This document shows positions 1 to 64,000 of a stretch of DNA of 64,000 bases, one piece after another. The notes below the pieces were generated by a model. That model did not search any database and was not told the origin of the DNA. It worked only from the letters and a program-made list of their open reading frames with translations. The stretch comes from Heterodontus francisci (taxonomy: Eukaryota), in NCBI RefSeq assembly GCF_036365525.1, contig NW_027140825.1, positions 1,364,001 through 1,428,000 on the forward strand. The letters run 5' to 3'. The position numbers and the translations under genes were made by a program. How positions within the stretch are numbered: position 1 is the stretch's first letter; the number at the start of each line of letters is the position of its first letter.

Positions 1-1159
1 AGAGAAATAGACAGAGAGAACATACGGGAGAGACAGTGAGAGTTGGAGGGACAGAAGGCGAGAGAGAGAGAGGAGAGTGCAAGGGAGAGACAGAGTGAGA
101 CAGAGACACAGACAGAGAGAGAAACACATAGACAAAAAGAGAGAAAAAGAGAGACAGAGAGAGAAAGAGAGAGAGAGAGAAGCATGTATGGGAGAGAGAG
201 AGAGCCCTACTCCCCTACCCTTTCCTCATCACCTTGCAAAATTTACCCTTTCAAGTCTTAATCCAATTGTCCGCTTTTTCAGGCACTGCTTTCCAGATGA
301 CAACAACGCTCTGAGTTTTAAAAAGAACTCACCCTTCCCTCTGGTTCTTGTTAAATGCCATGAAATGTGTTTCCACTGACTCGAGATCCTTCCCAGGGCA
401 TTGTAGAAGAAATATTCCATGACTGACTCAATCTTTTTCCTTCCTTTTTATCGCCTTCCAGATTTCAGGAAAGTTGATGAAAAGTTTCGATTAACTAAGC
501 CGTGGCCAAAAACTCTGCAACAGGGCACTCGTCACAACATATCCTTCAGAAATATGGGAAAGGAGGAGGAGGCTATTGGGTCATATCCCTATCATTGATA
601 TGTTGTCATTTTCTATTGGTTAGTAACAGTTCGGCATCTGGCAAAACCCATTAGGTCTTTCAGAGGAATTGGATTACAACATAATTAAAATTTATGTCTC
701 AATTGCTATTCAATTCATTTAACCACTTGTCAGCTGGTTAGCTGAGCTGGTTAATCTACTTTAACTAGTTGAGATGTCTCCTGTCCATCTTTGAACCGTT
801 TGCACACTGAGCTTCATTTCTTTAAGTTGAGCTTCTTCATGAAGCACCCTTCTCTCTCTTGTGACATCAAGCAGGCTAATAAAAAGATCTGTGGAAATGA
901 TACGCTGTGGTTTTAACTCTGCTTTTCGCACCTTTACACAACATTTCACCAGGCATTGCAGTTCGCCAGCTCGCAGGAGAAAATACAAAACAGATACTGA
1001 GCTGAAAACAACATGACAAACACACAGCAGGAACAGAGTCGAAAGGGGCTCCTGAGGATGGGAGGAAATAACACGGCGGGCACATCAGTATTTTGGAGGA
1101 GTTTAGGATGGAGGGTCAATAGGGAATGTTAATAAGGGTTGCTGGGTGGGTGCCCAGCA

Positions 1160-2774
1160 CAGCTTTTTGTATGACCGACTGGCTTGCCCAGTCATTTCAG
1201 AGTCAGCCACATTGTTGCAGGAATGGAGTCACCTTTTAGGCCAGGCCGGTTAAAGATGACAGATTTCCTTCTCTCAGTGAGAGATGGGTTTTTCAGGCAA
1301 TCCAGTAGTTTTATGCTCACCATGACTGAGACCAGCTTTTTATCATTTTTTAAATTCGTTCATAGGATGTGGGCGTCGCTGGCCAGGCCAGCATTTATTG
1401 CCCATCTCTAATTGCCCTTGAGAAGGTGGTGGTGAGCTGCCTTCTTGAACCACTGCAGTCCATGTGTGGTAGTTACATCCACAGTGCTGTTAGGAAGGGA
1501 GTTCCAGGATTTTGACCCAGCGACAGTGAAGGAATGGCGATATAGTTCCAAGTCAGGATGGTGTGTGACTTGGAGGGGAGCTTGCAGGTGGTGGTGTCCC
1601 GATGCATCTGCTGCCCTTGTCATTCTAGTTGGTAGAGGTCGCGAGTTTGGAAGGTGCTGTCTAAGGAGACTTTGTGCATTGCTACAGTGCATCTTGTAGA
1701 TGGTACACACTGCTGTCACTGTGTGTCGGTGGTGGAGGGAGTGAATGTTTATCTAACTAAGTGAACGTACATTATCCACCTTGCTGGGATTCGAATTCAC
1801 GTCACCAAGTTATTAGCCCAGGCCTTTAGATTACTAGCCCAGTAACGTAACACTTTGCTACCTTACACTTCAACCTTCTTTTGAGCCTCAGCCCTAGGTG
1901 TGGAAAATACAAATGTGGGCGGGTTTCTACGTGTGATTCACTCACTGTTAAACCCACACACCAGCCTGTTTTTCTTTCTTAAGCTGTTTAAACGTTTGCA
2001 GCTGCACTCTGATAACCGCACATCCTGACTGCGTGTTTCCTGTCTCTGTGTCTCTCTGTATAATTCGATTCTGCTGCTGTGTTGTTCTGACAAAGTCTTT
2101 CCACAAAAAAACATGGAAAGAAAGCAGTACAGAGGAATTTGCAGGTAGTTAGGGCGACGAATTGAATTAACAGGGGAGATAGGAGGAGTTGCACTAGCTG
2201 GGTTGATCTTGCAGAGAGCTGGAATTGACTCGATGGGCCAAATGGCCTCCTTCTGTACTGTAACCAGTCTCTGATTCTATGATAGATTCCCTGTGGTCGG
2301 AGAATCTGAAAATATATTTGATCAGTCAATCAAGTGTGAAGGAAATGCAACACCCAACATGTTTACATTGCTGACTCTTTATTCCCTCAGGTATAGAAGA
2401 TTAAACGGTGATCTGACTGAGGTGTTTAAAATGACTGAATGTGTTGATAGAATAGATAGAGATAAACTATATCCTGTTGTTGGGGGCGGGGCACGGGGGC
2501 AGAACAAGTTGGTTTAAACCCAAACATCGAGCCAGGCTATTCAGGAGTGATGTCAGGAAGCATTTCTTCACACAAAGGGACGTGGAAATCTGTTTCCTGT
2601 GTGCAGATTAGTGTTTGTAAGGTCAATAAAATTTTGCACGAATGGTGTGGTAGTGATTCCTTTAGAAGAACAACACTTTATCTTTAAGACAAGCAGTTAA
2701 ACTATAAATGCATGTGCCAGAGTAGCATTTACCCCCACATCACGGTATTGTTTTTCATTACACCTCTGTTCATT
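1160..2774 (+). repeat. Inverted segmental copy of 58385-59615
   Basis: Collinear reverse-complement similarity across unique sequence and shared TE junctions (e.g. TERHRDRK..VRMCGYQSAA.NV in both ORF tracks). The LINE at 1345-1750 is present only in this copy. Confidence 0.9.
1345..1750 (-). mobile_element. Non-LTR retrotransposon 3' fragment (shark LINE family)
   Basis: VCTIYKMHCSN..LLRQHLPN..AGSKSWNSLPNS..FKKAAHHHLLKGN. Same family at 54480-55010. Confidence 0.8.
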
Positions 2775-3032
2775 NNNNNNNNNNNNNNNNNNNNNNNNNN
2801 NNNNNNNNNNNNNNNNNNNNNNNNNNNNNNNNNNNNNNNNNNNNNNNNNNNNNNNNNNNNNNNNNNNNNNNNNNNNNNNNNNNNNNNNNNNNNNNNNNNN
2901 NNNNNNNNNNNNNNNNNNNNNNNNNNNNNNNNNNNNNNNNNNNNNNNNNNNNNNNNNNNNNNNNNNNNNNNNNNNNNNNNNNNNNNNNNNNNNNNNNNNN
3001 NNNNNNNNNNNNNNNNNNNNNNNNNNNNNNNN
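2775..3032. other. Assembly gap (N run); second gap at 33125-33292
   Basis: Runs of n in the sequence. Confidence 1.
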
Positions 3033-3915
3033 CTGTCTATGGCTATCTAATTATCTGTCTGTCTACCTATTTCACTCTCTATATAGAATCTTTATCCATC
3101 AATATTTATCTACAAATCTATCTGTTGATCCCTCTGTCTATCTATTCTCTAAACCACCTGTAGAACTCCCAATTCATTTCTTTCACTCTCTCTATCCAGT
3201 TATTTATCTATCTGTCTAGTCATCTCTCTATCAATCTGTCTATCTATTTCTCTATCTATTGATCCCTTTATCCAACTGTATCTCTATCTATCTTATATGC
3301 CTATATATATATCTATACCTGCATTGCTCGATCTTTCTATTTAGTTCTCGATCATTATCTACCCACATATCACTCTATCTATCTATTGCTCTCTCCATCC
3401 ATCACTTTCTTTCTTTATATCCAACTATCTACCTATCCATTTATTCCAACAGTTCATCTATCCATTTATTCATAACTTTCTTTAACTAACTATTTACCCA
3501 TCACTCTGTCTATCTATTGCTACCTCTATCCATCTATTTCGTTATATCCATCTATCTCTTCATCTCGATTTCTCTCCCTGTATCTCCCTCTCTATCTATT
3601 GATATCTCTATCTATTGACTTTTCTGTCCATCTATATCTCCTATATGTCTATATAGGTCTATATGATCTGATATGATATGCCTTTATATGTCTCTAGAGA
3701 TCGATCTTTCTATCTAACGCCCTATCTCTCTATTAGTATCTATCTATCTACCACTTTATCAATTGATGTCTCCATACAACTCTCTTTATATCTATCAATA
3801 GCTTTCTATATTTATATCTATCTATCAATCCCTTTCTACCTATCAGTCAATCCTTGTCTATCTATCCATCTAACTCTCTATCCGTCTATCCATCTATCTA
3901 TCTATTTTTCTGTCC
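3033..3915. repeat. Degenerate (TATC)n low-complexity tract
   Basis: Seen directly. Similar tracts at 53765-54185, 56990-57340 and 58130-58380. Confidence 0.9.
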
Positions 3916-3966
3916 ACCAGATTGACATTGGACTCTCATTGACAGGACCTGCATATAAGATCACAG

Positions 3967-3981
3967 ACAGCAGGTGGCAGC
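3967..3981 (+). promoter_or_regulatory. Candidate CTCF site ACAGCAGGTGGCAGC
   Basis: Close match to the CCASYAGRKGGCRS consensus. Confidence 0.55.
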
Positions 3982-4539
3982 AGAGATCAACATTTCATCC
4001 AATTCCATCATCCTGAGCTCAAGTGAGAAAGACAGGATGGAGGAAGGACAGGGGGCAGGAAAAAAGAAAGTTTGTTTGGGTGAAAAAGGGGGAAAAAAGA
4101 GATTGAAAGAACGTGACGAGAAAAGAGAGAAGAACTGCAAGAGAAATCCAAGGAAGGAGAAGAGTTTAGGAAAAAGGGGGCGGGAAGGAATGAGAAAGTA
4201 GAGAAAGAAAAAGAGAAGGGAAAGAAAATGGAGAGAAGAAATCAGAACAAGAAAGAAAGACAGAGAGGAAGAGAGATAGAGAGAAAGAAAGATAAACAAT
4301 GAAGGAGAGGAGTAGATTGAAAGGAATGACAAAAGATAGAAAATTGGTCGATACAATAACAGAAAGTTTGATTGGATGAAATAAAAAAATTGATGGAAGA
4401 GAAGAATTAAAGAAAGGATAAAAGAATGATGGGGAGGAAGAAAGATAATTAAAATAAGGAACTAAAGACTGAAAGCATAACTAAATGAATGATATAAAAA
4501 TGCTGAAGAAGGAAATTCAGCTGCAATAGGCATCACAGA

Positions 4540-4910
4540 CTTTGCTGCACTGACCCAGCAGCCACATTTCCTCTGCATGGAGGGGGCAGGTGCACGGGGC
4601 CCAGAGACAGCGTCTCACCCAGTAGGAAATGAGACAAACATGGGCTCAATCTGCCAGCCTCTGAGCGGAGAGCACAGCAACAATAACAGGTGGCACTTTC
4701 CGTTAAACCACAGGGTGAAACTCGGGCGCAATGACCTACTTTACAAACCGTGCAGCGCGCCTGCATGCAGAAAGCTGAGCTGCACCATTTGAAAGTTCAC
4801 ATCCCACGGCCTCCGTTTGATATCTTTCCGTGCAGCTGCACAATGTTATTTTCCAGCTCCAGTCTTGTTTTGAGTTAATATTTTCCGGAGGAAATGACAC
4901 TGTAACCGAA
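4540..4910. promoter_or_regulatory. Candidate TCR beta 3' enhancer (E-beta-like)
   Basis: Unique island between purine tracts with clustered Runx (AACCACA 4706-4712), ETS (TTTCCT, TTTCCG, GGAGGAAAT) and E-box (CAGGTG x2, CAGCTG) motifs, about 3.5 kb 3' of C. Confidence 0.5.
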
Positions 4911-5164
4911 TTTTAAAGTCACAGCTCATTATCGCTCCGGTTCACTCAAGCAGACAATCACTTTAACAAGCCAAATCTTTACCCCCATACAGTATGTAAG
5001 ATTTCAGTGAACGTTTGGCCGACTCTGCTCTGTCTCATTGATATTTTCCAGTGTTACTGCTGAAATTTTGCATTTAGGGTTTTTTTTTTATATGTGGAGA
5101 ATTGGAACGGGGAGTGAGCAAGTACTGGTAAAAAAGGGGAAGGGATGTGATTCGAGACCAGATT

Positions 5165-5830
5165 GTGTGTGTGAGAGAAAGAGCTAGGGAGAGCTGGGGA
5201 GAGAGACAAAGAGAGAGAGAGGGTGAGGGGAAGAGGGGGCAAGGGAGCGAGAGAGAGAGATAAACAAACAGAGGGGGCAAGATATGGAGAGAGAGAAAGA
5301 CAGAGGGAAAGAGAGGGGAAGGGATGGAGAGAGAGAAAGACAGAGGGAAAGAGAAGGGAAGGGATGGAGAGAGACAAATAGACAGACAGGATAGAATATG
5401 GAGTGAAAGACAGGCAGCGAGAGAGAGAGAGAGAGAGGGTTACAGAGAGACAGAAAGGCAGACAATGAAAAATACTGAGGAGTCAGCAACTTGGAAAACG
5501 GTAAGCGAGGTGATAGAGAGAGAGGGGGAGGGGAGAGAGAGAGACAAACATGGTGAGTGATGGGGAATTAAGCAGGCAGCGCACAGAAAGAGGAAGAAAT
5601 GAGATAGAAAGGAAAAGAGGTAGGGGAATGGCTGTATAAGAGATACAGAGAGAAAGAAGGGATAAATGAAAGATACAGGGAGAGAAAAATAGAAAGAGAG
5701 AGGGAGAATGATAGTGGGGAATAGAAAAGGAGAGAAAGATGCAGGGCATAGAGAAAGGCAGGGGACGTATAGAGACAGAGAACTGGTGAGATAGAGAGAC
5801 CAGGAGCTAGAATAGTGGGTAGATAGAGCT
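5165..5830. repeat. GA-rich low-complexity tract
   Basis: Seen directly. Similar tracts at 1-205, 4020-4500, 46540-46860 and 57870-58150. Confidence 0.9.
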
Positions 5831-8075
5831 GACAAAAAAGAGTTTCCGATTACCAAAAATGCAACGCTTGTAGCCTTCTAAAGCTGGTTTAAAGATTGAC
5901 TTGATATCTACGTACATCAATCAGCCTGATAATGAAGGTATCTTTCAATGTCTGTAGCCAGTGAGAAAGTGTTCATCTTCCTGAGATGCAGGTCAGTGTG
6001 CACTGTTAGCCATCAGGAAAGAATGAACAGGCTGGGACACTTTTCTGTTGAATGAAGAAAGCTGAGGGGTGACCTGATAGACGTCTTTAGGCTTACGAAG
6101 GGGTTTGATAGGGGAGATGGGGCCATAAATATAAGACACATCACTATTGAATCCAATCAGGAGAGACTTCTTTACCCAGAGAGTGGTGGGAACGTGGAAC
6201 TCGCTACCACTTTAAGAAGAATAGCATCGATGCCTTTAAGGGGAAGTTGGGAAAGCACTTGAAAGAGAACGGAATGGAAGGAGATGTGCTGGGGTGAGAT
6301 GAAGCGTGGGTGGGAGGAGGCTCATGTGGAGCTGAAACACTGGCATGGACCAGACGGGCTGAATGGTCTGTTTCTGTGCTGAAATCTCTATGGAGCTGGG
6401 GTGCAGTTCAGACAAGGTCTCACTGAATGGCAGAACAGATGCGAGGATCAAAATGGCCCCCCTCTTGTTCCGAGGTTTCTTTGAACACAGCCTGGGTCTG
6501 GTGCAGTTAAACACAGAGGTGACTGGCTCGATCCCTCCCCAACAGTATCGCTCAGTAACCCCATAGGGCAGAAGGGAGACAGCAACCACCTGTCATTACC
6601 CATCTCCCACGTGGACAATCCCTTGGCGACTGTGAGCGCCATTGCCCGCTCAGAGCAAACCATTTACAAAGGAGGGGTGCAGCGTCCTGGGTGCCAAAGC
6701 CGGGGATGAAATTGCCCAAATCTAGAACAGTCTGGTAAAGCACTCATCGGTGAAATTGCGTGGAAGGACAGCATTGTGGTAGGAATGGTCTGGGCTCATA
6801 ATGTCAAGATAAGAGTTCAAATCCCATCATAGTAGCTGGGGAATTTCAATTCTGCTAATTAGCTCAAAATGTGCAATAAATAGCTAACATCAGCAATGGC
6901 GACCTTGAAACTGCGAGAGATTTGTATCAAACTCCATCTGGTTAACTCATGTTCTTTAGGGACGGAAATCTGCAGCCGTTACCCGGCCTGGCCTGCATGC
7001 AACTCCAGACCCACAGCAATGTGGTTGACTCATAACCGCTCTCTGAAATGGCCTCGAAAGACATTCTTTTGTATTCAGGAAAGTAGTTCATCGCCACCTT
7101 CTCAGTGGCTGTCAGGGATGGGTTACACATAGCAACAGGGAAATAGGAGACCATTTAGCCTACTCGAACCTGCCACATAGAGCTAGGAAGAGATTCTGCA
7201 CTCTCACGCCTGTTGCATAGAATTGGGCGGAGGAGGTCATTCGGTCCAGTAGAGTCTGTTGCATTGCAACAGGGGGGGTCCATTCAGCCCCTCGATTCTG
7301 TTACATAGGCATAGTGTGAGTCCATTAAACCCCGGCACATGTTCCACCATTCAATTAGCTCATGGAAGATATGCACACCAACCCCATTTCCCCATCTTTG
7401 CTCAATATCCCTTGATCCCGTTACCCAATAAAATTCATCTAATGTCTACCTGCATATTTTAATGTTGTTTGGAAATGTTGTGCCAAGCGCATGGGGTAAA
7501 ACTGAAATAATAGTGGAGAGAAACGGTTTTCTTTGTCGAAATATTCTATTTATTTCTTAACCAGTGAACAAGAAAAGAATAAAAAATGTAGAAGATCACA
7601 AGCGAGCTGTCGATACTGGATCCACTGAGAACCCCACGACAAATAATGGACAATTATGAGCGCATTTTCCATCTGCAATCGATGAGGTGTCTGATACAAA
7701 TAGTAATAACATTTCTGCATTAACAGAAAAGGGAAAAAAGACATTAATAGTTGCACTAAACAGAACTTGAAGTTACAATTTGTTTCCTACTGCTTAATAT
7801 TATACACAGCTTTACTAGAATTGCACGGAATGAGGGACTTCAGTTTCATGGAAAGATCAGCAAAGCTGGAATTGATCGCCTTGGCATTAACAACTGGCTT
7901 TTTCAAAGAGCTAGCACTTGCACGATGGGCCAAGTGGCCTCCTTTCGTCCTGTAAGGTTGTATGTTTCTTTATAACATTTCAAACAGCACAGACTAACAA
8001 TTAATAAACAGACAAAATAAACTGGAAAAAAAGTTTGCACGTTTCTCAAAGCTTCACCTACTGAGACAACAGGAA

Positions 8076-8081
8076 TTTAAT
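8076..8081 (-). promoter_or_regulatory. Candidate polyadenylation signal ATTAAA for TRBC (alternative AATAAA at 7549-7554)
   Basis: About 250 nt after the stop codon and followed by a GT/T-rich tract on the minus strand. Confidence 0.45.
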
Positions 8082-8329
8082 ACATTGACGAGAATATGAA
8101 AGGACTTATTCTAGTGGAAAAGACAGACTGGGGCTTAAAATTTCCTCTGTTCGTTTCCCGCAGTGGTGATGGGTATTTAGGGTTGTCCGCCAAAGTTACG
8201 CGAGTACAGCGGGAGTGGTTTAGACGAAATTCACCCCCGAGATATTCACAATAATCGTATTTTCTCTCCCCTTGCTCCCTCGTGTGTTCTGCTGCTTATC
8301 CATCTTTTGAGTTCATTAATTTGCGACGA

Positions 8330-8356
8330 TCAGTCAAACCTTTTGCTGTAAGACGT
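8330..8356 (-). CDS. TRBC: TCR beta constant exon 4 (cytoplasmic tail TSYSKRFD*)
   Basis: T-rich tract and ccag acceptor, phase 0 matching exon 3, ends in TGA. Confidence 0.85.
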   Translation of the reverse strand, partial: TSYSKRFD

Positions 8357-9301
8357 CTGGTATATGATAAAAAAAAGAGGGAGTTATTATCGTCATGGAA
8401 TTATGGACTGATACAGAACAGAAGGAGGCCATTCGTCCCGCGTGCCTATACTGGCATTTTGAAAGAGCTGTCCAATTAGTCCCATTTCACAGTTCTTTCC
8501 CCTATAGCCCTGAGACTATTCCCTCCCCCACTACCTCAACCCCCTCAAACAAGTATTCATCCAATTCCCTCTTGAAAGTTACTACTGAATCAGCTTCCAC
8601 CGACCTTTCAGCCAGTGCATTCTCAACCACAACAACTCGCTGGCTCAAAATATATTTCTCACCTGCCCCTCTGCTCCCTTGGCTAATCACCTTACAGCTG
8701 TGTCCTTGGTTGGGCAATCCTGCTGCCTCTTTGAAGCTGTTACCCCATTCATTGTCCTATCCAAACCATTCATCATTGTGCACACCTCTATTAAATCTCT
8801 CCTTAACCTTCCCTGATCCAAGGAGAACAATCCCAACTTCCGTATTCTCCTCACATCACTGAGGTCCCTCAACCCTGATACCGTTCAAGTAAATCGCCCC
8901 TTCACCCTCTCCAATGACTCGACATCACTGTCCTGACCAGATCATCATGTGCATGAATAATCGAGACGAACCATGCACATGCTCTTTCCTGCTCATGCAT
9001 TCCTAACCTTGCATATAAAGTCTTGTAAAATCACAATAAGTTCAATTATTTTCCAAGGGAAATTCCAGAACATTGACAATTGTGTTCAACTGGATTAAAT
9101 TGGTTGGTTAGTTTTGTGGGCACAGGAATGAATGGAAAGTGAATTGGTGTATTCCATCTGCGTGCAATAGGAATGCAAAACGTGGGCTCGTGAATATCGG
9201 ATAATCACTCGTAATTTCAGTCTGGAATTCAGGAGAAACTTCTTTACCCAGTTTCACCATTACAATACCTATGTTAAGAACTTCAGTAATTTTAATCTTA
9301 C

Positions 9302-9408
9302 CTTAGTTTTCCAAGCAATTGTTGAGATGAAAATTGTATAAAAGATGCTTTTGCAGATGAGGATCAGGTATGTCAATTTTGCCGTTGCCATGCTTTGGAT
9401 TTTCGCCT
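9302..9408 (-). CDS. TRBC: TCR beta constant exon 3 (transmembrane)
   Basis: tacag acceptor, (E)AKIQSMATAKLTYLILICKSIFYTIFISTIAWKTK, gtaag donor. Conserved TM Tyr, Lys and Tyr (CART motif). Confidence 0.95.
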
Positions 9409-10209
9409 CTGTAAAGTAAATGTAACAGAAAATGTTGCAATCTCTGTTCTCTCAAGGCAAGAAATGCTACTGCGTGAAAATGTAATGTGTGTCAGTGAAG
9501 CAGCCCAATGTAAGGGTCGAGCTGCGAAAGCAGAACTGATCTCCCTTTGACGCAAGGAGCCCTGGGGTATTCCTTACTACAAATGGAGTTCAGCAATATG
9601 GCCGATCTGAATTGGGGCCGCTGTAACTTCTGTGTCAGCTATGGCTCACGTATGTATCAGATCTAGCTGATTGGGTAACGCTCTCCTGTCTGAGTCGTAC
9701 GATTGTGGGTTCATGCCCCAGTCCAAAGACATGAACCCCATAATCCAGACTGACTCTCCCAGTGCCAGTAGACAGCGTGTGTGCTGCACTGCAACTTTGG
9801 AGGAACCTTCTTTGAGATGATGTGTTAAACTAATTTAACCTCTGGGAAGTGGAACTGTCCCTCTTATCTCCACGCCAGATTCACACTATCAACTCCCAAG
9901 GAATTGTAAGTTTTAAGACAGGTGTACACAGCTCCCTCCCCTCCCATCCCCAGGCGTCTCCTCTCCCTCATCACAGGGCAGCATATTTCCCTGAGGTCGT
10001 GAACCCAAGAGGACTGTGATGTTATATCATTCGACTAGGCTGATTTCGAAATTCCCACGGCCTTTCCCTCCCAGAGGAGTTTTCTCATAAACTCGTTGTG
10101 CATGATAGTATGTATAACTGTAAAACTACAGCTTGGAAATGTTGAAATGAGTATATACATGAAATGTCTGACACAGTAATAATTCCAGAATTATTGGTGA
10201 ATATTTTTT

Positions 10210-10745
10210 GAGTCATGGAGTCATTACAGCACAGAAAGAGGTCATTCGGCCCATCGAGTCCATGCAGGATCTCTACAGAGCAATCCAATCAGTCCAGCTC
10301 TCCCCTTCCATCTCCATTGCCCTGCAAGTTAATTACCCTCAACAGTCCGTCCAGTTTCCTTATGAAATCATTCATTATCTCCATTTCCACCACCCTCGTA
10401 GACAGTGACTTCCAGGTCATTACCACTCGCTGCATAAAACACTTCTTCCTCACATCTACCCCCCCACTGCATCTTTTTCCCAAAGCCTGAAAACTGTGAC
10501 CGCCCCCCCCAGTCCTTGTGCCAGCAACTCATGGGGACAACTTTTCTTTGTCTACCTATTGTAAACCTGTCATAATCTTGTACAACTCTGTCAAATAGCC
10601 CCTCAATCTCCTTTTCTCCAAGGAGAACAACCCAGGTTCTCCAATGTAACTTTGTAGCTAAAATTCCTCATCTCTGGAACCATTGTGGTAAATCTCCTCT
10701 GCACCCTCTCAAGGACCCTCACCTCCTTTACAAAGTGTGGCGACC
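10210..10745 (-). mobile_element. CR1 LINE 3' fragment
   Basis: WSPHF..LERVQRRFT..QRVVMTW and a CR1-type 3' UTR. Confidence 0.85.
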
Positions 10746-10775
10746 AGATACAGATAGAAGCAGATAGATATTCAC

Positions 10776-10796
10776 CTTTACTTATACCGCACATTT
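10776..10796 (-). CDS. TRBC: TCR beta constant exon 2 (hinge with interchain Cys)
   Basis: Polypyrimidine tract and ccag acceptor, 21 nt (E)MCGISK, phase 1/1, gtgaat donor. Confidence 0.9.
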
Positions 10797-11116
10797 CTGG
10801 GAAAAGAAAGAAAAATCAATAAACATTCAGCATCAGAATATTTTATGAAATCACTGTGTAAATGTAGATTATCACAATTGAGTCCCGCACTGTAGTCTAA
10901 TATATTGAGAGTCATTTTAATTGAGTGTTTAACCATATCTTCCCCTTTACACTACAATATTGTTCTATTTCATGAATTATTTAATTATTTATTGACTTAC
11001 TGATACATCTACTTGCTTATTCGTACTTTCATAAGAGCACAGGTGCGATATAAATGCAACTTTCTGATTTCTTTGAAGCTGAAATAAAATGGTATTGGTC
11101 TCACTAGTGTGCCTAC

Positions 11117-11467
11117 CTGCTTTGACAGCTAATGTTGAACTGCTTGTTGCAGGCACTGATTCGTTAGTGTAGAGATCTACTCTGCACTCAACGTTCTTGG
11201 ACCGAGCCCAATCTAGGGCGTCGAATCTCAGCCGGCTGCTGATGCTGTAAGATGTATTTTCTTTTGATAGGATGGCATTGAGATCAGTGTGAATGTTCGT
11301 GTCATTAGCATCTTTCTCCTTGCCATCGACAAGCCAGTGGATCTTGATGTTGTCGGGGTAGAAGTCGCTGACGAGGCAGACCACAGTGGCTTTTTTCTTT
11401 TCTCTAATCTCTTCGGGAGAGGGCTCAAAGACAGTAACTTTGGCAGGCCTAATCGTATCGTTTTCGC
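11117..11467 (-). CDS. TRBC: TCR beta constant region exon 1 (C1-set Ig domain)
   Basis: cctgcag acceptor, then GENDTIRPAKVTVFEPSPEEIREKKKATVVCLVSDFYPDNIKIHW...YSISSRLRF...VECRV...AVKA, then phase-1 gtaggc donor. Typical C-beta motifs (KATxVCLxxxFYPD, YSxSSRLR). Confidence 0.97.
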
Positions 11468-11560
11468 CTGCAGGAAAAGTAAATGGAGACAATATGGATG
11501 AGTATGAAACCCGTCTTGAGAATTTTAAACCACCAAACAATATCAACCTTTCAATCCTAG

Positions 11561-11613
11561 CCAGAGCAGTTAATTTTGTGCCAACTCCAGAATAAACCTC
11601 TCTGTTTCCCGAA
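11561..11613 (-). pseudogene. TRBJ: TRBJ-like segment lacking splice donor (SGNREVYSGVGTKLTAL)
   Basis: SGVG replaces FGxG, donor position reads ct instead of gt, heptamer CACCGAT with a poor nonamer. Confidence 0.75.
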
Positions 11614-11859
11614 CACCGATCAGTCATAAAACGTAGAATCAGTTTGCAACCTCGACATGCTTTTGTACATTTTAACCCAAAGTGGCAGAAAATGATCATC
11701 TCAACCTCTTAGTCATTGAGGGAAGTACAAGTCTGTCTCATTATGAAAGAGGTTCTCCTGTCTATCTGAAAAGTGTTATCCTGAACTCTGGGCCAGCCTG
11801 TTCTCAATAAAAAGGCTATCACTCACCTTGTCCCATTATCTAGAGCCCTTTCCTATCAG

Positions 11860-12445
11860 GGAGGTTATGGGGAACATTTCTAAAGCTCTGGTTAGGCCAC
11901 AACTAGAGTTTTGCAGCCAGTTCTGATCACCACATTTGAGGAAGGTAGTGAGTGTCCTTGAGAGGGTGCAGAGGATATTTAACAGAATGGTTCCAGGGAT
12001 GAAGGATTTTAGCTACAAGGTTAGGTTGGAGAAGCTGGGATTGTTCTGCTTGGAGCAAAGGAGATTGAGGGGAGATTTGATGGCAGCGTACAAGATTATG
12101 ACGGATTTAGATAAGGTAGACAAAGAAAAACTTCACCCATTAGTTGTTGGTACAAGGACCAGGAGAGACAGATTTCTGGTGCTGTGCAAAAGATGCAGGG
12201 GGGGTGTGAGGGGGGACATTTTTATGCCACGTGTGGTAATGACCTGGAACTCGCTGCCTGCAAGGGTGGTGGAAGCGGAGACAATGAATGATTTCAGAAG
12301 GAAATTGGATGGACACTTGAGGCAAATTAACTTGCAGGGCCATAAGGATAGAGCGGGTGAGTGGGACTGATTGGATTGCCAGACAGAGAGCTGGCATGGA
12401 CTCGATGGGCTGAATGGCCCCCCTCTGTGCTGTATTATGATTCTA
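11860..12445 (+). mobile_element. CR1 LINE 3' fragment
   Basis: LERVQR..LEKLGLF..RRLRGDL..RVVMTWNSLP and 3' tail. Confidence 0.88.
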
Positions 12446-13827
12446 ATCCTACTCTTGTCTCTTCCCCCAAATGTAATATTTAATAATTAGTGCTACCGTA
12501 AACTCACACATGAAAGGAGGGGACCATACAGCCTGTTGTGTGAATTCCAGCTCTTTGGTAGATCTAGCCAATTAATCCTACTCCCCACCCTGTTCTTCTC
12601 ACATAACCCAGTAAACTATGTACCTTCAAACTCTCTCTATTTCCCTTTTGAAAGCTACTTTTGAAGTGAAGCTACTATTGAATCTGCTTTCAGCACCATG
12701 TCAGGCATTACATTCCAAATCACAACAACTCGCTGTTCAAACAAAATATTTCCTCATCCCCCCTTTTTTTTTCCAACGACCTTAAATCTGTGTCCTTCTG
12801 GTTACCGAACCTCCTACCACTGGAAAAAAGGGTTTCTCCCTTTTAACTCTATCGAAAGCCTTCCTGAGTTTCAGCACCTCGATTAAAATTTTCCCTGTAC
12901 CTTCTCTGCTCTAAGGAGAACAATCCCAGCTTCTTCAATCTCTTCACGATTTCTGAAGTGCCTCAACTCTGGAACCATTCCAGTCAATCTACTCTGCATT
13001 CTCTCTAGGGACTTATCCTGTTTTCCAAAGGGTGGCACCAGAGTGGAACACAATGCTGCTACTGAGGCCTAAACAGTATTTTATAAATGTTCATGATAAC
13101 AGCTTTGCTTTTTCCCTCTGTGCCTCTGTTTACAGAGCCAAAAGGATTCAGTGTGCCTTTTGATAGCCTTTTGAACCTGCCCTGCCACCTTCATAGATTT
13201 ATGAACATACATCCCCCTGGTTTCTCTGTTCCTGCACCCAATTTAAAATTGTACCGTTTGAGAAACAATGTATTGGCTCAAAGAAAATAAGGGGAGTGTG
13301 TCCGAGCCAATATTTATCCGTCATTCAACACTTCACATCCACCATTTCCGGTTATCTGGTCATTTAGTGCAATGATGCTTGTGGGATCTTGCTGTGCGCA
13401 TTTTGGCTGAAACCTTTCCCTACATTACAACAGTGACTACACTCCACAGTCAGTTCTTTAACTCTAAAGCTCTATGAGCGTAATATTGCGAAAGAAATAC
13501 CTGAACAGGTTTGGGTTTACAGTCAAGACTCTGTGAGAATGCCATGAATATTAAAATGATACAATCATTAACATAATGACTGATGCCTAATTTTGTTACA
13601 TTTTTGTTCTGAATATTGAACCATTGGAGATTTCAGGAGACTCCTCTTCACCCAGAGAATAGTGAGAATGTCGAATTCGCTTTTTTTTTTGACTCGGAGG
13701 TAAGAGTGTCACCACTGTGTAACTTCACTGAAATACTTAAACCCAAGCTGTATTTTGAGAACTGGTCTCTTTCTCAACCAGTTGAGCTGCAATTGACAGA
13801 TGCAGTTTGACAATGGTGCGTCTTTAC

Positions 13828-13879
13828 CTAGCACTCGTTAGTTTGGTACCTTTGCTGCAATACACGAAAGTGCCTTGCG
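13828..13879 (-). pseudogene. TRBJ: TRBJ pseudogene (..FVYCSKGTKLT, frameshift)
   Basis: GTKLT core and gtaaag donor present. FG lost, 1-nt insertion, degenerate RSS. Confidence 0.65.
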
Positions 13880-14329
13880 CACGTTGCTGTCCAAAATCTG
13901 CCTGTTTGCAAAGGGGCTGAACACAAGTTTAATTTTGGTCTTAACAATTGTACTTTTATTGGGACTTCCTCCCTCTGGGATTCGCCACGCTGTTGTTTGT
14001 CTTCAATTAATTTTCCCTTTATATTTTGTCTGCTTTTCCTGGTTACTTGCGAATGTGTCTTTATTTTAAGAATAAGTTTAATGAAACAACATTGATCTCC
14101 CCTTCGCCTTCTCTGCTCGAAGGAGAACAATCCCAGCTTCTCCCATTTCTACACACAAGTGAAACCTCCCCATGTCTGGTACTATTCTAGTAAATATCTT
14201 CTGCACCCTCTCTATGGCCTTGACATCCTTCCCAAAGTGTGTTAGCCACGAATTGGTCACAATACTCCAGGCGAGGCCTACCTGGTGATTAATAACAGCA
14301 AAAAATTGCATTTAACTAGCACCGTTGAT

Positions 14330-14600
14330 GCAGTGAAAAATCTCACCATCAGAGCAACTCAGACAGCAACTTGATACCGAGTTATCGAAGTAGATATTAG
14401 GGACAGGTGAACAGTCAAAGAAGTAGGTTCTAAGATGCTTCTTAAAGAAGGAGAAGAGGGAGAGAAGCAGAGGTGTTTCAGGAGGGAATTCCAGGGTTTC
14501 GGGCTCAGGCAGCTGAAGGCACATCCGCCAATGGTGGGTTCAAGGGAGCGGAGGATGCACAAGAGGCCAGAATTGTTCGGAGCACAGGGAAATCATCAGG
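14330..14600 (-). mobile_element. L2-like LINE 3' fragment
   Basis: TIGGCAFSCLSPKPWNSL..FKKHLRTYFFD, a typical L2 C-terminus. Confidence 0.65.
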
Positions 14601-14821
14601 GGTTCTTTTAGGTCCAGAGGAAGTTACAGAAATAAGGAGCCACCGCCTCACTGACAGAACAATGCACTAATCCCGCGTAATTGTCCCCTACACGTGAAAT
14701 GAATCCTTGTGTTCATCTGCTAAAATCCCTCCCAACAATTAGAAAACTGCATCCGTACAACAACAGCAGACCTTGGTCCATCCATCATTAACTGAGACCT
14801 CTTGTACTGTCAGCTACTCAC

Positions 14822-14870
14822 CCGAAACGCTTAGCTTCGTGCTTTGTTTGCTGTTATTATTGGATATTAG
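14822..14870 (-). pseudogene. Possible highly decayed J relic (STKLSVS + gtgagt)
   Basis: Only the TKLxV-like end and a phase-1 donor remain. No RSS found. Confidence 0.3.
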
Positions 14871-15685
14871 TCAATATTAAAGATGCAGACAAGTACTATG
14901 TCGTACTGCATCAGGGGATACCAATTAGAATTAAGCCTGCAGGTTGCTCAATCGTCTGCGAACACACAGAGCTGCTGGCTCTTTCCCCATAACCCTGCAT
15001 TTGTTAGCCTTCAAGTATGCATCAAATACATGTTTTAAAAGCTACTATTTAAAGCGACTTTCAGGCAGTGCATTCCACATGACAGCAACTGGCTGTGTAA
15101 AAGCAAATATTCAACTCCCTCTTTGTTTCTTTTACCAATGACAAATCTGTTCTCTTTGCTTACCGACCCTTCTCCCAGCAGAAATGAGTTATTCTTATTT
15201 ACTCTATTACAAACCATATGATTTTGGACATTTTGAATATGATATTAATTCTCACCTTAACCTTCTCTTCTCTAAGGAGAACAACCCCAGTTTCTCCAGT
15301 ATCTCCACACAATTGAAGTCATTCATCCCTGGAACCACACTAACAAATCTTCTTTAACCTTCTCTGCTCCAATGAGAACAATATTCTGCTTTTCCAGTCT
15401 CTCTATAAAGCTGAAATCCTTTCTCCCTGGTATCAATCACCCCACCACCACTTAATCCTCTCTGCATTACCCTACCAGTTTTCAGAATATATCTTGCTGA
15501 AATATTGCGAATTAAATATAATAATTATTACAATCATTTGGTAATAAGTGGGGCAACGAGGGAAATCTGGGAAGCAGGGTCAACCATGCAGCTCTGTGCA
15601 GTTATGTACTGGAGTGCAATGCCATGGATAAATATACAACTAACTTAATTGACGCACTCAAAATGTTACATTTTTTAAAACTTAC

Positions 15686-15737
15686 CCAACACTGTTAATT
15701 TGGGATGGTGGCCAAAATGAAAGTTAGTAGTTGCATC
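15686..15737 (-). CDS. TRBJ: TRBJ segment, non-canonical (DATTNFHFGHHPKLTVL)
   Basis: RSS CACAATG-12-CAGAAAACT and gtaag donor. FGHH replaces FGxG. Confidence 0.8.
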
Positions 15738-16374
15738 CACAATGCTACATTCCTATCAGAAAACTAGGATGGCCTAACAGTTCCCGTAGACTGTCAATAC
15801 TGTAGCTTGTTCACTGTATTTATTTAGTATATCAAGTGAGCATGTAGTGAAATTGTTAAGCTGTTTGGACATTGCCATGTACCTCTCACTTTGAATTCTG
15901 ATTTGAAACAGTGTTTCAGCGTAAATTTAAGTCAATTCCTTATGCACTCAATTTAGTTATTTTCTTGAAGGAAGACTAGGTGAGTTTGCCATTTCGTATC
16001 TAATCTTCTACAACCTTGACTGGATCTAGTCTTTGTTTATTACATTCAATCATTTTTGTTGAGTCAGTGTGTTAAAGGTTATGGAACCAAAGACGGTAGC
16101 TGGAGCTAAGATAAAACTCAGCCATGATTTAAGTGAATGGTGGAAGAGGCTCAAGGGATGAATGGTCCTTTGTGGCTTCTTGTGTTTGATTGGAGTCCTT
16201 TTCAAAATCGTTGACTCGGGTTTGCATCTGTTATAAACTCGACAGTGGCCCTTCCTGAGTTCAGCTTTTAAAATAATCACTACTAGTTGAGCCTTGCCTC
16301 TCTGCTTTTACATTGGTGAAGCTTAATGCTTTTACATTGAACACTGGGGGGACAAATCGCTCGGTTTTACATAC

Positions 16375-16430
16375 CCAGAACTGTTAATCTTGTCCCATCG
16401 CCAAAGCGGAGAGGTGTGCTGTTTCCAGAA
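16375..16430 (-). CDS. TRBJ: TRBJ segment (SGNSTPLRFGDGTRLTVL)
   Basis: CACAGTG-12-ATTAAAACT, FGxG motif, gtatg donor. Confidence 0.95.
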
Positions 16431-16986
16431 CACAGTGTTACAAAGCAGTATTAAAACTGCTGGGGACCAATGATTACACGATAATTCATCGAATACTCTG
16501 ACACCTTTGAACAATTATCATTCAACCAATTGCAATGTGTAGATTTGTCTGTCCTTTTCTCCACCATTCCATTTTAAAGCAGAGAAAATATGGTAACATT
16601 TGCTTAGACGTTCTTGGAGCTCTGTGCACAGTTCTGGTCTCCATATCCCTCGGTTAGACCACACTTGGATCACTGTGCACAGTTCTCGTCTTCATACATA
16701 TTTACCTATCAGGAAAGACTGAATAGCCTTTATGATAGATAAGAGAAGGCTTAGAGGTGACCTGAAAGAGGCGTCTAAGATTATGAAAGGGTTGGGGCTT
16801 CCAGAGGGTAGACACAGAGAAGTCTGGTAACGTTGTCTTTGCAAAATTGTGCATCTTGGGATTCAAATTTACTCAAGTTTTCCAGTATGTGGCCAGGTTT
16901 GTGAGTTTTGGGAGAATTACGAAGCAATGAATGAACACTTAGAGTGAATTAAATTTGAATATTGAGATCTATTCTTGTTTACCTAC

Positions 16987-17035
16987 CGAGAACGTAATCC
17001 CAGAGCCAAAGTAAGAGATCGAGGTCCCAGCTGAA
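16987..17035 (-). pseudogene. TRBJ: TRBJ pseudogene (SAGTSISYFGSG then about 7-nt deletion)
   Basis: CACAATG-12-TGTAAAACT. Only 12 nt lie between FGSG and the donor (19 in intact Js), so it is out of frame with C. Confidence 0.8.
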
Positions 17036-17059
17036 CACAATGTCACAGGCCAGTTGTAA

Positions 17060-17620
17060 AACTACCAGGGCCCTCAGTTAGGCCTGAGCTGGAGTCTCGT
17101 GCCCAATTCAGGGCACCACACTTTTGGAAGGATGTCAAGGTCTTGGAGAGCGTGCAGAGAGAGATTTACTGGAATGGTCCTAGAAATGAGGGACTCAGTT
17201 ATGTGGAAAGACTGGAGAAGGTGGGATTGTTCTCCCAGAGAAGGTGAAGGAGAGATTTAATAGTTGATTTCAAAGCCACGAAGGGCTTTGTTAGAGTCAG
17301 TAGGGGGAGACTGATTCCACTGGCCGGAGATTTCACAACCAGAGAACATAGATTTAAGGCAATTGGCAAAAGATCCAGATGTTTATTGAGGGGCCATTTC
17401 TTTACACAACGACTTGTTATGATATGGAATGCATTACCTGAAAATGTGATAGATACTGATTGCATATTGAACTTCAAAAAAGAATTGGAGCATAGTTCAA
17501 AAAGGCGAAAATTGCAGGACTGTATAGAAAGAAAAGGGGTGAGGGAGGCGAATTGGAGAACATTTCCCAACAGCCGACTCTAGTAAGATGGGCCGAGTGG
17601 TATTCTTGTGTCCAACATGC
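17060..17620 (+). mobile_element. CR1 LINE 3' fragment
   Basis: FFTQRLVMIWNALPENV..FKKEL. Confidence 0.8.
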
Positions 17621-18213
17621 ATATTTGTCGAATTATTTCCATCAACTGTTTTTTTTTAGAAGTCTGTCCCATTATCAACAGTGAGCTTTCATTCCAGAAG
17701 ATCACTGCTTCAGGACGTTAATCATAGCAAGCTGAACAAACTCTGTTTAAGAATGGGATTGAATTTTATACGGATGAAGGCAAAGCACAATCTTCTAAAA
17801 CAAAATCGAAGCGGTCATTTTTATTAATTAGTGTGAGGTTAACAATTTTATGCGGCAACAGCTCAGAATTGTTGACTTAATTTTGGCTGCAAGCCCATAA
17901 AGTATGGATTGACAAAAGTATTAGGGTCATGTCTTTCCAGCCATGTCTATCCTGGATTCTACTCCACCCAATAACCCTCCTGAGAAAAGAGCCTGAGGAA
18001 TGTCTCCCAATTCCAAAACAATTCAGCCAATCACAAGAAGGCATTTCCACCATAACATTCTACGTTAGACAACCCAATGCACTTCTCTGTCGGTTTAATG
18101 TCACACAGCATTTTCTATATTTTTGAAAGGATAATAAGATTGTCGATGTGCTGGTTGATAATTCGAAAATTGGACTGTAATGGGAAACTGCAGAATATGA
18201 TGATAGACTATCC

Positions 18214-18722
18214 CTTCTTCTTTCTTTTCTTTCTTTTGGGCCTACTTATCTCGAGAGACAATGGATACGCGCCTGGAGGTGGTCAGTGGTTTGTGAAGCA
18301 GCGCCTGGAGTGGCTATAAAGGCCAATTCTGGAGTGACAGGCTCTTCCACAGGTGCTGCAGAGAAATTTGTTTGTCGGGGCTGTTGCACAGTTGGCTCTC
18401 CCCTTGCGCCTCTGTCTTTTTTCCTGCCAACTACTAAGTCTCTTCTACTCGCCACAATTTAGCCCTGTCTTTATGGCTGCCCGCCAGCTCTGGCGAACGC
18501 TGGCAACTGACTCCCACGACTTGTGATCAATGTCACACGATTTCATGTCGCGTTTGCAGACGTCTTTATAGCGGAGACATGGACGGCCTGTGGGTCGGAT
18601 ACCAGTGGCGAACTCGCTGTACAATGTGTCTTTGGGGATCCTGCCATCTTCCATGCGGCTCACATGGCCAAGCCATCTCAAGCGCCGCTGACTCAGTAGT
18701 GTGTATCAGCTGGGAGTGTTGG
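18214..18722 (-). mobile_element. RTE-clade LINE 3' fragment
   Basis: RWLGHVSRMEDGRIPKDTLYSE..GRPCLRYKDVCKRDMK, typical of an RTE ORF C-terminus, with an AAG-rich tail. Confidence 0.85.
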
Positions 18723-18770
18723 CTGCTTCAAGGACTAGTTAGACAAACAAAGCCTTTAACATTTACATAC

Positions 18771-18826
18771 CCAAAACTGTGAGCTTGGTCCCTTGGCCAA
18801 AATATAATGGTTCGGTCTTTCCATAA
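18771..18826 (-). CDS. TRBJ: TRBJ segment (YGKTEPLYFGQGTKLTVL)
   Basis: CACAGTG-12-TACAAAACT, FGxG, gtatg donor. Confidence 0.95.
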
Positions 18827-19496
18827 CACAGTGTTACACTCCCATTACAAAACTATTCCCCTCCAGACAACCTATTGCACAAGGAGGCGGCCATTCAGCC
18901 CCTCTATCCTGCTCCTCTATTCAAAGGCTGATCTGTACCTCACTTCATTTACCAATCTGATCTCGATATCCCTCGATAACCTCCCCAAACAAAGTTATTT
19001 CCATCTCAATTTTGTCAGGTCTAATCGCCCTCCAGGATTCACAGCTTTTTGTTGAAGAGGGAGTTCCAGAGATCTTTTACAATCAATTATTATCATGTAC
19101 TTTTACTACGGATTCCTCTGCGAGAGGTGAAATCAGAGGGTTTTCCATCAAAATATCTGATGTTAGACATCCCAGTACGGCTTTAGTTTCACATAAAAAG
19201 CTACAATGAGATTCTTGATATTCCCATTGATAACTAGAATAATGGAGAGTTGTGGGCAATCACAGAATATAACAATAGACCAACAAATGGCTTTATCAAG
19301 TTTGACTATCCCAGTGGATAGTGAATGGAACAATATAACAATAGTGTTACTCTAAAAGAGAAGCAAATTAATCTCTTTTAAAGGCAGGCTGGAGATTGGG
19401 TCAAATCATTAACTAAACCCTCTCCACTCCCCATTGGAGGCAACCGAATAGCAATTAAACTGTAAAATGAATACAATGCTGAAACCGTTCACCTAC

Positions 19497-19549
19497 CGAA
19501 AACTACTAACTTGGTCCCATCGCCAAAAGTATAATCGTAGTTATTTGAG
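19497..19549 (-). CDS. TRBJ: TRBJ segment (SNNYDYTFGDGTKLVVF)
   Basis: CACAGTG-12-GTTAAAACT, FGxG, gtagg donor. Confidence 0.95.
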
Positions 19550-20049
19550 CACAGTGATGCCTGTCAGTGTTAAAACTCCCATCTAGTTAGAAATGCTCAA
19601 ATGCACCGTCTTCGAAATGATGTACTCAAATTGTAGATTTACATACTATTAATGTGTGATGTAAAGACAGCGGCAATGCACCCTAGATATTGGACAGGAG
19701 AACAACAGGTTAATTATAGGGCCTGGTGGAGGTTACAGAGACAGCGAGGTTTGTCGGGATTGGAGGATATTGCAGGGATACGGAGAGTTATAGAGGCTGG
19801 AGGCGGTTACAGGGATAGGGAGGTTTGTAGGGGCCGGAGGACATTACAGGGACAGGGAGGCCTTGGGTTGAGTTGAAAACAAATGTGAAAGATATTTAAA
19901 CCAAGATATTGCAGGTCCAGCTGCCAATATAAATCGGCGAGGTGATTCTGTGACCGAGAACATGATGTATTTTAGAGCATCTAATTTCGTCTGAGAATCT
20001 CAAGGATCCTCATTAACGAAAACAACAAAAGCTTCAGTTCTGTGCTCAC

Positions 20050-20102
20050 CTAAAACAATCAATTTTGTCCCGTCACCGAAGTAATACAGAGTATTTCCTG
20101 TA
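20050..20102 (-). CDS. TRBJ: TRBJ segment (TGNTLYYFGDGTKLIVL)
   Basis: CACAATG-12-AGTATAACT, FGxG, gtgag donor. Confidence 0.93.
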
Positions 20103-21158
20103 CACAATGTTACATGACAATAGTATAACTACAGGTCGAAGAGCAATGAAGCTGGTGCACTGATGCAAAACCTCACACAGAATGCACTGGAGATTTGACT
20201 CTTTATGTCAAGGGCATTATAATGTTAATTAGAAATTCATTGTGAGGAATAGAAAGGGAAGTTCGTTACTCAGATAGTGGTAATAATGTGGAATGCACTA
20301 CCACAGGGAATGGGTTGAGATGGATTTTGGAGATGCTTTCAAGGAGTAAATTGGAAAAAGACATGGGAGAGAAAGGAATAGAAGATTAGATGAAGTAAGG
20401 GTGAGAGGAGGCTCGTGTGCAGTTTCACCACTGGCTTGCTTACACACTGTAAATTCTATATAATTAAATGTAATTATGATGTTTTATTTCACTCATTCTG
20501 GGGGAAGAATTATGACAGCATTTTTTGGAAACAAATAATCTGCCCTCTGAGAAAACGGTTAACAAATCTGCAACTCCCTTCCTGACAGGACTGTGGAAAA
20601 ACCTACACCCCATTGAGTGCAGGGGCGATGGTTGCAAAGTGATAATGTTACTGTGCTAGTAATATTCTGGTTCAAATCCCGAGGGTCGCCAGAGGAATTT
20701 AACTTCAACTGATAAATGAAAGTCTGGTTTAACTGCATGAAACTATCGTCAATTGTCAGAAAACCCCGTCTGTTGTCATTTAAGTGACTTCAGACTTCAG
20801 TTGACTCGCAACTGCCTTCTGAAATAGCAAACCACCCAGTCCAAGGGCAATTAGGGATGGGCAACAAATCTTGGCCTTGCCAGCGACGCCCACATCTGAT
20901 GAAAAATAATGAGCTAGCAGACCACTCAGAAGACAATCAGAGATGGGCAATAAATTCTGGACCAGATGCCACGAACGAATTAAAAAAATGTCTTTCCCTG
21001 TGCATCTTAGTATTTTCCATGTATTCTGGCTTTTATGCACATTGGAAATGCTGCCTGAAATTTTTGAGTTATTTGTCAATGCAACATTTCAGTTGCAAAC
21101 TGAAACTCAGAAACAGCGTGAGCTGCAATCATTGTTTTTCAAAGAACGTCCAACTCAC

Positions 21159-21211
21159 CCAACACAGTCAGTTTTGTCCCGTCACCAAAGAAATAGTCGT
21201 AGCTTCCAGAA
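21159..21211 (-). CDS. TRBJ: TRBJ segment (SGSYDYFFGDGTKLTVL)
   Basis: CACAGTG-12-TACTAAACT, FGxG, gtgagt donor. Confidence 0.95.
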
Positions 21212-21513
21212 CACAGTGTTTCAGCCCTGTTACTAAACTAGACTGGTCCCTGAAAAGTTGCCGAATATTTGAGTGAATAATACAGCTCTTGTTTGTTTGT
21301 CCATAGTAAGATAAATGGGAGAAACTTTCCCTTCTTTAAACACATATCCAGTTCAAGAATCAGTCTTTCTCCTTCTCTCTCTCTCTGTCTCTGTTTGTAT
21401 CTTAAATGCATTGGAAAAATGTCTTTCACCAATGAACCCGGAGCCTTAAACATCTTTCCGACCATTTCAGACAACATGCATTCTCAGAATTGGCCTAACA
21501 TTCCTGGACTCAC

Positions 21514-21563
21514 CTGTCACAACTAACTTGGTACCGCTTCCGAAGTAATATTGATAGCCAGAA
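21514..21563 (-). CDS. TRBJ: TRBJ segment (SGYQYYFGSGTKLVVT)
   Basis: CACAGTG-12-AACAAAACC, FGxG, gtgagt donor. Confidence 0.95.
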
Positions 21564-22610
21564 CACAGTGAGAGACCCTTGTAACAAAACCTCACAAGGC
21601 GAGGTGCAGGTCTTGTCTATATCACACTTGGACCCTGTCCTCGAAAGCGTTTGTTGATCACATCTCCTTAATTTATATATCTCCTAATTTACATTTGTGG
21701 CTCACGAGCAAGGTCATAGAATAAGAAATATACATCACTGAAGGGGAGACCATTCGGCCCATAGGACCTCTGCTGGCTTTATGAAAGGTTTTACCATCGT
21801 CCTGTATATTTCCCTTCGAGTATCTATCAATTTCCATTTTGAAAGTTTCTCCTGAACCAACTTCCACCACCAGTTCAGATATGCCTTCCCGATCACAGTA
21901 ACTACCTCTGTGGGAGAATGTCTCTTCATCCCGCCACTGGTCCTTTATGTCAATTGCCTCAAAACCTGTGTCCTCTGGTTACCGACCCATCTACCAATGG
22001 AGACTGTTTCTGATTATTAATTCTATCCAAAACCTTCACTAATTTGAACACCTCTATTCAATCTCCATTTAACCTTTTCTGTTCTCCAGTCTCTCCAACT
22101 ATCTGAGGTCCCTCATCTCTGGTACAATTCTGGTGAATCATTTCTGCTCCCAATCTAAGGCCTCGACAACCGTCATAAAGTGTGGTACCCAGGACTGAAC
22201 ACAATACTCCAGCTGGGACCTTACCAGTGATTTGTAAATGTTAATCCTCACTTCCTCACTCAACACCTCGTGAATTCTTAACCAATGATGGTGCGTTCCA
22301 GCATCATCAACTGGTCACTTCAAACATCTTGACCCTTTTTTTGACCAAGCTCTCTCTCTATCTCACTCCTCGCATTAAACCAATAGAGTAACATTCGGGA
22401 CAGGGGTAGGCCATTCAGAGTCTGATTTCCCAGACAGCTATCACTTGTTGATTTCCACACACACAATCGGTCATTGTGAAGAAACGGATGCAGCTGAATA
22501 GGGAATATTATTAGCGTTATCTTCATATATTAATCTTGTAAATTTCAATCAGACTATACCATATCAGACGTTGCGGAATGATTCTCACTGACGCCACGTT
22601 AATCAGTTAC

Positions 22611-22662
22611 CTAAAACCACGAGGTTTGTGCCATCGCCAAATGTATAGTCATTGTTCCCTGA
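22611..22662 (-). CDS. TRBJ: TRBJ segment (SGNNDYTFGDGTNLVVL)
   Basis: CACAATG-12-AACAAAGCT, FGxG, gtaac donor. Confidence 0.93.
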
Positions 22663-23094
22663 CACAATGTTACACAGTTGTAACAAAGCTAGGGAATCTT
22701 TAACTCTCTACACGGCGGTTAATTAAGCACAGTTGCATCGTTTTGTATTGGGTTGCATTTATTACCCCGCCCTTTCCCTCTTTACCTCTTTTTGTTATTT
22801 CTTTTGTTTTGTCTCGACCTCTCCCATCTTTGTCTCTCTAATTTTCCGTCCCCTTTTCCCTGCATTTTGCTCCCAATCTGTCTCTCTGTAGATAAGGTTT
22901 GCCTCCCTAACCTTCCTCCATTTCCACCTCGCCATTGCCCTATGTTTAGTTGTTTTCACTGTTGCTTCGTTACTCTTTGTTTTTTTCTAAAGTTTATGGT
23001 CTCTCCCCTTTCTTCAAACTGATGGGGACAAACTGGCCGACAGTTTTAATAATTACTGAGACCACTGATATGTTTCAACAAATATCTCACTCAC

Positions 23095-23152
23095 CCAGGA
23101 CTGTTAACTAAGTGCCGTCTCCAAAATATGATAGCTGGGTATTTCCTGCTCC
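23095..23152 (-). pseudogene. TRBJ: TRBJ pseudogene (GAGNTQLSYFGDGT*LTVL)
   Basis: In-frame TAG after FGDGT. RSS CACATCA-12-ACGAAAACA. Confidence 0.9.
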
Positions 23153-23702
23153 CACATCATCATGTGACAACACGAAAACATTCCTCAATAGCGCCCTGCC
23201 AGTTTTCAGTGTCCATCTCATTAATATTTGATATTGCCCTTTGACAAACATGAGCTGACCATACAACAAAGTACACGCATAAAATAACCGGGTGGGGAGG
23301 TGGGGGAGAGGGGGCTTGACCATTAAAGCCAGCAACATTCACAGTACCGTCTATCCATCCATCTGTGAATATGTTAGATGTCCACAGATACAGTGCTTAT
23401 AATACTGGAAGATTTTACATGGAGTTGTTCATAATTATTAATTAACTTCTACACTCAAGTTGGGGACCAGATAGCTCAGTTGGCGAACGTGCCAGTTTGA
23501 ACAATGCTTACAGAACGGGTTCATTTCTCACCGTGTCTGGGGAAGGCAAGGGGAAGCCTCCTCATAGACACTGCTCCACATTCATGCTCCTCTCTCCTGC
23601 TGGAGAAAAGGAGCAGAGAGCCAGTACATCAGATGACCACCAGCCTGCACAGACAAGATGAACCCAGCATCCCTGGCTTCATTGAATGAAGGTCTAACTC
23701 AC

Positions 23703-23759
23703 CCAATACTGTTAGAGCCGAACCTTCTCCAAAATGTAAAGGCTGGTCGCTCCCGCCTG
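23703..23759 (-). CDS. TRBJ: TRBJ segment (GGSDQPLHFGEGSALTVL)
   Basis: CACTATG-12-ACCAAAACA, FGxG, gtgagt donor. Confidence 0.92.
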
Positions 23760-23914
23760 CACTATGCTGAACAACATTACCAAAACACACCTTTGGATAG
23801 ACCGATACACCGACAGAAAAGTAGCTACGTAGATCGATAAACATAAAGATGGATACACAGACCGATACATTGTGGATGATGGAACAATAGATGTTTATAT
23901 AGATGCTAACGTAC

Positions 23915-23964
23915 CTAAAACAGTTAACTTGGTACCAGCTCCGAAGTAGTAAATATCAGAAGAG
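23915..23964 (-). CDS. TRBJ: TRBJ segment (SSDIYYFGAGTKLTVL)
   Basis: CACAAAG-12-ATCAAAACC, FGxG, gtacg donor. Confidence 0.93.
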
Positions 23965-25499
23965 CACAAAGCTAAATCCCTGCATCAAAACCTCTCACCT
24001 CTCTCTGATTCTTGTCCTGAAGGAGCCTTTCACAACTAGAAAGAACCTACAGGAGTATTGGCACAAAGGAACATAGAAATACTGTAGCTGGAGTAGGCCA
24101 TTCAGCCCGTCGAGCTTGTTCTGACATTCAGTGAGGTCATGAATCATCTGTATTGTAACCCCATTAGCCTGTTTGTGTTCCAGACCCTTTTCCTAACAAG
24201 GCTCTATCATTCTCAGATTGGGAAGTGACAATTGACCCTGTGGCCTCAGCAGTTTCATAGCGGAGAGAGGCCCAGATTTCCACCACCGTTTGTTCAGTTA
24301 TGTCCTTTCTGGCATCACCCCTGAACGGCCAAGCTTTAATGTTAAGCTAATGCTCCCCTCCACCCTCACCCTTGCTCTGGGCTCTGACACCCGCGTAAAT
24401 TGCAGCTCTATCTGCCCTATCGAATCCTCTCATTATCTTAAACACATCAGTTGGATCAATCCTTAATCTCCAATGCTCAACATCTCCAAGCAACCTGCCC
24501 CCATAATTTAATCCCGTCACCATTCTGGTAAATGAGGAAAGATCATTCGCAATCTGCCCTGGACTTTCAGCTCACGTTCCCCAGGCCGTTCAATGTGCAT
24601 TCAACACCCAGTGTCCATTCACAAACAAAAAAATCCCCTTTTATACTTCTCATCCATTCAAACGCTTCAGGATAATGGGGAATACATCAAATAACATCGA
24701 AGATTCAGCAGCGAACCAGACCATTCAGCCCACTACGTCCTAGCCGATTAAATGCTCCACATGATCCTTCTCACACCCTCTTCATCTCACCCCATCCTTT
24801 TAAAAGGTCATTTTATTCCTTTCTCCCCCATATGTTTATCCAGCTTCCCTCTTAAATACATCTCTGCTATTCGCCTCAGCCCACTCCCTGTGGTAGTGAG
24901 TTCCACATTCTCGCCACTCTCTGGTTGAAAAGGCTTCTCCTGAATTCCATATTTGATTTATTAGTGACTGTCTTATATTGATGGTCCCCTGGTTCTGGTC
25001 TCCTCAACAAGTGGAATCATCTTGCCTCTGTCATAATCTTAAAGACCTCGATCAGGTTATCCCCTCTGCCTTCTCTTTTCTGGAGAAAACAGCACCAGCC
25101 TCTTCATTCTTGACCTGTGGTTATATCCTCTCAATTTTGGGAGCACACTTGTAAATATGTTTTGTTTTGCTCTATCCAGAGCCTCTGCTTTTTAATCATA
25201 TGCAGTCCATAACGGCATACTGAAGAATTGAATCTGACAGTTTTCGTTCTGTGTCTGTGTCCTCTTGTTCTGTTCTCATTTGGAACTACATTGCTGTTTG
25301 TACTGTTTATTTTAGAGACCCTCCCTTATGTCCCCACTCAAACTCCTTTCCAAATGAATTCAGCAGTTGTAGGTCTCCCTTTTTAAGCCCAAGAGTCGAA
25401 ATTAATTCACCGAATTCCTAAATATTCACTCCCACGACCACCCCACGTGAATTCCCGAATTGAATCAACTTTTCCAGTGTTAGGAAGGCATTCACTCAC

Positions 25500-25549
25500 C
25501 TAAAACCACCAGTTTGGTCCCATCTCCGAAATATGCTTCTCTCGCATTA
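25500..25549 (-). CDS. TRBJ: TRBJ segment (NAREAYFGDGTKLVVL)
   Basis: CACAATG-12-CGCAAAATC, FGxG, gtgagt donor. Confidence 0.94.
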
Positions 25550-26913
25550 CACAATGGTATGGGGCTGTCGCAAAATCCCCCTCCAGTCTAGATTGTTAAG
25601 TCTATTCCATTGAAGTTCTGACTGTTTCAATGGCCCGTAAAGGGCGTAGGAACATGTGGACAGGAGGTGGCCGTTCAGCCCTTCGAGACTGTTCCACCAT
25701 GCAGTTAGATCAGGGTTGTTCTGAATCTTAACTCTATCATCCCACCTTGGTTCTGTAACTGTCAATACTTCTGTTTAACAAAAATCTAACAATCTTGAAT
25801 TTGAAATTATCAATCGACGCCCAGCCTCAACAGTATATTATTTTGTTGTGGGGGGTGCGGGGAGAGTTCCTGATATCACCCCTGAACGGCTCGAATTTAA
25901 ATCGTTCTGGACTCCCCCCAACCTGAAGAAGCAGTTTCTCTCTATCTATCCAACACCTCAAGCTCCTCGATTATATCAGCCCTTTAATGATCTCGATTGT
26001 AGATCTTTTGTCAATGATTTTAAATATCTGACCTTTGTTTATTGACCCATCCACCAGTAGAAATAATTTCCCCTTCAAGTAATTGTCCAGTCCCCCTTTT
26101 GAAAGTTACTATTGAGTCTGTTTGCACCACCCTTTCAGGCAGCGCATTCCAGATAACAACACACCGCATAATTGTTTTATTCTTCATATCACCCCTGTTT
26201 ATTTTGTCAATTACCTTAACTCTGTGCCCTTTGTTTACCAACGCTTCGAGCATTGGAAATTGTTTCTGAGCATGTACTGTGTCCAAAGCCTTCATTGCTT
26301 TGGACACCTCTGTCAAATCCCCCCTAAACTTTCTCTGCTCTAGTCTCTAGACGCAACTGAAGACCCTCATCGCTGGAACCAGTCGAATAAATCATTCGTG
26401 CAACCACTCTAAGGCCTTGACATCCATCCTAACATGTGACACCCACAATTCTCCAGCTGGGACCTAACCAGCGATTCATCGAGGTTCAGCTTAACTCCCT
26501 TGCTCAACTCCTCGTCAATCCTTCTTTAACGAAGGTACTTTCCAGCTTCTTCAACTCTTTATTCTAAATTTCTTGATTGTCACGTATTTGTCCCTGTACC
26601 TCACTCCTATCATCAACTCGCATTACGCCGATTTAGCTACATTAGGGACTGGATTAGGCCATTCAACCTCTGATATCCAAGGTACTTATCACATGTCGAT
26701 TTCCACATGCACAATACGTCTCTAGTTTGTTTCAGGAAATATTCCATATGGGGCTCGGAAGTAATGCATGAAGCCGGAACACAAATACAAGGTGTATGTT
26801 TATATATAAGGTCCTCATATCCACAACTAGGTTTGAATAATTTTAAATTTCAACTAGACATCCCTCTGATTCCACTTTCCTTTAAAGAGCTAATTCGATT
26901 CTATCTCACTTAC

Positions 26914-26965
26914 CTAAAACCATGAGTTTTGAATTACCCCCAAAAGTATAACCATCGTTGCCTGA
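26914..26965 (-). pseudogene. TRBJ: TRBJ, probably non-rearranging (SGNDGYTFGGNSKLMVL)
   Basis: Heptamer CGCAATG breaks the invariant CAC, and FGGN replaces FGxG. Donor is intact. Confidence 0.8.
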
Positions 26966-27705
26966 CGCAATGTTACACTTTTGTATCAGAACTCGCGTTT
27001 CTTTAACTCGATACACAATAGTTAATGAACATAGTTGGAACATTTTGCCTTGTGTTATATTCATTATTCCACCCTATTGCTCTTTATCTTATATTCTGTT
27101 ACAATTGATCTCCTTGTCTCTGTCTCTTTTTCACTGTTTTAAATCTAATTTCCCATCTCCCTCCAGTTTTGTCTGATGTTTGCTCTCCATCTGGAGTGAA
27201 GAAGAATGGGGGATGATGGTCTGGGAAATTCTAAGATTCAGAGGGCGCTTGACAGGGTAAATGCTGAGAGGATGTTCCCCTGTAGAATTAAAGGGCGCAG
27301 TTTCAGAATGAGGGGTCGCTCATTTAGGACGGAGTGGAGGAGGAATTTCTTCGATCAGGGAGTCGTGAATCTTTGGAATTCCCTACTCCACAGCGCTGTG
27401 GAGGCTGAGTCCGTGAATGCATTCAAACTGAGATAGAGAGCAGAGCCAAGGATTATGGAGAACAGGTAGGAAAGAGGGATCGAGGCCAACATCAGATCAG
27501 CCATGATCTCTGGTTGTAAATTCCTCTCTCACCAGCCCTCCTCCAATCTCCTACATTTAGCTATTTAAATTCTTGCTTCTTCAATGCAATGCTTACTCTT
27601 TTGCCTGTTTTCACATTCTCTCTCCTTTCTTTAAATTGAAGAGACTAAACTAGTCGACGTTTGCAATGCTAGTAAGAGACATATTTTGACGAACATCTCA
27701 CTTAC

Positions 27706-27764
27706 CCAGGACTGTTAATTTAGAGCCATCTCCAAAATACACAAGGCTGAATACTCCCTGCTCC
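27706..27764 (-). CDS. TRBJ: TRBJ segment (GVFSLVYFGDGSKLTVL)
   Basis: CACATCA-12-ACAAAAACA, FGxG, gtaagt donor. Confidence 0.9.
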
Positions 27765-28108
27765 CACATCATCACCTCACATCACAAAAACATTCCCCAA
27801 CTCTCTTCTGGAAGAAAAGAAATTCACTGCCCCATTCCTTAATATTTGATAGTGGCCTCTGGTTAACGCAAGCTTACTGTAAGTTAATGTAAACTGGTGG
27901 ACTAACCAGGCAGTTTGCAGTTATAACTCTCAGAATTCCCAAGACTGTCTGCCCCGTCTAAATGTGGACCTGTTAGTCAGTTATCCACCGTGGCAGTCCT
28001 GACAATAGGAGATTTTCTCTAAGTCCCTCCCAATTATTCATTCAATCCTTCTTGCAAGATGTTTACAGGTGACCCTTGCTTCATTGAAAACAAAGAAACT
28101 GAACTCAC

Positions 28109-28165
28109 CCAAAATCGTCAACTTGGACCCGTCCCCAAAATGTAGCAGGTTGGTATACCCGCCCG
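28109..28165 (-). CDS. TRBJ: TRBJ segment (GGYTNLLHFGDGSKLTIL)
   Basis: CACTGCA-12-ACCAAAATA, FGxG, gtgagt donor. Confidence 0.88.
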
Positions 28166-28376
28166 CACTGCACTAAGCAACAATACCAAAATACAACGAT
28201 GGGTAGACAGATGTATGGACAGACAAATAGATAAGTAGATGGACAAACAGACAGACAGATGGATCCACAGACCAACAAATAGATAGGTACATTGATAGAT
28301 AAAGAAATAGAAAGACTTACAGATGAAAAGAGATGTTTACATATATAAATATCTACATGTGCAAACATAATCTTAC

Positions 28377-28426
28377 CTAAAACAGTGAGTTTAGTCCCAG
28401 CTCCGAAATAATAAATGTCACCAGAG
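28377..28426 (-). CDS. TRBJ: TRBJ segment (SGDIYYFGAGTKLTVL)
   Basis: CACAATG-12-ATTAAAACA, FGxG, gtaag donor. Confidence 0.94.
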
Positions 28427-29935
28427 CACAATGATAAACTCATGTATTAAAACATCACCTGTCTTTGAGTCCTTTTCCGAAGGAGCCCCTCATAATAAGG
28501 GAGAACCGACAAGTATAAGGAAATTTTGTCCAAAGGAACATAGCAACTGGGGAACAGGAGTTGACCATTCAGCCCTTCGTGCTTATTCCGACATTTAATT
28601 AGATTATAAATCAATTGTACCTTAACGCCTTCGACCTGCCTTCTTGGTTCCATAACCTTTAGCATCTTTGCTGATCAAAAAATCATCAACCACACATTTG
28701 AAATTTTCGACTGACTCCCTCAGCTTTCTGTGGGAGAGATTTCTGGATTCCACAGGGCATTTTGTAAACAGGTCCTTCTTGACGTCACTCCTGAATGGTC
28801 AAGCTATCAGTTTAAGGTTTTGCTCTCTTGTTCTGGACCCGTCACACCAGAGGAAATATCAGATCCTATCATTATCTTAAACACATCAATTGGATCACTC
28901 CTGAATCTCCAATTCTCAATTTACTGCAACCCTACTTTAAACAACACATCGTCATAAATTAAATTATTTTGATTCCGGTATTATCCTGGTGAATGAGGAA
29001 AGGTCATGGGGCCCTTGACACCTCATTGTCCACTGGATATGGATAGCTCACCAGTTCGATTAGTAACTTGAAAATAGTGTGTCTCAAAACAGTTTCATCC
29101 ATTGCCGCACGAGGCCAAGAGGGAATATATAGAATTACATAGAATTTACAACACACAAACAGGCCATTCAGCCCATCTGCTCCATACCAGTGTTTACACT
29201 CCACTTGAGACTCCCCTCATCCCCTTCATTTAATCCAATTTTTTTTATCCAATCTACTTTTTTAAACCCACTCCTTGTGGTAGTGAGTTCCACATTCGCA
29301 CCACTGTCTGGGTAAAGAAATTTCTCCTGAATTCCCTTTTGAATTTATTACTGAGTGTCTGACATTTATGCTCTCCCCGTTCTGGTCTCCCCACAAGTGG
29401 AAAAAACTTCGGTGTGTCTACCCTATCGAAACCCCTTTCAAAATCGTACAGAACTCTACCAGGTCACCCCTCAAACTTTACTGCTCTCGAGAACGGAGTC
29501 CCAGTCTGTCCGACCTTCTCCAATAGTTCCAACGTCCCAGTTTGGGCAGCACAGCTGTTAATCTGTTTTGTTTTACCTTATCCAGAGCCTCTACATCATT
29601 TATTTTATAATATGCAGACCAGAACTGCATACTGAACGATGCAATCTGACATTTTTCGTTCTATGTCTGTGTCCTCTTGTTTTGCTCTCACAAGCGCAAT
29701 CATTCTATTTGTATCTACATTACTGTTTGTTCTGTTTATTTTCGCGACCCTCCCTTATGTATCTACTCAAAACCCTTCCCTGCAGTGAAACGAATTCGGC
29801 AGTTGTAGGTCTCCCCTTGTAAGCTGAAGAATTGAAATTAATTCACCAAATTTCTATATTTTCACCCCCTCGACCACCTCACGTGAATTCCCAAATTGAA
29901 TCAACTTTTCCAGTGTTAGGAATGCATTCACTCAC

Positions 29936-29985
29936 CTAAAACCACCAGTTTGGTCCCATCTCCGAAATATGCTTCGTAATTGGAG
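29936..29985 (-). CDS. TRBJ: TRBJ segment (SNYEAYFGDGTKLVVL)
   Basis: CACACTG-12-CACAAAATC, FGxG, gtgagt donor. Confidence 0.94.
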
Positions 29986-30599
29986 CACACTGGTATGGGG
30001 CTGTCACAAAATCCCCTTCAATCCCTCTCGACTGTTAAGTCTGTTCCATTGAAGTTCCTATTATGTCAATGACCGTAAAGGTCGGTGGAACATGGGGACA
30101 GAAGGTGACCGTTCAGCCCTTTGATCAGTTCGATCAAGGTTGATCTGAATCTTAACTCCATCAATCCGCCTTGGTTCTGTAACCCTCAATACTTTTGTTT
30201 TACACAGCTCTATCAATCTTGGATTTGTATTTATCAATTGACCCTCAGTCTCAACTGATTGTTTTTTATGGGGTCGGGGTGGAATCCATCATTTCCACTA
30301 ACCTTTGCATGAAGAAGTGCTTCCTGATATCATCCCTGAATGGCAATAATTTAAACTGTTCTGGACTCCCCGCAACCTGAGGAAGCAGTTTCTCTCTCTA
30401 TCTATCCAACACCTCAAACCCCTCCATGATATCAGCCCTTAAAATTCTATATTCGAGGGACTGTCAGCTTCGTCTGAGTAACCAGTCCTCATGAGTTAAC
30501 CCTTTAATGTATCTAATATCTGAACATTACTCCTGGTGCTTTTTTAACTGAACATAGATTCTGATCGATTGGAGGAACAGAAATACATAGTCGCCTTAC

Positions 30600-30647
30600 C
30601 CAACACTGTCAACTTGGTCCCATCGCCAAAGTAAGCTATCTCTGCTG
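30600..30647 (-). CDS. TRBJ: TRBJ segment (AEIAYFGDGTKLTVL)
   Basis: CACGATG-12-TCATGAACA (weak nonamer), FGxG, gtaagg donor. Confidence 0.9.
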
Positions 30648-30889
30648 CACGATGCTCTAAACTCAGTCATGAACAGACCCGGGAGATGTTCCCCTTGTAA
30701 CTGAACGAGACAGGACGGGGTGGTTTACAGACGAGGGTCATATTGGACTGGTCTTTGCAAACCAGAAAGAAGGGCCAGTGTCATCAGCCTGACTTTTTAA
30801 ACCGCCCGCGGAGGGTTGTGGCAGAACAAGCTTGGAATGCAAACAGCTGGACATGAAGGGAGTGGGAAAAAAACGTCCCTTTTTCTTAC

Positions 30890-30940
30890 CTAACACCGTC
30901 AGTTTGGTGCCGGTCCCGAAGTTGAGTGGTGCGTTGTTAG
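30890..30940 (-). CDS. TRBJ: TRBJ segment, D-proximal (NNAPLNFGTGTKLTVL)
   Basis: CACGTCA-12-ACATCAACC, FGxG, gtaag donor. Confidence 0.92.
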
Positions 30941-31465
30941 CACGTCAGCAGATCTCGTTACATCAACCCGGTCGGAAACTGATTGCTAAAACTGACCTGC
31001 TCAGCATTTCGGAAGCACTGGTCAAGATTATCAGGACGTACAAAGCAGCTTACAGCCAATGAAGCAGTTTGTTTATGAAGTGGTCACCACAGGGAGACAC
31101 AGCAACTGATATTGTACCAAGAAAGTCCCATCAAACAATAGTGAGATTAATGAGCAGATCATTGTTTGTGATGTTGGTTGAGGGATCAATATTGGTCCCA
31201 GGACACCAGGGTGGGGTTTAAAGGTTAAAGAGTTACCAGTTTCCACACAAATGACACACAGTTATTCTCTTTTCCAGAGGAATATTCTAACTTATAAGGC
31301 TGGACCATTCTGAGACATCTTTAAGATGAAAAGGGCCCAGTTCCCGCCATAATCCTGGGCCATGTTGACTCCTTTACTCTGTTGTCACTGCTCTTCTGCT
31401 GATCCTCCACCAGGTGTGTAGAGCGAGGTTTTTGTACGGAGGTTGCATTGGATTTTATCACCGTG

Positions 31466-31478
31466 TCCCTGTTGTCCC
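31466..31478 (-). CDS. TRBD: TRBD segment GGGACAACAGGGA
   Basis: 5' 12-RSS (31479-31506, CACAGTG-12-ACAAAAAAG) and 3' 23-RSS (31427-31465, CACGGTG-23-ACAAAAACC). The GGGACA start is typical of D-beta. Confidence 0.97.
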
Positions 31479-31624
31479 CACAGTGATAGACACTCATACA
31501 AAAAAGAGGAACGCGAAATTTACAAGTCCCCGCCGCTTAAACGGCTCCCGAGGCTTTCACCTGGTGACGGCAGTTGAGATTGAGCTGCTGAAATTTAGTT
31601 AGACCTTTGTAGCACAATTAAAGG

Positions 31625-33124
31625 GCATTCAGCCCCTCTCAAATCTGTTTCACATGAACAGGAGGAGGACATTCAACCCCTCTCCAGTCTGTTACACAGG
31701 AACAGGAGGAGGACATTCAACCCCTCTCCAGTCTGTTACACAGGAACAGGAGGAGGACATTCAGCCCCTCTCCAGTGTGTTACACAGTAACAGAAGGAGG
31801 ACATTCAGCCCCTCTCGAGCCTGCTACAAAGGAACAGGAGGGGGACATTCAGCCCCAATGCAGTCTGTTACACATGAACAGGAGGAGGACATTCAGCACC
31901 TCTCCAGTCTGCCACACAGGAACAGGAGGAGGACATTCAGCCCCTCTCGAGCCAGTTACACAGGAACAGGAGGAGGACATTCAGCCCCTCTCCAGTCTGT
32001 TACACAGGAACAGGAGGAGGACATTCAACCCCTCTCCAGTCTGTTACACAGGAACAGGAGGAGGACATTCAGCCCCTCTCCAGTGTGTTACACAGGAACA
32101 GAAGGAGGACATTCAGCCCCTCTCGAGCCTGTTACACAGGAACAGGAGGAGGACATTCAGCCCCTCTCGAGCCAGTTACACAGGAACAGGAGGAGGACAT
32201 TCAGCCCCTCTCCAGTCTGTTTCACATGAACAGGAGGAGGACATTCAGCCCCTCTCCAGTCTGTTACACAGGAACAGGAGGAGGACATTCAACCCCTCTC
32301 CAGTCTGTTACACAGGAACAGGAGGAGGACATTCAGCCCCTCTCCAGTGTGTTACACAGTAACAGAAGGAGGACATTCAGCCCCTCTCGAGCCTGCTACA
32401 AAGGAACAGGAGGGGGACATTCAGCCCCAATGCAGTCTGTTACACATGAACAGGAGGAGGACATTCAGCACCTCTCCAGTCTGCCACACAGGAACAGGAG
32501 GAGGACATTCAGCCCCTCTCGAGCCAGTTACACAGGAACAGGAGGAGGACATTCAGCCCCTCTCCAGTCTGTTACACAGGAACAGGAGGAGGACATTCAA
32601 CCCCTCTCCAGTCTGTTACACAGGAACAGGAGGAGGACATTCAGCCCCTCTCCAGTGTGTTACACAGGAACAGAAGGAGGACATTCAGCCCCTCTCGAGC
32701 CTGTTACACAGGAACAGGAGGAGGACATTCAGCCCCTCTCGAGCCTGTTACACAGGAACAGAAGGTGGATATTCAGCCCTTCTCCAGCCTGCTACACAGG
32801 AACAGGAGGAGGACATTCAGCCCCTCTCCAGTCTGCCACACAGGAACAGGAGGAGGACATTCAACCCCACTCGAGCCTGTTACACAGGAACAGGAGGAGG
32901 ACATTCAGCCCCTCTCCAGTCTGTTACACAGGAACAGGAGGAGGACATTCAGCCCCTCTCCAGTCTGTTACACAGGAACAGGAGGAGGACATTCAGCCCC
33001 TCTCCATTGTGTTACACAGGAAAAGAAGGAGGACATTCAGCCCCTCTCGAGCCTGTTACACAGGAACAGGAGGAGGACATTCAGCCCCTCTTGAATCTGT
33101 TACACCGGAACAGGAGGAGGCCAT
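31625..33124. repeat. 44-bp minisatellite (ACACAGGAACAGGAGGAGGACATTCAGCCCCTCTCCAGTCTGTT), ends in N gap
   Basis: About 34 visible units with period 44 and a 572-bp higher-order duplication. Confidence 0.97.
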
Positions 33125-34499
33125 NNNNNNNNNNNNNNNNNNNNNNNNNNNNNNNNNNNNNNNNNNNNNNNNNNNNNNNNNNNNNNNNNNNNNNNNNNNN
33201 NNNNNNNNNNNNNNNNNNNNNNNNNNNNNNNNNNNNNNNNNNNNNNNNNNNNNNNNNNNNNNNNNNNNNNNNNNNNNNNNNNNNNNNNNNNNCTTTCTGT
33301 CCCTCTCAATTCACCCCTTATCCCAATCCCTGCCTCCGTTCCTTACCCTTTTCTTTACCTGCATTGTCCCTCCACAACCTGCAGGATCTCAGGAAGCACC
33401 AGCTACGGGAACACACTTAATGTATACAGTAAATCGTGTACACTGCAATCTCTTCACCTATCACTCAGAGAGTCCCAGGTCTGCCAAACCAGTGATGTGC
33501 AAGTTCCCAGGTGTTCTGTTGCGGTGCTGTTATCATTTCAGCTGATCTGTCTGCACACCAACAGCCATCGCCCATGCACCTGGTCCTCAACTCTAACATT
33601 GAGGGTTTTACTCTTTTGTTCGGTTCTGATGCTGCTTGCTCTTCAGATGAAGGTAACGCGAGGTTCTGGGTTGAAGAGGTTCAAAAAATTTCTAACGATA
33701 AAGGCGGACGTTGAATGAAGGATTGGGATATGGACACAAAACATTTTCAAAGAAAGGCGATTATGGAGTCATCAAAGTAAGTACATTTCCCTTTGTCCTT
33801 TTGCAAACATGGCACAAAGTAGGAATCCATTGCTGCTTCTAAAAGTTCCCTGGACATGATAGAGCGATGAGAAGTCATGTTAAACTTGTATAGAATCTTC
33901 CTTAGACCACAGTTAGAGCACTTTTCCCAGTTCTGGTATTCATTTTAAAGAGATATAGAGATACAGGAGAAGGGGCAAAAAAGGAATGACAAGGATGATA
34001 TCAGAACTGAGAGGTTATAATGATCAGGAAGGGCTGTAAAGAGAAGGCTGAGGGGGTGATCTGATGGATGGATTTAAGATTATGAAAGAGTTTTTGATAG
34101 GGTAGACGTGCAAAAGATGTTTTCACTTGTGGGGGAGTCAGGAACTCCGAACCATCAATAGAAAGATAGTCACTAATAAATAAAATCGGGAATTCAGGAG
34201 AAACTTCTTTACCCAGAGAGTGGGAGGATGTAGGGAGTGGGATAAGGCGAATAGCGGAGATGTATTCAAGAGGGAATCTGGATAAACAAATGGGGGTGGG
34301 GCAGATTTGGAAGGATCTACTGATGGGGTGAGATGAAGACGGGAGCGAGGAAGCTCGTGTGGAGGATGAACGGCAGCATGAATGTGTTGGGCCGAATGGC
34401 CTGTTTCTTTGCGATTTACCTCAGGACACAGTCCAAGTGATGTAGTGCGTCTCACCTGAGAAGGCAGACCAGCCGCTGATTTAAAATCTCAGGTGCAAA

Positions 34500-35313
34500 T
34501 TCAGCACTCCCTCTGTACTGACCCTCTGAAAGTGCAGCAATCCCACAGTACTGATCCTTTGAGAGTACAGCACTCCCTCAGTACTGACCCTCGGACAGTG
34601 CAGCAATTCCTCAGTACTGACACTCTGACAGTACAGCACTCCCTCACTACTGACCCTCTGACAGTGCGGCACTCCCTCAGTACTGACCCTCTGACAGTGC
34701 AGCACTCCCTCAGTACGGACACTCTGACAGTGCAGCACTCCCTCAGTACTGACCCTCTTAGAGTGCAGCACTCCCTCAGTACTGACACTCTGACAGAGCA
34801 GCACTCCCTCAGTACTGACCCTCTGACAGTGCAGTGCACCCTCAGTACTGACCCTCTGACAGTGCAGCACTCCCTCAGTGCTGACCATCTGACGGTGCGG
34901 CACTCCCTCAGTACTGACACTCTGACAGTGCAGCACTCCCTCAGTACAGACACTCTGACAGTGCAGTGCTCCCTCAGTATTGACCCTCTGACAGTGCAGC
35001 ACTCCCTCAGTACTAACCCTCTGACAGTGCAGCACTCCCTCAGTACTGACCCTCGGACAGTGCAGCACTCGCTCAGTACTGACACTCTGACTGTGCAGCA
35101 CTCCCTCAGTACTGACCCTCTGACAGTGCAGCACTCCCTCAGTGCTGACCATCTGATGGTGCGGCACTCCCTCAGTACTGACACTCTGACAGTGCAGCAC
35201 TCACTCAGTACTGACCCTCCAACAGTGCAGCACTCCCTCAGTACTGACCCTCTGACAGTGCAGCACTCCCTCAGTACTGACCCTCCAACAGTGCAGCACT
35301 CCCTCAGTACTGA
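34500..35313. repeat. 33-bp minisatellite (CAGCACTCCCTCAGTACTGACCCTCTGACAGTG)
   Basis: About 24 units. The 11-aa periodic ORFs are artefacts. Confidence 0.97.
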
Positions 35314-36637
35314 ATTGACGAAGTTGGCTGCATTGGCGATCGATGGGCGGTAAGTGGCGCTATTGCTCCACTAATCCTGATCACTTCTTCATTTCTCGGC
35401 CGTTCCTTCCTCTGACAGCGACCTCAGCTCTGCCATTCCCTCCCAAACCCCCTCCACATCTCTCTCCTCCAAACCTGCCCGGCTTTGGCCCACACCTCCT
35501 AACAATTTCAGCTGTAACCCTGTGTCAAATAGTTGGCAGATTTACGCTGTTCGGGCCGTTTATCTCGGGACGGTGAAGTCGCTATTTAAATGCAAACTGC
35601 AGCTGTTTAATTACACGCTCGTGCTGACCTGTGAACAGGAGGCTTATGACTTGGAACATGTCTTCCAGAAACGGATTCTGTCGGCAGTTTTGATTTACGT
35701 TTCTTCCACGGGGGGACACGAATTAAACTCGTCACAGAAAATTTGATTCGAATTTGTCACGATCGGGATTTCGCGTCCTGTTGCTCTAGTTTTCAGCACT
35801 TGTATGCTGTCGCTTGATGTAACGTCCTCTTAAAATCTATCACCATCCTCCTCACGGTTCACAAAACTGCAAAGTTTGCAATTGTGCCCTGCACACACAA
35901 GTCTAGGTTATTAATATCGATCAAGACAAGCAGTGGTCCCTGGAGAACCCCACTATATACCTTCTTTCAGACTGAACACCAACTGTTTACCACTACTCTG
36001 TTCCATGTTGCTTTGTATCCATGTTGCTAATGCCCCTTTTATTCCATGGGCTTTAACTTTGCTGACAAGCCTGTTATGTAGTACTTTTTGAAACGCTTTT
36101 TTTGAAGTTCATGTACACCACATCAGCCGCATTACCCTCATTAACCCTCTCTGTTACCTCATCAAGATATGTGTATCCGACTCTTGGTTTCCTGATTAGT
36201 CCACAGAGTGCTGGTTGTTTCAAAAGGCCGTGCAGTATTCATCATCTCCACAGATGGGAGAACCTCAAAGCATCTTGTATGACTGACCACTTCCTCTGAT
36301 GTGTCTTTAAATATCAGAAGTGGTTTAGTGGGGAGCACCTCGGCACTGAGTCAGAGGTTTGTGGGTTTAAGTCCCCGGACCGAGATTTAAGCATAAAAAC
36401 GAGGCTGACACCCCCAGTGCAGGACAGAGGAAGTGCTGCACCGTGTGGAGGTGTAGCACCGAGGTACTCTCTTTATTTTGGCTGAGATGTTAAAACGAGG
36501 TCCCGACTGCAGATGGGAAGGATCTCATAGCCACTATTTCGGAGAATAACAGGGGCATTCTCGAGGGTTATCTGGGGCAATAGACATCCCTGAACCAACT
36601 TTACTAAAACAGATTATCTGGTCATTCTCGGTTTCCA

Positions 36638-36742
36638 CCAGGAGATGGCGCAGTACTCCGCAGATCTCGTGGCTGCAAATGGAATTCGAGCAGATGTCAG
36701 ACAATGAATTTCCATTCAGCGAGTGATCGCGCCCTCTGGCGG
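36638..36742. promoter_or_regulatory. Pair of oppositely oriented candidate CTCF sites between V and D
   Basis: CCAGGAGATGGCGC (+, 36638-36651) and CCGCCAGAGGGCGC (-, 36729-36742). Confidence 0.65.
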
Positions 36743-37479
36743 CCGCAGAGGGAATACGATGAAGTCTGAATAATTTTCATCACCATTCACCATTTGGATC
36801 ATTCTTCTGGCGTTACCGAGTCGCAGCCGGAGTGTGATCAATGCTACCTACTTCCAGTGAGATGTAGGATTATTTATTGCCATGTGCAAAGATGACCAGA
36901 TGGTGACAAGTGGAGCGAAACTCACCCCTCCGCTACCAGTATTGGATCCAAGATGCATCAGTTGGAATTCATTCCTGGTTATGTGCATTCACCTCACATT
37001 GAAATTTCGAGACAGGGTGCCGACCGGGAGTTTTATAACGCTGCTCGATCTTGGACCCTGCAAGTACAGGGTTACTATCTTGTTGGCACGTGGAAAAGAC
37101 TTCTGATCTGCGTCCCTGCAATTTTGCTTCAATCCTCAGAGAACACATCAGCTAAGGAACTCACTTTCGACTCCACTGGCATAATGGAGGTTGGAAATGT
37201 GCACAGCATCTCGAATCCGTAAAGGCTGGAGGACATCTGACCGTCAGGAGCCCATTAAAAGTCTTCCACTTCATAAAAGCTAAAGAAAAGAAATGACGGA
37301 ATGTTGTAGATTTCGGGAACTCCAGTCCAATCTGAAAATATCTGGGTCTGTAGTAAAAGTGGTCGAGCAACAGGGTGAGTAATTTCAATAACAACATTCT
37401 TCCCATTATTGATATTGCAAGAGGGACCCGTGTATATGAATGAGAGCAATTTTACATCAATGTACAACAAGGAATTAGG

Positions 37480-38125
37480 AAGGCGAGTAACATGTTAGCT
37501 TTTATTGTAAGGCGTTTGAAACATAAGAGTAAGGAAATCTTTCTGCAGCTAGTTGGGACTTTGGTAACAAAACACCTATAGTGTTGTGTAGAGTGTTGCT
37601 CTCCTTATCTACGGAAGCATGTATTTGCCTTAGAGGAGGTTGCAACGAAGGTTCACTCAATTGGTTCCAAGGAGGAGAAGGCTGCCCAATGAGGAGAAAT
37701 TGAGTCGAATGGGCTGTTATTCTCTGGAAGAATCAGAGGTGATCCATTTGAAACGTACAAAATTATGAGAGTGTTTGACAGGGTACACACTGAGAGGCTG
37801 CTTCCCCCCTGGCTGGAGAACCTAGAAATAAGGGGAAGAAGCTTCAGGATAAGGGGTCCATCTACAACACTTAGATGAGGAGGAATGTCTTCACTCAGAG
37901 GGTTATGACTCTTTGGAATTCAGAGAGCTGTGGAATTCTCAGTCATTGAGAAAATTGAAGACATGAGATCCATAGATTTTAGGCACCAAGGGAATCCAGG
38001 GATGTAGGAATATGGCGGGAAAGTGGAGTGAAGGTAGCAGATCCTCAAGATCTTCATTATGTGGAGGAGCAGACACGGCGGGCCGAATGGCTTACTCCTG
38101 CTCCTATTTTCTAATGTTCTGATGT
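37480..38125 (+). mobile_element. Degenerate CR1 LINE 3' fragment
   Basis: Nucleotide similarity to the CR1 copy at 52860-53480. Confidence 0.7.
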
Positions 38126-40119
38126 AAGTGGTTCCTGCGCGTTTGCAGTGTCAGATCATTGTGTCACCACAGCACATACGGTGTAAAATATTATCTTTCT
38201 CTTCCGGTCTAACCCGTGTTTCACTTGACCATGAAGTCACATCATGGGAAACCCTGAAGCCAGTTACATCCCAACAGATCTTGATAAGGGAAGTTTGTAG
38301 ATTTCAGTGCAATTTCCAGGCAATCGGAATGAATTATAATCAGAGCAGAGAAGGTTAAGGGACCCTGCGGAAGGTGGTGTTGGAAATCAGGAAGGATTTT
38401 GATAAATTGAACAGGGAGAAGCTGTTTTCTGAGGCAGGAAGGTCGTTAACCAGGGAGGCGCTGATTTAGGGTCAGTGGCAAAAGAACCAGAAGCGGGACG
38501 AGGAGAAAGATTCTGAGTGGGACGGGTATTAATGATCTGGAACACATCGCCTGAAAGGGCAGTGGAATGGGATTCAGCTTTCAAAAGGGAATTGGATAGA
38601 TCCTTGGAGCAGACGATTTCCAGGGCTAGGGCAAAAGGGCAGGAGAGTGGGACTAACTGGATAGATTTTTCACAAAAGCAAGCAGAGGCGGGAAGATCTC
38701 CTTTCTGTTGAATCTTTCTGTGATGCTAAAATGTGGACAGATCAGAAAGGAACAACTTGACATCATTGCCTTTATTTAAGAAAAGTAAAACTATTCTCCA
38801 CCCTTTGGCATATGAAACGTGACAACAAAGATATTGGGAGTCTGTGAACCTTATCTGTTATCTCTATGGGTGCATTCTCACTGCAGACAGGGTTCCAGTC
38901 AAGCAAACCCTACTTATATGGCTGTGTTGGAGTAGGAACTGCGCTGGGACAAATTCCTCCCAGGACGCCAAGGAATTCTGTCAAGAGCAGGCTGGTTATC
39001 ATCTCAACAGGTCAGTGTTGAAGAGGTTTAACATGACATGTGGAAGTATGTCAATGAGACACCGGTCATTCTTTTTTCAATAGGGGCCCTAAGACTGTCT
39101 TCGCCCCTGGTATTGATCCATCCATATCCAGATTTGATAGATTTCCTTCAGTGAGGAACCGTTTTGGGATGCAGTCGATGATTAAGTGGAGACATGACAT
39201 GTGACAAGAGCTGCCAGCTTGGGAGGAACAGGAACTTTGGGCCTGGCATTTTGGTGCATTCCCCGCCTCATGTCTGGGCCCTGTTGTGGATCAAGTCACC
39301 GCAATTGGTTTATTTCTGTTCATTTACGGGATGAGGGCTGGCGAGGGCTACGTTTATTCCCAGGTCTAAAAGCTCTTAAGCAGACTTCTTCTTGAATGCA
39401 ACTCCGTGGCTGACTAGGCCCATTCCTCACGGCAGTTAAGGGTGAACAGCACTGCTGCCGGGGTCTGGAGTCACTGAGAGTTCAGACTGGGTGAGGGAGG
39501 CAAAATTCCTTCCCTAAAGGATATCACTGAACCAGGTGGCTCTTTCCGCCAATCCAGCAGCTTTATGCTGAGCATCATTGCTGGAATACAACTACTGTTA
39601 CAAAGGCTGCCATCATCAACAACGACATTATTGGTCGACAAGGATGTCAGAAGGTGAACGAGGTGTCCTGGCTATTTTGGCATCTGGCAAAGGCTGCGTT
39701 CCGAAGCCTGCCTCTTCAGAATGCAGCCTTCCATACCAGTGCCCTGTTTAGCTTAGTGATAAAACCCAACACAGTTTAATTCAGAGAGTACAGATCTGAG
39801 AGATGCCGGATAAACCTTATTCTTGAGATTCACTGTGACACCAGTGACAGTCTCAGTCAGCTCGATGGACCCTCCACCAGTTGGACCATGTTTCAGCTGA
39901 AAGCCCGGCGCCAGCGCCTGGGAGTTCCTGCTGCGAATTCGTTAGACCAAAGTACGTGAACTGAATGCAGTTGTGAGACAGTGCGTTCAAGGAAGGTGGG
40001 GATTGCTCTACCTAGGGATATCGGAATATAATTTCTGAAGATGAGATGGATACATTAGCGGTTTGTCAATAAAAAAGATACTGTTACGCAGATTAACCAC
40101 AAGCATTATTCATGGTTGG

Positions 40120-40780
40120 CGCTGGACAGGTTGAGAGAGCAGTTAATAAAGCATACAGTATCCTGGGCTTTATTAAAAGGGGCAGAGAGTACAAGAGCAT
40201 GGAAGTAAGTTGAACTTGTACAAGACACTAGTTCGACCTCAGCTGGAGTATTGTGTCCAGTTCTGGGAGCCGCACTTGAGGAAAGAAATGAAAGAATTGG
40301 AGAGAGTGAGGGAAAGATTCAGGAGAATGGTTCCACGGGTGAGGGACCTCAGTTATGATGATAGATTGGAGAAGTTGGGATTGTTTTCCTTGGAGGAGAG
40401 AAGGCTAAGAGGTGATTTGATAGAGGGATTCAAAATCATGAGGTGTCGGGACAGAACAGATAGAGAGAAACTGCTCCCACTCGTGAAAGGATGGAGAATG
40501 AGAGGGCACAGATTTAAACTAATTGGAAAAAGAAGTAAAAGTGACATGAGGAAAAAATTGTTTCACACAGCGAGTGGTTAATGTCTGGAGTGCAGGCCCA
40601 GAGAGTATGATGAGGGCACGTTCAATCGGGGCATTCAAAAGGGACTTATGAAAAAGGAAGAATGTGCAGGGTTACGGGAAGAAGGCGGGGGAATGGGACT
40701 AAGTGAATTGCTCATTCGGAGGGCCAGTTCTGACACGATGGGCCGAATGGCCTCCTGTACTGTACCAATTCTCTGATTCT
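40120..40780 (+). mobile_element. CR1 LINE 3' fragment
   Basis: LYKTLVRPQLEYCVQFW..LEKLGLFSLEERRLRGDLIE. Confidence 0.9.
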
Positions 40781-41536
40781 GTGATGAGGAATGTCGATGA
40801 TAAGTGGCAGTAACTTGATTGCTAACCAGATGATCAAAATTGGGTAAAATTTGTGATAAACACAACAATGGTCAGTTTAAACGGTACAGGGTGATATTCT
40901 AAGACAATAACATGTATCTATCCATCGGAACTTTGATAGTTCTGTCTTTCAGCAGAACCAAGCCATCTATTTATCACTTTAAGAGCTGCTTGCAAGCTGA
41001 AAGATAGAGATGCAGACTCACACAGACAATACCAGCACAGCTGAAGAGATTTTTCTTTTAACTTGTTGAGTTATTTTGATCAGGAATGCGATGCCTGAAA
41101 GGATGGAGGAAGCAAATTCAGCAGTAAATTAGAAAGGAGATTGGGAAATATATTTGAACAGGAAATATCTGCCGCCCATTGAGGAAAGAGCAGGAGAGTG
41201 GGATGAAATAAGTAGATCTTCCGAAGTGATGGCACAGGAACGATGGGCCGAATTGCCTCCTCTGTCCTGTATGATTGTCCAATTCTTTGCAGATTATTTC
41301 ATCCGCTTTGGAAAGTACTGAAGTGTGGAACTGGATTTTGAGCTGTCTCTCTGGGAGCACTGAGAAACTATTGGATTATTTCTACACTCTGAAAGTTGTT
41401 GGAAAACTCTGCAAAGTTTCATCAATGAACAGCTGTCTTTATGAGCTCTGCTTACTTGAGTTTTCCTCTCTAACACTCACAGTATAAGAGGGTGGTATGT
41501 TTTTGACGCAGCCCTGCTCCTGTTTGAATCACTGTG

Positions 41537-42198
41537 ATCACTAGCAGCACAGTAATACACCGCCCTGTCAGTCTGATCCACCCTCAGTATTTTCAGGCTG
41601 CAGGTTTTAAGATCGGGTCTGGTGGCTTTAAATCTCTCCTTGAAACCCTCTGCAGGCGTTGAATCAGAGGTACCAACCGAGGTCACTATGAGCTGCAACC
41701 CTGCTCCGCTGTGCTGGCGATACCAGTACATGTAGTTCTCGTTGGTGTCATTCTGGAAACAGTGCATTTCCGCCGTTTTCCCCTCTGCGACCGTCAGCCG
41801 GTTCCCCCACTGGGTAACGACAGCGCTCCTGGACCGGGCTGTGGAGGAACATGAGAAACATATCGGGTCAAAAAGAACAGACACAATAAGGAGAGAGAGA
41901 GAGATTTAATGGTAAACCTCCCGATGCACACCACAGTCGATCAGCTCGCTGACGCCCCAGCACAGGGGTCATGTGCTGATTCCCAGAATCGCTGGGCACA
42001 ACTGCAGCGGCGCTAAATAACGACACTTGTCCTCAACAGCAAAACCAAACCAGTAAATCTCTAACTGATTGGAGCCCTTCGATATCAGCAGGAATTGTGT
42101 CTCAAAGCTGATTAACTGGGGCCTGAATTTCCCTCCAAGTAGAAGCAGTAACCTGGGAGCAGCAGAAACAGTAGATGGAGGTAAACAGTGCACAGCAT
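41537..42198 (-). CDS. TRBV: TRBV gene, D-proximal (leader 42153-42198, V exon 41537-41838)
   Basis: Leader MLCTVYLHLLFLLLP. V exon has C..YMYWYRQ..DRAVYYCAAS. RSS CACAGTG-23-TCAAAAACA (41498-41536). Confidence 0.96.
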
Positions 42199-42302
42199 GA
42201 TGCAGGAATGTGAACCCTTCTTTCAACCTTCCAGCTTGGTCCAGCTCTCACGCACACTGCAGTCCTATTGGTGCACAGCCTGCTTTTGTGATGCAGTGTG
42301 GA

Positions 42303-42312
42303 AGTGACTTCA
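42303..42312. promoter_or_regulatory. V-beta promoter CRE-like decamer AGTGACTTCA
   Basis: About 105 bp upstream of the leader ATG, one mismatch to the V-beta decamer AGTGAYRTCA, with a CCAAT nearby. Confidence 0.5.
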
Positions 42313-42479
42313 TTGCAATGTCAACCAATAGAACTTCCCTTGTGTATCCAACAAAGAAGGTGGTTCTTTCACCTGTGTGGGTGTAGGAATTAGAATGACA
42401 CAAGATTGACTTGCAAAGTCCCATCTATTGCAGGGTTTGGGGATGTTCATAAAGATTGGAATGATTGACATATATACCA

Positions 42480-43450
42480 ACCTGATTGTATTTTTCGAGG
42501 AGGTGACTTGATGTGTAGATGAGGGGTAAGTAGTTGATGTCGTCTACATGGAATTCAGTAAGGCTTTTGATAAAGCCCCACAAGAGAGATTGGTTAAGAA
42601 GCTAAGAGCACATGGGATCCAGGGCAATTTGGTAAATTGGATTCAAAATTGGCTTATTGGCAGGAGGCAGAGGGTAAAGGTCGAGGGTTGTTTTTGCGAG
42701 TGGGAGCCTGGGTGGTTGATGGTCGGCGCAGACTCGGTGGGCCGAAGGGCCTGTTTCGGTGCTGTAACTCGAATCAAATCTAATCTAATAATCTGTGACC
42801 AATGGTGTACCACAGGGATCTGTGCTGGGCCCTTGCTGTTTCTGGTGCAAATTAATGATTTTGATGTGAATATAGCAGGTATTAAATATAAGTTCGCAGA
42901 CAACATGAAAATTGTTGACGTTGTAAATAGTGAAGAGGGAAGCCTTAGATTTCAGGACGATATGGATGTACAGTTCTGGGCACCACACGAAAGGAAAGAT
43001 GTGATTGCACTGGAGGGGGTCTTGAGGAGATTCACCAGGATGTTGCCTGGGATGGAACATTTCAGCTATGATGAGAGACTCAAAAGGCTCGGGTTGTTTT
43101 ATACCCAGCAGAGGAGGCTGAGGGGGGACCTGATTGAGGTATACAAGATTATGAGGTGCACTGATAGGTCAGATAGGAAGATTTTTTTCCCTTTATAGGA
43201 GGGGCAATAACCAGGGCATAGATTTAAGGTAAGAGGCAGGAGGTTTAGAGTGGATGTGAGGAAAAAATGTGTCAACCAGAGGGTGGTTGGAATCTGGAAC
43301 GCTCTGCTAAAAGAGGTGGTAGAGGCAGGAAGCATCACAACATTTAAGAAATATTTAGATGAGCACTTGAAACGCCATAGCATACAAGACTACGGGCCAA
43401 ATGCTGGAAAATGGGACGAGAATATTTAGGTGCTTGATGGCCGGCACTAT
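42480..43450 (+). mobile_element. Degenerate CR1 LINE fragment with a short nested retroelement tail (about 42710-42790)
   Basis: FSKAFDK..WIQNWL..KFADNMK..RRLRGDLIEVYKIM. Confidence 0.88.
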
Positions 43451-44595
43451 TCGGTGGATGGGTCAATTCACTGCTGCATTGCTTGCTCAGTCTTTTCAGA
43501 AGCAAGTGGGACTCAGGCTGCGGTGGAGCTCCATCCCCACCTCCTGGCTGTAACGTGTAACTACAGGCACCTGAGATTTGCACAGTGCAATTGATAAAAT
43601 AGGCATTATGAAGACATGCTTTGCAATTGCTCCATCTTCCTCATTTTTATCCATTGCTTCAGCTGGTGACGCTGGTGACATCGTATTAGATAGAATTTAC
43701 AGCACAGATTCAGGCTATTCGGCCCGATGGGCCCATGTTTCAGACTAGTCTGGGGCAGATGGCAGTGTAGTTGTGATGTCACTGAGCTAGAAATCCAGTG
43801 GCCGGGGGGGGGGGGGGGGGGGTGGAGGGGGTGGGGGGAGGCGGATTCTCCAGGGGACATGCGTTCGAATCCCACCAGGTCAGATGGCAGAATTTAAATT
43901 CTGAATCTAAGGAATTCTGGAAAATCATAGCCATCGCCTCCACTCTCTCTGCAGCTATCTCTTTTGGAACTCAAGTATGAAATCCATCTGTTCCAGGGGA
44001 CTTGTCAGATTTTAAGCCCTGAAGTTTCTCCAAGACTTTTTCTCAATTGATATGAATATCCTTAATTTCCTCACTCTTCTTAGCCCCCACATTACTGTCT
44101 ATTTCTGGGATGGAACTTGTGTCTTCTACTGTGAAGACAGGCACAAAATATTAGTTCAATGCCCCTGCCATTTCCCCATTCCCCATGATAATTATTCCTG
44201 TCTTTACCTCCAAGGGACCAACGTCAACTTTAGCTACTCTCTTGCTTTTTATGTAAAAGCTCGTACCATCTGTTTTTATATTGCTGGTTAGCTTATTCTC
44301 ATATTTTATTCCAACATCCGATGAAAGAACATAAACAATGTCTTCATCCAGCCCTATCAGTATGACATGCTATTTCCTGCTGCCTAATGTTTTTATCCAG
44401 CATCCATTTACATATATCTGGTTGTGGGGAGTTAGAACATGGGAGTTCTGCCACTCGAACGGGCACTGAACAGATGCAGATCCGCATCCGATCACCCAGG
44501 GCTGCTCTTCACCGAATGCTGGGTTAAATGCATCTGTTTGAAGGGAGACATGTGAGGGTTTTTGTCAAGGCAGCCAATGACTCTGAACCGCTGTG

Positions 44596-45328
44596 TCCCA
44601 TCAGCAGCTGCACAGAAATACACCGCCTCGTCTTTGGCGTTCACACTCTCGATCGTCAGAGTGGATTTCTTATTTTCCAGAGTCCTCGTGATTGCAAATC
44701 CGCTCTTAAATCCATCTTCATATTGAGGTTCACCTGCTGCTAATGTAAACCCGATTAACAGGAATCCTCTGCCGGGGGACTGACGATACCAGTACATGTT
44801 GTTGCGAACTGCTCCTTCCTGCAGACAGTTCATTTCCACGGGTCCTGGTTGTTTAACAGCCAGTGACTGAGGCCATTGATGTATCACATCACCCCGGCAA
44901 ACACCTAGAAAGAGAAATTAGAGGGAATGAACTGGTATTGATGGAGTTACAATTGAGACGATGGACGTCGGTGTTGCACCGAATTAACGACGGAAATTCG
45001 GTCTGTGTCCTAATTTCCGACAAGAACCTGGATCTTTACAACTGTAAAATAGAATTGTGGAATCCACAAGCTTGCAAGTGGGTGCAAACATTAAAGAGTT
45101 AACATCATATTAATGGCACTTGTCTTCCCGAACTGGGGGACAGATGAATGAGTTCACTGTCTGATATGAAATAATCGATTACTGATTTAACAAGTCACCG
45201 CTGCTCAGTTTTATTGAGATCATTAATCATCCCTTTCAATGATCAAATGTAGAAGAGTGATTGGGACAGAATTTTAACCTACTCAGCGCCAGAAGGGAAA
45301 TAGCAAAGAGGATGAAACTGAAAGGCAT
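44596..45328 (-). CDS. TRBV: TRBV gene (leader 45283-45328, V exon 44596-44904)
   Basis: Leader MPFSFILFAISLLAL. V exon DVIHQWP..C..MYWYRQ..DEAVYFCAAADG. RSS CACAGCG-23-ACAAAAACC. Confidence 0.96.
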
Positions 45329-46154
45329 GTTTGCGGTGGATCTGAGAGACTTTCTGCTGGTTACTCTGGGTTTTAAGGGAGGGAGAGAGATGAGGTGTTG
45401 GCAGAGCGGATCGTCATAAGAGGAAGTTATCTCAAGGCAATGATCCCCGCCCCTACCTTTAAGTTGTCCCCCATTCTTTTGCTTGCTTCTTTATGCCACC
45501 GTTTCCCTCTTTATTCTCTCCACTTGCCTCCCCCCTCGTCACTTTCTGCTCCACTGTAAATATCCTCATTCCTATCACTTTGTGAGCTTGCTTTCACACC
45601 GAAGCCAGGTGATCTCTGAAGGTAGCGAGGTGTTGGAGAAGGGGACTTGTCCCAATCCTTTCCCTCAGACAGCATCACGGCTCCCCACACTCCGCCTTCC
45701 ACCCTTTCAGCTCTGCCCTTTAAAACCCCTTTTCACCCCGCTCCTCATGTACTTGTTAATATATGGAGGCAACAGTGAAGAGAGAGGCGAGACAATCATT
45801 GACATGGCATTATTGATAACTCAAAATGAGTTGAACTCTTCTACATTTGCAGAGAGTAGGTCGACTAATCGATGTGAATGGTATATCATTTATTTAACGT
45901 CATGAAGTAAAGAATAGAGGCAGGTAGGTTAGTGGATGATCGATCGATAGACAGGTTGCAGACAGGTGGATGAGTGAAATGTATGCACAGATGCAGACAG
46001 ACAGTTGTGTGTTTAGATAGACAGATTGATAAAGAGACATACAAGGAGACAGACAGACTCACAGGCAGACAGAGAGACAGATCACTCTGCCACAGTTAAT
46101 TCCTGTCTCCTTTGGGGTTTTTGTTGAACTGCTGTATTTCTCTGAGCCACTGTG

Positions 46155-47045
46155 TAAACTCCAGGCACAGTAATACACGGCTGAGTGATTCTCCCACAGG
46201 CCGGAGGACTCCAGGTAAAAGTGAGTGCTGTCAGGTCTCCTGGCGGTGAAACCGTCCACCTCACCGGAGGGGGTGACCATGTCGATGTAGTTAGAATAGA
46301 AAAGGTCCTGAGGCTCACTGTCAGGGTGCAATCGGTACCAGTGGAAATACGAGTCAGCTGCTGCTTCAGTGCAAATGCACTCGATGCTGACTGGAGATCC
46401 TGGGGAATGGGATATAGAAGGGGGAATCTGTTGGATCAGCACGGCTCCTACATCTGTAAAACACAAAGTGAGAAGAGAGGTGTTAAGAATGATACACCAT
46501 GAAGGGGCAAAGGAATGGAGAGGTGGGAGTATGTGTGAGAGAGAGACAGAGAGAGAGAGATTCGTGTTATAAAGACAGAAAAATAGAGAGGGAGAAAGAG
46601 TGAGTGAGAGAAAATGAGACATGCAGAAAGAGAGAGAGAGAGCATGACAGAAAGTTAAAGGTAAAACCAAGGGTAATCGATAGGACAAAGAAAGGTAAAG
46701 AGTGAGAGAAAGAGAGAGAGAGAGAGAGAGAAGAAAGCAGACAAGGACAGAGAGAGTGAGAAACGGACAAAAGGAGAGTCAGACTAGAAAAAGAAAGAAA
46801 AAAGAGGATAGGGAGAGAGAAAGTGTGACAAAGAGAGGAAGAAAAAGAGAGAGATAGACCGAATGATATATAAACCGATGCAGAGAGAATCTACACAGCC
46901 AAACGGTGTTAATAAACCTCGGAGGGGGTTAAACCCCAAAGGGGACATTCGGGGAAGGATCAGTGAGGATCACTGACATCTCCCAGTTCAGTTCCACCTT
47001 ACCCCTTAACACCAGCAACACAACCCAGAGGTGAGACACAGTCAT
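46155..47045 (-). CDS. TRBV: TRBV gene, TRBV30-like CAWS family (leader 47003-47045, V exon 46155-46453)
   Basis: Leader MTVSHLWVVLLVLR. V exon GSPVSIEC..FHWYR..LFYS..ARRP..SAVYYCAWSL. Perfect RSS CACAGTG-23-ACAAAAACC. Confidence 0.96.
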
Positions 47046-47638
47046 CTCTGGAGGGAGACAGATCCATGTGTTCATTGTGTGAAATCACTGAGCTGTTTTA
47101 TTGCGGAATCTCTCAATGTTCTGAGTGGGATTTACTGTCCCCTCCTCCCCACTGTTAAATGGTCGTATGGGAGGAGCAAATCTCTTTGTACTTGTTCATT
47201 GTCTCCCACAAGGGGACTGAACTTATCTGGGGCGGGGTTAAACCAGGACCTGAGTAATCGGCCGGGCTGTGTCCTCCCATTGATGGCGGGGTCTGGAGTT
47301 ACTTTAACACTGCTGCAACTCAGAGGATCCCTCTGAGATAGCAGTGATGTGAGGGGAGGAAAGGGGAGTTACACTGTTTGTCTGTCATCCTGATCTAACC
47401 AGTGAATGGGAGATTTTACTCTGCACCTTATTGCTCGGTGATGGGTTTGCCTCTGTACCTAATCAATGCGTGATAGGCTTAATGCTGTACCGAATTGGTA
47501 TGTGATGGGATTGACTTTGTGGAAACTTCCTCTGTAAATCTACCCTATCAATCAGTTCCACCATCTTATAGTATTCTCAGTGTGTCTCTCTGCTTCTCCC
47601 TGTCACATTAGCCCAGTCTGAGCCCAGCCTGTTGTGAG

Positions 47639-47974
47639 GGTTTTTGTTTTAGGAAATTTAGGAAATTGGGTCTTTGACCGAATTTCCTACGAGAACCTGG
47701 ATCTATAAAACTGTGAAATAAACTAATGGAATCTACATGCTTGCAAGTGGGTGGAATTATTAAAGTGTTAACATCATATTAGTAACACTTGGGCACCCAA
47801 ACTAGGGAACAGGTTAAAGACTTCACTATCTTCTATCAAATGATTGATTGCTGATTTCACAGTTTTATTGAGATCATTAATCAGTTGATCAAATGTAGAA
47901 GTGTGATTGGGACACAATTTTAACCTACTCAGCGCCAGAAGGAAAATAGCAAAGGTGGTGAAGTTGAAAGGGAT
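47639..47974 (-). pseudogene. TRBV relic: leader (ATG>ATC) and intron with V exon deleted, nonamer retained
   Basis: 47670-48280 is paralogous to 45000-45680. Leader relic at 47929-47974. GTGAGGGTTTTTGT nonamer context at about 47634-47647. Confidence 0.75.
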
Positions 47975-48734
47975 GTTTGGTGCAGATCTGAGACACTTTC
48001 TGCTGGTTACTCTGGTTTAAGGGTGAGAGGCAGTTGTAGTTCCCCTAGTGCAGAACGTCATTGAGATGGTCCCCGCCCCTACTTTTTAAGTTGTCCCCCA
48101 TTCTTTTGTTTGCTTCCTTCCGCCCCTTTCCACTTGTTTCTTCTCTCCATTCCCCCCCCCCCGCCCCTTGCACCCCACTTTCTACTCTGCTGCAAATATC
48201 TTCACAAGCCTTTGTGAGCTTGCTTTCATGCCGAGGCGAGGGGAATTCTGAAGGTAGCGAGGTGTTGGAGAGGGTAGGTGAAAAAAACAAGGGGCGGTGC
48301 AACGATAGCTGCTTTGGGTGACTCCAGAGGTTATGGTGCAGAACAGGCGATTATTCACATCCTTTTGCAAATTAAAATCAGTAGTGGAGGAAAAGAAGGT
48401 GGATAGTTCGATGGCCTCGGAGGCGGCTCATATAACATCACTGTAAAGTGGAAATCGAACTGCGTTTAGCCTTTAAAGTGAAAAGATTGCAGAAGCAGAG
48501 GAATTGACTCATTGATCAGCGGCGCCAAAGCCTGTGGTGGCGCGAAATATAGTGGAGCCACTGCGCCGACCAGTGGCAGCATGGCGCAACTGCAACAAGC
48601 TGTGTTTGTTACTTTCCCAGTGAAACCCATGCTGTGGGCTTCTTCAAGTCAATTCCCGAAATTCATCCTCCTTCTCAGTGTTTCATCCTCTCCTGCAGAG
48701 GATTATTACCCGCAGAATTAACGATACAAATTCA

Positions 48735-49095
48735 GTCTTTGTCCTAATTTCCTTCCAGTATCTGTACAGATGTAAAGCAGAATAGTGAAATCTACATGAG
48801 TAGAAGTGGGTGTAGATATTATATGGTTAACAGTATATTCTTCACAATTTTGTTGCCAAAAAAGGTTGAACAGATTAATGAGTTCACTATCTTATATTCA
48901 ATAATTGATTGCTGATTTCACAAGTCACCGCCGCACAGTCTTGTTGAGCTCATTAAGCAGTTGATCAAATGTAAAACAGTAATTGTGCCAGAATTTAAAC
49001 ATACTCAGCGACAGAAGGAAAATAGTAAACGTCGATGAAATTGAATGGCATGTTTGCGGCGGATCTAAGACACTTTCTGCTGGTTGCTCTGGATT
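48735..49095 (-). pseudogene. Orphan TRBV leader (49005-49051, frameshifted) plus intron relic
   Basis: Paralog of the 45283-45328 leader, 47 nt instead of 46. No V exon downstream. Confidence 0.7.
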
Positions 49096-49109
49096 TAAGG
49101 GAGCGAAGC

Positions 49110-50591
49110 TGAGGGAGGAATCATTAATGGGATTAGCATCCATGAAAGTTGATAAATCACCAGGGCAGGATGAAATGAATCCTAGGCTGCAAAAAGAAGC
49201 AAGAGAAGATATAGCAGAGGATCTGACCATCTTTTTGCAGTCCTCACTGATTACAGGTGTGGTGCCGGAGGATTGGAGAATTGTTAACGTTGTGTCTCCG
49301 TCTAAAAAGGGAGAGAAGGATAGACTGACTAATTACAGGCCAGTCAGTCTGACCTCAGTAGTGAGCAAATTATTGCAATCTATTCTGGGAGACAGGATAA
49401 ACTGTCACTTAGAAAGGCACAGATTAATCCAGGATAGTCAGCATAGATTTGTTAAGGGATGAACTTGTTTGATCAATTCGATCGAATTTTTTGAAGAAGT
49501 AACAAGGAAGATAGATGAGGGTAGTGCAGTTGACGTGGTCTACCTGGATTTTAGCAAGGCTTTTGAAAAGGCTGCACATGGCAGACTGGTTCAAAAAAAC
49601 AAAATCCCATGGGATCCAGGGAAATGCAGCAAGGTGGATACAAAATTGGCTCAGTGGCAGGAAACAAAGGGTAATTGTTGATGGTTGTTTTAGCGACTGG
49701 AGGGCTGTTTGCAGTGGCGTTGCACAGGGCTCAGTATTGGGTTCCCTGCTTTTTGTGGTATTTATTAACGATTTGGATGTAAATGTAGGGGGGCATAATC
49801 CAAATGTATGTAGACAACACAAGGATTAGCCGTGTGGTAGATCGCATGGAGGATTGGTGTAGGCTGCAGGAAGATATTGATGGTCTTGTCAGATGGGCAG
49901 AAGAGTGGCAAATGGAATCCAACTTGGAGAGGTGTGAGGTGATGCATTTGGGGTGGTCAAACAAGGCAAAGGAATACACGATTAATGGGAAAATACTGAG
50001 AAGTGCAGAGGAAGTGAGGGACCTTGGAGTGAATGTCTACAGATCACTGAAGGTAGCAGGACAGGTCGATAAGGTGGTTAAGAAGGCATATGGAATCCGT
50101 TCCTTTATTAGCTGAGGTACAGAATACAAGAGCAGGGAGGTTATGCTGGAACTGTATCACTCATTGGTTGGGCCACAACTTGAGTACTGTGTGCAGTTCT
50201 GGTCACCTCATTGCAGAAAGAATGTAATTGCACTAGAGAGGGTACAGAGGGGATTTACGAGGATGTTGCCAGAACTGGAAAATGGAGCTATGCGGAAAGA
50301 TTGGATAGGCTGGGGTTGTTCTCCTTGGAACAGAGAAAGCTGAGGGGAGGTCTGTTTGAAATGTGCAAAATATTGAAGGGGCCTGGATAGAGTGGAGGTG
50401 AAGGGTCTATTCATCTTGGCAGAGAGATCAGTGACGAGGGGGAAGAGATATAATGTGATTGGTAGAAGAATTAGAGGGGAGATAAGGAAAGCCTTAGAGG
50501 GTAGTGGGTGTCAGGTACTCAAAGCCTGAAAGGGTAGTTGAGGCAGACACTCTCAACTCATTCAAAGGAGTCTGGATATGCACCTCAAGTG
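49110..50591 (+). mobile_element. Older degenerate CR1 LINE (host of the nested insertion, 3' end resumes 53484-53620)
   Basis: Frameshifted RT fragments (DKSPGQD, NYRPVSLTS, YLDFSKAF, YCVQFWSP). Confidence 0.92.
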
Positions 50592-53483
50592 TCACAGAGG
50601 ACAGATGGGCACGGAGAAGGGTTAAAGTGCGTATACTTCAACGCAAGAAGCATCAGGAATAAGGTGAGTGAATTGAAGGCGTGGATGGGCACTTGGGACT
50701 ACGATGTTGTGGCCATCACTGAAACGTGGATAGGTGAGGGGGAGGAATGGTTTTTGGAGGTACCTGGTTATAGATGTTTTCATAAGATTAGGAATGGTGG
50801 TAAAAGAGGTGGGGGGGTGGCATTGTTAGTTAGAAATAGTGTAACAACTGCTGAAAGTATTTTCGAGGAGGATCTGCCGACTGAGGCACTGTGGGTTGAG
50901 GTCAGGAACAGGAAAGGAGCAGTCACCTTGATGGGAGTTTTCTATAGGCCCCCCAATAGCAGCAGGGAGGTGGAAGAGCAGATTGGGAAACAGATTTTGG
51001 AAAGGAGCAGAAGTCACAGGGTAGTAATTATGGGGGATTTCAACTTCCCAAATATTGATTGGCAACTCTTTAGATCGAATAGTTTGGATGGGGTAGTGTT
51101 TGTGCAGTATGTCCAGGAAGCTTTTCTGACTCAGTATGTAGACTGCCCGACCAGAGGGGAGGCAATATTGGATTTGGTACTAGGTAATGAACCAGGGCAA
51201 GTGATAGAGCTGTTGGTGGGCGAGCACTTTGGAGATAGTGATCACAATTCTGTAGCATTCACTGTGGTAATGGAGAGGGATAGGTATGTGCAACAGGGCA
51301 AGGTTTACAATTGGGGGAAGGGTAGATATGATGCTGTCAGGCAGGAACTGAGGAGCATAAGTTGGGAGCATATGCTGGCAGGGAAGGGCACGGTCGAAAT
51401 GTGGAACTTTTTCAAGGAGCAGATAGTAGGGGCCATTGATAAGCATGTCCCTGTCAGACAGGGAAGGGATGGTCATGTGAGGGAACCGTGGTTGACAAGA
51501 GAGGTTGAGAGTCTTGTTAGGAAGAAGAAGGATGCGTATATAAAGTTGAGGGAAAAGGGCACAGGCATAGCTCTGGAGGGATACAAGATGGCCAGGAAGG
51601 ATCTGAAGAAAGGGATTAGGAGAGCTAAGAGAGGGCATGAAAAATGCTTGGCGGGTAGGATAAAAGAAAACCCCAAGGCCTTTTACGCGTATGTCAGAAA
51701 TATGAGGATGACCAGGGGGACCATAGGTCCGGTCAAGGACAATAGCGGGAGACTGTGTGTTGAGCCGGAAGAGATAAGTGAGGTTTTGAATGAGTACTTC
51801 TCTTCGGTATTTACGAATGAGAAGGGGTGTATTACTGAAGAGGACGATGTGAAACAGATTGGTAAGCTCGAGGAAGTGCTCGTTAGGAGGGAAGATGTGT
51901 TGGGGTTTTTGAATAACTTGAAGATAGACAAGTCTCCCGGGCCTGACGGGGTATATCCAAGGATGTTATGGGAAGCAAGGGATGAAATTGCAGAGCCGCT
52001 GGCAATGATCTTTTCATCTTCTCTGCTGACGGGGGTGGTACCAGGTGATTGGAGGGTGGCAAATGTTGTGCCCCTGTTCAAGAAAGGGAATAGGAACAAC
52101 CCTGGGAATTACAGGCCAGTTAGTCTTACTTCGGTGGTAGGCAAGTTGATGGAAAAGGTGCTGAGGGATAGGATTTCTGAGCATCTGGAAAGACACTGCT
52201 TGATTCGGGACAGTCAGCACGGTTTTGTGAGGGGTAGGTCTTGCCTCACAAGCCTGATTGAATTCTTTGAGCAGGTGACCAAGCAAGTGGATGAGGGTAA
52301 ACCAGTGGATGTGGTGTACATGGATTTTAGTAAGGCATTTGATAAGGTCCCCCATGGTAGACTTATGGAGAAAGTCAGGAGGCATGGGATAGTGGGGAAT
52401 GTGGCCAGTTGGATTAAGAATTGGCTAACTGATAGAAGGCAGAGAGTGGTCTTAGATGGTAAATACTCAGCCTGGAGCCCAGTTACCAGTGGCGTGCCGC
52501 AGGGATCAGTTCTGGGTCCTCTCCTGTTTGTGATTTTTATTAACGACTTGGATGAGGAAGTCGAAGGGTGGGTCAGTAAATTTGCAGATGATACAAAGGT
52601 TGGTGGAGTTGTGGATACCGAGGAGGGCTATTGTCGTCTGCAAAGGGACTTGGATAGGTTGCAGTGCTGGGCTGAAAAGTGGCAGATGGAGTTTAACCCT
52701 GAAAAGTGTGAGGTCGTCCATTTTGGAAGGACAAACATGAATGCAAAATACTGGGTTAACGGTAGGGTTCTTGGGCATGTGGAGGAGCAGAGAGACCTTG
52801 GGGTCTATGTGCATAGATCATTGAAAGTTGCAACTCAAGTGGATAGGGCTGTGAAGAAGGCATATGGGGTGTTAGCGTTCATTAGCAGAGGGATTGAATT
52901 TAAGAGCCGTGAGGTGATGATGCAGCTGTACAGGACCTTGGTAAGGCCTCATTTGGAGTACTGTGTGCAGTTCTGGTCGCCTTATTTTAGGAAGGATGTG
53001 GAAGCCTTGGAGAGGGTGCAGAGGAGATTTACCAGGATGTTGCCTGGAATGGAGAATAAGTCTTACGAGGAAAGGCTGAACATTCTAGGCCTCTTCTCAT
53101 TAGAAAGGAGAAGGATGAGGGGTGACATGATAGAGGTTTATAAGATGATCAGGGGAATAGATAGGGTAGACAGTCAGAAACTTTTTCCCCGGGTGGAGCA
53201 AAGCGTTACAAGGGGTCATAAATTTAAGGTGAAGGGTGGGAGATATAAGGGGGATGTCAGGGGAAGGTTCTTTACCCAGAGAGTGGTCGAGGCATGGAAT
53301 GCCTTGCCCGGGGAAGTTGTTGAGTCAGAAACTTTAGGGACTTTCAAAAGGCTTTTGGATAGGTATATGGATAAAGGAGAATGATGGGGTATAGATTAAA
53401 TTGTCCTTGACAGAGGACAAAGGATCGGCACAACATTGTGGGCCGAAGGGCCTGTTCTGTGCTGTATGTTCTATGTTCTATGT
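50592..53483 (+). mobile_element. Young 5'-truncated CR1 LINE with open ORF2 (APE endonuclease + reverse transcriptase)
   Basis: Open frame to 53384 with YFNARSI, GDFN, SDH, GVPQGS and FADD motifs. (ATGTTCT)n tail. TCAAGTG direct repeat at 50585-50591 and 53484-53490. Confidence 0.97.
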
Positions 53484-54077
53484 TCAAGTGCCGTAATCTG
53501 CAGGGCTATGGACCAAATGCTGGAAGGTGTGATATGAATAGGTGGATTGTTTTTCGGCCGCCACCGACACGATGGGCCAAGTGGCCTCTTGCTGTTCCTT
53601 AAACTTTCTATGATTCTATTGGAGTGATAGAGTGTGTGTGAAAGTGCCAAGGAATGAGCGAGAGACATAGTGCGAGACAGAATCAGAGAGGATGATATGG
53701 TGAAAAACAGATAGAGTAAAAGAGAGGCAGTGATAGAGATAGATGGAGAAAGGGAGAAAAAGATCTCTGTCTGTTTATCTATATAGCTATCTATCTATCT
53801 CTGTAGCTATCTGTCTATCTTTATCTCTATCTATCCAGCTGCATGGCTGTGTGTCTGTCTGTCTATCTGTGTCAATTTGTCTTTCTATCTGTATGAATCC
53901 ACCTGTCTGTCTTCATATCTACCTATCTTTTGTCTGTCTGTCTTCATATCGACCTATCTGCATATCTGTCTGTCTAACAATCTATTTGACTATTTGTCCA
54001 TCTATCTGTCTACCTATCTGTCTGTCTATCTATCAATCTGTCTACACATCTGTATTTCTATCTATCTATCTGCCTGA

Positions 54078-54136
<59 letters not shown>

Positions 54137-54479
54137 ATGTCTGCCTGTCTGCCTTCCTAGCTATCTATCTGCCTGTCTATGCTGCCTATGGCATGGTACT
54201 GTACACCAGTTGGCTTCCGTGTTTTAAGTACACTGCTATCTGAAATTACCTAGCAAACCCTTCAGTTATCTACAAGGCAACACACACCTTCTCCAGGGCA
54301 ATGAGTGATGTTGAATAACTACTGGCCTTCTCAGAGGGACCCAGCTCCCCAGAATGAATTTTAAAAAATCAAAGCAAGAGAAGAAGTTGCAGAGGATCTG
54401 ACTATCATTTTCCAGTTCTTAATTGGCTGTTAACTGTTTTGGGGCGTCTTGAAGTCCTGGAAGACCTGATATAATTGTT

Positions 54480-55010
54480 TTTTCTTATTCGTTCATGGGA
54501 CGTGAATTTCTTTCGCAAGACCAGCAATTGTTTGCCCTTGAGAAGGTGGTGATGAGCTGCTTTCTTGAAACACTGCAGTCCATGTAGGGTAGGTACACCC
54601 ACAGTGCTGTTAGGAAGGGAGTTCCATGATTTTTACCCAGTGACAGTGAAGAAACGGCGATATAGTTCCAAGTCAGGATGGTGTGTTGCTTGGAGGGGAA
54701 CTTGCAGGTGGTGGTGTTCCCATGAGTCTACTGCCCTTGTCCATCTGGTGGTAGAGTTGGTGGGCTTGGAAGGTGCTGTCTAAGGACACTCGATGCGTTG
54801 CTGTAGTGCATCTTGGAGATGGAACACACTGCTGCCACTGTGGTGAAGGGAGTGAGTGTTGAAGGTGGTAGATGGGGTACTGAACAACCGGGCTGCTTTG
54901 TCCTGGATGGTGTTGAGCTTCCTGAGTGTTGTTGGAGCTGCATCCATCCAGGCAGGTGGACAGTATTCCATCACACTCCTACCTTGTGCCTTGTAGATGA
55001 TTGATACTCT
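54480..55010 (-). mobile_element. Non-LTR retrotransposon 3' fragment (same family as 1345-1750)
   Basis: IYKAQGRSVMEYCP..IQDKAARL..FKKAAHHHLLKG. Confidence 0.8.
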
Positions 55011-55019
55011 ATCCATCAC

Positions 55020-55190
55020 TTCACAATGGCGATGTAAACTATCTGTCTTATTTAGATCATTAATTAAACTTCTAATTAATCAAGTATAGGAAGTGACTGT
55101 GACTCAGTTTTAACATACTCAGTGCCAGAAATTAAACAGTGTAGACGAGGACTTTGAAATTTTGCAGGGGATCTGAGGCACATCTCTTTC
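55020..55190 (-). pseudogene. Decayed orphan TRBV leader relic
   Basis: taacatactcagtgccagaa...gatctgaggcacat matches the same leader family. No ATG and no V exon. Confidence 0.5.
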
Positions 55191-55399
55191 TTTCCTTCTC
55201 TCTCTTCCTCATACCTTCTGTCATTCCCTGTCATTCAGCCCTTGATGAAGGTTCTGGAATCCGGGAATCACCAGCTTGGAAAACGGCCGGTGAGGCAGGG
55301 AGAGACATTAACCATTGTCACTGCTCCTGTATGTCAGTCAGTTGTTTTGTTCACCCTGTTGGTTTTTGTACTGGCACTAAGGCAGTCTGCAGCGCTGTG

Positions 55400-56215
55400 C
55401 TCACTGGCTGCACAGTAATACACGGCCGCATCCGCAGCCTTAACCTTGAGGACCCTCAGGCTGCATCGTTTGTCCTCGGGCCTTAAAATCTTCACCTCCT
55501 CTTCAAATTTTCCTTCGTACGTGGGTGAGCTTCCAGTGTAAGAATAGCCCATTAGGGTGAGCTCCTGCCCGGCATACTGCCGATACCACATCATAATGCT
55601 CTTACTACTGTCATTCTGGTAACAGTTTAATTCTGCTGGCTCGCCTCCTTTCACTGCCACCAGAGTTGGCCACTGGTGTATCACCTCTGCTAAAGTTTTG
55701 CCTTGAGAAATAAGGAGAATAGTTAAAAAAGTTTGGAACATATTGTGACATATGATAACCAACTATAACTATCCAAACAGATAAGTAGATAATACTAGAT
55801 AACTATATAGGCAGACAATAAATAGTTAAATGATATATTTGTAGATATATAGATAATAAACAGATAGATATCGTGACTGAAAAATAATGGAGCAAGTGAT
55901 ATGAGAGAGACAAATTAACCCAGAATGAGGGCAAACTTATCGGTTAAAGATAGCTGTAGTAGCGTCACGAATATATAAGTAACTTTCATTCAGTCAACAA
56001 TTTCATTAAGTAAATATTATTTACAGTGAAAGTAAAGTATGTAGTTTAAGAAATGACAGAAAATCGACTGCAATGATGTTTTATCAATCTAGTTTGATAG
56101 AAGTTAGTAGTGAATGAAAACACAGCATGTATTTTAGCAGAGGTATCTTTATGAACAATGAATACCTACATGGAAGAAGAGAACAGACGATTAGGAAGAG
56201 TTTGACTAACTGCAT
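55400..56215 (-). CDS. TRBV: TRBV gene (leader 56170-56215, V exon 55400-55701)
   Basis: Leader MQLVKLFLIVCSLLP. V exon EVIHQWP..C..MMWYRQ..DAAVYYCAASE. RSS CACAGCG-23-ACAAAAACC. Confidence 0.96.
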
Positions 56216-57410
56216 CCTGCAGACTGGGGGCTGAATCTGTTCATGAATCAATATCAGGCGGCTGAAGATAAAGCAGAGAGCGGAAATGACAGCTCTGGAA
56301 GCAGGGTTTCCTTCTGACCCCTCACTTCTGGGTATGACAGAATAATAACACCCACTGGTCGGAAGGAGCTTGAATAAGGAAATGCTTCCCGTTTGTATCT
56401 GGCTCTCGTTGCTTGTGTCTGATTGGTGTTGTATAGGGTAGCTCTTTCGAACAGCTGGGCCAGGCTCGATGGGCTGAATGGCCTCGGCTCTGCTGTATGA
56501 TTTTATAAATATATAAGACACATCAAGTTGCTTCTTTGTATTAGGCAGATAAAGATTTATTTCCCCTGGGCTAAACGACAATTCAAGGGTTATGTTTTAC
56601 ATTGGGGTGAAATCTTAGATACTTTGAAAAGCGACAATGTCATGAAGAAGTGGGTTAACTGTTTTAACCAGATGCTCAAACCGCCGTCAGGAGACAGGTG
56701 TTCCAGTGAGAGACCTATCTGGGGAGGTGTCTCACTTTTGCATTGCATGAATCATTGGGGACATGTACAACAGGGAGCTATGTGTAACTCTTGTCATAAA
56801 CCACCGACAGCTCATTCAACAGGACCATGAACCCACTTACCCCACCTCGGAATCTGTTTTTTACAGGTAGAGGCTGCCTTAACGAGAAGGATCTGAGCAC
56901 ATTGCTGCAGCATTTTTAATAATTCATAATGTATTGTTGTACTCTGTGTCGAAGGAGAGCAAGAAGATGAAACTGTGAGAGACAGAGATGACAAATATAT
57001 ATATATGATCGAGATAAATAGATAGATAAATGGTGCAAATAACCATAAATGGACAGCTAGATCGATAAATAGATAGATACAGATGGATTGATAGATACAG
57101 ATAGATAGATAGAGACAGAGAGACAGACAGACAGACAGGCAAACACAAAGATAGATAGACACAGATAGATTTATAGATAGATTGATAGACACATAGATAG
57201 ATAGAAAGATAGATAGACATAGATAGATACAGATCGATAGACAGATAGACAGATAGATAGATGCAGAGACGCACAAAGAGACACAGAAACTCGCAGATAG
57301 TCCGAGAGACAGAAAGACACTGAGATAGACAGACAGGTTTATCTCCCACAAGTGCTTTCCTCCTCCTTTAGAGTTTTTGCTGAACTCCGGCGCCTTTCTG
57401 AGTCACTGTG

Positions 57411-57709
57411 CTGACTCCAGGCACAGTAATACACGGCTGATTGATTCGCCCACAGGCTGGAGGACTCCAGGTGAAAATGGGTGTTGTCGGGTCTCCTGGC
57501 GGTGAAACCGTCCACCTCACCGGAGGGAATGACCGTTCCGGCAGAGGTGGAATAGAAAAGGTTCTCGGGCTTATGGTCCAGATACCACCAGTACCGGTAG
57601 AATGCGGAGCCAGCTACTGCTTCTGTGTAAATACACTGGATATTGACTGGACAGCCTGGGGAATGGGATATGGAAGCGGGAGACTGTTGGTTCAGCACGG
57701 CCCCTACAT
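57411..57709 (-). CDS. TRBV: TRBV V exon, second CAWS-family member (open frame but conserved Trp41 replaced by Arg)
   Basis: Paralog of 46155-46453 with FYRY instead of FHWY. RSS CACAGTG-23-GCAAAAACT. Leader uncertain (candidate 59057-59102, MRFCCCVVLTKSFHM). Confidence 0.88.
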
Positions 57710-57711
57710 CT

Positions 57712-57749
<38 letters not shown>

Positions 57750-60029
57750 TAGAGATACCCCCAGGGACAAGATTTAAATTGGACATCGGTCACGATGAGG
57801 GGACAGGCACGATGGGCCGAACGATCTCCTGTGTGCCCGAAATGTCCCGTGTTTCATTGTAAAAAGGGAGAGGTGGGAGAGGGAGAGATGCACAGAGAGA
57901 GAGAGAGAGACTCAGAGAAAGACATAGAATGATATAGAGTGAGAAAAAAGGAGAGAAGCAGAGACAGAGAGAGAGAGTAAGAGAGAGAGGGAAGCACACA
58001 GACAGAGGGAGAAAAACAGCAACAATCTATACATGGACAACAGACGTGAAGGAGCTCAGAGGACAGGGAGAGAGAGAAAGAGAGACAGAGAGAAAGGGAG
58101 AGTGGGAGGGACAGACATAGAGGTACATATATCGTTAGACAGAGAGAAAGAGATATGTAAATAAATATTGATAGATAGAGATTCTATATAGATAGGTAAT
58201 GAAATAGGCAGATATACAGATAATTGGATAACATAGATAGACAGATAGATACAGTGATGCATCGAGAGACAGATAAATGGACGGAGAGATAGATAGATAT
58301 GAAGATAGATATGCAGATTCATAGATAGATAGATCCAGAGAAAGGGAGATACAGAGAGATAGATGGTGCAATAGACATTCTGATAAATCCAGAGGTGTAA
58401 TGAACAACAATACTGTCATGTATGGGGTAAATATCACTCTAACACGTGCTTTTATAGTTTAGCTGCCAGTCTTAAAAATAAAGTACTGTTGTTCTGAAGG
58501 ATTCACTATCACACCATTTGTACAAAATGAATACATTTTATTTACCTTCCAAGCACTAATCTGCGCACGGGATACAGATGTCCACTCCCCTTTGTGTGAA
58601 GAAGTACTTCCTGACTTCACTCCTGAATAGCCTGGCTCGAATTTTGGGTTTAGACCACCTTGTTCTACCCCCGTGCCCCGCCCCCAACAAGAGGAAGCAG
58701 TTTATCTCCATCTCGCCGATCAACCCATTCAATCATTTTAAACACCTCAGTCAAATCACCATTTAATCTTCTCTACCCGAGGGAATAAAGAACAAGCAAT
58801 GTAAACATGTTGGGTGCTGCATTTCCTTCACACTTGATTAACTGATCAAAGATATTTTCAGATTCTCCGACCACAGGGAATCGATCATAGAATCAGAGAC
58901 TGGTTACAGTACAGAAGGAGGCCATTCATCCCATCGAGTCCATGCGAGCTCTCTGCAAGATCAACCCAGCTAGTGCAACTCCTCCTATCTCTCCTGTCAA
59001 TTCAATTTGTCGCCATAACCACCTGCAAATTCCTCTGCGCTGTTTCCTTCGCATACTCATGTGGAAGGACTTTGTCAGCACAACACAGCAACAGAATCGC
59101 ATTGTACAGAGAGACACAGAGACAGGAAAGGCACCGTCAGGATGTGTGGTTATCAGAGTGCAGCTGTAAATGTTTCAACATGTTCACGGATGCAGCAAGA
59201 AAAAAAAAACAGCCTGTTCTGTGGGTTTGCCCTGCACACATTTGTATTTTTCCACTCCTAGGCCTGAGGCAAAACAGTAGGTTAAAGGGTAAGGTAGCAA
59301 AGTGTTATGTTCCTGGGCTATTAATGTAAAGGCCTGGGCTAATAACCTGGAGATGTGAATTCAAATCCCAGCATGCTGGATTATTTCAATTCCCTTCATT
59401 AGATAAAGCTGAAATTGATGAAAAGCTGCTCTCAGTCATGGTGAACATTAACCTACAGTATTGGACAAAAAACTCATCGTCACTGAGATAAAGAAACCTG
59501 CCATCCTTATCCGGTCTGGCCTAAGAGGTGACTCCAGTCCCACAACAATATGGTTGATTCTTAAAAGGCCCTCTGCATTGGCCGGGCAAGACAGTCGGTC
59601 GTACAAAAGCTGTGACGGGAACAGACAGCAATGGGGGTTGGCTCATCGCCATCTTCTCAAGGACGGTGAGGTGGTGGGCACTGAATTCTGCATAACAGTG
59701 TCACAACCACATCCTGTGAATGAAAGCAGATAGAGAGATTGAGAAATATAATTGAATAGAGGCCTCAACACGGGTGTGTGTACACTGCATGGCCTGTCCT
59801 CACCCCCAGACACATCATCTGGTCTGTTTCAATCTTTCCCCTCACTGCTCTGTAGCTAACCCCAGCCTCCTCCATGCAAGCGATACATGCACAGTTACTT
59901 GGCTGAGCTCCCATCCAGCAACCCTCATTAACACTCCCGAGCAACCCTCCATCCTAAACTCCCACAAAATGCTCATGTGCCGGCTGTGTTATTTCCACCT
60001 ACTTCACCAATCCCTTTCAACACCCCTAA

Positions 60030-60830
60030 ATGTTGGTGTTGTTCTCCTGCTGAAGATGTTGTTGAATTTGTTGGTGTCTTCTTCCGACTGAAGTTGTTGG
60101 TGAACTTCTTGGTGCCTTCTTCTGACTGAAGTTGTTGTTGAATTAGTTGGTGCCTTCTTCTGACTGAAGTTGTTGTTGAATTTGTTGGTGCTTTCTTCCG
60201 ACTGAAGTTGTTGTTGGATTTTTGGTGTTTTTCTCTCCTGCTGAAGTTATTGTTGGATTTGTTGGGTTTTGTTTTACTGCAGCTGAAGTTGTTGTTGTAT
60301 TTGTTGGTGTTTTTCTCCTGCTGAAGTTATTGTTGAATTTGTTGGTGTTTTTCTACTGCTGAAGTTGTTGTTGAATTGTGGGGCTTTTTAACTGTTGCTG
60401 AAGTTGTTGTTGTATTCGTTGATGTTTTTTCCTGCTGATGTTGTTGTTGAATCTGTTGGTGTTCTTTACTGCCTGCTGACTTTGTTGTTGAATTTTTTGG
60501 TGTTTTTCTCCTGCTGAAGTTGTTGTTGTATTCATTGATTTTTTTTCCCCTGCTGTAGTTGTTGTTGAATTTGTTGGTGTTCTTTAATCCCTGCTGACTT
60601 TGTTGTTGAATGTTTTGGTGTTTTTCTCCTGCTGAAGTTGTTGTTGTATATGTTGAATTTTTTTTCCCGCTAATGTTGTTGAATTTGTGTGTTTTTCTCC
60701 TGCTGAAGTTGTTGTTGTAATCGTTGATTTTTTTTTTTCCTGCTGAAGTTGTTGAATTTGTTGGTGCTTTTCACCTGTTGAAGTTGTTGTTGAATTTGTT
60801 GGTATTTTTCTTGAATTTGTTGCTGTTTTA
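60030..60830. repeat. Approx. 38-bp GT-rich minisatellite (CTGCTGAAGTTGTTGTTGAATTTGTTGGTGTTTTTCTC)
   Basis: About 20 degenerate units. Confidence 0.92.
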
Positions 60831-61309
60831 CTCCTGTGATGCAGTGTTAGAGGGGGCCAATTTGCTACCAATAATATTGTCCTCCTCGGCACAGATGCCA
60901 CCGGATGTAAGGAACTATGCATAATGATCCAACAACAAAGCATGTGCTTAGACTACACAGGTCAATGTGTTGAACAAATGAGAAACATTTCATTGGCTAG
61001 TATTGGGTTTTGTTTTGGTGACATCCTGGGACTGTGCAGAGGACAACCTCTGATGTCCAGAAGGGCAGAACTGCACAGTCAGAGGGGGCAATCCTCAGCA
61101 ATGATTATCCTCCAATCAAAATTGCTCCGACAATAACCACAGATGATCTGGACATTATTGCCTGTTTGATGGATCTTGCTTTGTAGAAACTGGCTGCCAC
61201 TGTTCCTATCTTGCAACAGTGGCTGCACTTTGAAGAAGTACTAGCAACGAATATGGGATTAGTAAAGCACTCGGGTTCTTGGGCTTTATAAATGGAAGCA
61301 TGGAGCACA

Positions 61310-61875
61310 AGCGCTGGGAAGCTATGATGAACATTTCCAAAGCTCTGGTTAGGCTGTAACTGGAAGTTTGCGTTCAGTTCTGGTCACCACACTTCAGGAA
61401 GGATGTGAGTGTCCATGACAGGGTGCAGAGGAGATTTTACCAGAATGGTTCCAGGGATGTTACATGGTTATTTTGGAGAATCTGGGGTTGTTTACCTTGG
61501 TGCAAAGGCAATTGAGAGGAGATCTGATAGAGGAAACAAGATTGTGACAGTGTTAGTTGAGGTAGACAGAGTAAACCTGTTCCCATTAGTGGATGGTGCA
61601 AGGACTATTGGTCAAAGATTGATGATTCTGGACAATAGATACTGGGGTATTTGAGGAAGAACCTCTATACACAGTGAGTGGTAACAACAGGGAATTCACT
61701 GCCTACCAGGGTGTTGGAAGTGGAGACAATGAATGATTTCAAAAGGAAATTGAATGGATACCTGAAGGAGATAATCTTGCTGGGCCGCAGGGATAGAGAG
61801 GGGGAATGGGCTTGACAGGATTGCATGGACTCGATGGGCCGAATGGCCTCCTTCTGTACCATACTGGCTGTATGA
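61310..61875 (+). mobile_element. CR1 LINE 3' fragment
   Basis: Similar to 11860-12445. Confidence 0.8.
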
Positions 61876-62066
61876 CTTTCTGGCTAACTGACTGTAAAGT
61901 GTTTTCAGATGACATGGTGTTGCAAAGGTCACCAATAGGGATACACAGGGGCTCGATGGTTTGCTGAGCTTTCCAGACGATGCTTCTCACAGGTGGGTGT
62001 TTTAGGGGCAGGTTGGGAGAGTGAGGATGTTTTTGTCTCACTCTGCCGCAGGGTTGTATCGCTGTG

Positions 62067-62686
62067 CCCATACTCGCTGCACAGTAGTAGGTCGCAGTGT
62101 CTGTCGGCTGGGGGTCGACCAGCTGCAGGGAGAATCGGTTGCTTGCAGAGTCTTGTTGCACAGTGAACCGCTTCTCAAAGCCTGGCCCACAGCTGCCGTG
62201 CTCATTGCACATCCACTTTACTGCCTTCCCCTCCTGCCTGTACCAGTGCATGGTGTAGCTGCCCATGCTGGCTCCCTCCAAGCTGCAGCCGAGGGCGAGG
62301 GGCTTCCCCGGTCGAATAGAAGCCGCAGCTGGAGTCTGGATCACAGTGGGTGCAGACTGAACCCCTGGAACACATTCCATAAAAGAAAGTAATTCAGAAT
62401 CATGGAAGGAAAATGGTAGCATAAATCATAAAATCTAACAGAATAGAAAGAGGCCGTTCTGCCCATCGTATCTGCTGTTTGAAAGAGCTATCGAGTTAGT
62501 CGCACTTGCCCCTGCTCCTACCCCATTGCCCTCCCAATTTCCCTGCTCCAAGCCCTGATCCAATAGCCATTTGGGAGATTACTATTGAATCTACTTCCAC
62601 CTGCTGAAGGGATAGTACTTACACCAAATCCAATGTCCAAGCAATAAGATGACCAAGATTGAGATGTTTTTAGCTGAGAGTGCCAT
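62067..62686 (-). CDS. TRBV: TRBV gene, VH-like family (leader 62623-62686, V exon 62067-62364)
   Basis: Leader MALSAKNISILVILLLGHWIW. V exon GVQS..CSLEGASMGSYTMHWYRQ..DTATYYCAASM. RSS CACAGCG-23-ACAAAAACA. Confidence 0.93.
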
Positions 62687-62959
62687 CGCCCTTCTCAGAA
62701 GCAGAGAGGCAGCCCTTACTGAGCAACAAGCCAGCGCCTGGTAAATGGAAATGCCACCACTTGTGATGAAGAGAGTGGAATGATTGGCCGCCCATCCTGT
62801 ACCTCGACCACGCCTGTCAGCAGAGTGAACAAATGAGGAGCACTTCCGTCGGCAACATTGCTGTTATTTATGCAGATTGCTGCAAGCCCCTTAGCCCGAC
62901 TTTCCCTCTTCCCTTCCCAACATTCCCACCTTTCCTTCGATGGAATATTGCCTTATTTT

Positions 62960-64000
62960 TTGATTGGCTGACCATGCGAAAGTTAGGTAGGAAAACAAAT
63001 TGTGAGGAGGGCACAAAGAGTCTGCAGAGGGTTATAGATAGGTTAAGTGAGTTGGGCAAAAAATTGGCAGATGGAGTATACTGTGGGCAAATGTGAGCTT
63101 GCCCAATTTGGCAGGAAGAATGGGAATTCAGAATATTATTTAAATAGAGAGAGACTGCAGGACTCCACAGTACAGAGGGATCTGGGTGTCCTGGTACATG
63201 AATCACAAAAAGTCAGCATGTAGTTACAGCGCGTGATTAGGAAGGCAAATGAAATGTTGTTGTTTATTGCAAGGGGAATCGAATTCAAAAGTAGGGAAGT
63301 GTTGCTACAGCTGTACAGGGCCTTAGTTAGAATTAGAATTAGAATATTACAGCGCAGTACAGGCCCTTCGGCCCTCGATGTTGCGCCGATCATCTGACCT
63401 ACACTATTCCATTTACATCCATATGTCTATCCAATGACCACTTAAATGCCCTTAAAGTTGGCGAGTCTGGAGTAATGTGGACTGTTTTGGTCTGAATAAT
63501 TGTCTTATGAGGAAATGTTGAGCAGTTTGAGCCGATACCCACTGGAGTTTAGAAGAATGAGAGGTGATCTTATCGAAACATGTCATATTTTAAGGGGGAT
63601 TGACAGCGTGGAAACCGAGAGGATGTTTCCCCCTGGTGGGCGAATCTAGAACTGGGCAGCATAATTTCAAAATAAGTGATTGGCAGATGGAGTATAATGT
63701 GGGGAAAATTGAGGTTGTTCACTTTGGTTGCAAGAATATAACTTTTTACAAGGCGTGAATCTTCTCGATGTTGCTGTTCAGAGAAAATTGGGTGTCCCCC
63801 TACATGAAACACAGTAACTTCACATGCAGGTGCAGCTAGAAATTAGCAAGGCAAATGGCCTGTTGGCCTTTATTGCAAGTGGGATTGGAGTACAGGAATA
63901 AGGAAGTCTTGTTACAATTGGCCAGTGCTTTGGTAAGATCACATCTGCCTTACTGTACGCAGTTTTGGTCTCCACATCCGAGGAAGGCTACACTTGCCTT
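62960..64000 (+). mobile_element. Mosaic of CR1 LINE fragments
   Basis: LQRVIDRLSE.., gatctgggtgtcctggtaca and related CR1 sequence, with an inverted tail insertion at about 63330-63470. Confidence 0.75.

Follow-up and report, generated by a model that had tools for sequence, protein, structure and literature searches.

Control of V(D)J joining by CTCF and cohesin has been worked out in mouse. At mouse Tcrb, according to the accessible part of a preprint (bioRxiv 10.1101/2024.10.13.618029), CBE1 faces the V array 3 kb upstream of Dβ1, the adjoining CBE2 has the opposite orientation, and CBE3, again V-facing, lies between Eβ and Trbv31. Deletion of CBE1 and CBE3 lets enhancer activity leak and skews V use, while CBE2, the sole site facing D-J-C, receives a single mention in that part, with no deletion. 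Mouse Tcrb had been invoked as precedent in the original prediction for the shark DNA analysed here, according to which convergent CTCF motifs enclose enhancer, C, J and D segments in one loop, a recombination centre taken from this one species to be conserved in sharks. Sites upstream of Dβ1 and near Eβ/Trbv31 do exist, but 5′PC, CBE1 and CBE3 are all oriented toward the V array and are not mutually convergent, as far as the accessible text of the sources goes (PMC10772921, PMC4291525, PMC5859386, bioRxiv 10.1101/2024.10.13.618029). In a cartilaginous fish, the skate, loop extrusion has been reported, with oriented CTCF sites at TAD borders (PMC10115646, in the part open to us). A search of titles and abstract openings, with subscription journals and bioRxiv supplements outside its reach, found no study of CTCF/cohesin control at a shark antigen-receptor locus.

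The window, i.e. the whole stretch of 64,000 nt that was analysed (Heterodontus francisci GCF_036365525.1, NW_027140825.1, 1,364,001-1,428,000), holds a V-D-J-C TCRβ cluster, with V segments carrying a 23-RSS, a D with 12- and 23-RSS, J segments with a 12-RSS, and Cβ, all on the minus strand. The constant gene (8330-11468) has four exons, at 11117-11468, 10776-10796, about 9302-9408 and 8330-8356; exon 1 is 99-100% identical to six H. francisci proteins, and PDB matches of the gene include TCRβ chains. Twenty J-like segments with 12-spacer RSS-like sites lie at 15686-30940; FGxG is present in 18 of them (one with a stop) and altered in the other two. The single Dβ (31466-31478, within 31427-31506) has its 12-RSS on the V side and its 23-RSS on the J side. 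Six V exons with a 23-RSS span 41537-62360 (heptamers at 41536, 44595, 46154, 55399, 57410 and 62066), and the V array runs past the window edge. PDB matches do not link the V segments bearing 'CAWS' with the TRBV30/Trbv31 clade. The locus is multi-copy, with Cβ gene models, five in all, spread over four scaffolds; a report of 1994 is said to have described multicluster TCR genes in horn shark. Scanning metagenomes yielded two matches at 27-31%, which were unrelated.

CTCF motifs were scored with a reconstructed JASPAR MA0139.1 matrix, and all scores and p-values rest on that version. The best site of the window is a minus-strand motif at 36727-36745 (score 21.2, p = 4.3×10−8), whose core at 36729-36742 has no mismatch to the consensus; it faces D-J-C. 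The second is a plus-strand motif at 3964-3982 (score 18.7, p = 2.8×10−7) with one mismatch in its core (3967-3980), facing D and V. The two are convergent over 32,782 bp, and they bracket the candidate enhancer, C, all 20 J-like segments and D, leaving all six V exons outside. The geometry first proposed, a near-consensus minus-strand motif at 36729 and a plus-strand motif at 3967 about 33 kb apart, is right. The same scan, which had been put forward as its check, gave two sites that the original prediction had overlooked. One is a plus-strand motif at 36635-36653 (score 17.1, p = 8.2×10−7), which faces the V array and has a second register at 36632 (score 12.0); the other is a minus-strand motif at 63624-63642 (score 17.5). 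These four are the only motifs of the window with p < 10−6, where 0.13 are expected at random. A second-best site reaching 18.7 was found in none of 150 dinucleotide and none of 150 trinucleotide block shuffles of the window, and three sites as strong as those at 3964, 36635 and 36727 in none of the 300. The same three are the only consensus matches with at most one mismatch.

Two weaker plus-strand motifs had also been proposed near the enhancer. Those at 4573-4591 (score 5.9, p = 2.2×10−4) and 4680-4698 (score 1.7, p = 10−3) fall at chance level: 44 other sites of the window outscore them, and they are missing from the 13 consensus matches with at most two mismatches (12.35 expected). With the reconstructed matrix, the core motif of a CTCF-binding element is present at 3964, 36635 and 36727 and absent at 4573 and 4680. 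Each of the latter contains an E-box, and they are better read as E-boxes.

They lie in a cluster at 4500-4900 with 2 RUNX, 7 ETS and 4 E-box sites (matched by consensus), which is the top-scoring 300-bp cluster of such sites in the window and a candidate Eβ-like enhancer; its score was equalled in 3 of 100 and 10 of 100 shuffles, a borderline significance. The first motif of this cluster is 536 bp from the motif at 3964, which itself contains an E-box in its core and is surrounded by sequence devoid of CpG. No self-match across the 3964 motif was found within the window. A CTGCA word at 3949-3953, which ends 9 bp ahead of the 19-mer, partially matches the CTCF upstream motif on the usual spacing to the core; no upstream motif was found where it was looked for, at 36635 and 36727. 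Beyond the 3964 site, sequence at 1038-2768 (plus strand) is an inverted copy of V-array sequence 60021-58390, at 76-83% identity. An inverted V exon or 23-RSS was sought beyond C in the readable sequence of this copy, and none was found. A cluster of E-box, GATA, RUNX and ETS sites is present in both copies.

On the V side of D, the inward anchor proposed at first is present at 36727, but a similarly strong opposite motif stands beside it: with the plus-strand motif at 36635 lying 92 bp inside 36727, the element between V and D consists of two motifs in opposite orientation. This pair is located about halfway from D to the first V, outside repeats, the 36635 motif being 5,157 bp upstream of D. 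A high-copy repeat fragment ends 9 bp before this motif, and behind 36626 the repeat copies continue with other letters.

Retention of the pair was looked at in paralogues and in sequencing reads. In a mis-called exon of the diverged paralogue P0006, 22 of 22 residues are identical across the 36635 motif, which is not above the background of 87 of 94, counted by eye in the three mis-called exons displayed, with one gapped match at 53% left out. At the level visible through translation, P0006 appears to keep the 36635 motif. Another paralogue, P0005, spans both motifs of the pair, yet it matches the window in every exon and is therefore not independent. Eight sequencing runs were found, of genomic, capture and RAD types, with a single organism label and no other species, a best share of 0.48, and no recorded library for four of them; no ChIP or ATAC library was listed among the eight. 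Reads of four of these runs, aligned to 35320-37720, showed multi-copy sequence. Among 40 of the 284 substitution rows, none fell in 36603-36865; because summed depth rises over the motifs, where it may mask variants, this result was not counted as conservation.

Since the arrangement of the three strong motifs largely resembles that in the mouse locus, they are likely to fence off the region where cutting and joining take place. We hold with moderate confidence, judging from motif position and orientation, that they act as borders of the recombination centre like mouse CBE1, CBE2 and CBE3. CTCF would bind 3964, 36635 and 36727. Cohesin loaded at active enhancer and D-J chromatin would be halted at 3964 and 36727, and the resulting domain of 33 kb would confine enhancer activity and early D-to-J joining, out of reach of the V segments and of the region past C. 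Cohesin that comes in from the V side would be halted at 36635 (and 3964), which would bring V segments up to the edge of the centre. With stalling from both sides, the pair is predicted to be a two-way barrier and not a single loop anchor. A broader proposal, possible and offered tentatively, is that this CTCF grammar of Tcrb borders comes from the jawed-vertebrate ancestor and was copied with each horn-shark V-D-J-C cluster, the 110-bp crossed pair and the downstream site making each cluster a self-contained recombination unit, which would keep rearrangement within clusters in cartilaginous fish.

Alternatively, the motifs could be ordinary constitutive sites, bound by CTCF as general chromatin borders (e.g. 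of each duplicated unit) with no influence on V(D)J choice. The pair does lie in a CpG-retaining patch (CpG o/e 1.02 at 36620-36770 vs 0.40 window-wide), which fits this reading as well as that of recombination-centre borders; CpG-rich patches that rank above it exist with no motif. The locus is compact, the first V being only 10 kb from D, and the V array offers no motifs to pair with: above 41536, 7 minus and 4 plus motifs have p < 10−4, and the matrix scan of the window found no unique-sequence motif with p < 10−6 among the six V exons, leaving the V-facing sites with no evident partner there, a point that also tells against the border reading. Against a constitutive role, the motifs flank the D-J-C-enhancer unit on either side and so mirror the functional mouse sites, as the accessible sources describe them, and we consider a purely constitutive role unlikely.

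One or more of the motifs could instead be unbound chance matches, 3964 being an E-box site of the enhancer flank and the bracket having been picked post hoc. The consensus count is borderline, three matches with at most one mismatch being reached in 7 of 100 shuffles as well, and the sites at 4573 and 4680 turned out to be of this kind. The motif at 63624-63642, the only one above 41536 with p < 10−6, sits in an interspersed repeat copy, presumably CR1-like (63552-63651 matches 37727-37827 at 73%). A score of 17.5 can thus come from a repeat and, with one of four top motifs so placed, the shuffles understate how often such motifs occur in real vertebrate DNA. When four sites were placed at random, the three-site layout arose in 0.3-0.4% of simulations, the convergent layout of 3964 and 36727 in 2.7%, and two strong motifs less than 100 bp apart in 1.9%, all with windows or tests chosen post hoc. 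Yet the second- and third-best matrix scores exceed those of all 300 shuffles, the pair is closer than nearly all such placements, and 3964 has a partial upstream motif, so that chance strikes us as quite improbable. A single convergent loop between 3964 and 36727, inherited from an ancestor shared with mouse, with 36635 incidental, would explain why these two rank jointly first and second and are convergent, and mouse CBE2 and CBE3 would make the same bracket, but it is distinctly improbable given that 36635 scores almost as high (17.1), that it is apparently retained in a paralogue, and that the mouse sites of demonstrated function are all V-facing in the accessible sources.

The border reading is directly testable, as it concerns three defined 19-bp sites. 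Should CTCF occupy them and should they prove conserved, the control of recombination by chromatin architecture would date back as far as the RAG system itself, and the crossed pair 92 bp apart would offer an experiment of nature on whether opposite sites work differently in another order. Unbound, they would be an ordinary motif coincidence.

Compared with other loci, as far as the accessible parts of the cited works describe them, the shark layout recalls Igh in that two opposite sites stand between V and D, as in IGCR1, and the D-facing one converges with a motif past the enhancer, as for IGCR1 and the 3′CBEs. IGCR1, however, is a divergent pair, whereas the shark pair faces inward on itself, and the 3′ end of Igh has at least nine CBEs where the shark has one strong motif (PMC6439775). 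In Igk, too, CTCF sites stand between the V and J segments, and Sis consists of two opposite sites, but this locus differs from the shark in having no D, two V-facing sites in Cer and four sites in total (PMC5859386). The skate shows that the orientation code works in cartilaginous fish, although its domains, seen in fin tissue, have a median of 800 kb and the accessible part of that work concerns no antigen-receptor locus (PMC10115646).

The closest likeness, within what the accessible Tcrb sources cover, is to mouse Tcrb. There, 36635 corresponds to CBE1, being V-facing and lying a few kb upstream of Dβ, 3964 to CBE3, being V-facing and beyond the (candidate) enhancer, and 36727 is oriented like CBE2 and like the CBEs of the mouse V array; both loci have inverted V-type sequence beyond the enhancer-side site. 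Unlike in mouse, where CBE2 lies between CBE1 and Dβ, the D-facing 36727 lies farther toward the V segments than 36635, and the pair is only 92 bp apart. In the shark window no second V-facing site like 5′PC and no trypsinogen spacer were seen, and the six V segments have no strong motifs, whereas mouse has 18 V-associated ones in an array facing D-J. The first shark V is 10 kb from D, the locus is multi-copy, and its CTCF sites are putative. By position and orientation, the shark set appears to match CBE1, CBE2 and CBE3 with the order of the pair swapped, and we conclude that it is a plausible new example, open to testing, of an architecture already known.

Scored on either strand against the JASPAR MA0139.1 matrix (column sums 908-913), the window contains four CTCF sites with p < 1e-6, for 0.13 expected: 36727-36745 (minus strand, score 21.2), 3964-3982 (plus, 18.7), 63624-63642 (minus, 17.5) and 36635-36653 (plus, 17.1). 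The fifth-ranked site scored 13.0. The original prediction, that convergent motifs at 3967 (plus) and 36729 (minus) enclose the candidate enhancer, C, J and D, had picked the two top scores. A second-best site at 18.7 was reached in 0 of 300 block shuffles (150 each of the dinucleotide and trinucleotide type), and a third-best at 17.5 likewise in none of these. An independent consensus search, allowing up to 1 mismatch, gave exactly three matches, at 3967, 36638 and 36729, a number also attained in 7 of 100 shuffles; at 2 mismatches there was no excess (13 matches for 12.35 expected). With matrix scores beyond all shuffles and consensus matches, the two main sites are real as sequence. The list was incomplete, as the strong 36635 motif, 92 bp from 36727, had been overlooked, and two weak sites that it included (4573-4591 and 4680-4698) were not upheld: they score 5.9 and 1.7, under 44 listed sites, and each contains an E-box. 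They sit in the window's densest RUNX/ETS/E-box cluster (4426-4725), itself borderline (equalled in 3/100 and 10/100 shuffles).

The TCRβ cluster is encoded on the minus strand and comprises V, D, J and C segments. Its six V exons have 23-spacer RSSs (heptamers at 62066, 57410, 55399, 46154, 44595 and 41536), the single D (31466-31478) carries 12- and 23-RSSs, 20 J-like segments occupy 30940 to about 15686, and the four C exons follow between 11468 and 8330. Of the 14 proteins returned for C exon 1, six match it at 99-100% identity and are all from Heterodontus francisci; the remaining 8, from other sharks, reach 53-61%. Among the J-like segments (15686-30940), many RSSs are weak (nonamers with 3-5 mismatches), one segment is interrupted by an in-frame stop (near 23125), the FGxG motif is altered in two (near 26944 and 15716), and two sub-blocks are duplicated (24880-25987 versus 29267-30443, 75%). 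A long LINE-like insertion, which we take to be CR1-type, separates V46154 from V55399 (Vs named by heptamer position) at about 50390-53400. An inverted copy of 60021-58390, upstream of V57410, lies at 1038-2768, beyond the 3964 site (76-83%). It retains an E-box/GATA/RUNX/ETS cluster and has lost the ATG of the candidate leader (59102-59057); no V exon was found in its readable sequence.

The locus is multi-copy: four scaffolds that differ in length hold five Cβ models derived from the genome, two of them on the same scaffold, and each of three models comes with a proximal-V version of its own (100%, 97% and 83% to the window). One sample's contigs hold an exact version (depth 10-13) alongside a variant at 33-36, and also a near-identical version (depth about 50) alongside one about 10% diverged (16-21). 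Alleles or redundant scaffolds may explain part of this signal. Each unit appears to be a small translocon of at least 6 V, 1 D, about 20 J and 1 C. Multicluster TCR genes were reportedly described in the horn shark in 1994. A review gives a translocon arrangement for cartilaginous-fish TCR genes (PMC6795676). Three public gene models, P0003, P0005 and the diverged paralogue P0006, join V to C via mis-called exons in V-D stretches, including 36588-36767, and one such exon covers both motifs of the 36635/36727 pair; the resulting proteins are artefacts of annotating a locus that is unrearranged.

No self-match of 36635 or 36727 was found within the window. A very high-copy repeat fragment terminates at 36626, and other copies carry different letters past this point, which places the 36635 motif outside the repeat. 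CpG o/e is 1.02 in the 150 bp around the pair versus 0.40 overall, though more CpG is present in four other 300-bp patches. The richest 300 bp of the window, 35551-35850 (20 CpG, o/e 1.30), lies at a distance of 0.8 kb from the pair, and neither a gene nor a strong motif is assigned to it. Two long tandem arrays, with units of about 44 and 33 bp, lie between D and the pair (31622-33124 and 34502-35313). There is no CpG around 3964. A CTGCA word stands 9 bp upstream of the 3964 19-mer, presumably at the spacing of the CTCF upstream motif. This word is reported for that motif (PMC10290554).

We propose that CTCF would bind these motifs, that cohesin coming from the D-J side would stall at 36727 and 3964, forming a 33-kb domain, that cohesin from the V side would stall at 36635, and that the enhancer would be insulated; we consider the chances of this combination about even. 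That the motifs are bound yet irrelevant is unlikely. In the read comparison, none of the 40 substitution rows listed (244 further rows lie beyond these) falls in 36603-36865, with one 1-bp insertion between the paired motifs, and 36635 is retained in P0006, whose mis-called exon spanning it has 22/22 identical residues against 87/94 in three others, numbers from which constraint is not demonstrable. A single loop is rather improbable. With four sites placed at random, the convergent bracket arose in 2.7% of simulations and the three-site layout in 0.3-0.4%, for windows picked post hoc. Motifs arising by chance are equally improbable given the shuffles, which underestimate the background, as the 63624 site within an interspersed repeat warns, and given that two sites fell within 100 bp in 1.9% of placements, windows again being picked post hoc. 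The original observation was largely right, if incomplete, and its interpretation is partly supported.

Shark IgH rearrangement is reported to be restricted to miniloci (PMC2435157), which makes per-cluster borders interesting. Our literature search, over titles and abstract openings, listed no study of CTCF at shark antigen-receptor loci; shark CTCF data sets or supplements already in print may inform on binding. Oriented CTCF sites mark skate TAD borders (PMC10115646; cited too in 10.64898/2026.10.19.759930), so the mechanism is available in the shark's lineage. PMC10772921 and PMC5859386 describe three mouse Tcrb sites, namely 5'PC, CBE1, which lies 3 kb upstream of Dβ1, and CBE3, located between Eβ and Trbv31, as all oriented toward 18 V-array CBEs, with mostly thymocyte-restricted occupancy and a weak site near Dβ1. 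Being all V-facing, these form no convergent bracket among them, contrary to the mouse precedent first invoked. CBE2, named once in the accessible text of 10.1101/2024.10.13.618029, lies between CBE1 and Dβ1 in opposite orientation; the same text shows that, once CBE1 or CBE3 is deleted, the enhancer's activity spreads to neighbouring genes and V use is altered. Tcrb V capture also involves diffusion (PMC10824074), so that a loop-extrusion centre is only part of the story, even in mouse.

Compared with mouse Tcrb, 3964 is CBE3-like, 36635 CBE1-like and 36727 CBE2-like, and the inverted V-array copy beyond 3964 occupies the place of inverted Trbv31. The mouse barrier upstream of Dβ1 includes two paired weak sites and a repetitive tract (PMC4291525), and the tandem arrays between D and the shark pair are reminiscent of that tract. 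The pair order is opposite to that of CBE1/CBE2, and also to that of the divergent pair of IGCR1, the Igh intergenic V-D control region (PMC6439775). Unlike the mouse array with its 18 CBEs, the shark V array has no strong motifs; above 41536, 7 minus and 4 plus sites are found at p < 1e-4. By analogy, the shark set would work like the mouse Tcrb border set, while departing from strict membership in its pair order and V-array sites.

Follow-up and report, generated by a model that had tools for sequence, protein, structure and literature searches.

Loop-extrusion control of V(D)J recombination has, in the parts of the literature covered here, been worked out in mouse only. A compact and multi-copy-looking shark locus, in which V lies 10 kb from D with no long spacer between them, raises the question of whether a barrier has to make up for the lack of distance. 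Such a locus lies in a 64,000-nucleotide stretch of Heterodontus francisci (horn shark) DNA, hereafter the window, in whose coordinates all positions are given. An initial annotation had proposed that two CTCF motifs on opposite strands, lying between V and D in this window, form an insulator analogous to the IGCR1 element of the mammalian IgH locus.

The horn shark TCR-beta cluster

The window contains an antigen-receptor cluster on the minus strand, across which an RSS scan gave the pattern V23-12D23-12J. Six V exons carry RSSs with 23-bp spacers (at 41536, 44595, 46154, 55399, 57410 and 62066, all on the minus strand). The most D-proximal V-beta is composed of a leader, V exon and 23-RSS (41498 to 42198, minus strand; RSS at 41498-41536), and the five further V segments past it reach ~62.4 kb; the array may extend beyond the end of the 64-kb window. 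A single D-beta (31466 to 31478, minus strand), with a 12-RSS on its V side and a 23-RSS on its J side, has the only D-like RSS pair in the window and is separated from the proximal V-beta by 10.06 kb. The J-beta array (16380 to 30950, minus strand) has at least 18 segments with 12-RSSs, 17 of them in the feature list and one more at 17010. The J at 23125 has an in-frame stop inside the segment, and a J-like remnant lacking the FGXG motif is found at ~11560-11610 (minus strand), directly upstream of the first C exon. The C-beta exons (8333 to 11468, minus strand) were recognized by the similarity of the first exon to shark proteins. Six of its 14 protein matches, at 99-100% identity, are all from Heterodontus francisci, one being titled TCR beta chain-like, and the remaining eight are from other sharks at 56-60% identity. 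On the RSS pattern together with these C exon matches, the cluster is horn shark TCR-beta, which bears out the placement of the motif pair in the V-D interval of a shark TCR locus.

The surroundings of D contain several further features. The most motif-diverse 300-bp window, with six factor types and a CpG observed/expected ratio (o/e) of 0.75, lies between D and the first J (30800-31100) and is a candidate 3' D promoter by its motif content. On the other side, a 44-bp tandem array of 34 copies (31622-33124) begins ~140 bp from D, occupies the place where a D promoter would be expected, and stops at a gap of 168 N (33125-33292), an unsequenced stretch of the D-side interval. A 33-bp tandem array of 25 copies (34502-35313) has a motif in common with the body of a SINE that adjoins the CTCF motifs.

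Near-identical C-beta sequences were found in five horn shark gene models on four scaffolds that differ in length, and two Heptranchias and two Pristiophorus C-beta gene models are also among the matches. From these models, TCR-beta seems to be multi-cluster in several sharks, haplotype duplicates being the alternative. Multi-copy horn shark TCR-beta has reportedly been noted before. A review describes shark TCR loci as translocons (PMC6795676), and no description of multi-copy horn shark TCR-beta was found in the searched portions of the literature, including PMC1845163, PMC11754216 and that review.

Two CTCF motifs facing each other between V and D

The window was scanned with a 19-column CTCF matrix (after JASPAR MA0139.1). 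The strongest match in the window, site B, lies on the minus strand at 36727 to 36745 (21.03 bits, p=5e-8), and the fourth strongest, site A, on the plus strand at 36635 to 36653 (17.07 bits, p=9e-7). The core of site B (36730-36742) has no mismatches to the degenerate CTCF consensus, and that of site A (36638-36650) has one. The cores are 79 bp apart, the 19-mers 73 bp and the centres 92 bp, and the 73-bp spacer (36654 to 36726) contains one E-box-like hexamer at 36691. By the usual CTCF orientation convention, site A, the D-side member, faces the V array and site B, the V-side member, faces D-J-C, so that the two sites are convergent. The initial annotation had described two strong motifs about 80 bp apart on opposite strands, one facing V and the other D-J-C, face-to-face rather than divergent, and the strands, spacing and ranks agree with it on each of these points; the outer ends of the two cores (36638 and 36742) coincide with the limits it gave. 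Its statement that the pair lies midway, about 5 kb from either side, holds as to distance (D is 5157 bp away and the V heptamer 4785 bp) and is only approximate, because the D-side distance crosses the 168-N gap and two tandem arrays.

Only four sites in the 64-kb matrix scan score 17 bits or more. When the window was shuffled block-wise with dinucleotide composition retained (n=300), a pair of matches of at least 17.07 bits within 200 bp was obtained in 0 of 300 shuffles; the mean number of matches at that score was 0.17, and no shuffle had four. Local shuffles of 36601-36900 (n=20,000) gave one match in 12 cases and two in none, and column-permuted matrices run on the real sequence gave such a pair in 1 of 1,000. 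The PWM scores that the annotation had called for, 21.0 and 17.1 bits in rounded form, thus identify a pair that is absent from both sets of shuffles, and the motif pair exceeds chance expectation by matrix score. The count of plain degenerate consensus matches is not significant (four found, 1.9 expected; 18 of 100 shuffles reach four). Position between V and D is by itself weak evidence for a role: 61,079 CTCF sites are given for human (PMC7422557), and at human density a 10-kb interval has a site ~18% of the time.

That the pair is not a unit, with only site B bound as a single tandem-type anchor, or with neither site bound and the match due to chance, is distinctly improbable in our judgement. 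Consistent with this reading are the disfavoured base in the core of site A (column 8, -2.0 bits), a second and weaker register of site A 3 bp off (12.0 bits), the non-significant consensus count, and a CTCF match of 17.5 bits at 63624 that is part of a repeat fragment, its counterpart at 37727-37827 being a bin of high depth, from which it follows that real DNA reaches such scores by other routes. The local shuffles speak against it, both in the rarity of site A and in the absence of both sites together, as does the retention of CpG across both sites.

This retention defines a low-copy patch around the pair (36627 to 36850) with 15 CpG in 224 bp (o/e 1.03). The o/e is 1.08 over 36627-36760 vs 0.40 window-wide, and 36631-36830 has 14 CpG vs a mean of 3.9 per 200 bp, 10 of 630 200-bp windows having 11 or more. 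CpG retention at an o/e of ~1 would be expected of a protected site. The small CpG-rich patch noted in the initial annotation is real, and a second low-copy patch 0.8 kb from the pair (35450-35850, o/e 1.01) is equally rich. A contig of sequencing run X5 starts within it, at 35628, and it is a possible promoter or regulatory element.

Directly adjoining the pair is a 3'-truncated, tRNA-headed SINE on the plus strand (36316 to 36626; A box at 36321, B box at 36364), which resembles shark SacSINE1/Deu-SINE, its putative family. Four of 14 sequencing runs were aligned to the window at 80% likeness, and their summed depth is not to be equated with copy number. Of the 14, 10 have no library description, and none is described as ChIP or ATAC. 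Summed depth in run X1 is 15,355 in 36413-36629 vs 111 in 36630-36846, and 84 and 81 in the two bins that follow. SINE copies diverge from the window at 36626 (35 records in X5 and 15 in X6), 9 bp before site A, and beyond that point the letters of other SINE copies match the window at 9 of 30 places, as compared by eye. Given this 100-fold step at the SINE end, the motifs do not lie inside the high-copy element. Together with the SINE end at 36626 and the finding of no second copy of the pair sequence elsewhere within the window, it excludes a repeat-borne origin of both motifs, one of the outcomes that the initial annotation had named as fatal to its proposal. SINEs of the SacSINE1 type are treated in PMC5499810.

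Other origins of the pair were also rejected. An inverted-repeat search found no long inverted repeat connecting motifs A and B, and an RNA fold over the pair (z -2.34, reached by 5 of 200 shuffles) leaves A unpaired with B, which excludes a MITE or hairpin origin. A structured RNA was excluded in that no RNA family covers the motifs; a sub-threshold U6 snRNA-like match at 38308-38409 (23 bits, E 0.018) is probably a pseudogene or chance. A coding function was excluded as well, since the 55-residue frame across the motifs matches 2 of 17 candidate proteins, both of them chimeric horn shark gene models.

The repeats in the interval bear on a further alternative, that the pair, instead of blocking RAG scanning, is mainly a chromatin barrier by which silent chromatin seeded by repeats in the V-D interval is held off from the active chromatin of D-J or V. 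Repeats that could seed such silencing are present in the interval (the 34 copies of the 44-bp array, the 25 copies of the 33-bp array, the SINE and several high-depth repeat fragments), and in mouse the transition to the silent chromatin upstream is made sharper by the D-J-beta CBEs (10.1101/2024.10.13.618029). Repeats flank the pair on both sides, however, so that it marks no single clean edge, and we consider a barrier as the main function very unlikely. A barrier role is compatible with that of a loop anchor and could be secondary to it.

More weight, though still on the side of unlikely, is given to the possibility that the pair is bound but generic, a clustered CTCF site of the 2xCTS type that belongs to a small promoter or enhancer, possibly that of a non-coding transcript, and has no particular V(D)J role. 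Closely spaced CTCF pairs are typical of promoters and enhancers (PMC4562119), and the pair resembles the 2xCTS class in consisting of two close motifs, able to share one ChIP peak, in CpG-rich DNA. That class calls for two motifs of p<1e-4, both no farther than 100 bp from a peak summit, and as far as motifs go the shark pair agrees with this; the class itself is defined by occupancy, by a CTCF homodimer or by CTCF-BORIS, at promoters and enhancers that are active, and BORIS is dated to amniotes (PMC5973138). The second CpG patch 0.8 kb off would fit a generic site, as would the exons of two automated gene models that overlie the motifs, although these models are chimeras of V, intergenic DNA and C. 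Summed depth in run X5 is 33-121 in the low-copy bins of 35.5-37.7 kb vs 8-20 in most at 38.1-40.1 kb, but X5 depth is a poor measure of expression, the run may contain DNA and its contigs are strandless. Against a generic site are also the GC content at the pair, which is only 51-55%, and the scarcity of motifs for other factors there.

Run X5, which is RNA by guess and has paralog letters, is deeper over 35545-37714 than in most of the low-copy bins closer to V. Non-coding RNA may be transcribed across the pair.

The gene models also allow the pair to be compared with other clusters. Model P0005 agrees with the window locus in every aligned exon. In model P0006 (V identity 83.5%), 22 of 22 residues of the frame across site A are retained, as are 38 of 38 at 37167-37280 and 95% at 39534-39650, with 27 of 35 and 39 of 49 elsewhere, in a comparison made at the residue level, to which silent positions are invisible. 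This shows from protein-level matches that the context of site A is present in a second cluster and that identity there is not special to site A. Site B was found in no paralog among the gene models compared. Divergence between paralogs over 35600-41100 is patchy, with identical stretches beside ~20% residue change (models P0003 and P0006), as gene conversion would give. Run X6, from another organism, aligns at ~93-94% identity over much of 37.5-41.5 kb and has almost no depth over 36630-37497, a hole in depth that proves nothing; among the 40 differences listed (there are 810 further), none falls in 36585-37001. RAD run X11 has no coverage of the pair.

A third motif beyond C and the predicted loop domain

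The second strongest CTCF match in the window (18.65 bits, p=3e-7) lies on the plus strand at 3964 to 3982, 4.35 kb past the last C exon, and faces V. No repeat match was found over this motif within the window. Three of the four strongest matches in 64 kb thus flank the D-J-C block, and site B and the motif at 3964 are convergent across a 32.8-kb span that takes in D, every J, C and a candidate enhancer. The motif at 3964, which the initial annotation left unmentioned, is a likely loop partner of site B. That this convergent partner sits at the position of mouse CBE3 argues against a generic site without a V(D)J role. On the V side, no strong convergent partner for site A was found in unique sequence of the window: the best D-facing matches (41.5-64 kb) are the 17.5-bit match in the repeat fragment at 63624, which was dropped as a partner because it is repeat-borne, one of 13.0 bits, and two of 12.7 bits within a tandem array.

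Between C and the third motif, 4500 to 4950 was selected by its position and by E-box and RUNX-like matches as a weak candidate for an E-beta-like enhancer; its CpG o/e is 0.57 and it falls outside the top 12 motif-dense windows. The order of C, candidate enhancer and CTCF motif (3964-3982) is the order in mouse Tcrb.

From the motifs, their orientation and position, their low copy number and the third site, we infer CTCF binding, looping, an enhancer and an effect on recombination. The likeliest of the readings considered, and one that we see as evenly poised between right and wrong, is that CTCF at the pair would anchor loops in both directions, holding RAG and the enhancer within a D-J-C domain of 33 kb and reducing the use of proximal V. 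D-J-C and the enhancer would form one domain of the cluster and the V genes another. Cohesin loaded close to the enhancer is predicted to pass site A and stop at site B, and site B and the motif at 3964 would close a ~33-kb loop that holds the enhancer to the D promoter and restricts RAG scanning to D and J. Cohesin coming from the V side would run past site B and halt at site A, so that more distant V genes would be tethered there, and RAG scanning from J or D would pause ahead of the first V. By the 12/23 rule, the RSS pattern would let the 23-RSS of the proximal V join J directly; the predicted effect of the pair is that D joins J before V does, and that the V just 10 kb away from D is over-used less.

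The convergent order of the pair counts against its reading as a loop anchor, IGCR1 and mouse CBE1/CBE2 both being divergent. Divergent CTCF patterns mark boundaries, and in human short-range convergent patterns are depleted at 5-100 kb and non-significant below 4 kb (PMC7422557); insulation does not strictly require divergent order (PMC9279147), and TAD borders in skate obey the orientation code of CTCF (PMC10115646). With 73 bp between the sites, the swap in order is expected to have little effect, because cohesin would pass the first site and stop at the second, with the consequence that the two loops would overlap by ~110 bp. On the arrangement of the motifs, an insulator-like role of the pair is plausible. 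The pair also poses the question of whether a very close convergent pair is as good an insulator as a divergent one. A lack of either binding or conservation would make it an ordinary intergenic CTCF-like site.

Comparison with CTCF elements of other antigen-receptor loci

CTCF ChIP-seq in shark has reportedly been carried out. CTCF elements in a shark antigen-receptor locus were not found described in a literature search made at the title and abstract level and covering few subscription journals. If a matching three-site frame in shark TCR-beta is true, loop-extrusion control of V(D)J recombination would date back to the shark-mammal split. We put forward, as a tentative and on balance unlikely extension, that jawed vertebrates ancestrally framed the TCR-beta recombination centre with CTCF, placing two sites of opposite orientation upstream of D and one facing V past the enhancer, that sharks already use this design, and that its horn shark form, a face-to-face two-way gate of 73 bp, has been copied into each of several clusters. 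The face-to-face order has no counterpart among the mouse elements compared, as these are described in the sources cited.

In mouse, each of the four large antigen-receptor loci places 1-4 CTCF sites of varying orientation between V and D/J (PMC5859386), so that an element of this kind is to be expected. In IGCR1 the two sites are divergent, and the one on the D side forms loops with 3' sites (PMC7930373, PMC4995090); the loops of IGCR1 and INT2-TEA confine RAG tracking (PMC4995090). Like IGCR1, the shark pair places two CTCF motifs of opposite orientation between V and D, and its D-J-C-facing site has a convergent partner downstream of C (at 3964-3982, as a motif only). Unlike IGCR1, the shark pair is convergent, its sites are 73 bp apart and it belongs to another locus; the function of IGCR1 is proven by mutation, whereas that of the shark pair is predicted. 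Of the features of IGCR1, the V-D position, the opposite strands and the downstream partner are shared, and the divergent hallmark is not; the shark pair is not classed as IGCR1 because its order is not divergent, and mouse Tcrb is the nearer parallel.

Tcrd INT1-INT2 is likewise a CTCF pair between V and D in a TCR locus, one site of which loops to a downstream convergent site, but both INT sites are described as facing TEA (PMC5859386) and the locus is delta, not beta. In Igk the Sis pair lies between V and J, with one site facing V and one facing away (PMC5859386), although Sis and Cer belong to a light-chain locus without D.

In mouse Tcrb, upstream of D-beta1 lie 5'PC (at 27 kb) and CBE1 (at 3 kb), past E-beta lies CBE3, and all of them face V (PMC10772921), while CBE2, between CBE1 and D-beta1, faces D-J-C; deletion of CBE1 leads to more proximal V use, with E-beta acting upstream (10.1101/2024.10.13.618029). 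The locus is of the same type as that of the shark, and in both cases sites facing opposite ways are found within a few kb of D-beta on its upstream side (3 kb for CBE1, 5.2 kb for the shark pair). Both also have a V-facing site beyond C and an enhancer (CBE3 in mouse, the motif at 3964 in shark, where the enhancer is only a candidate). The arrangements differ in that the V-facing site is V-proximal in mouse, giving a divergent pair, and D-proximal in shark, giving a convergent one: the D-J-C-facing site B sits on the V side of site A, and not between the V-facing site and D as CBE2 does. The D-J-C-facing site is, unlike in mouse, the stronger member of the shark pair. V lies 10 kb from D in shark vs 250 kb in mouse, and no trypsinogen-like frame was seen by eye in the shark V-D interval. 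Since an inverted divergent pair stays divergent, shared descent of both sites would need turnover of sites. Given the third V-facing site beyond C and the candidate enhancer, the closest parallel is mouse Tcrb CBE1/CBE2 with CBE3 and not IgH IGCR1, and by analogy the shark pair plausibly works like mouse Tcrb CBE1 or IGCR1.
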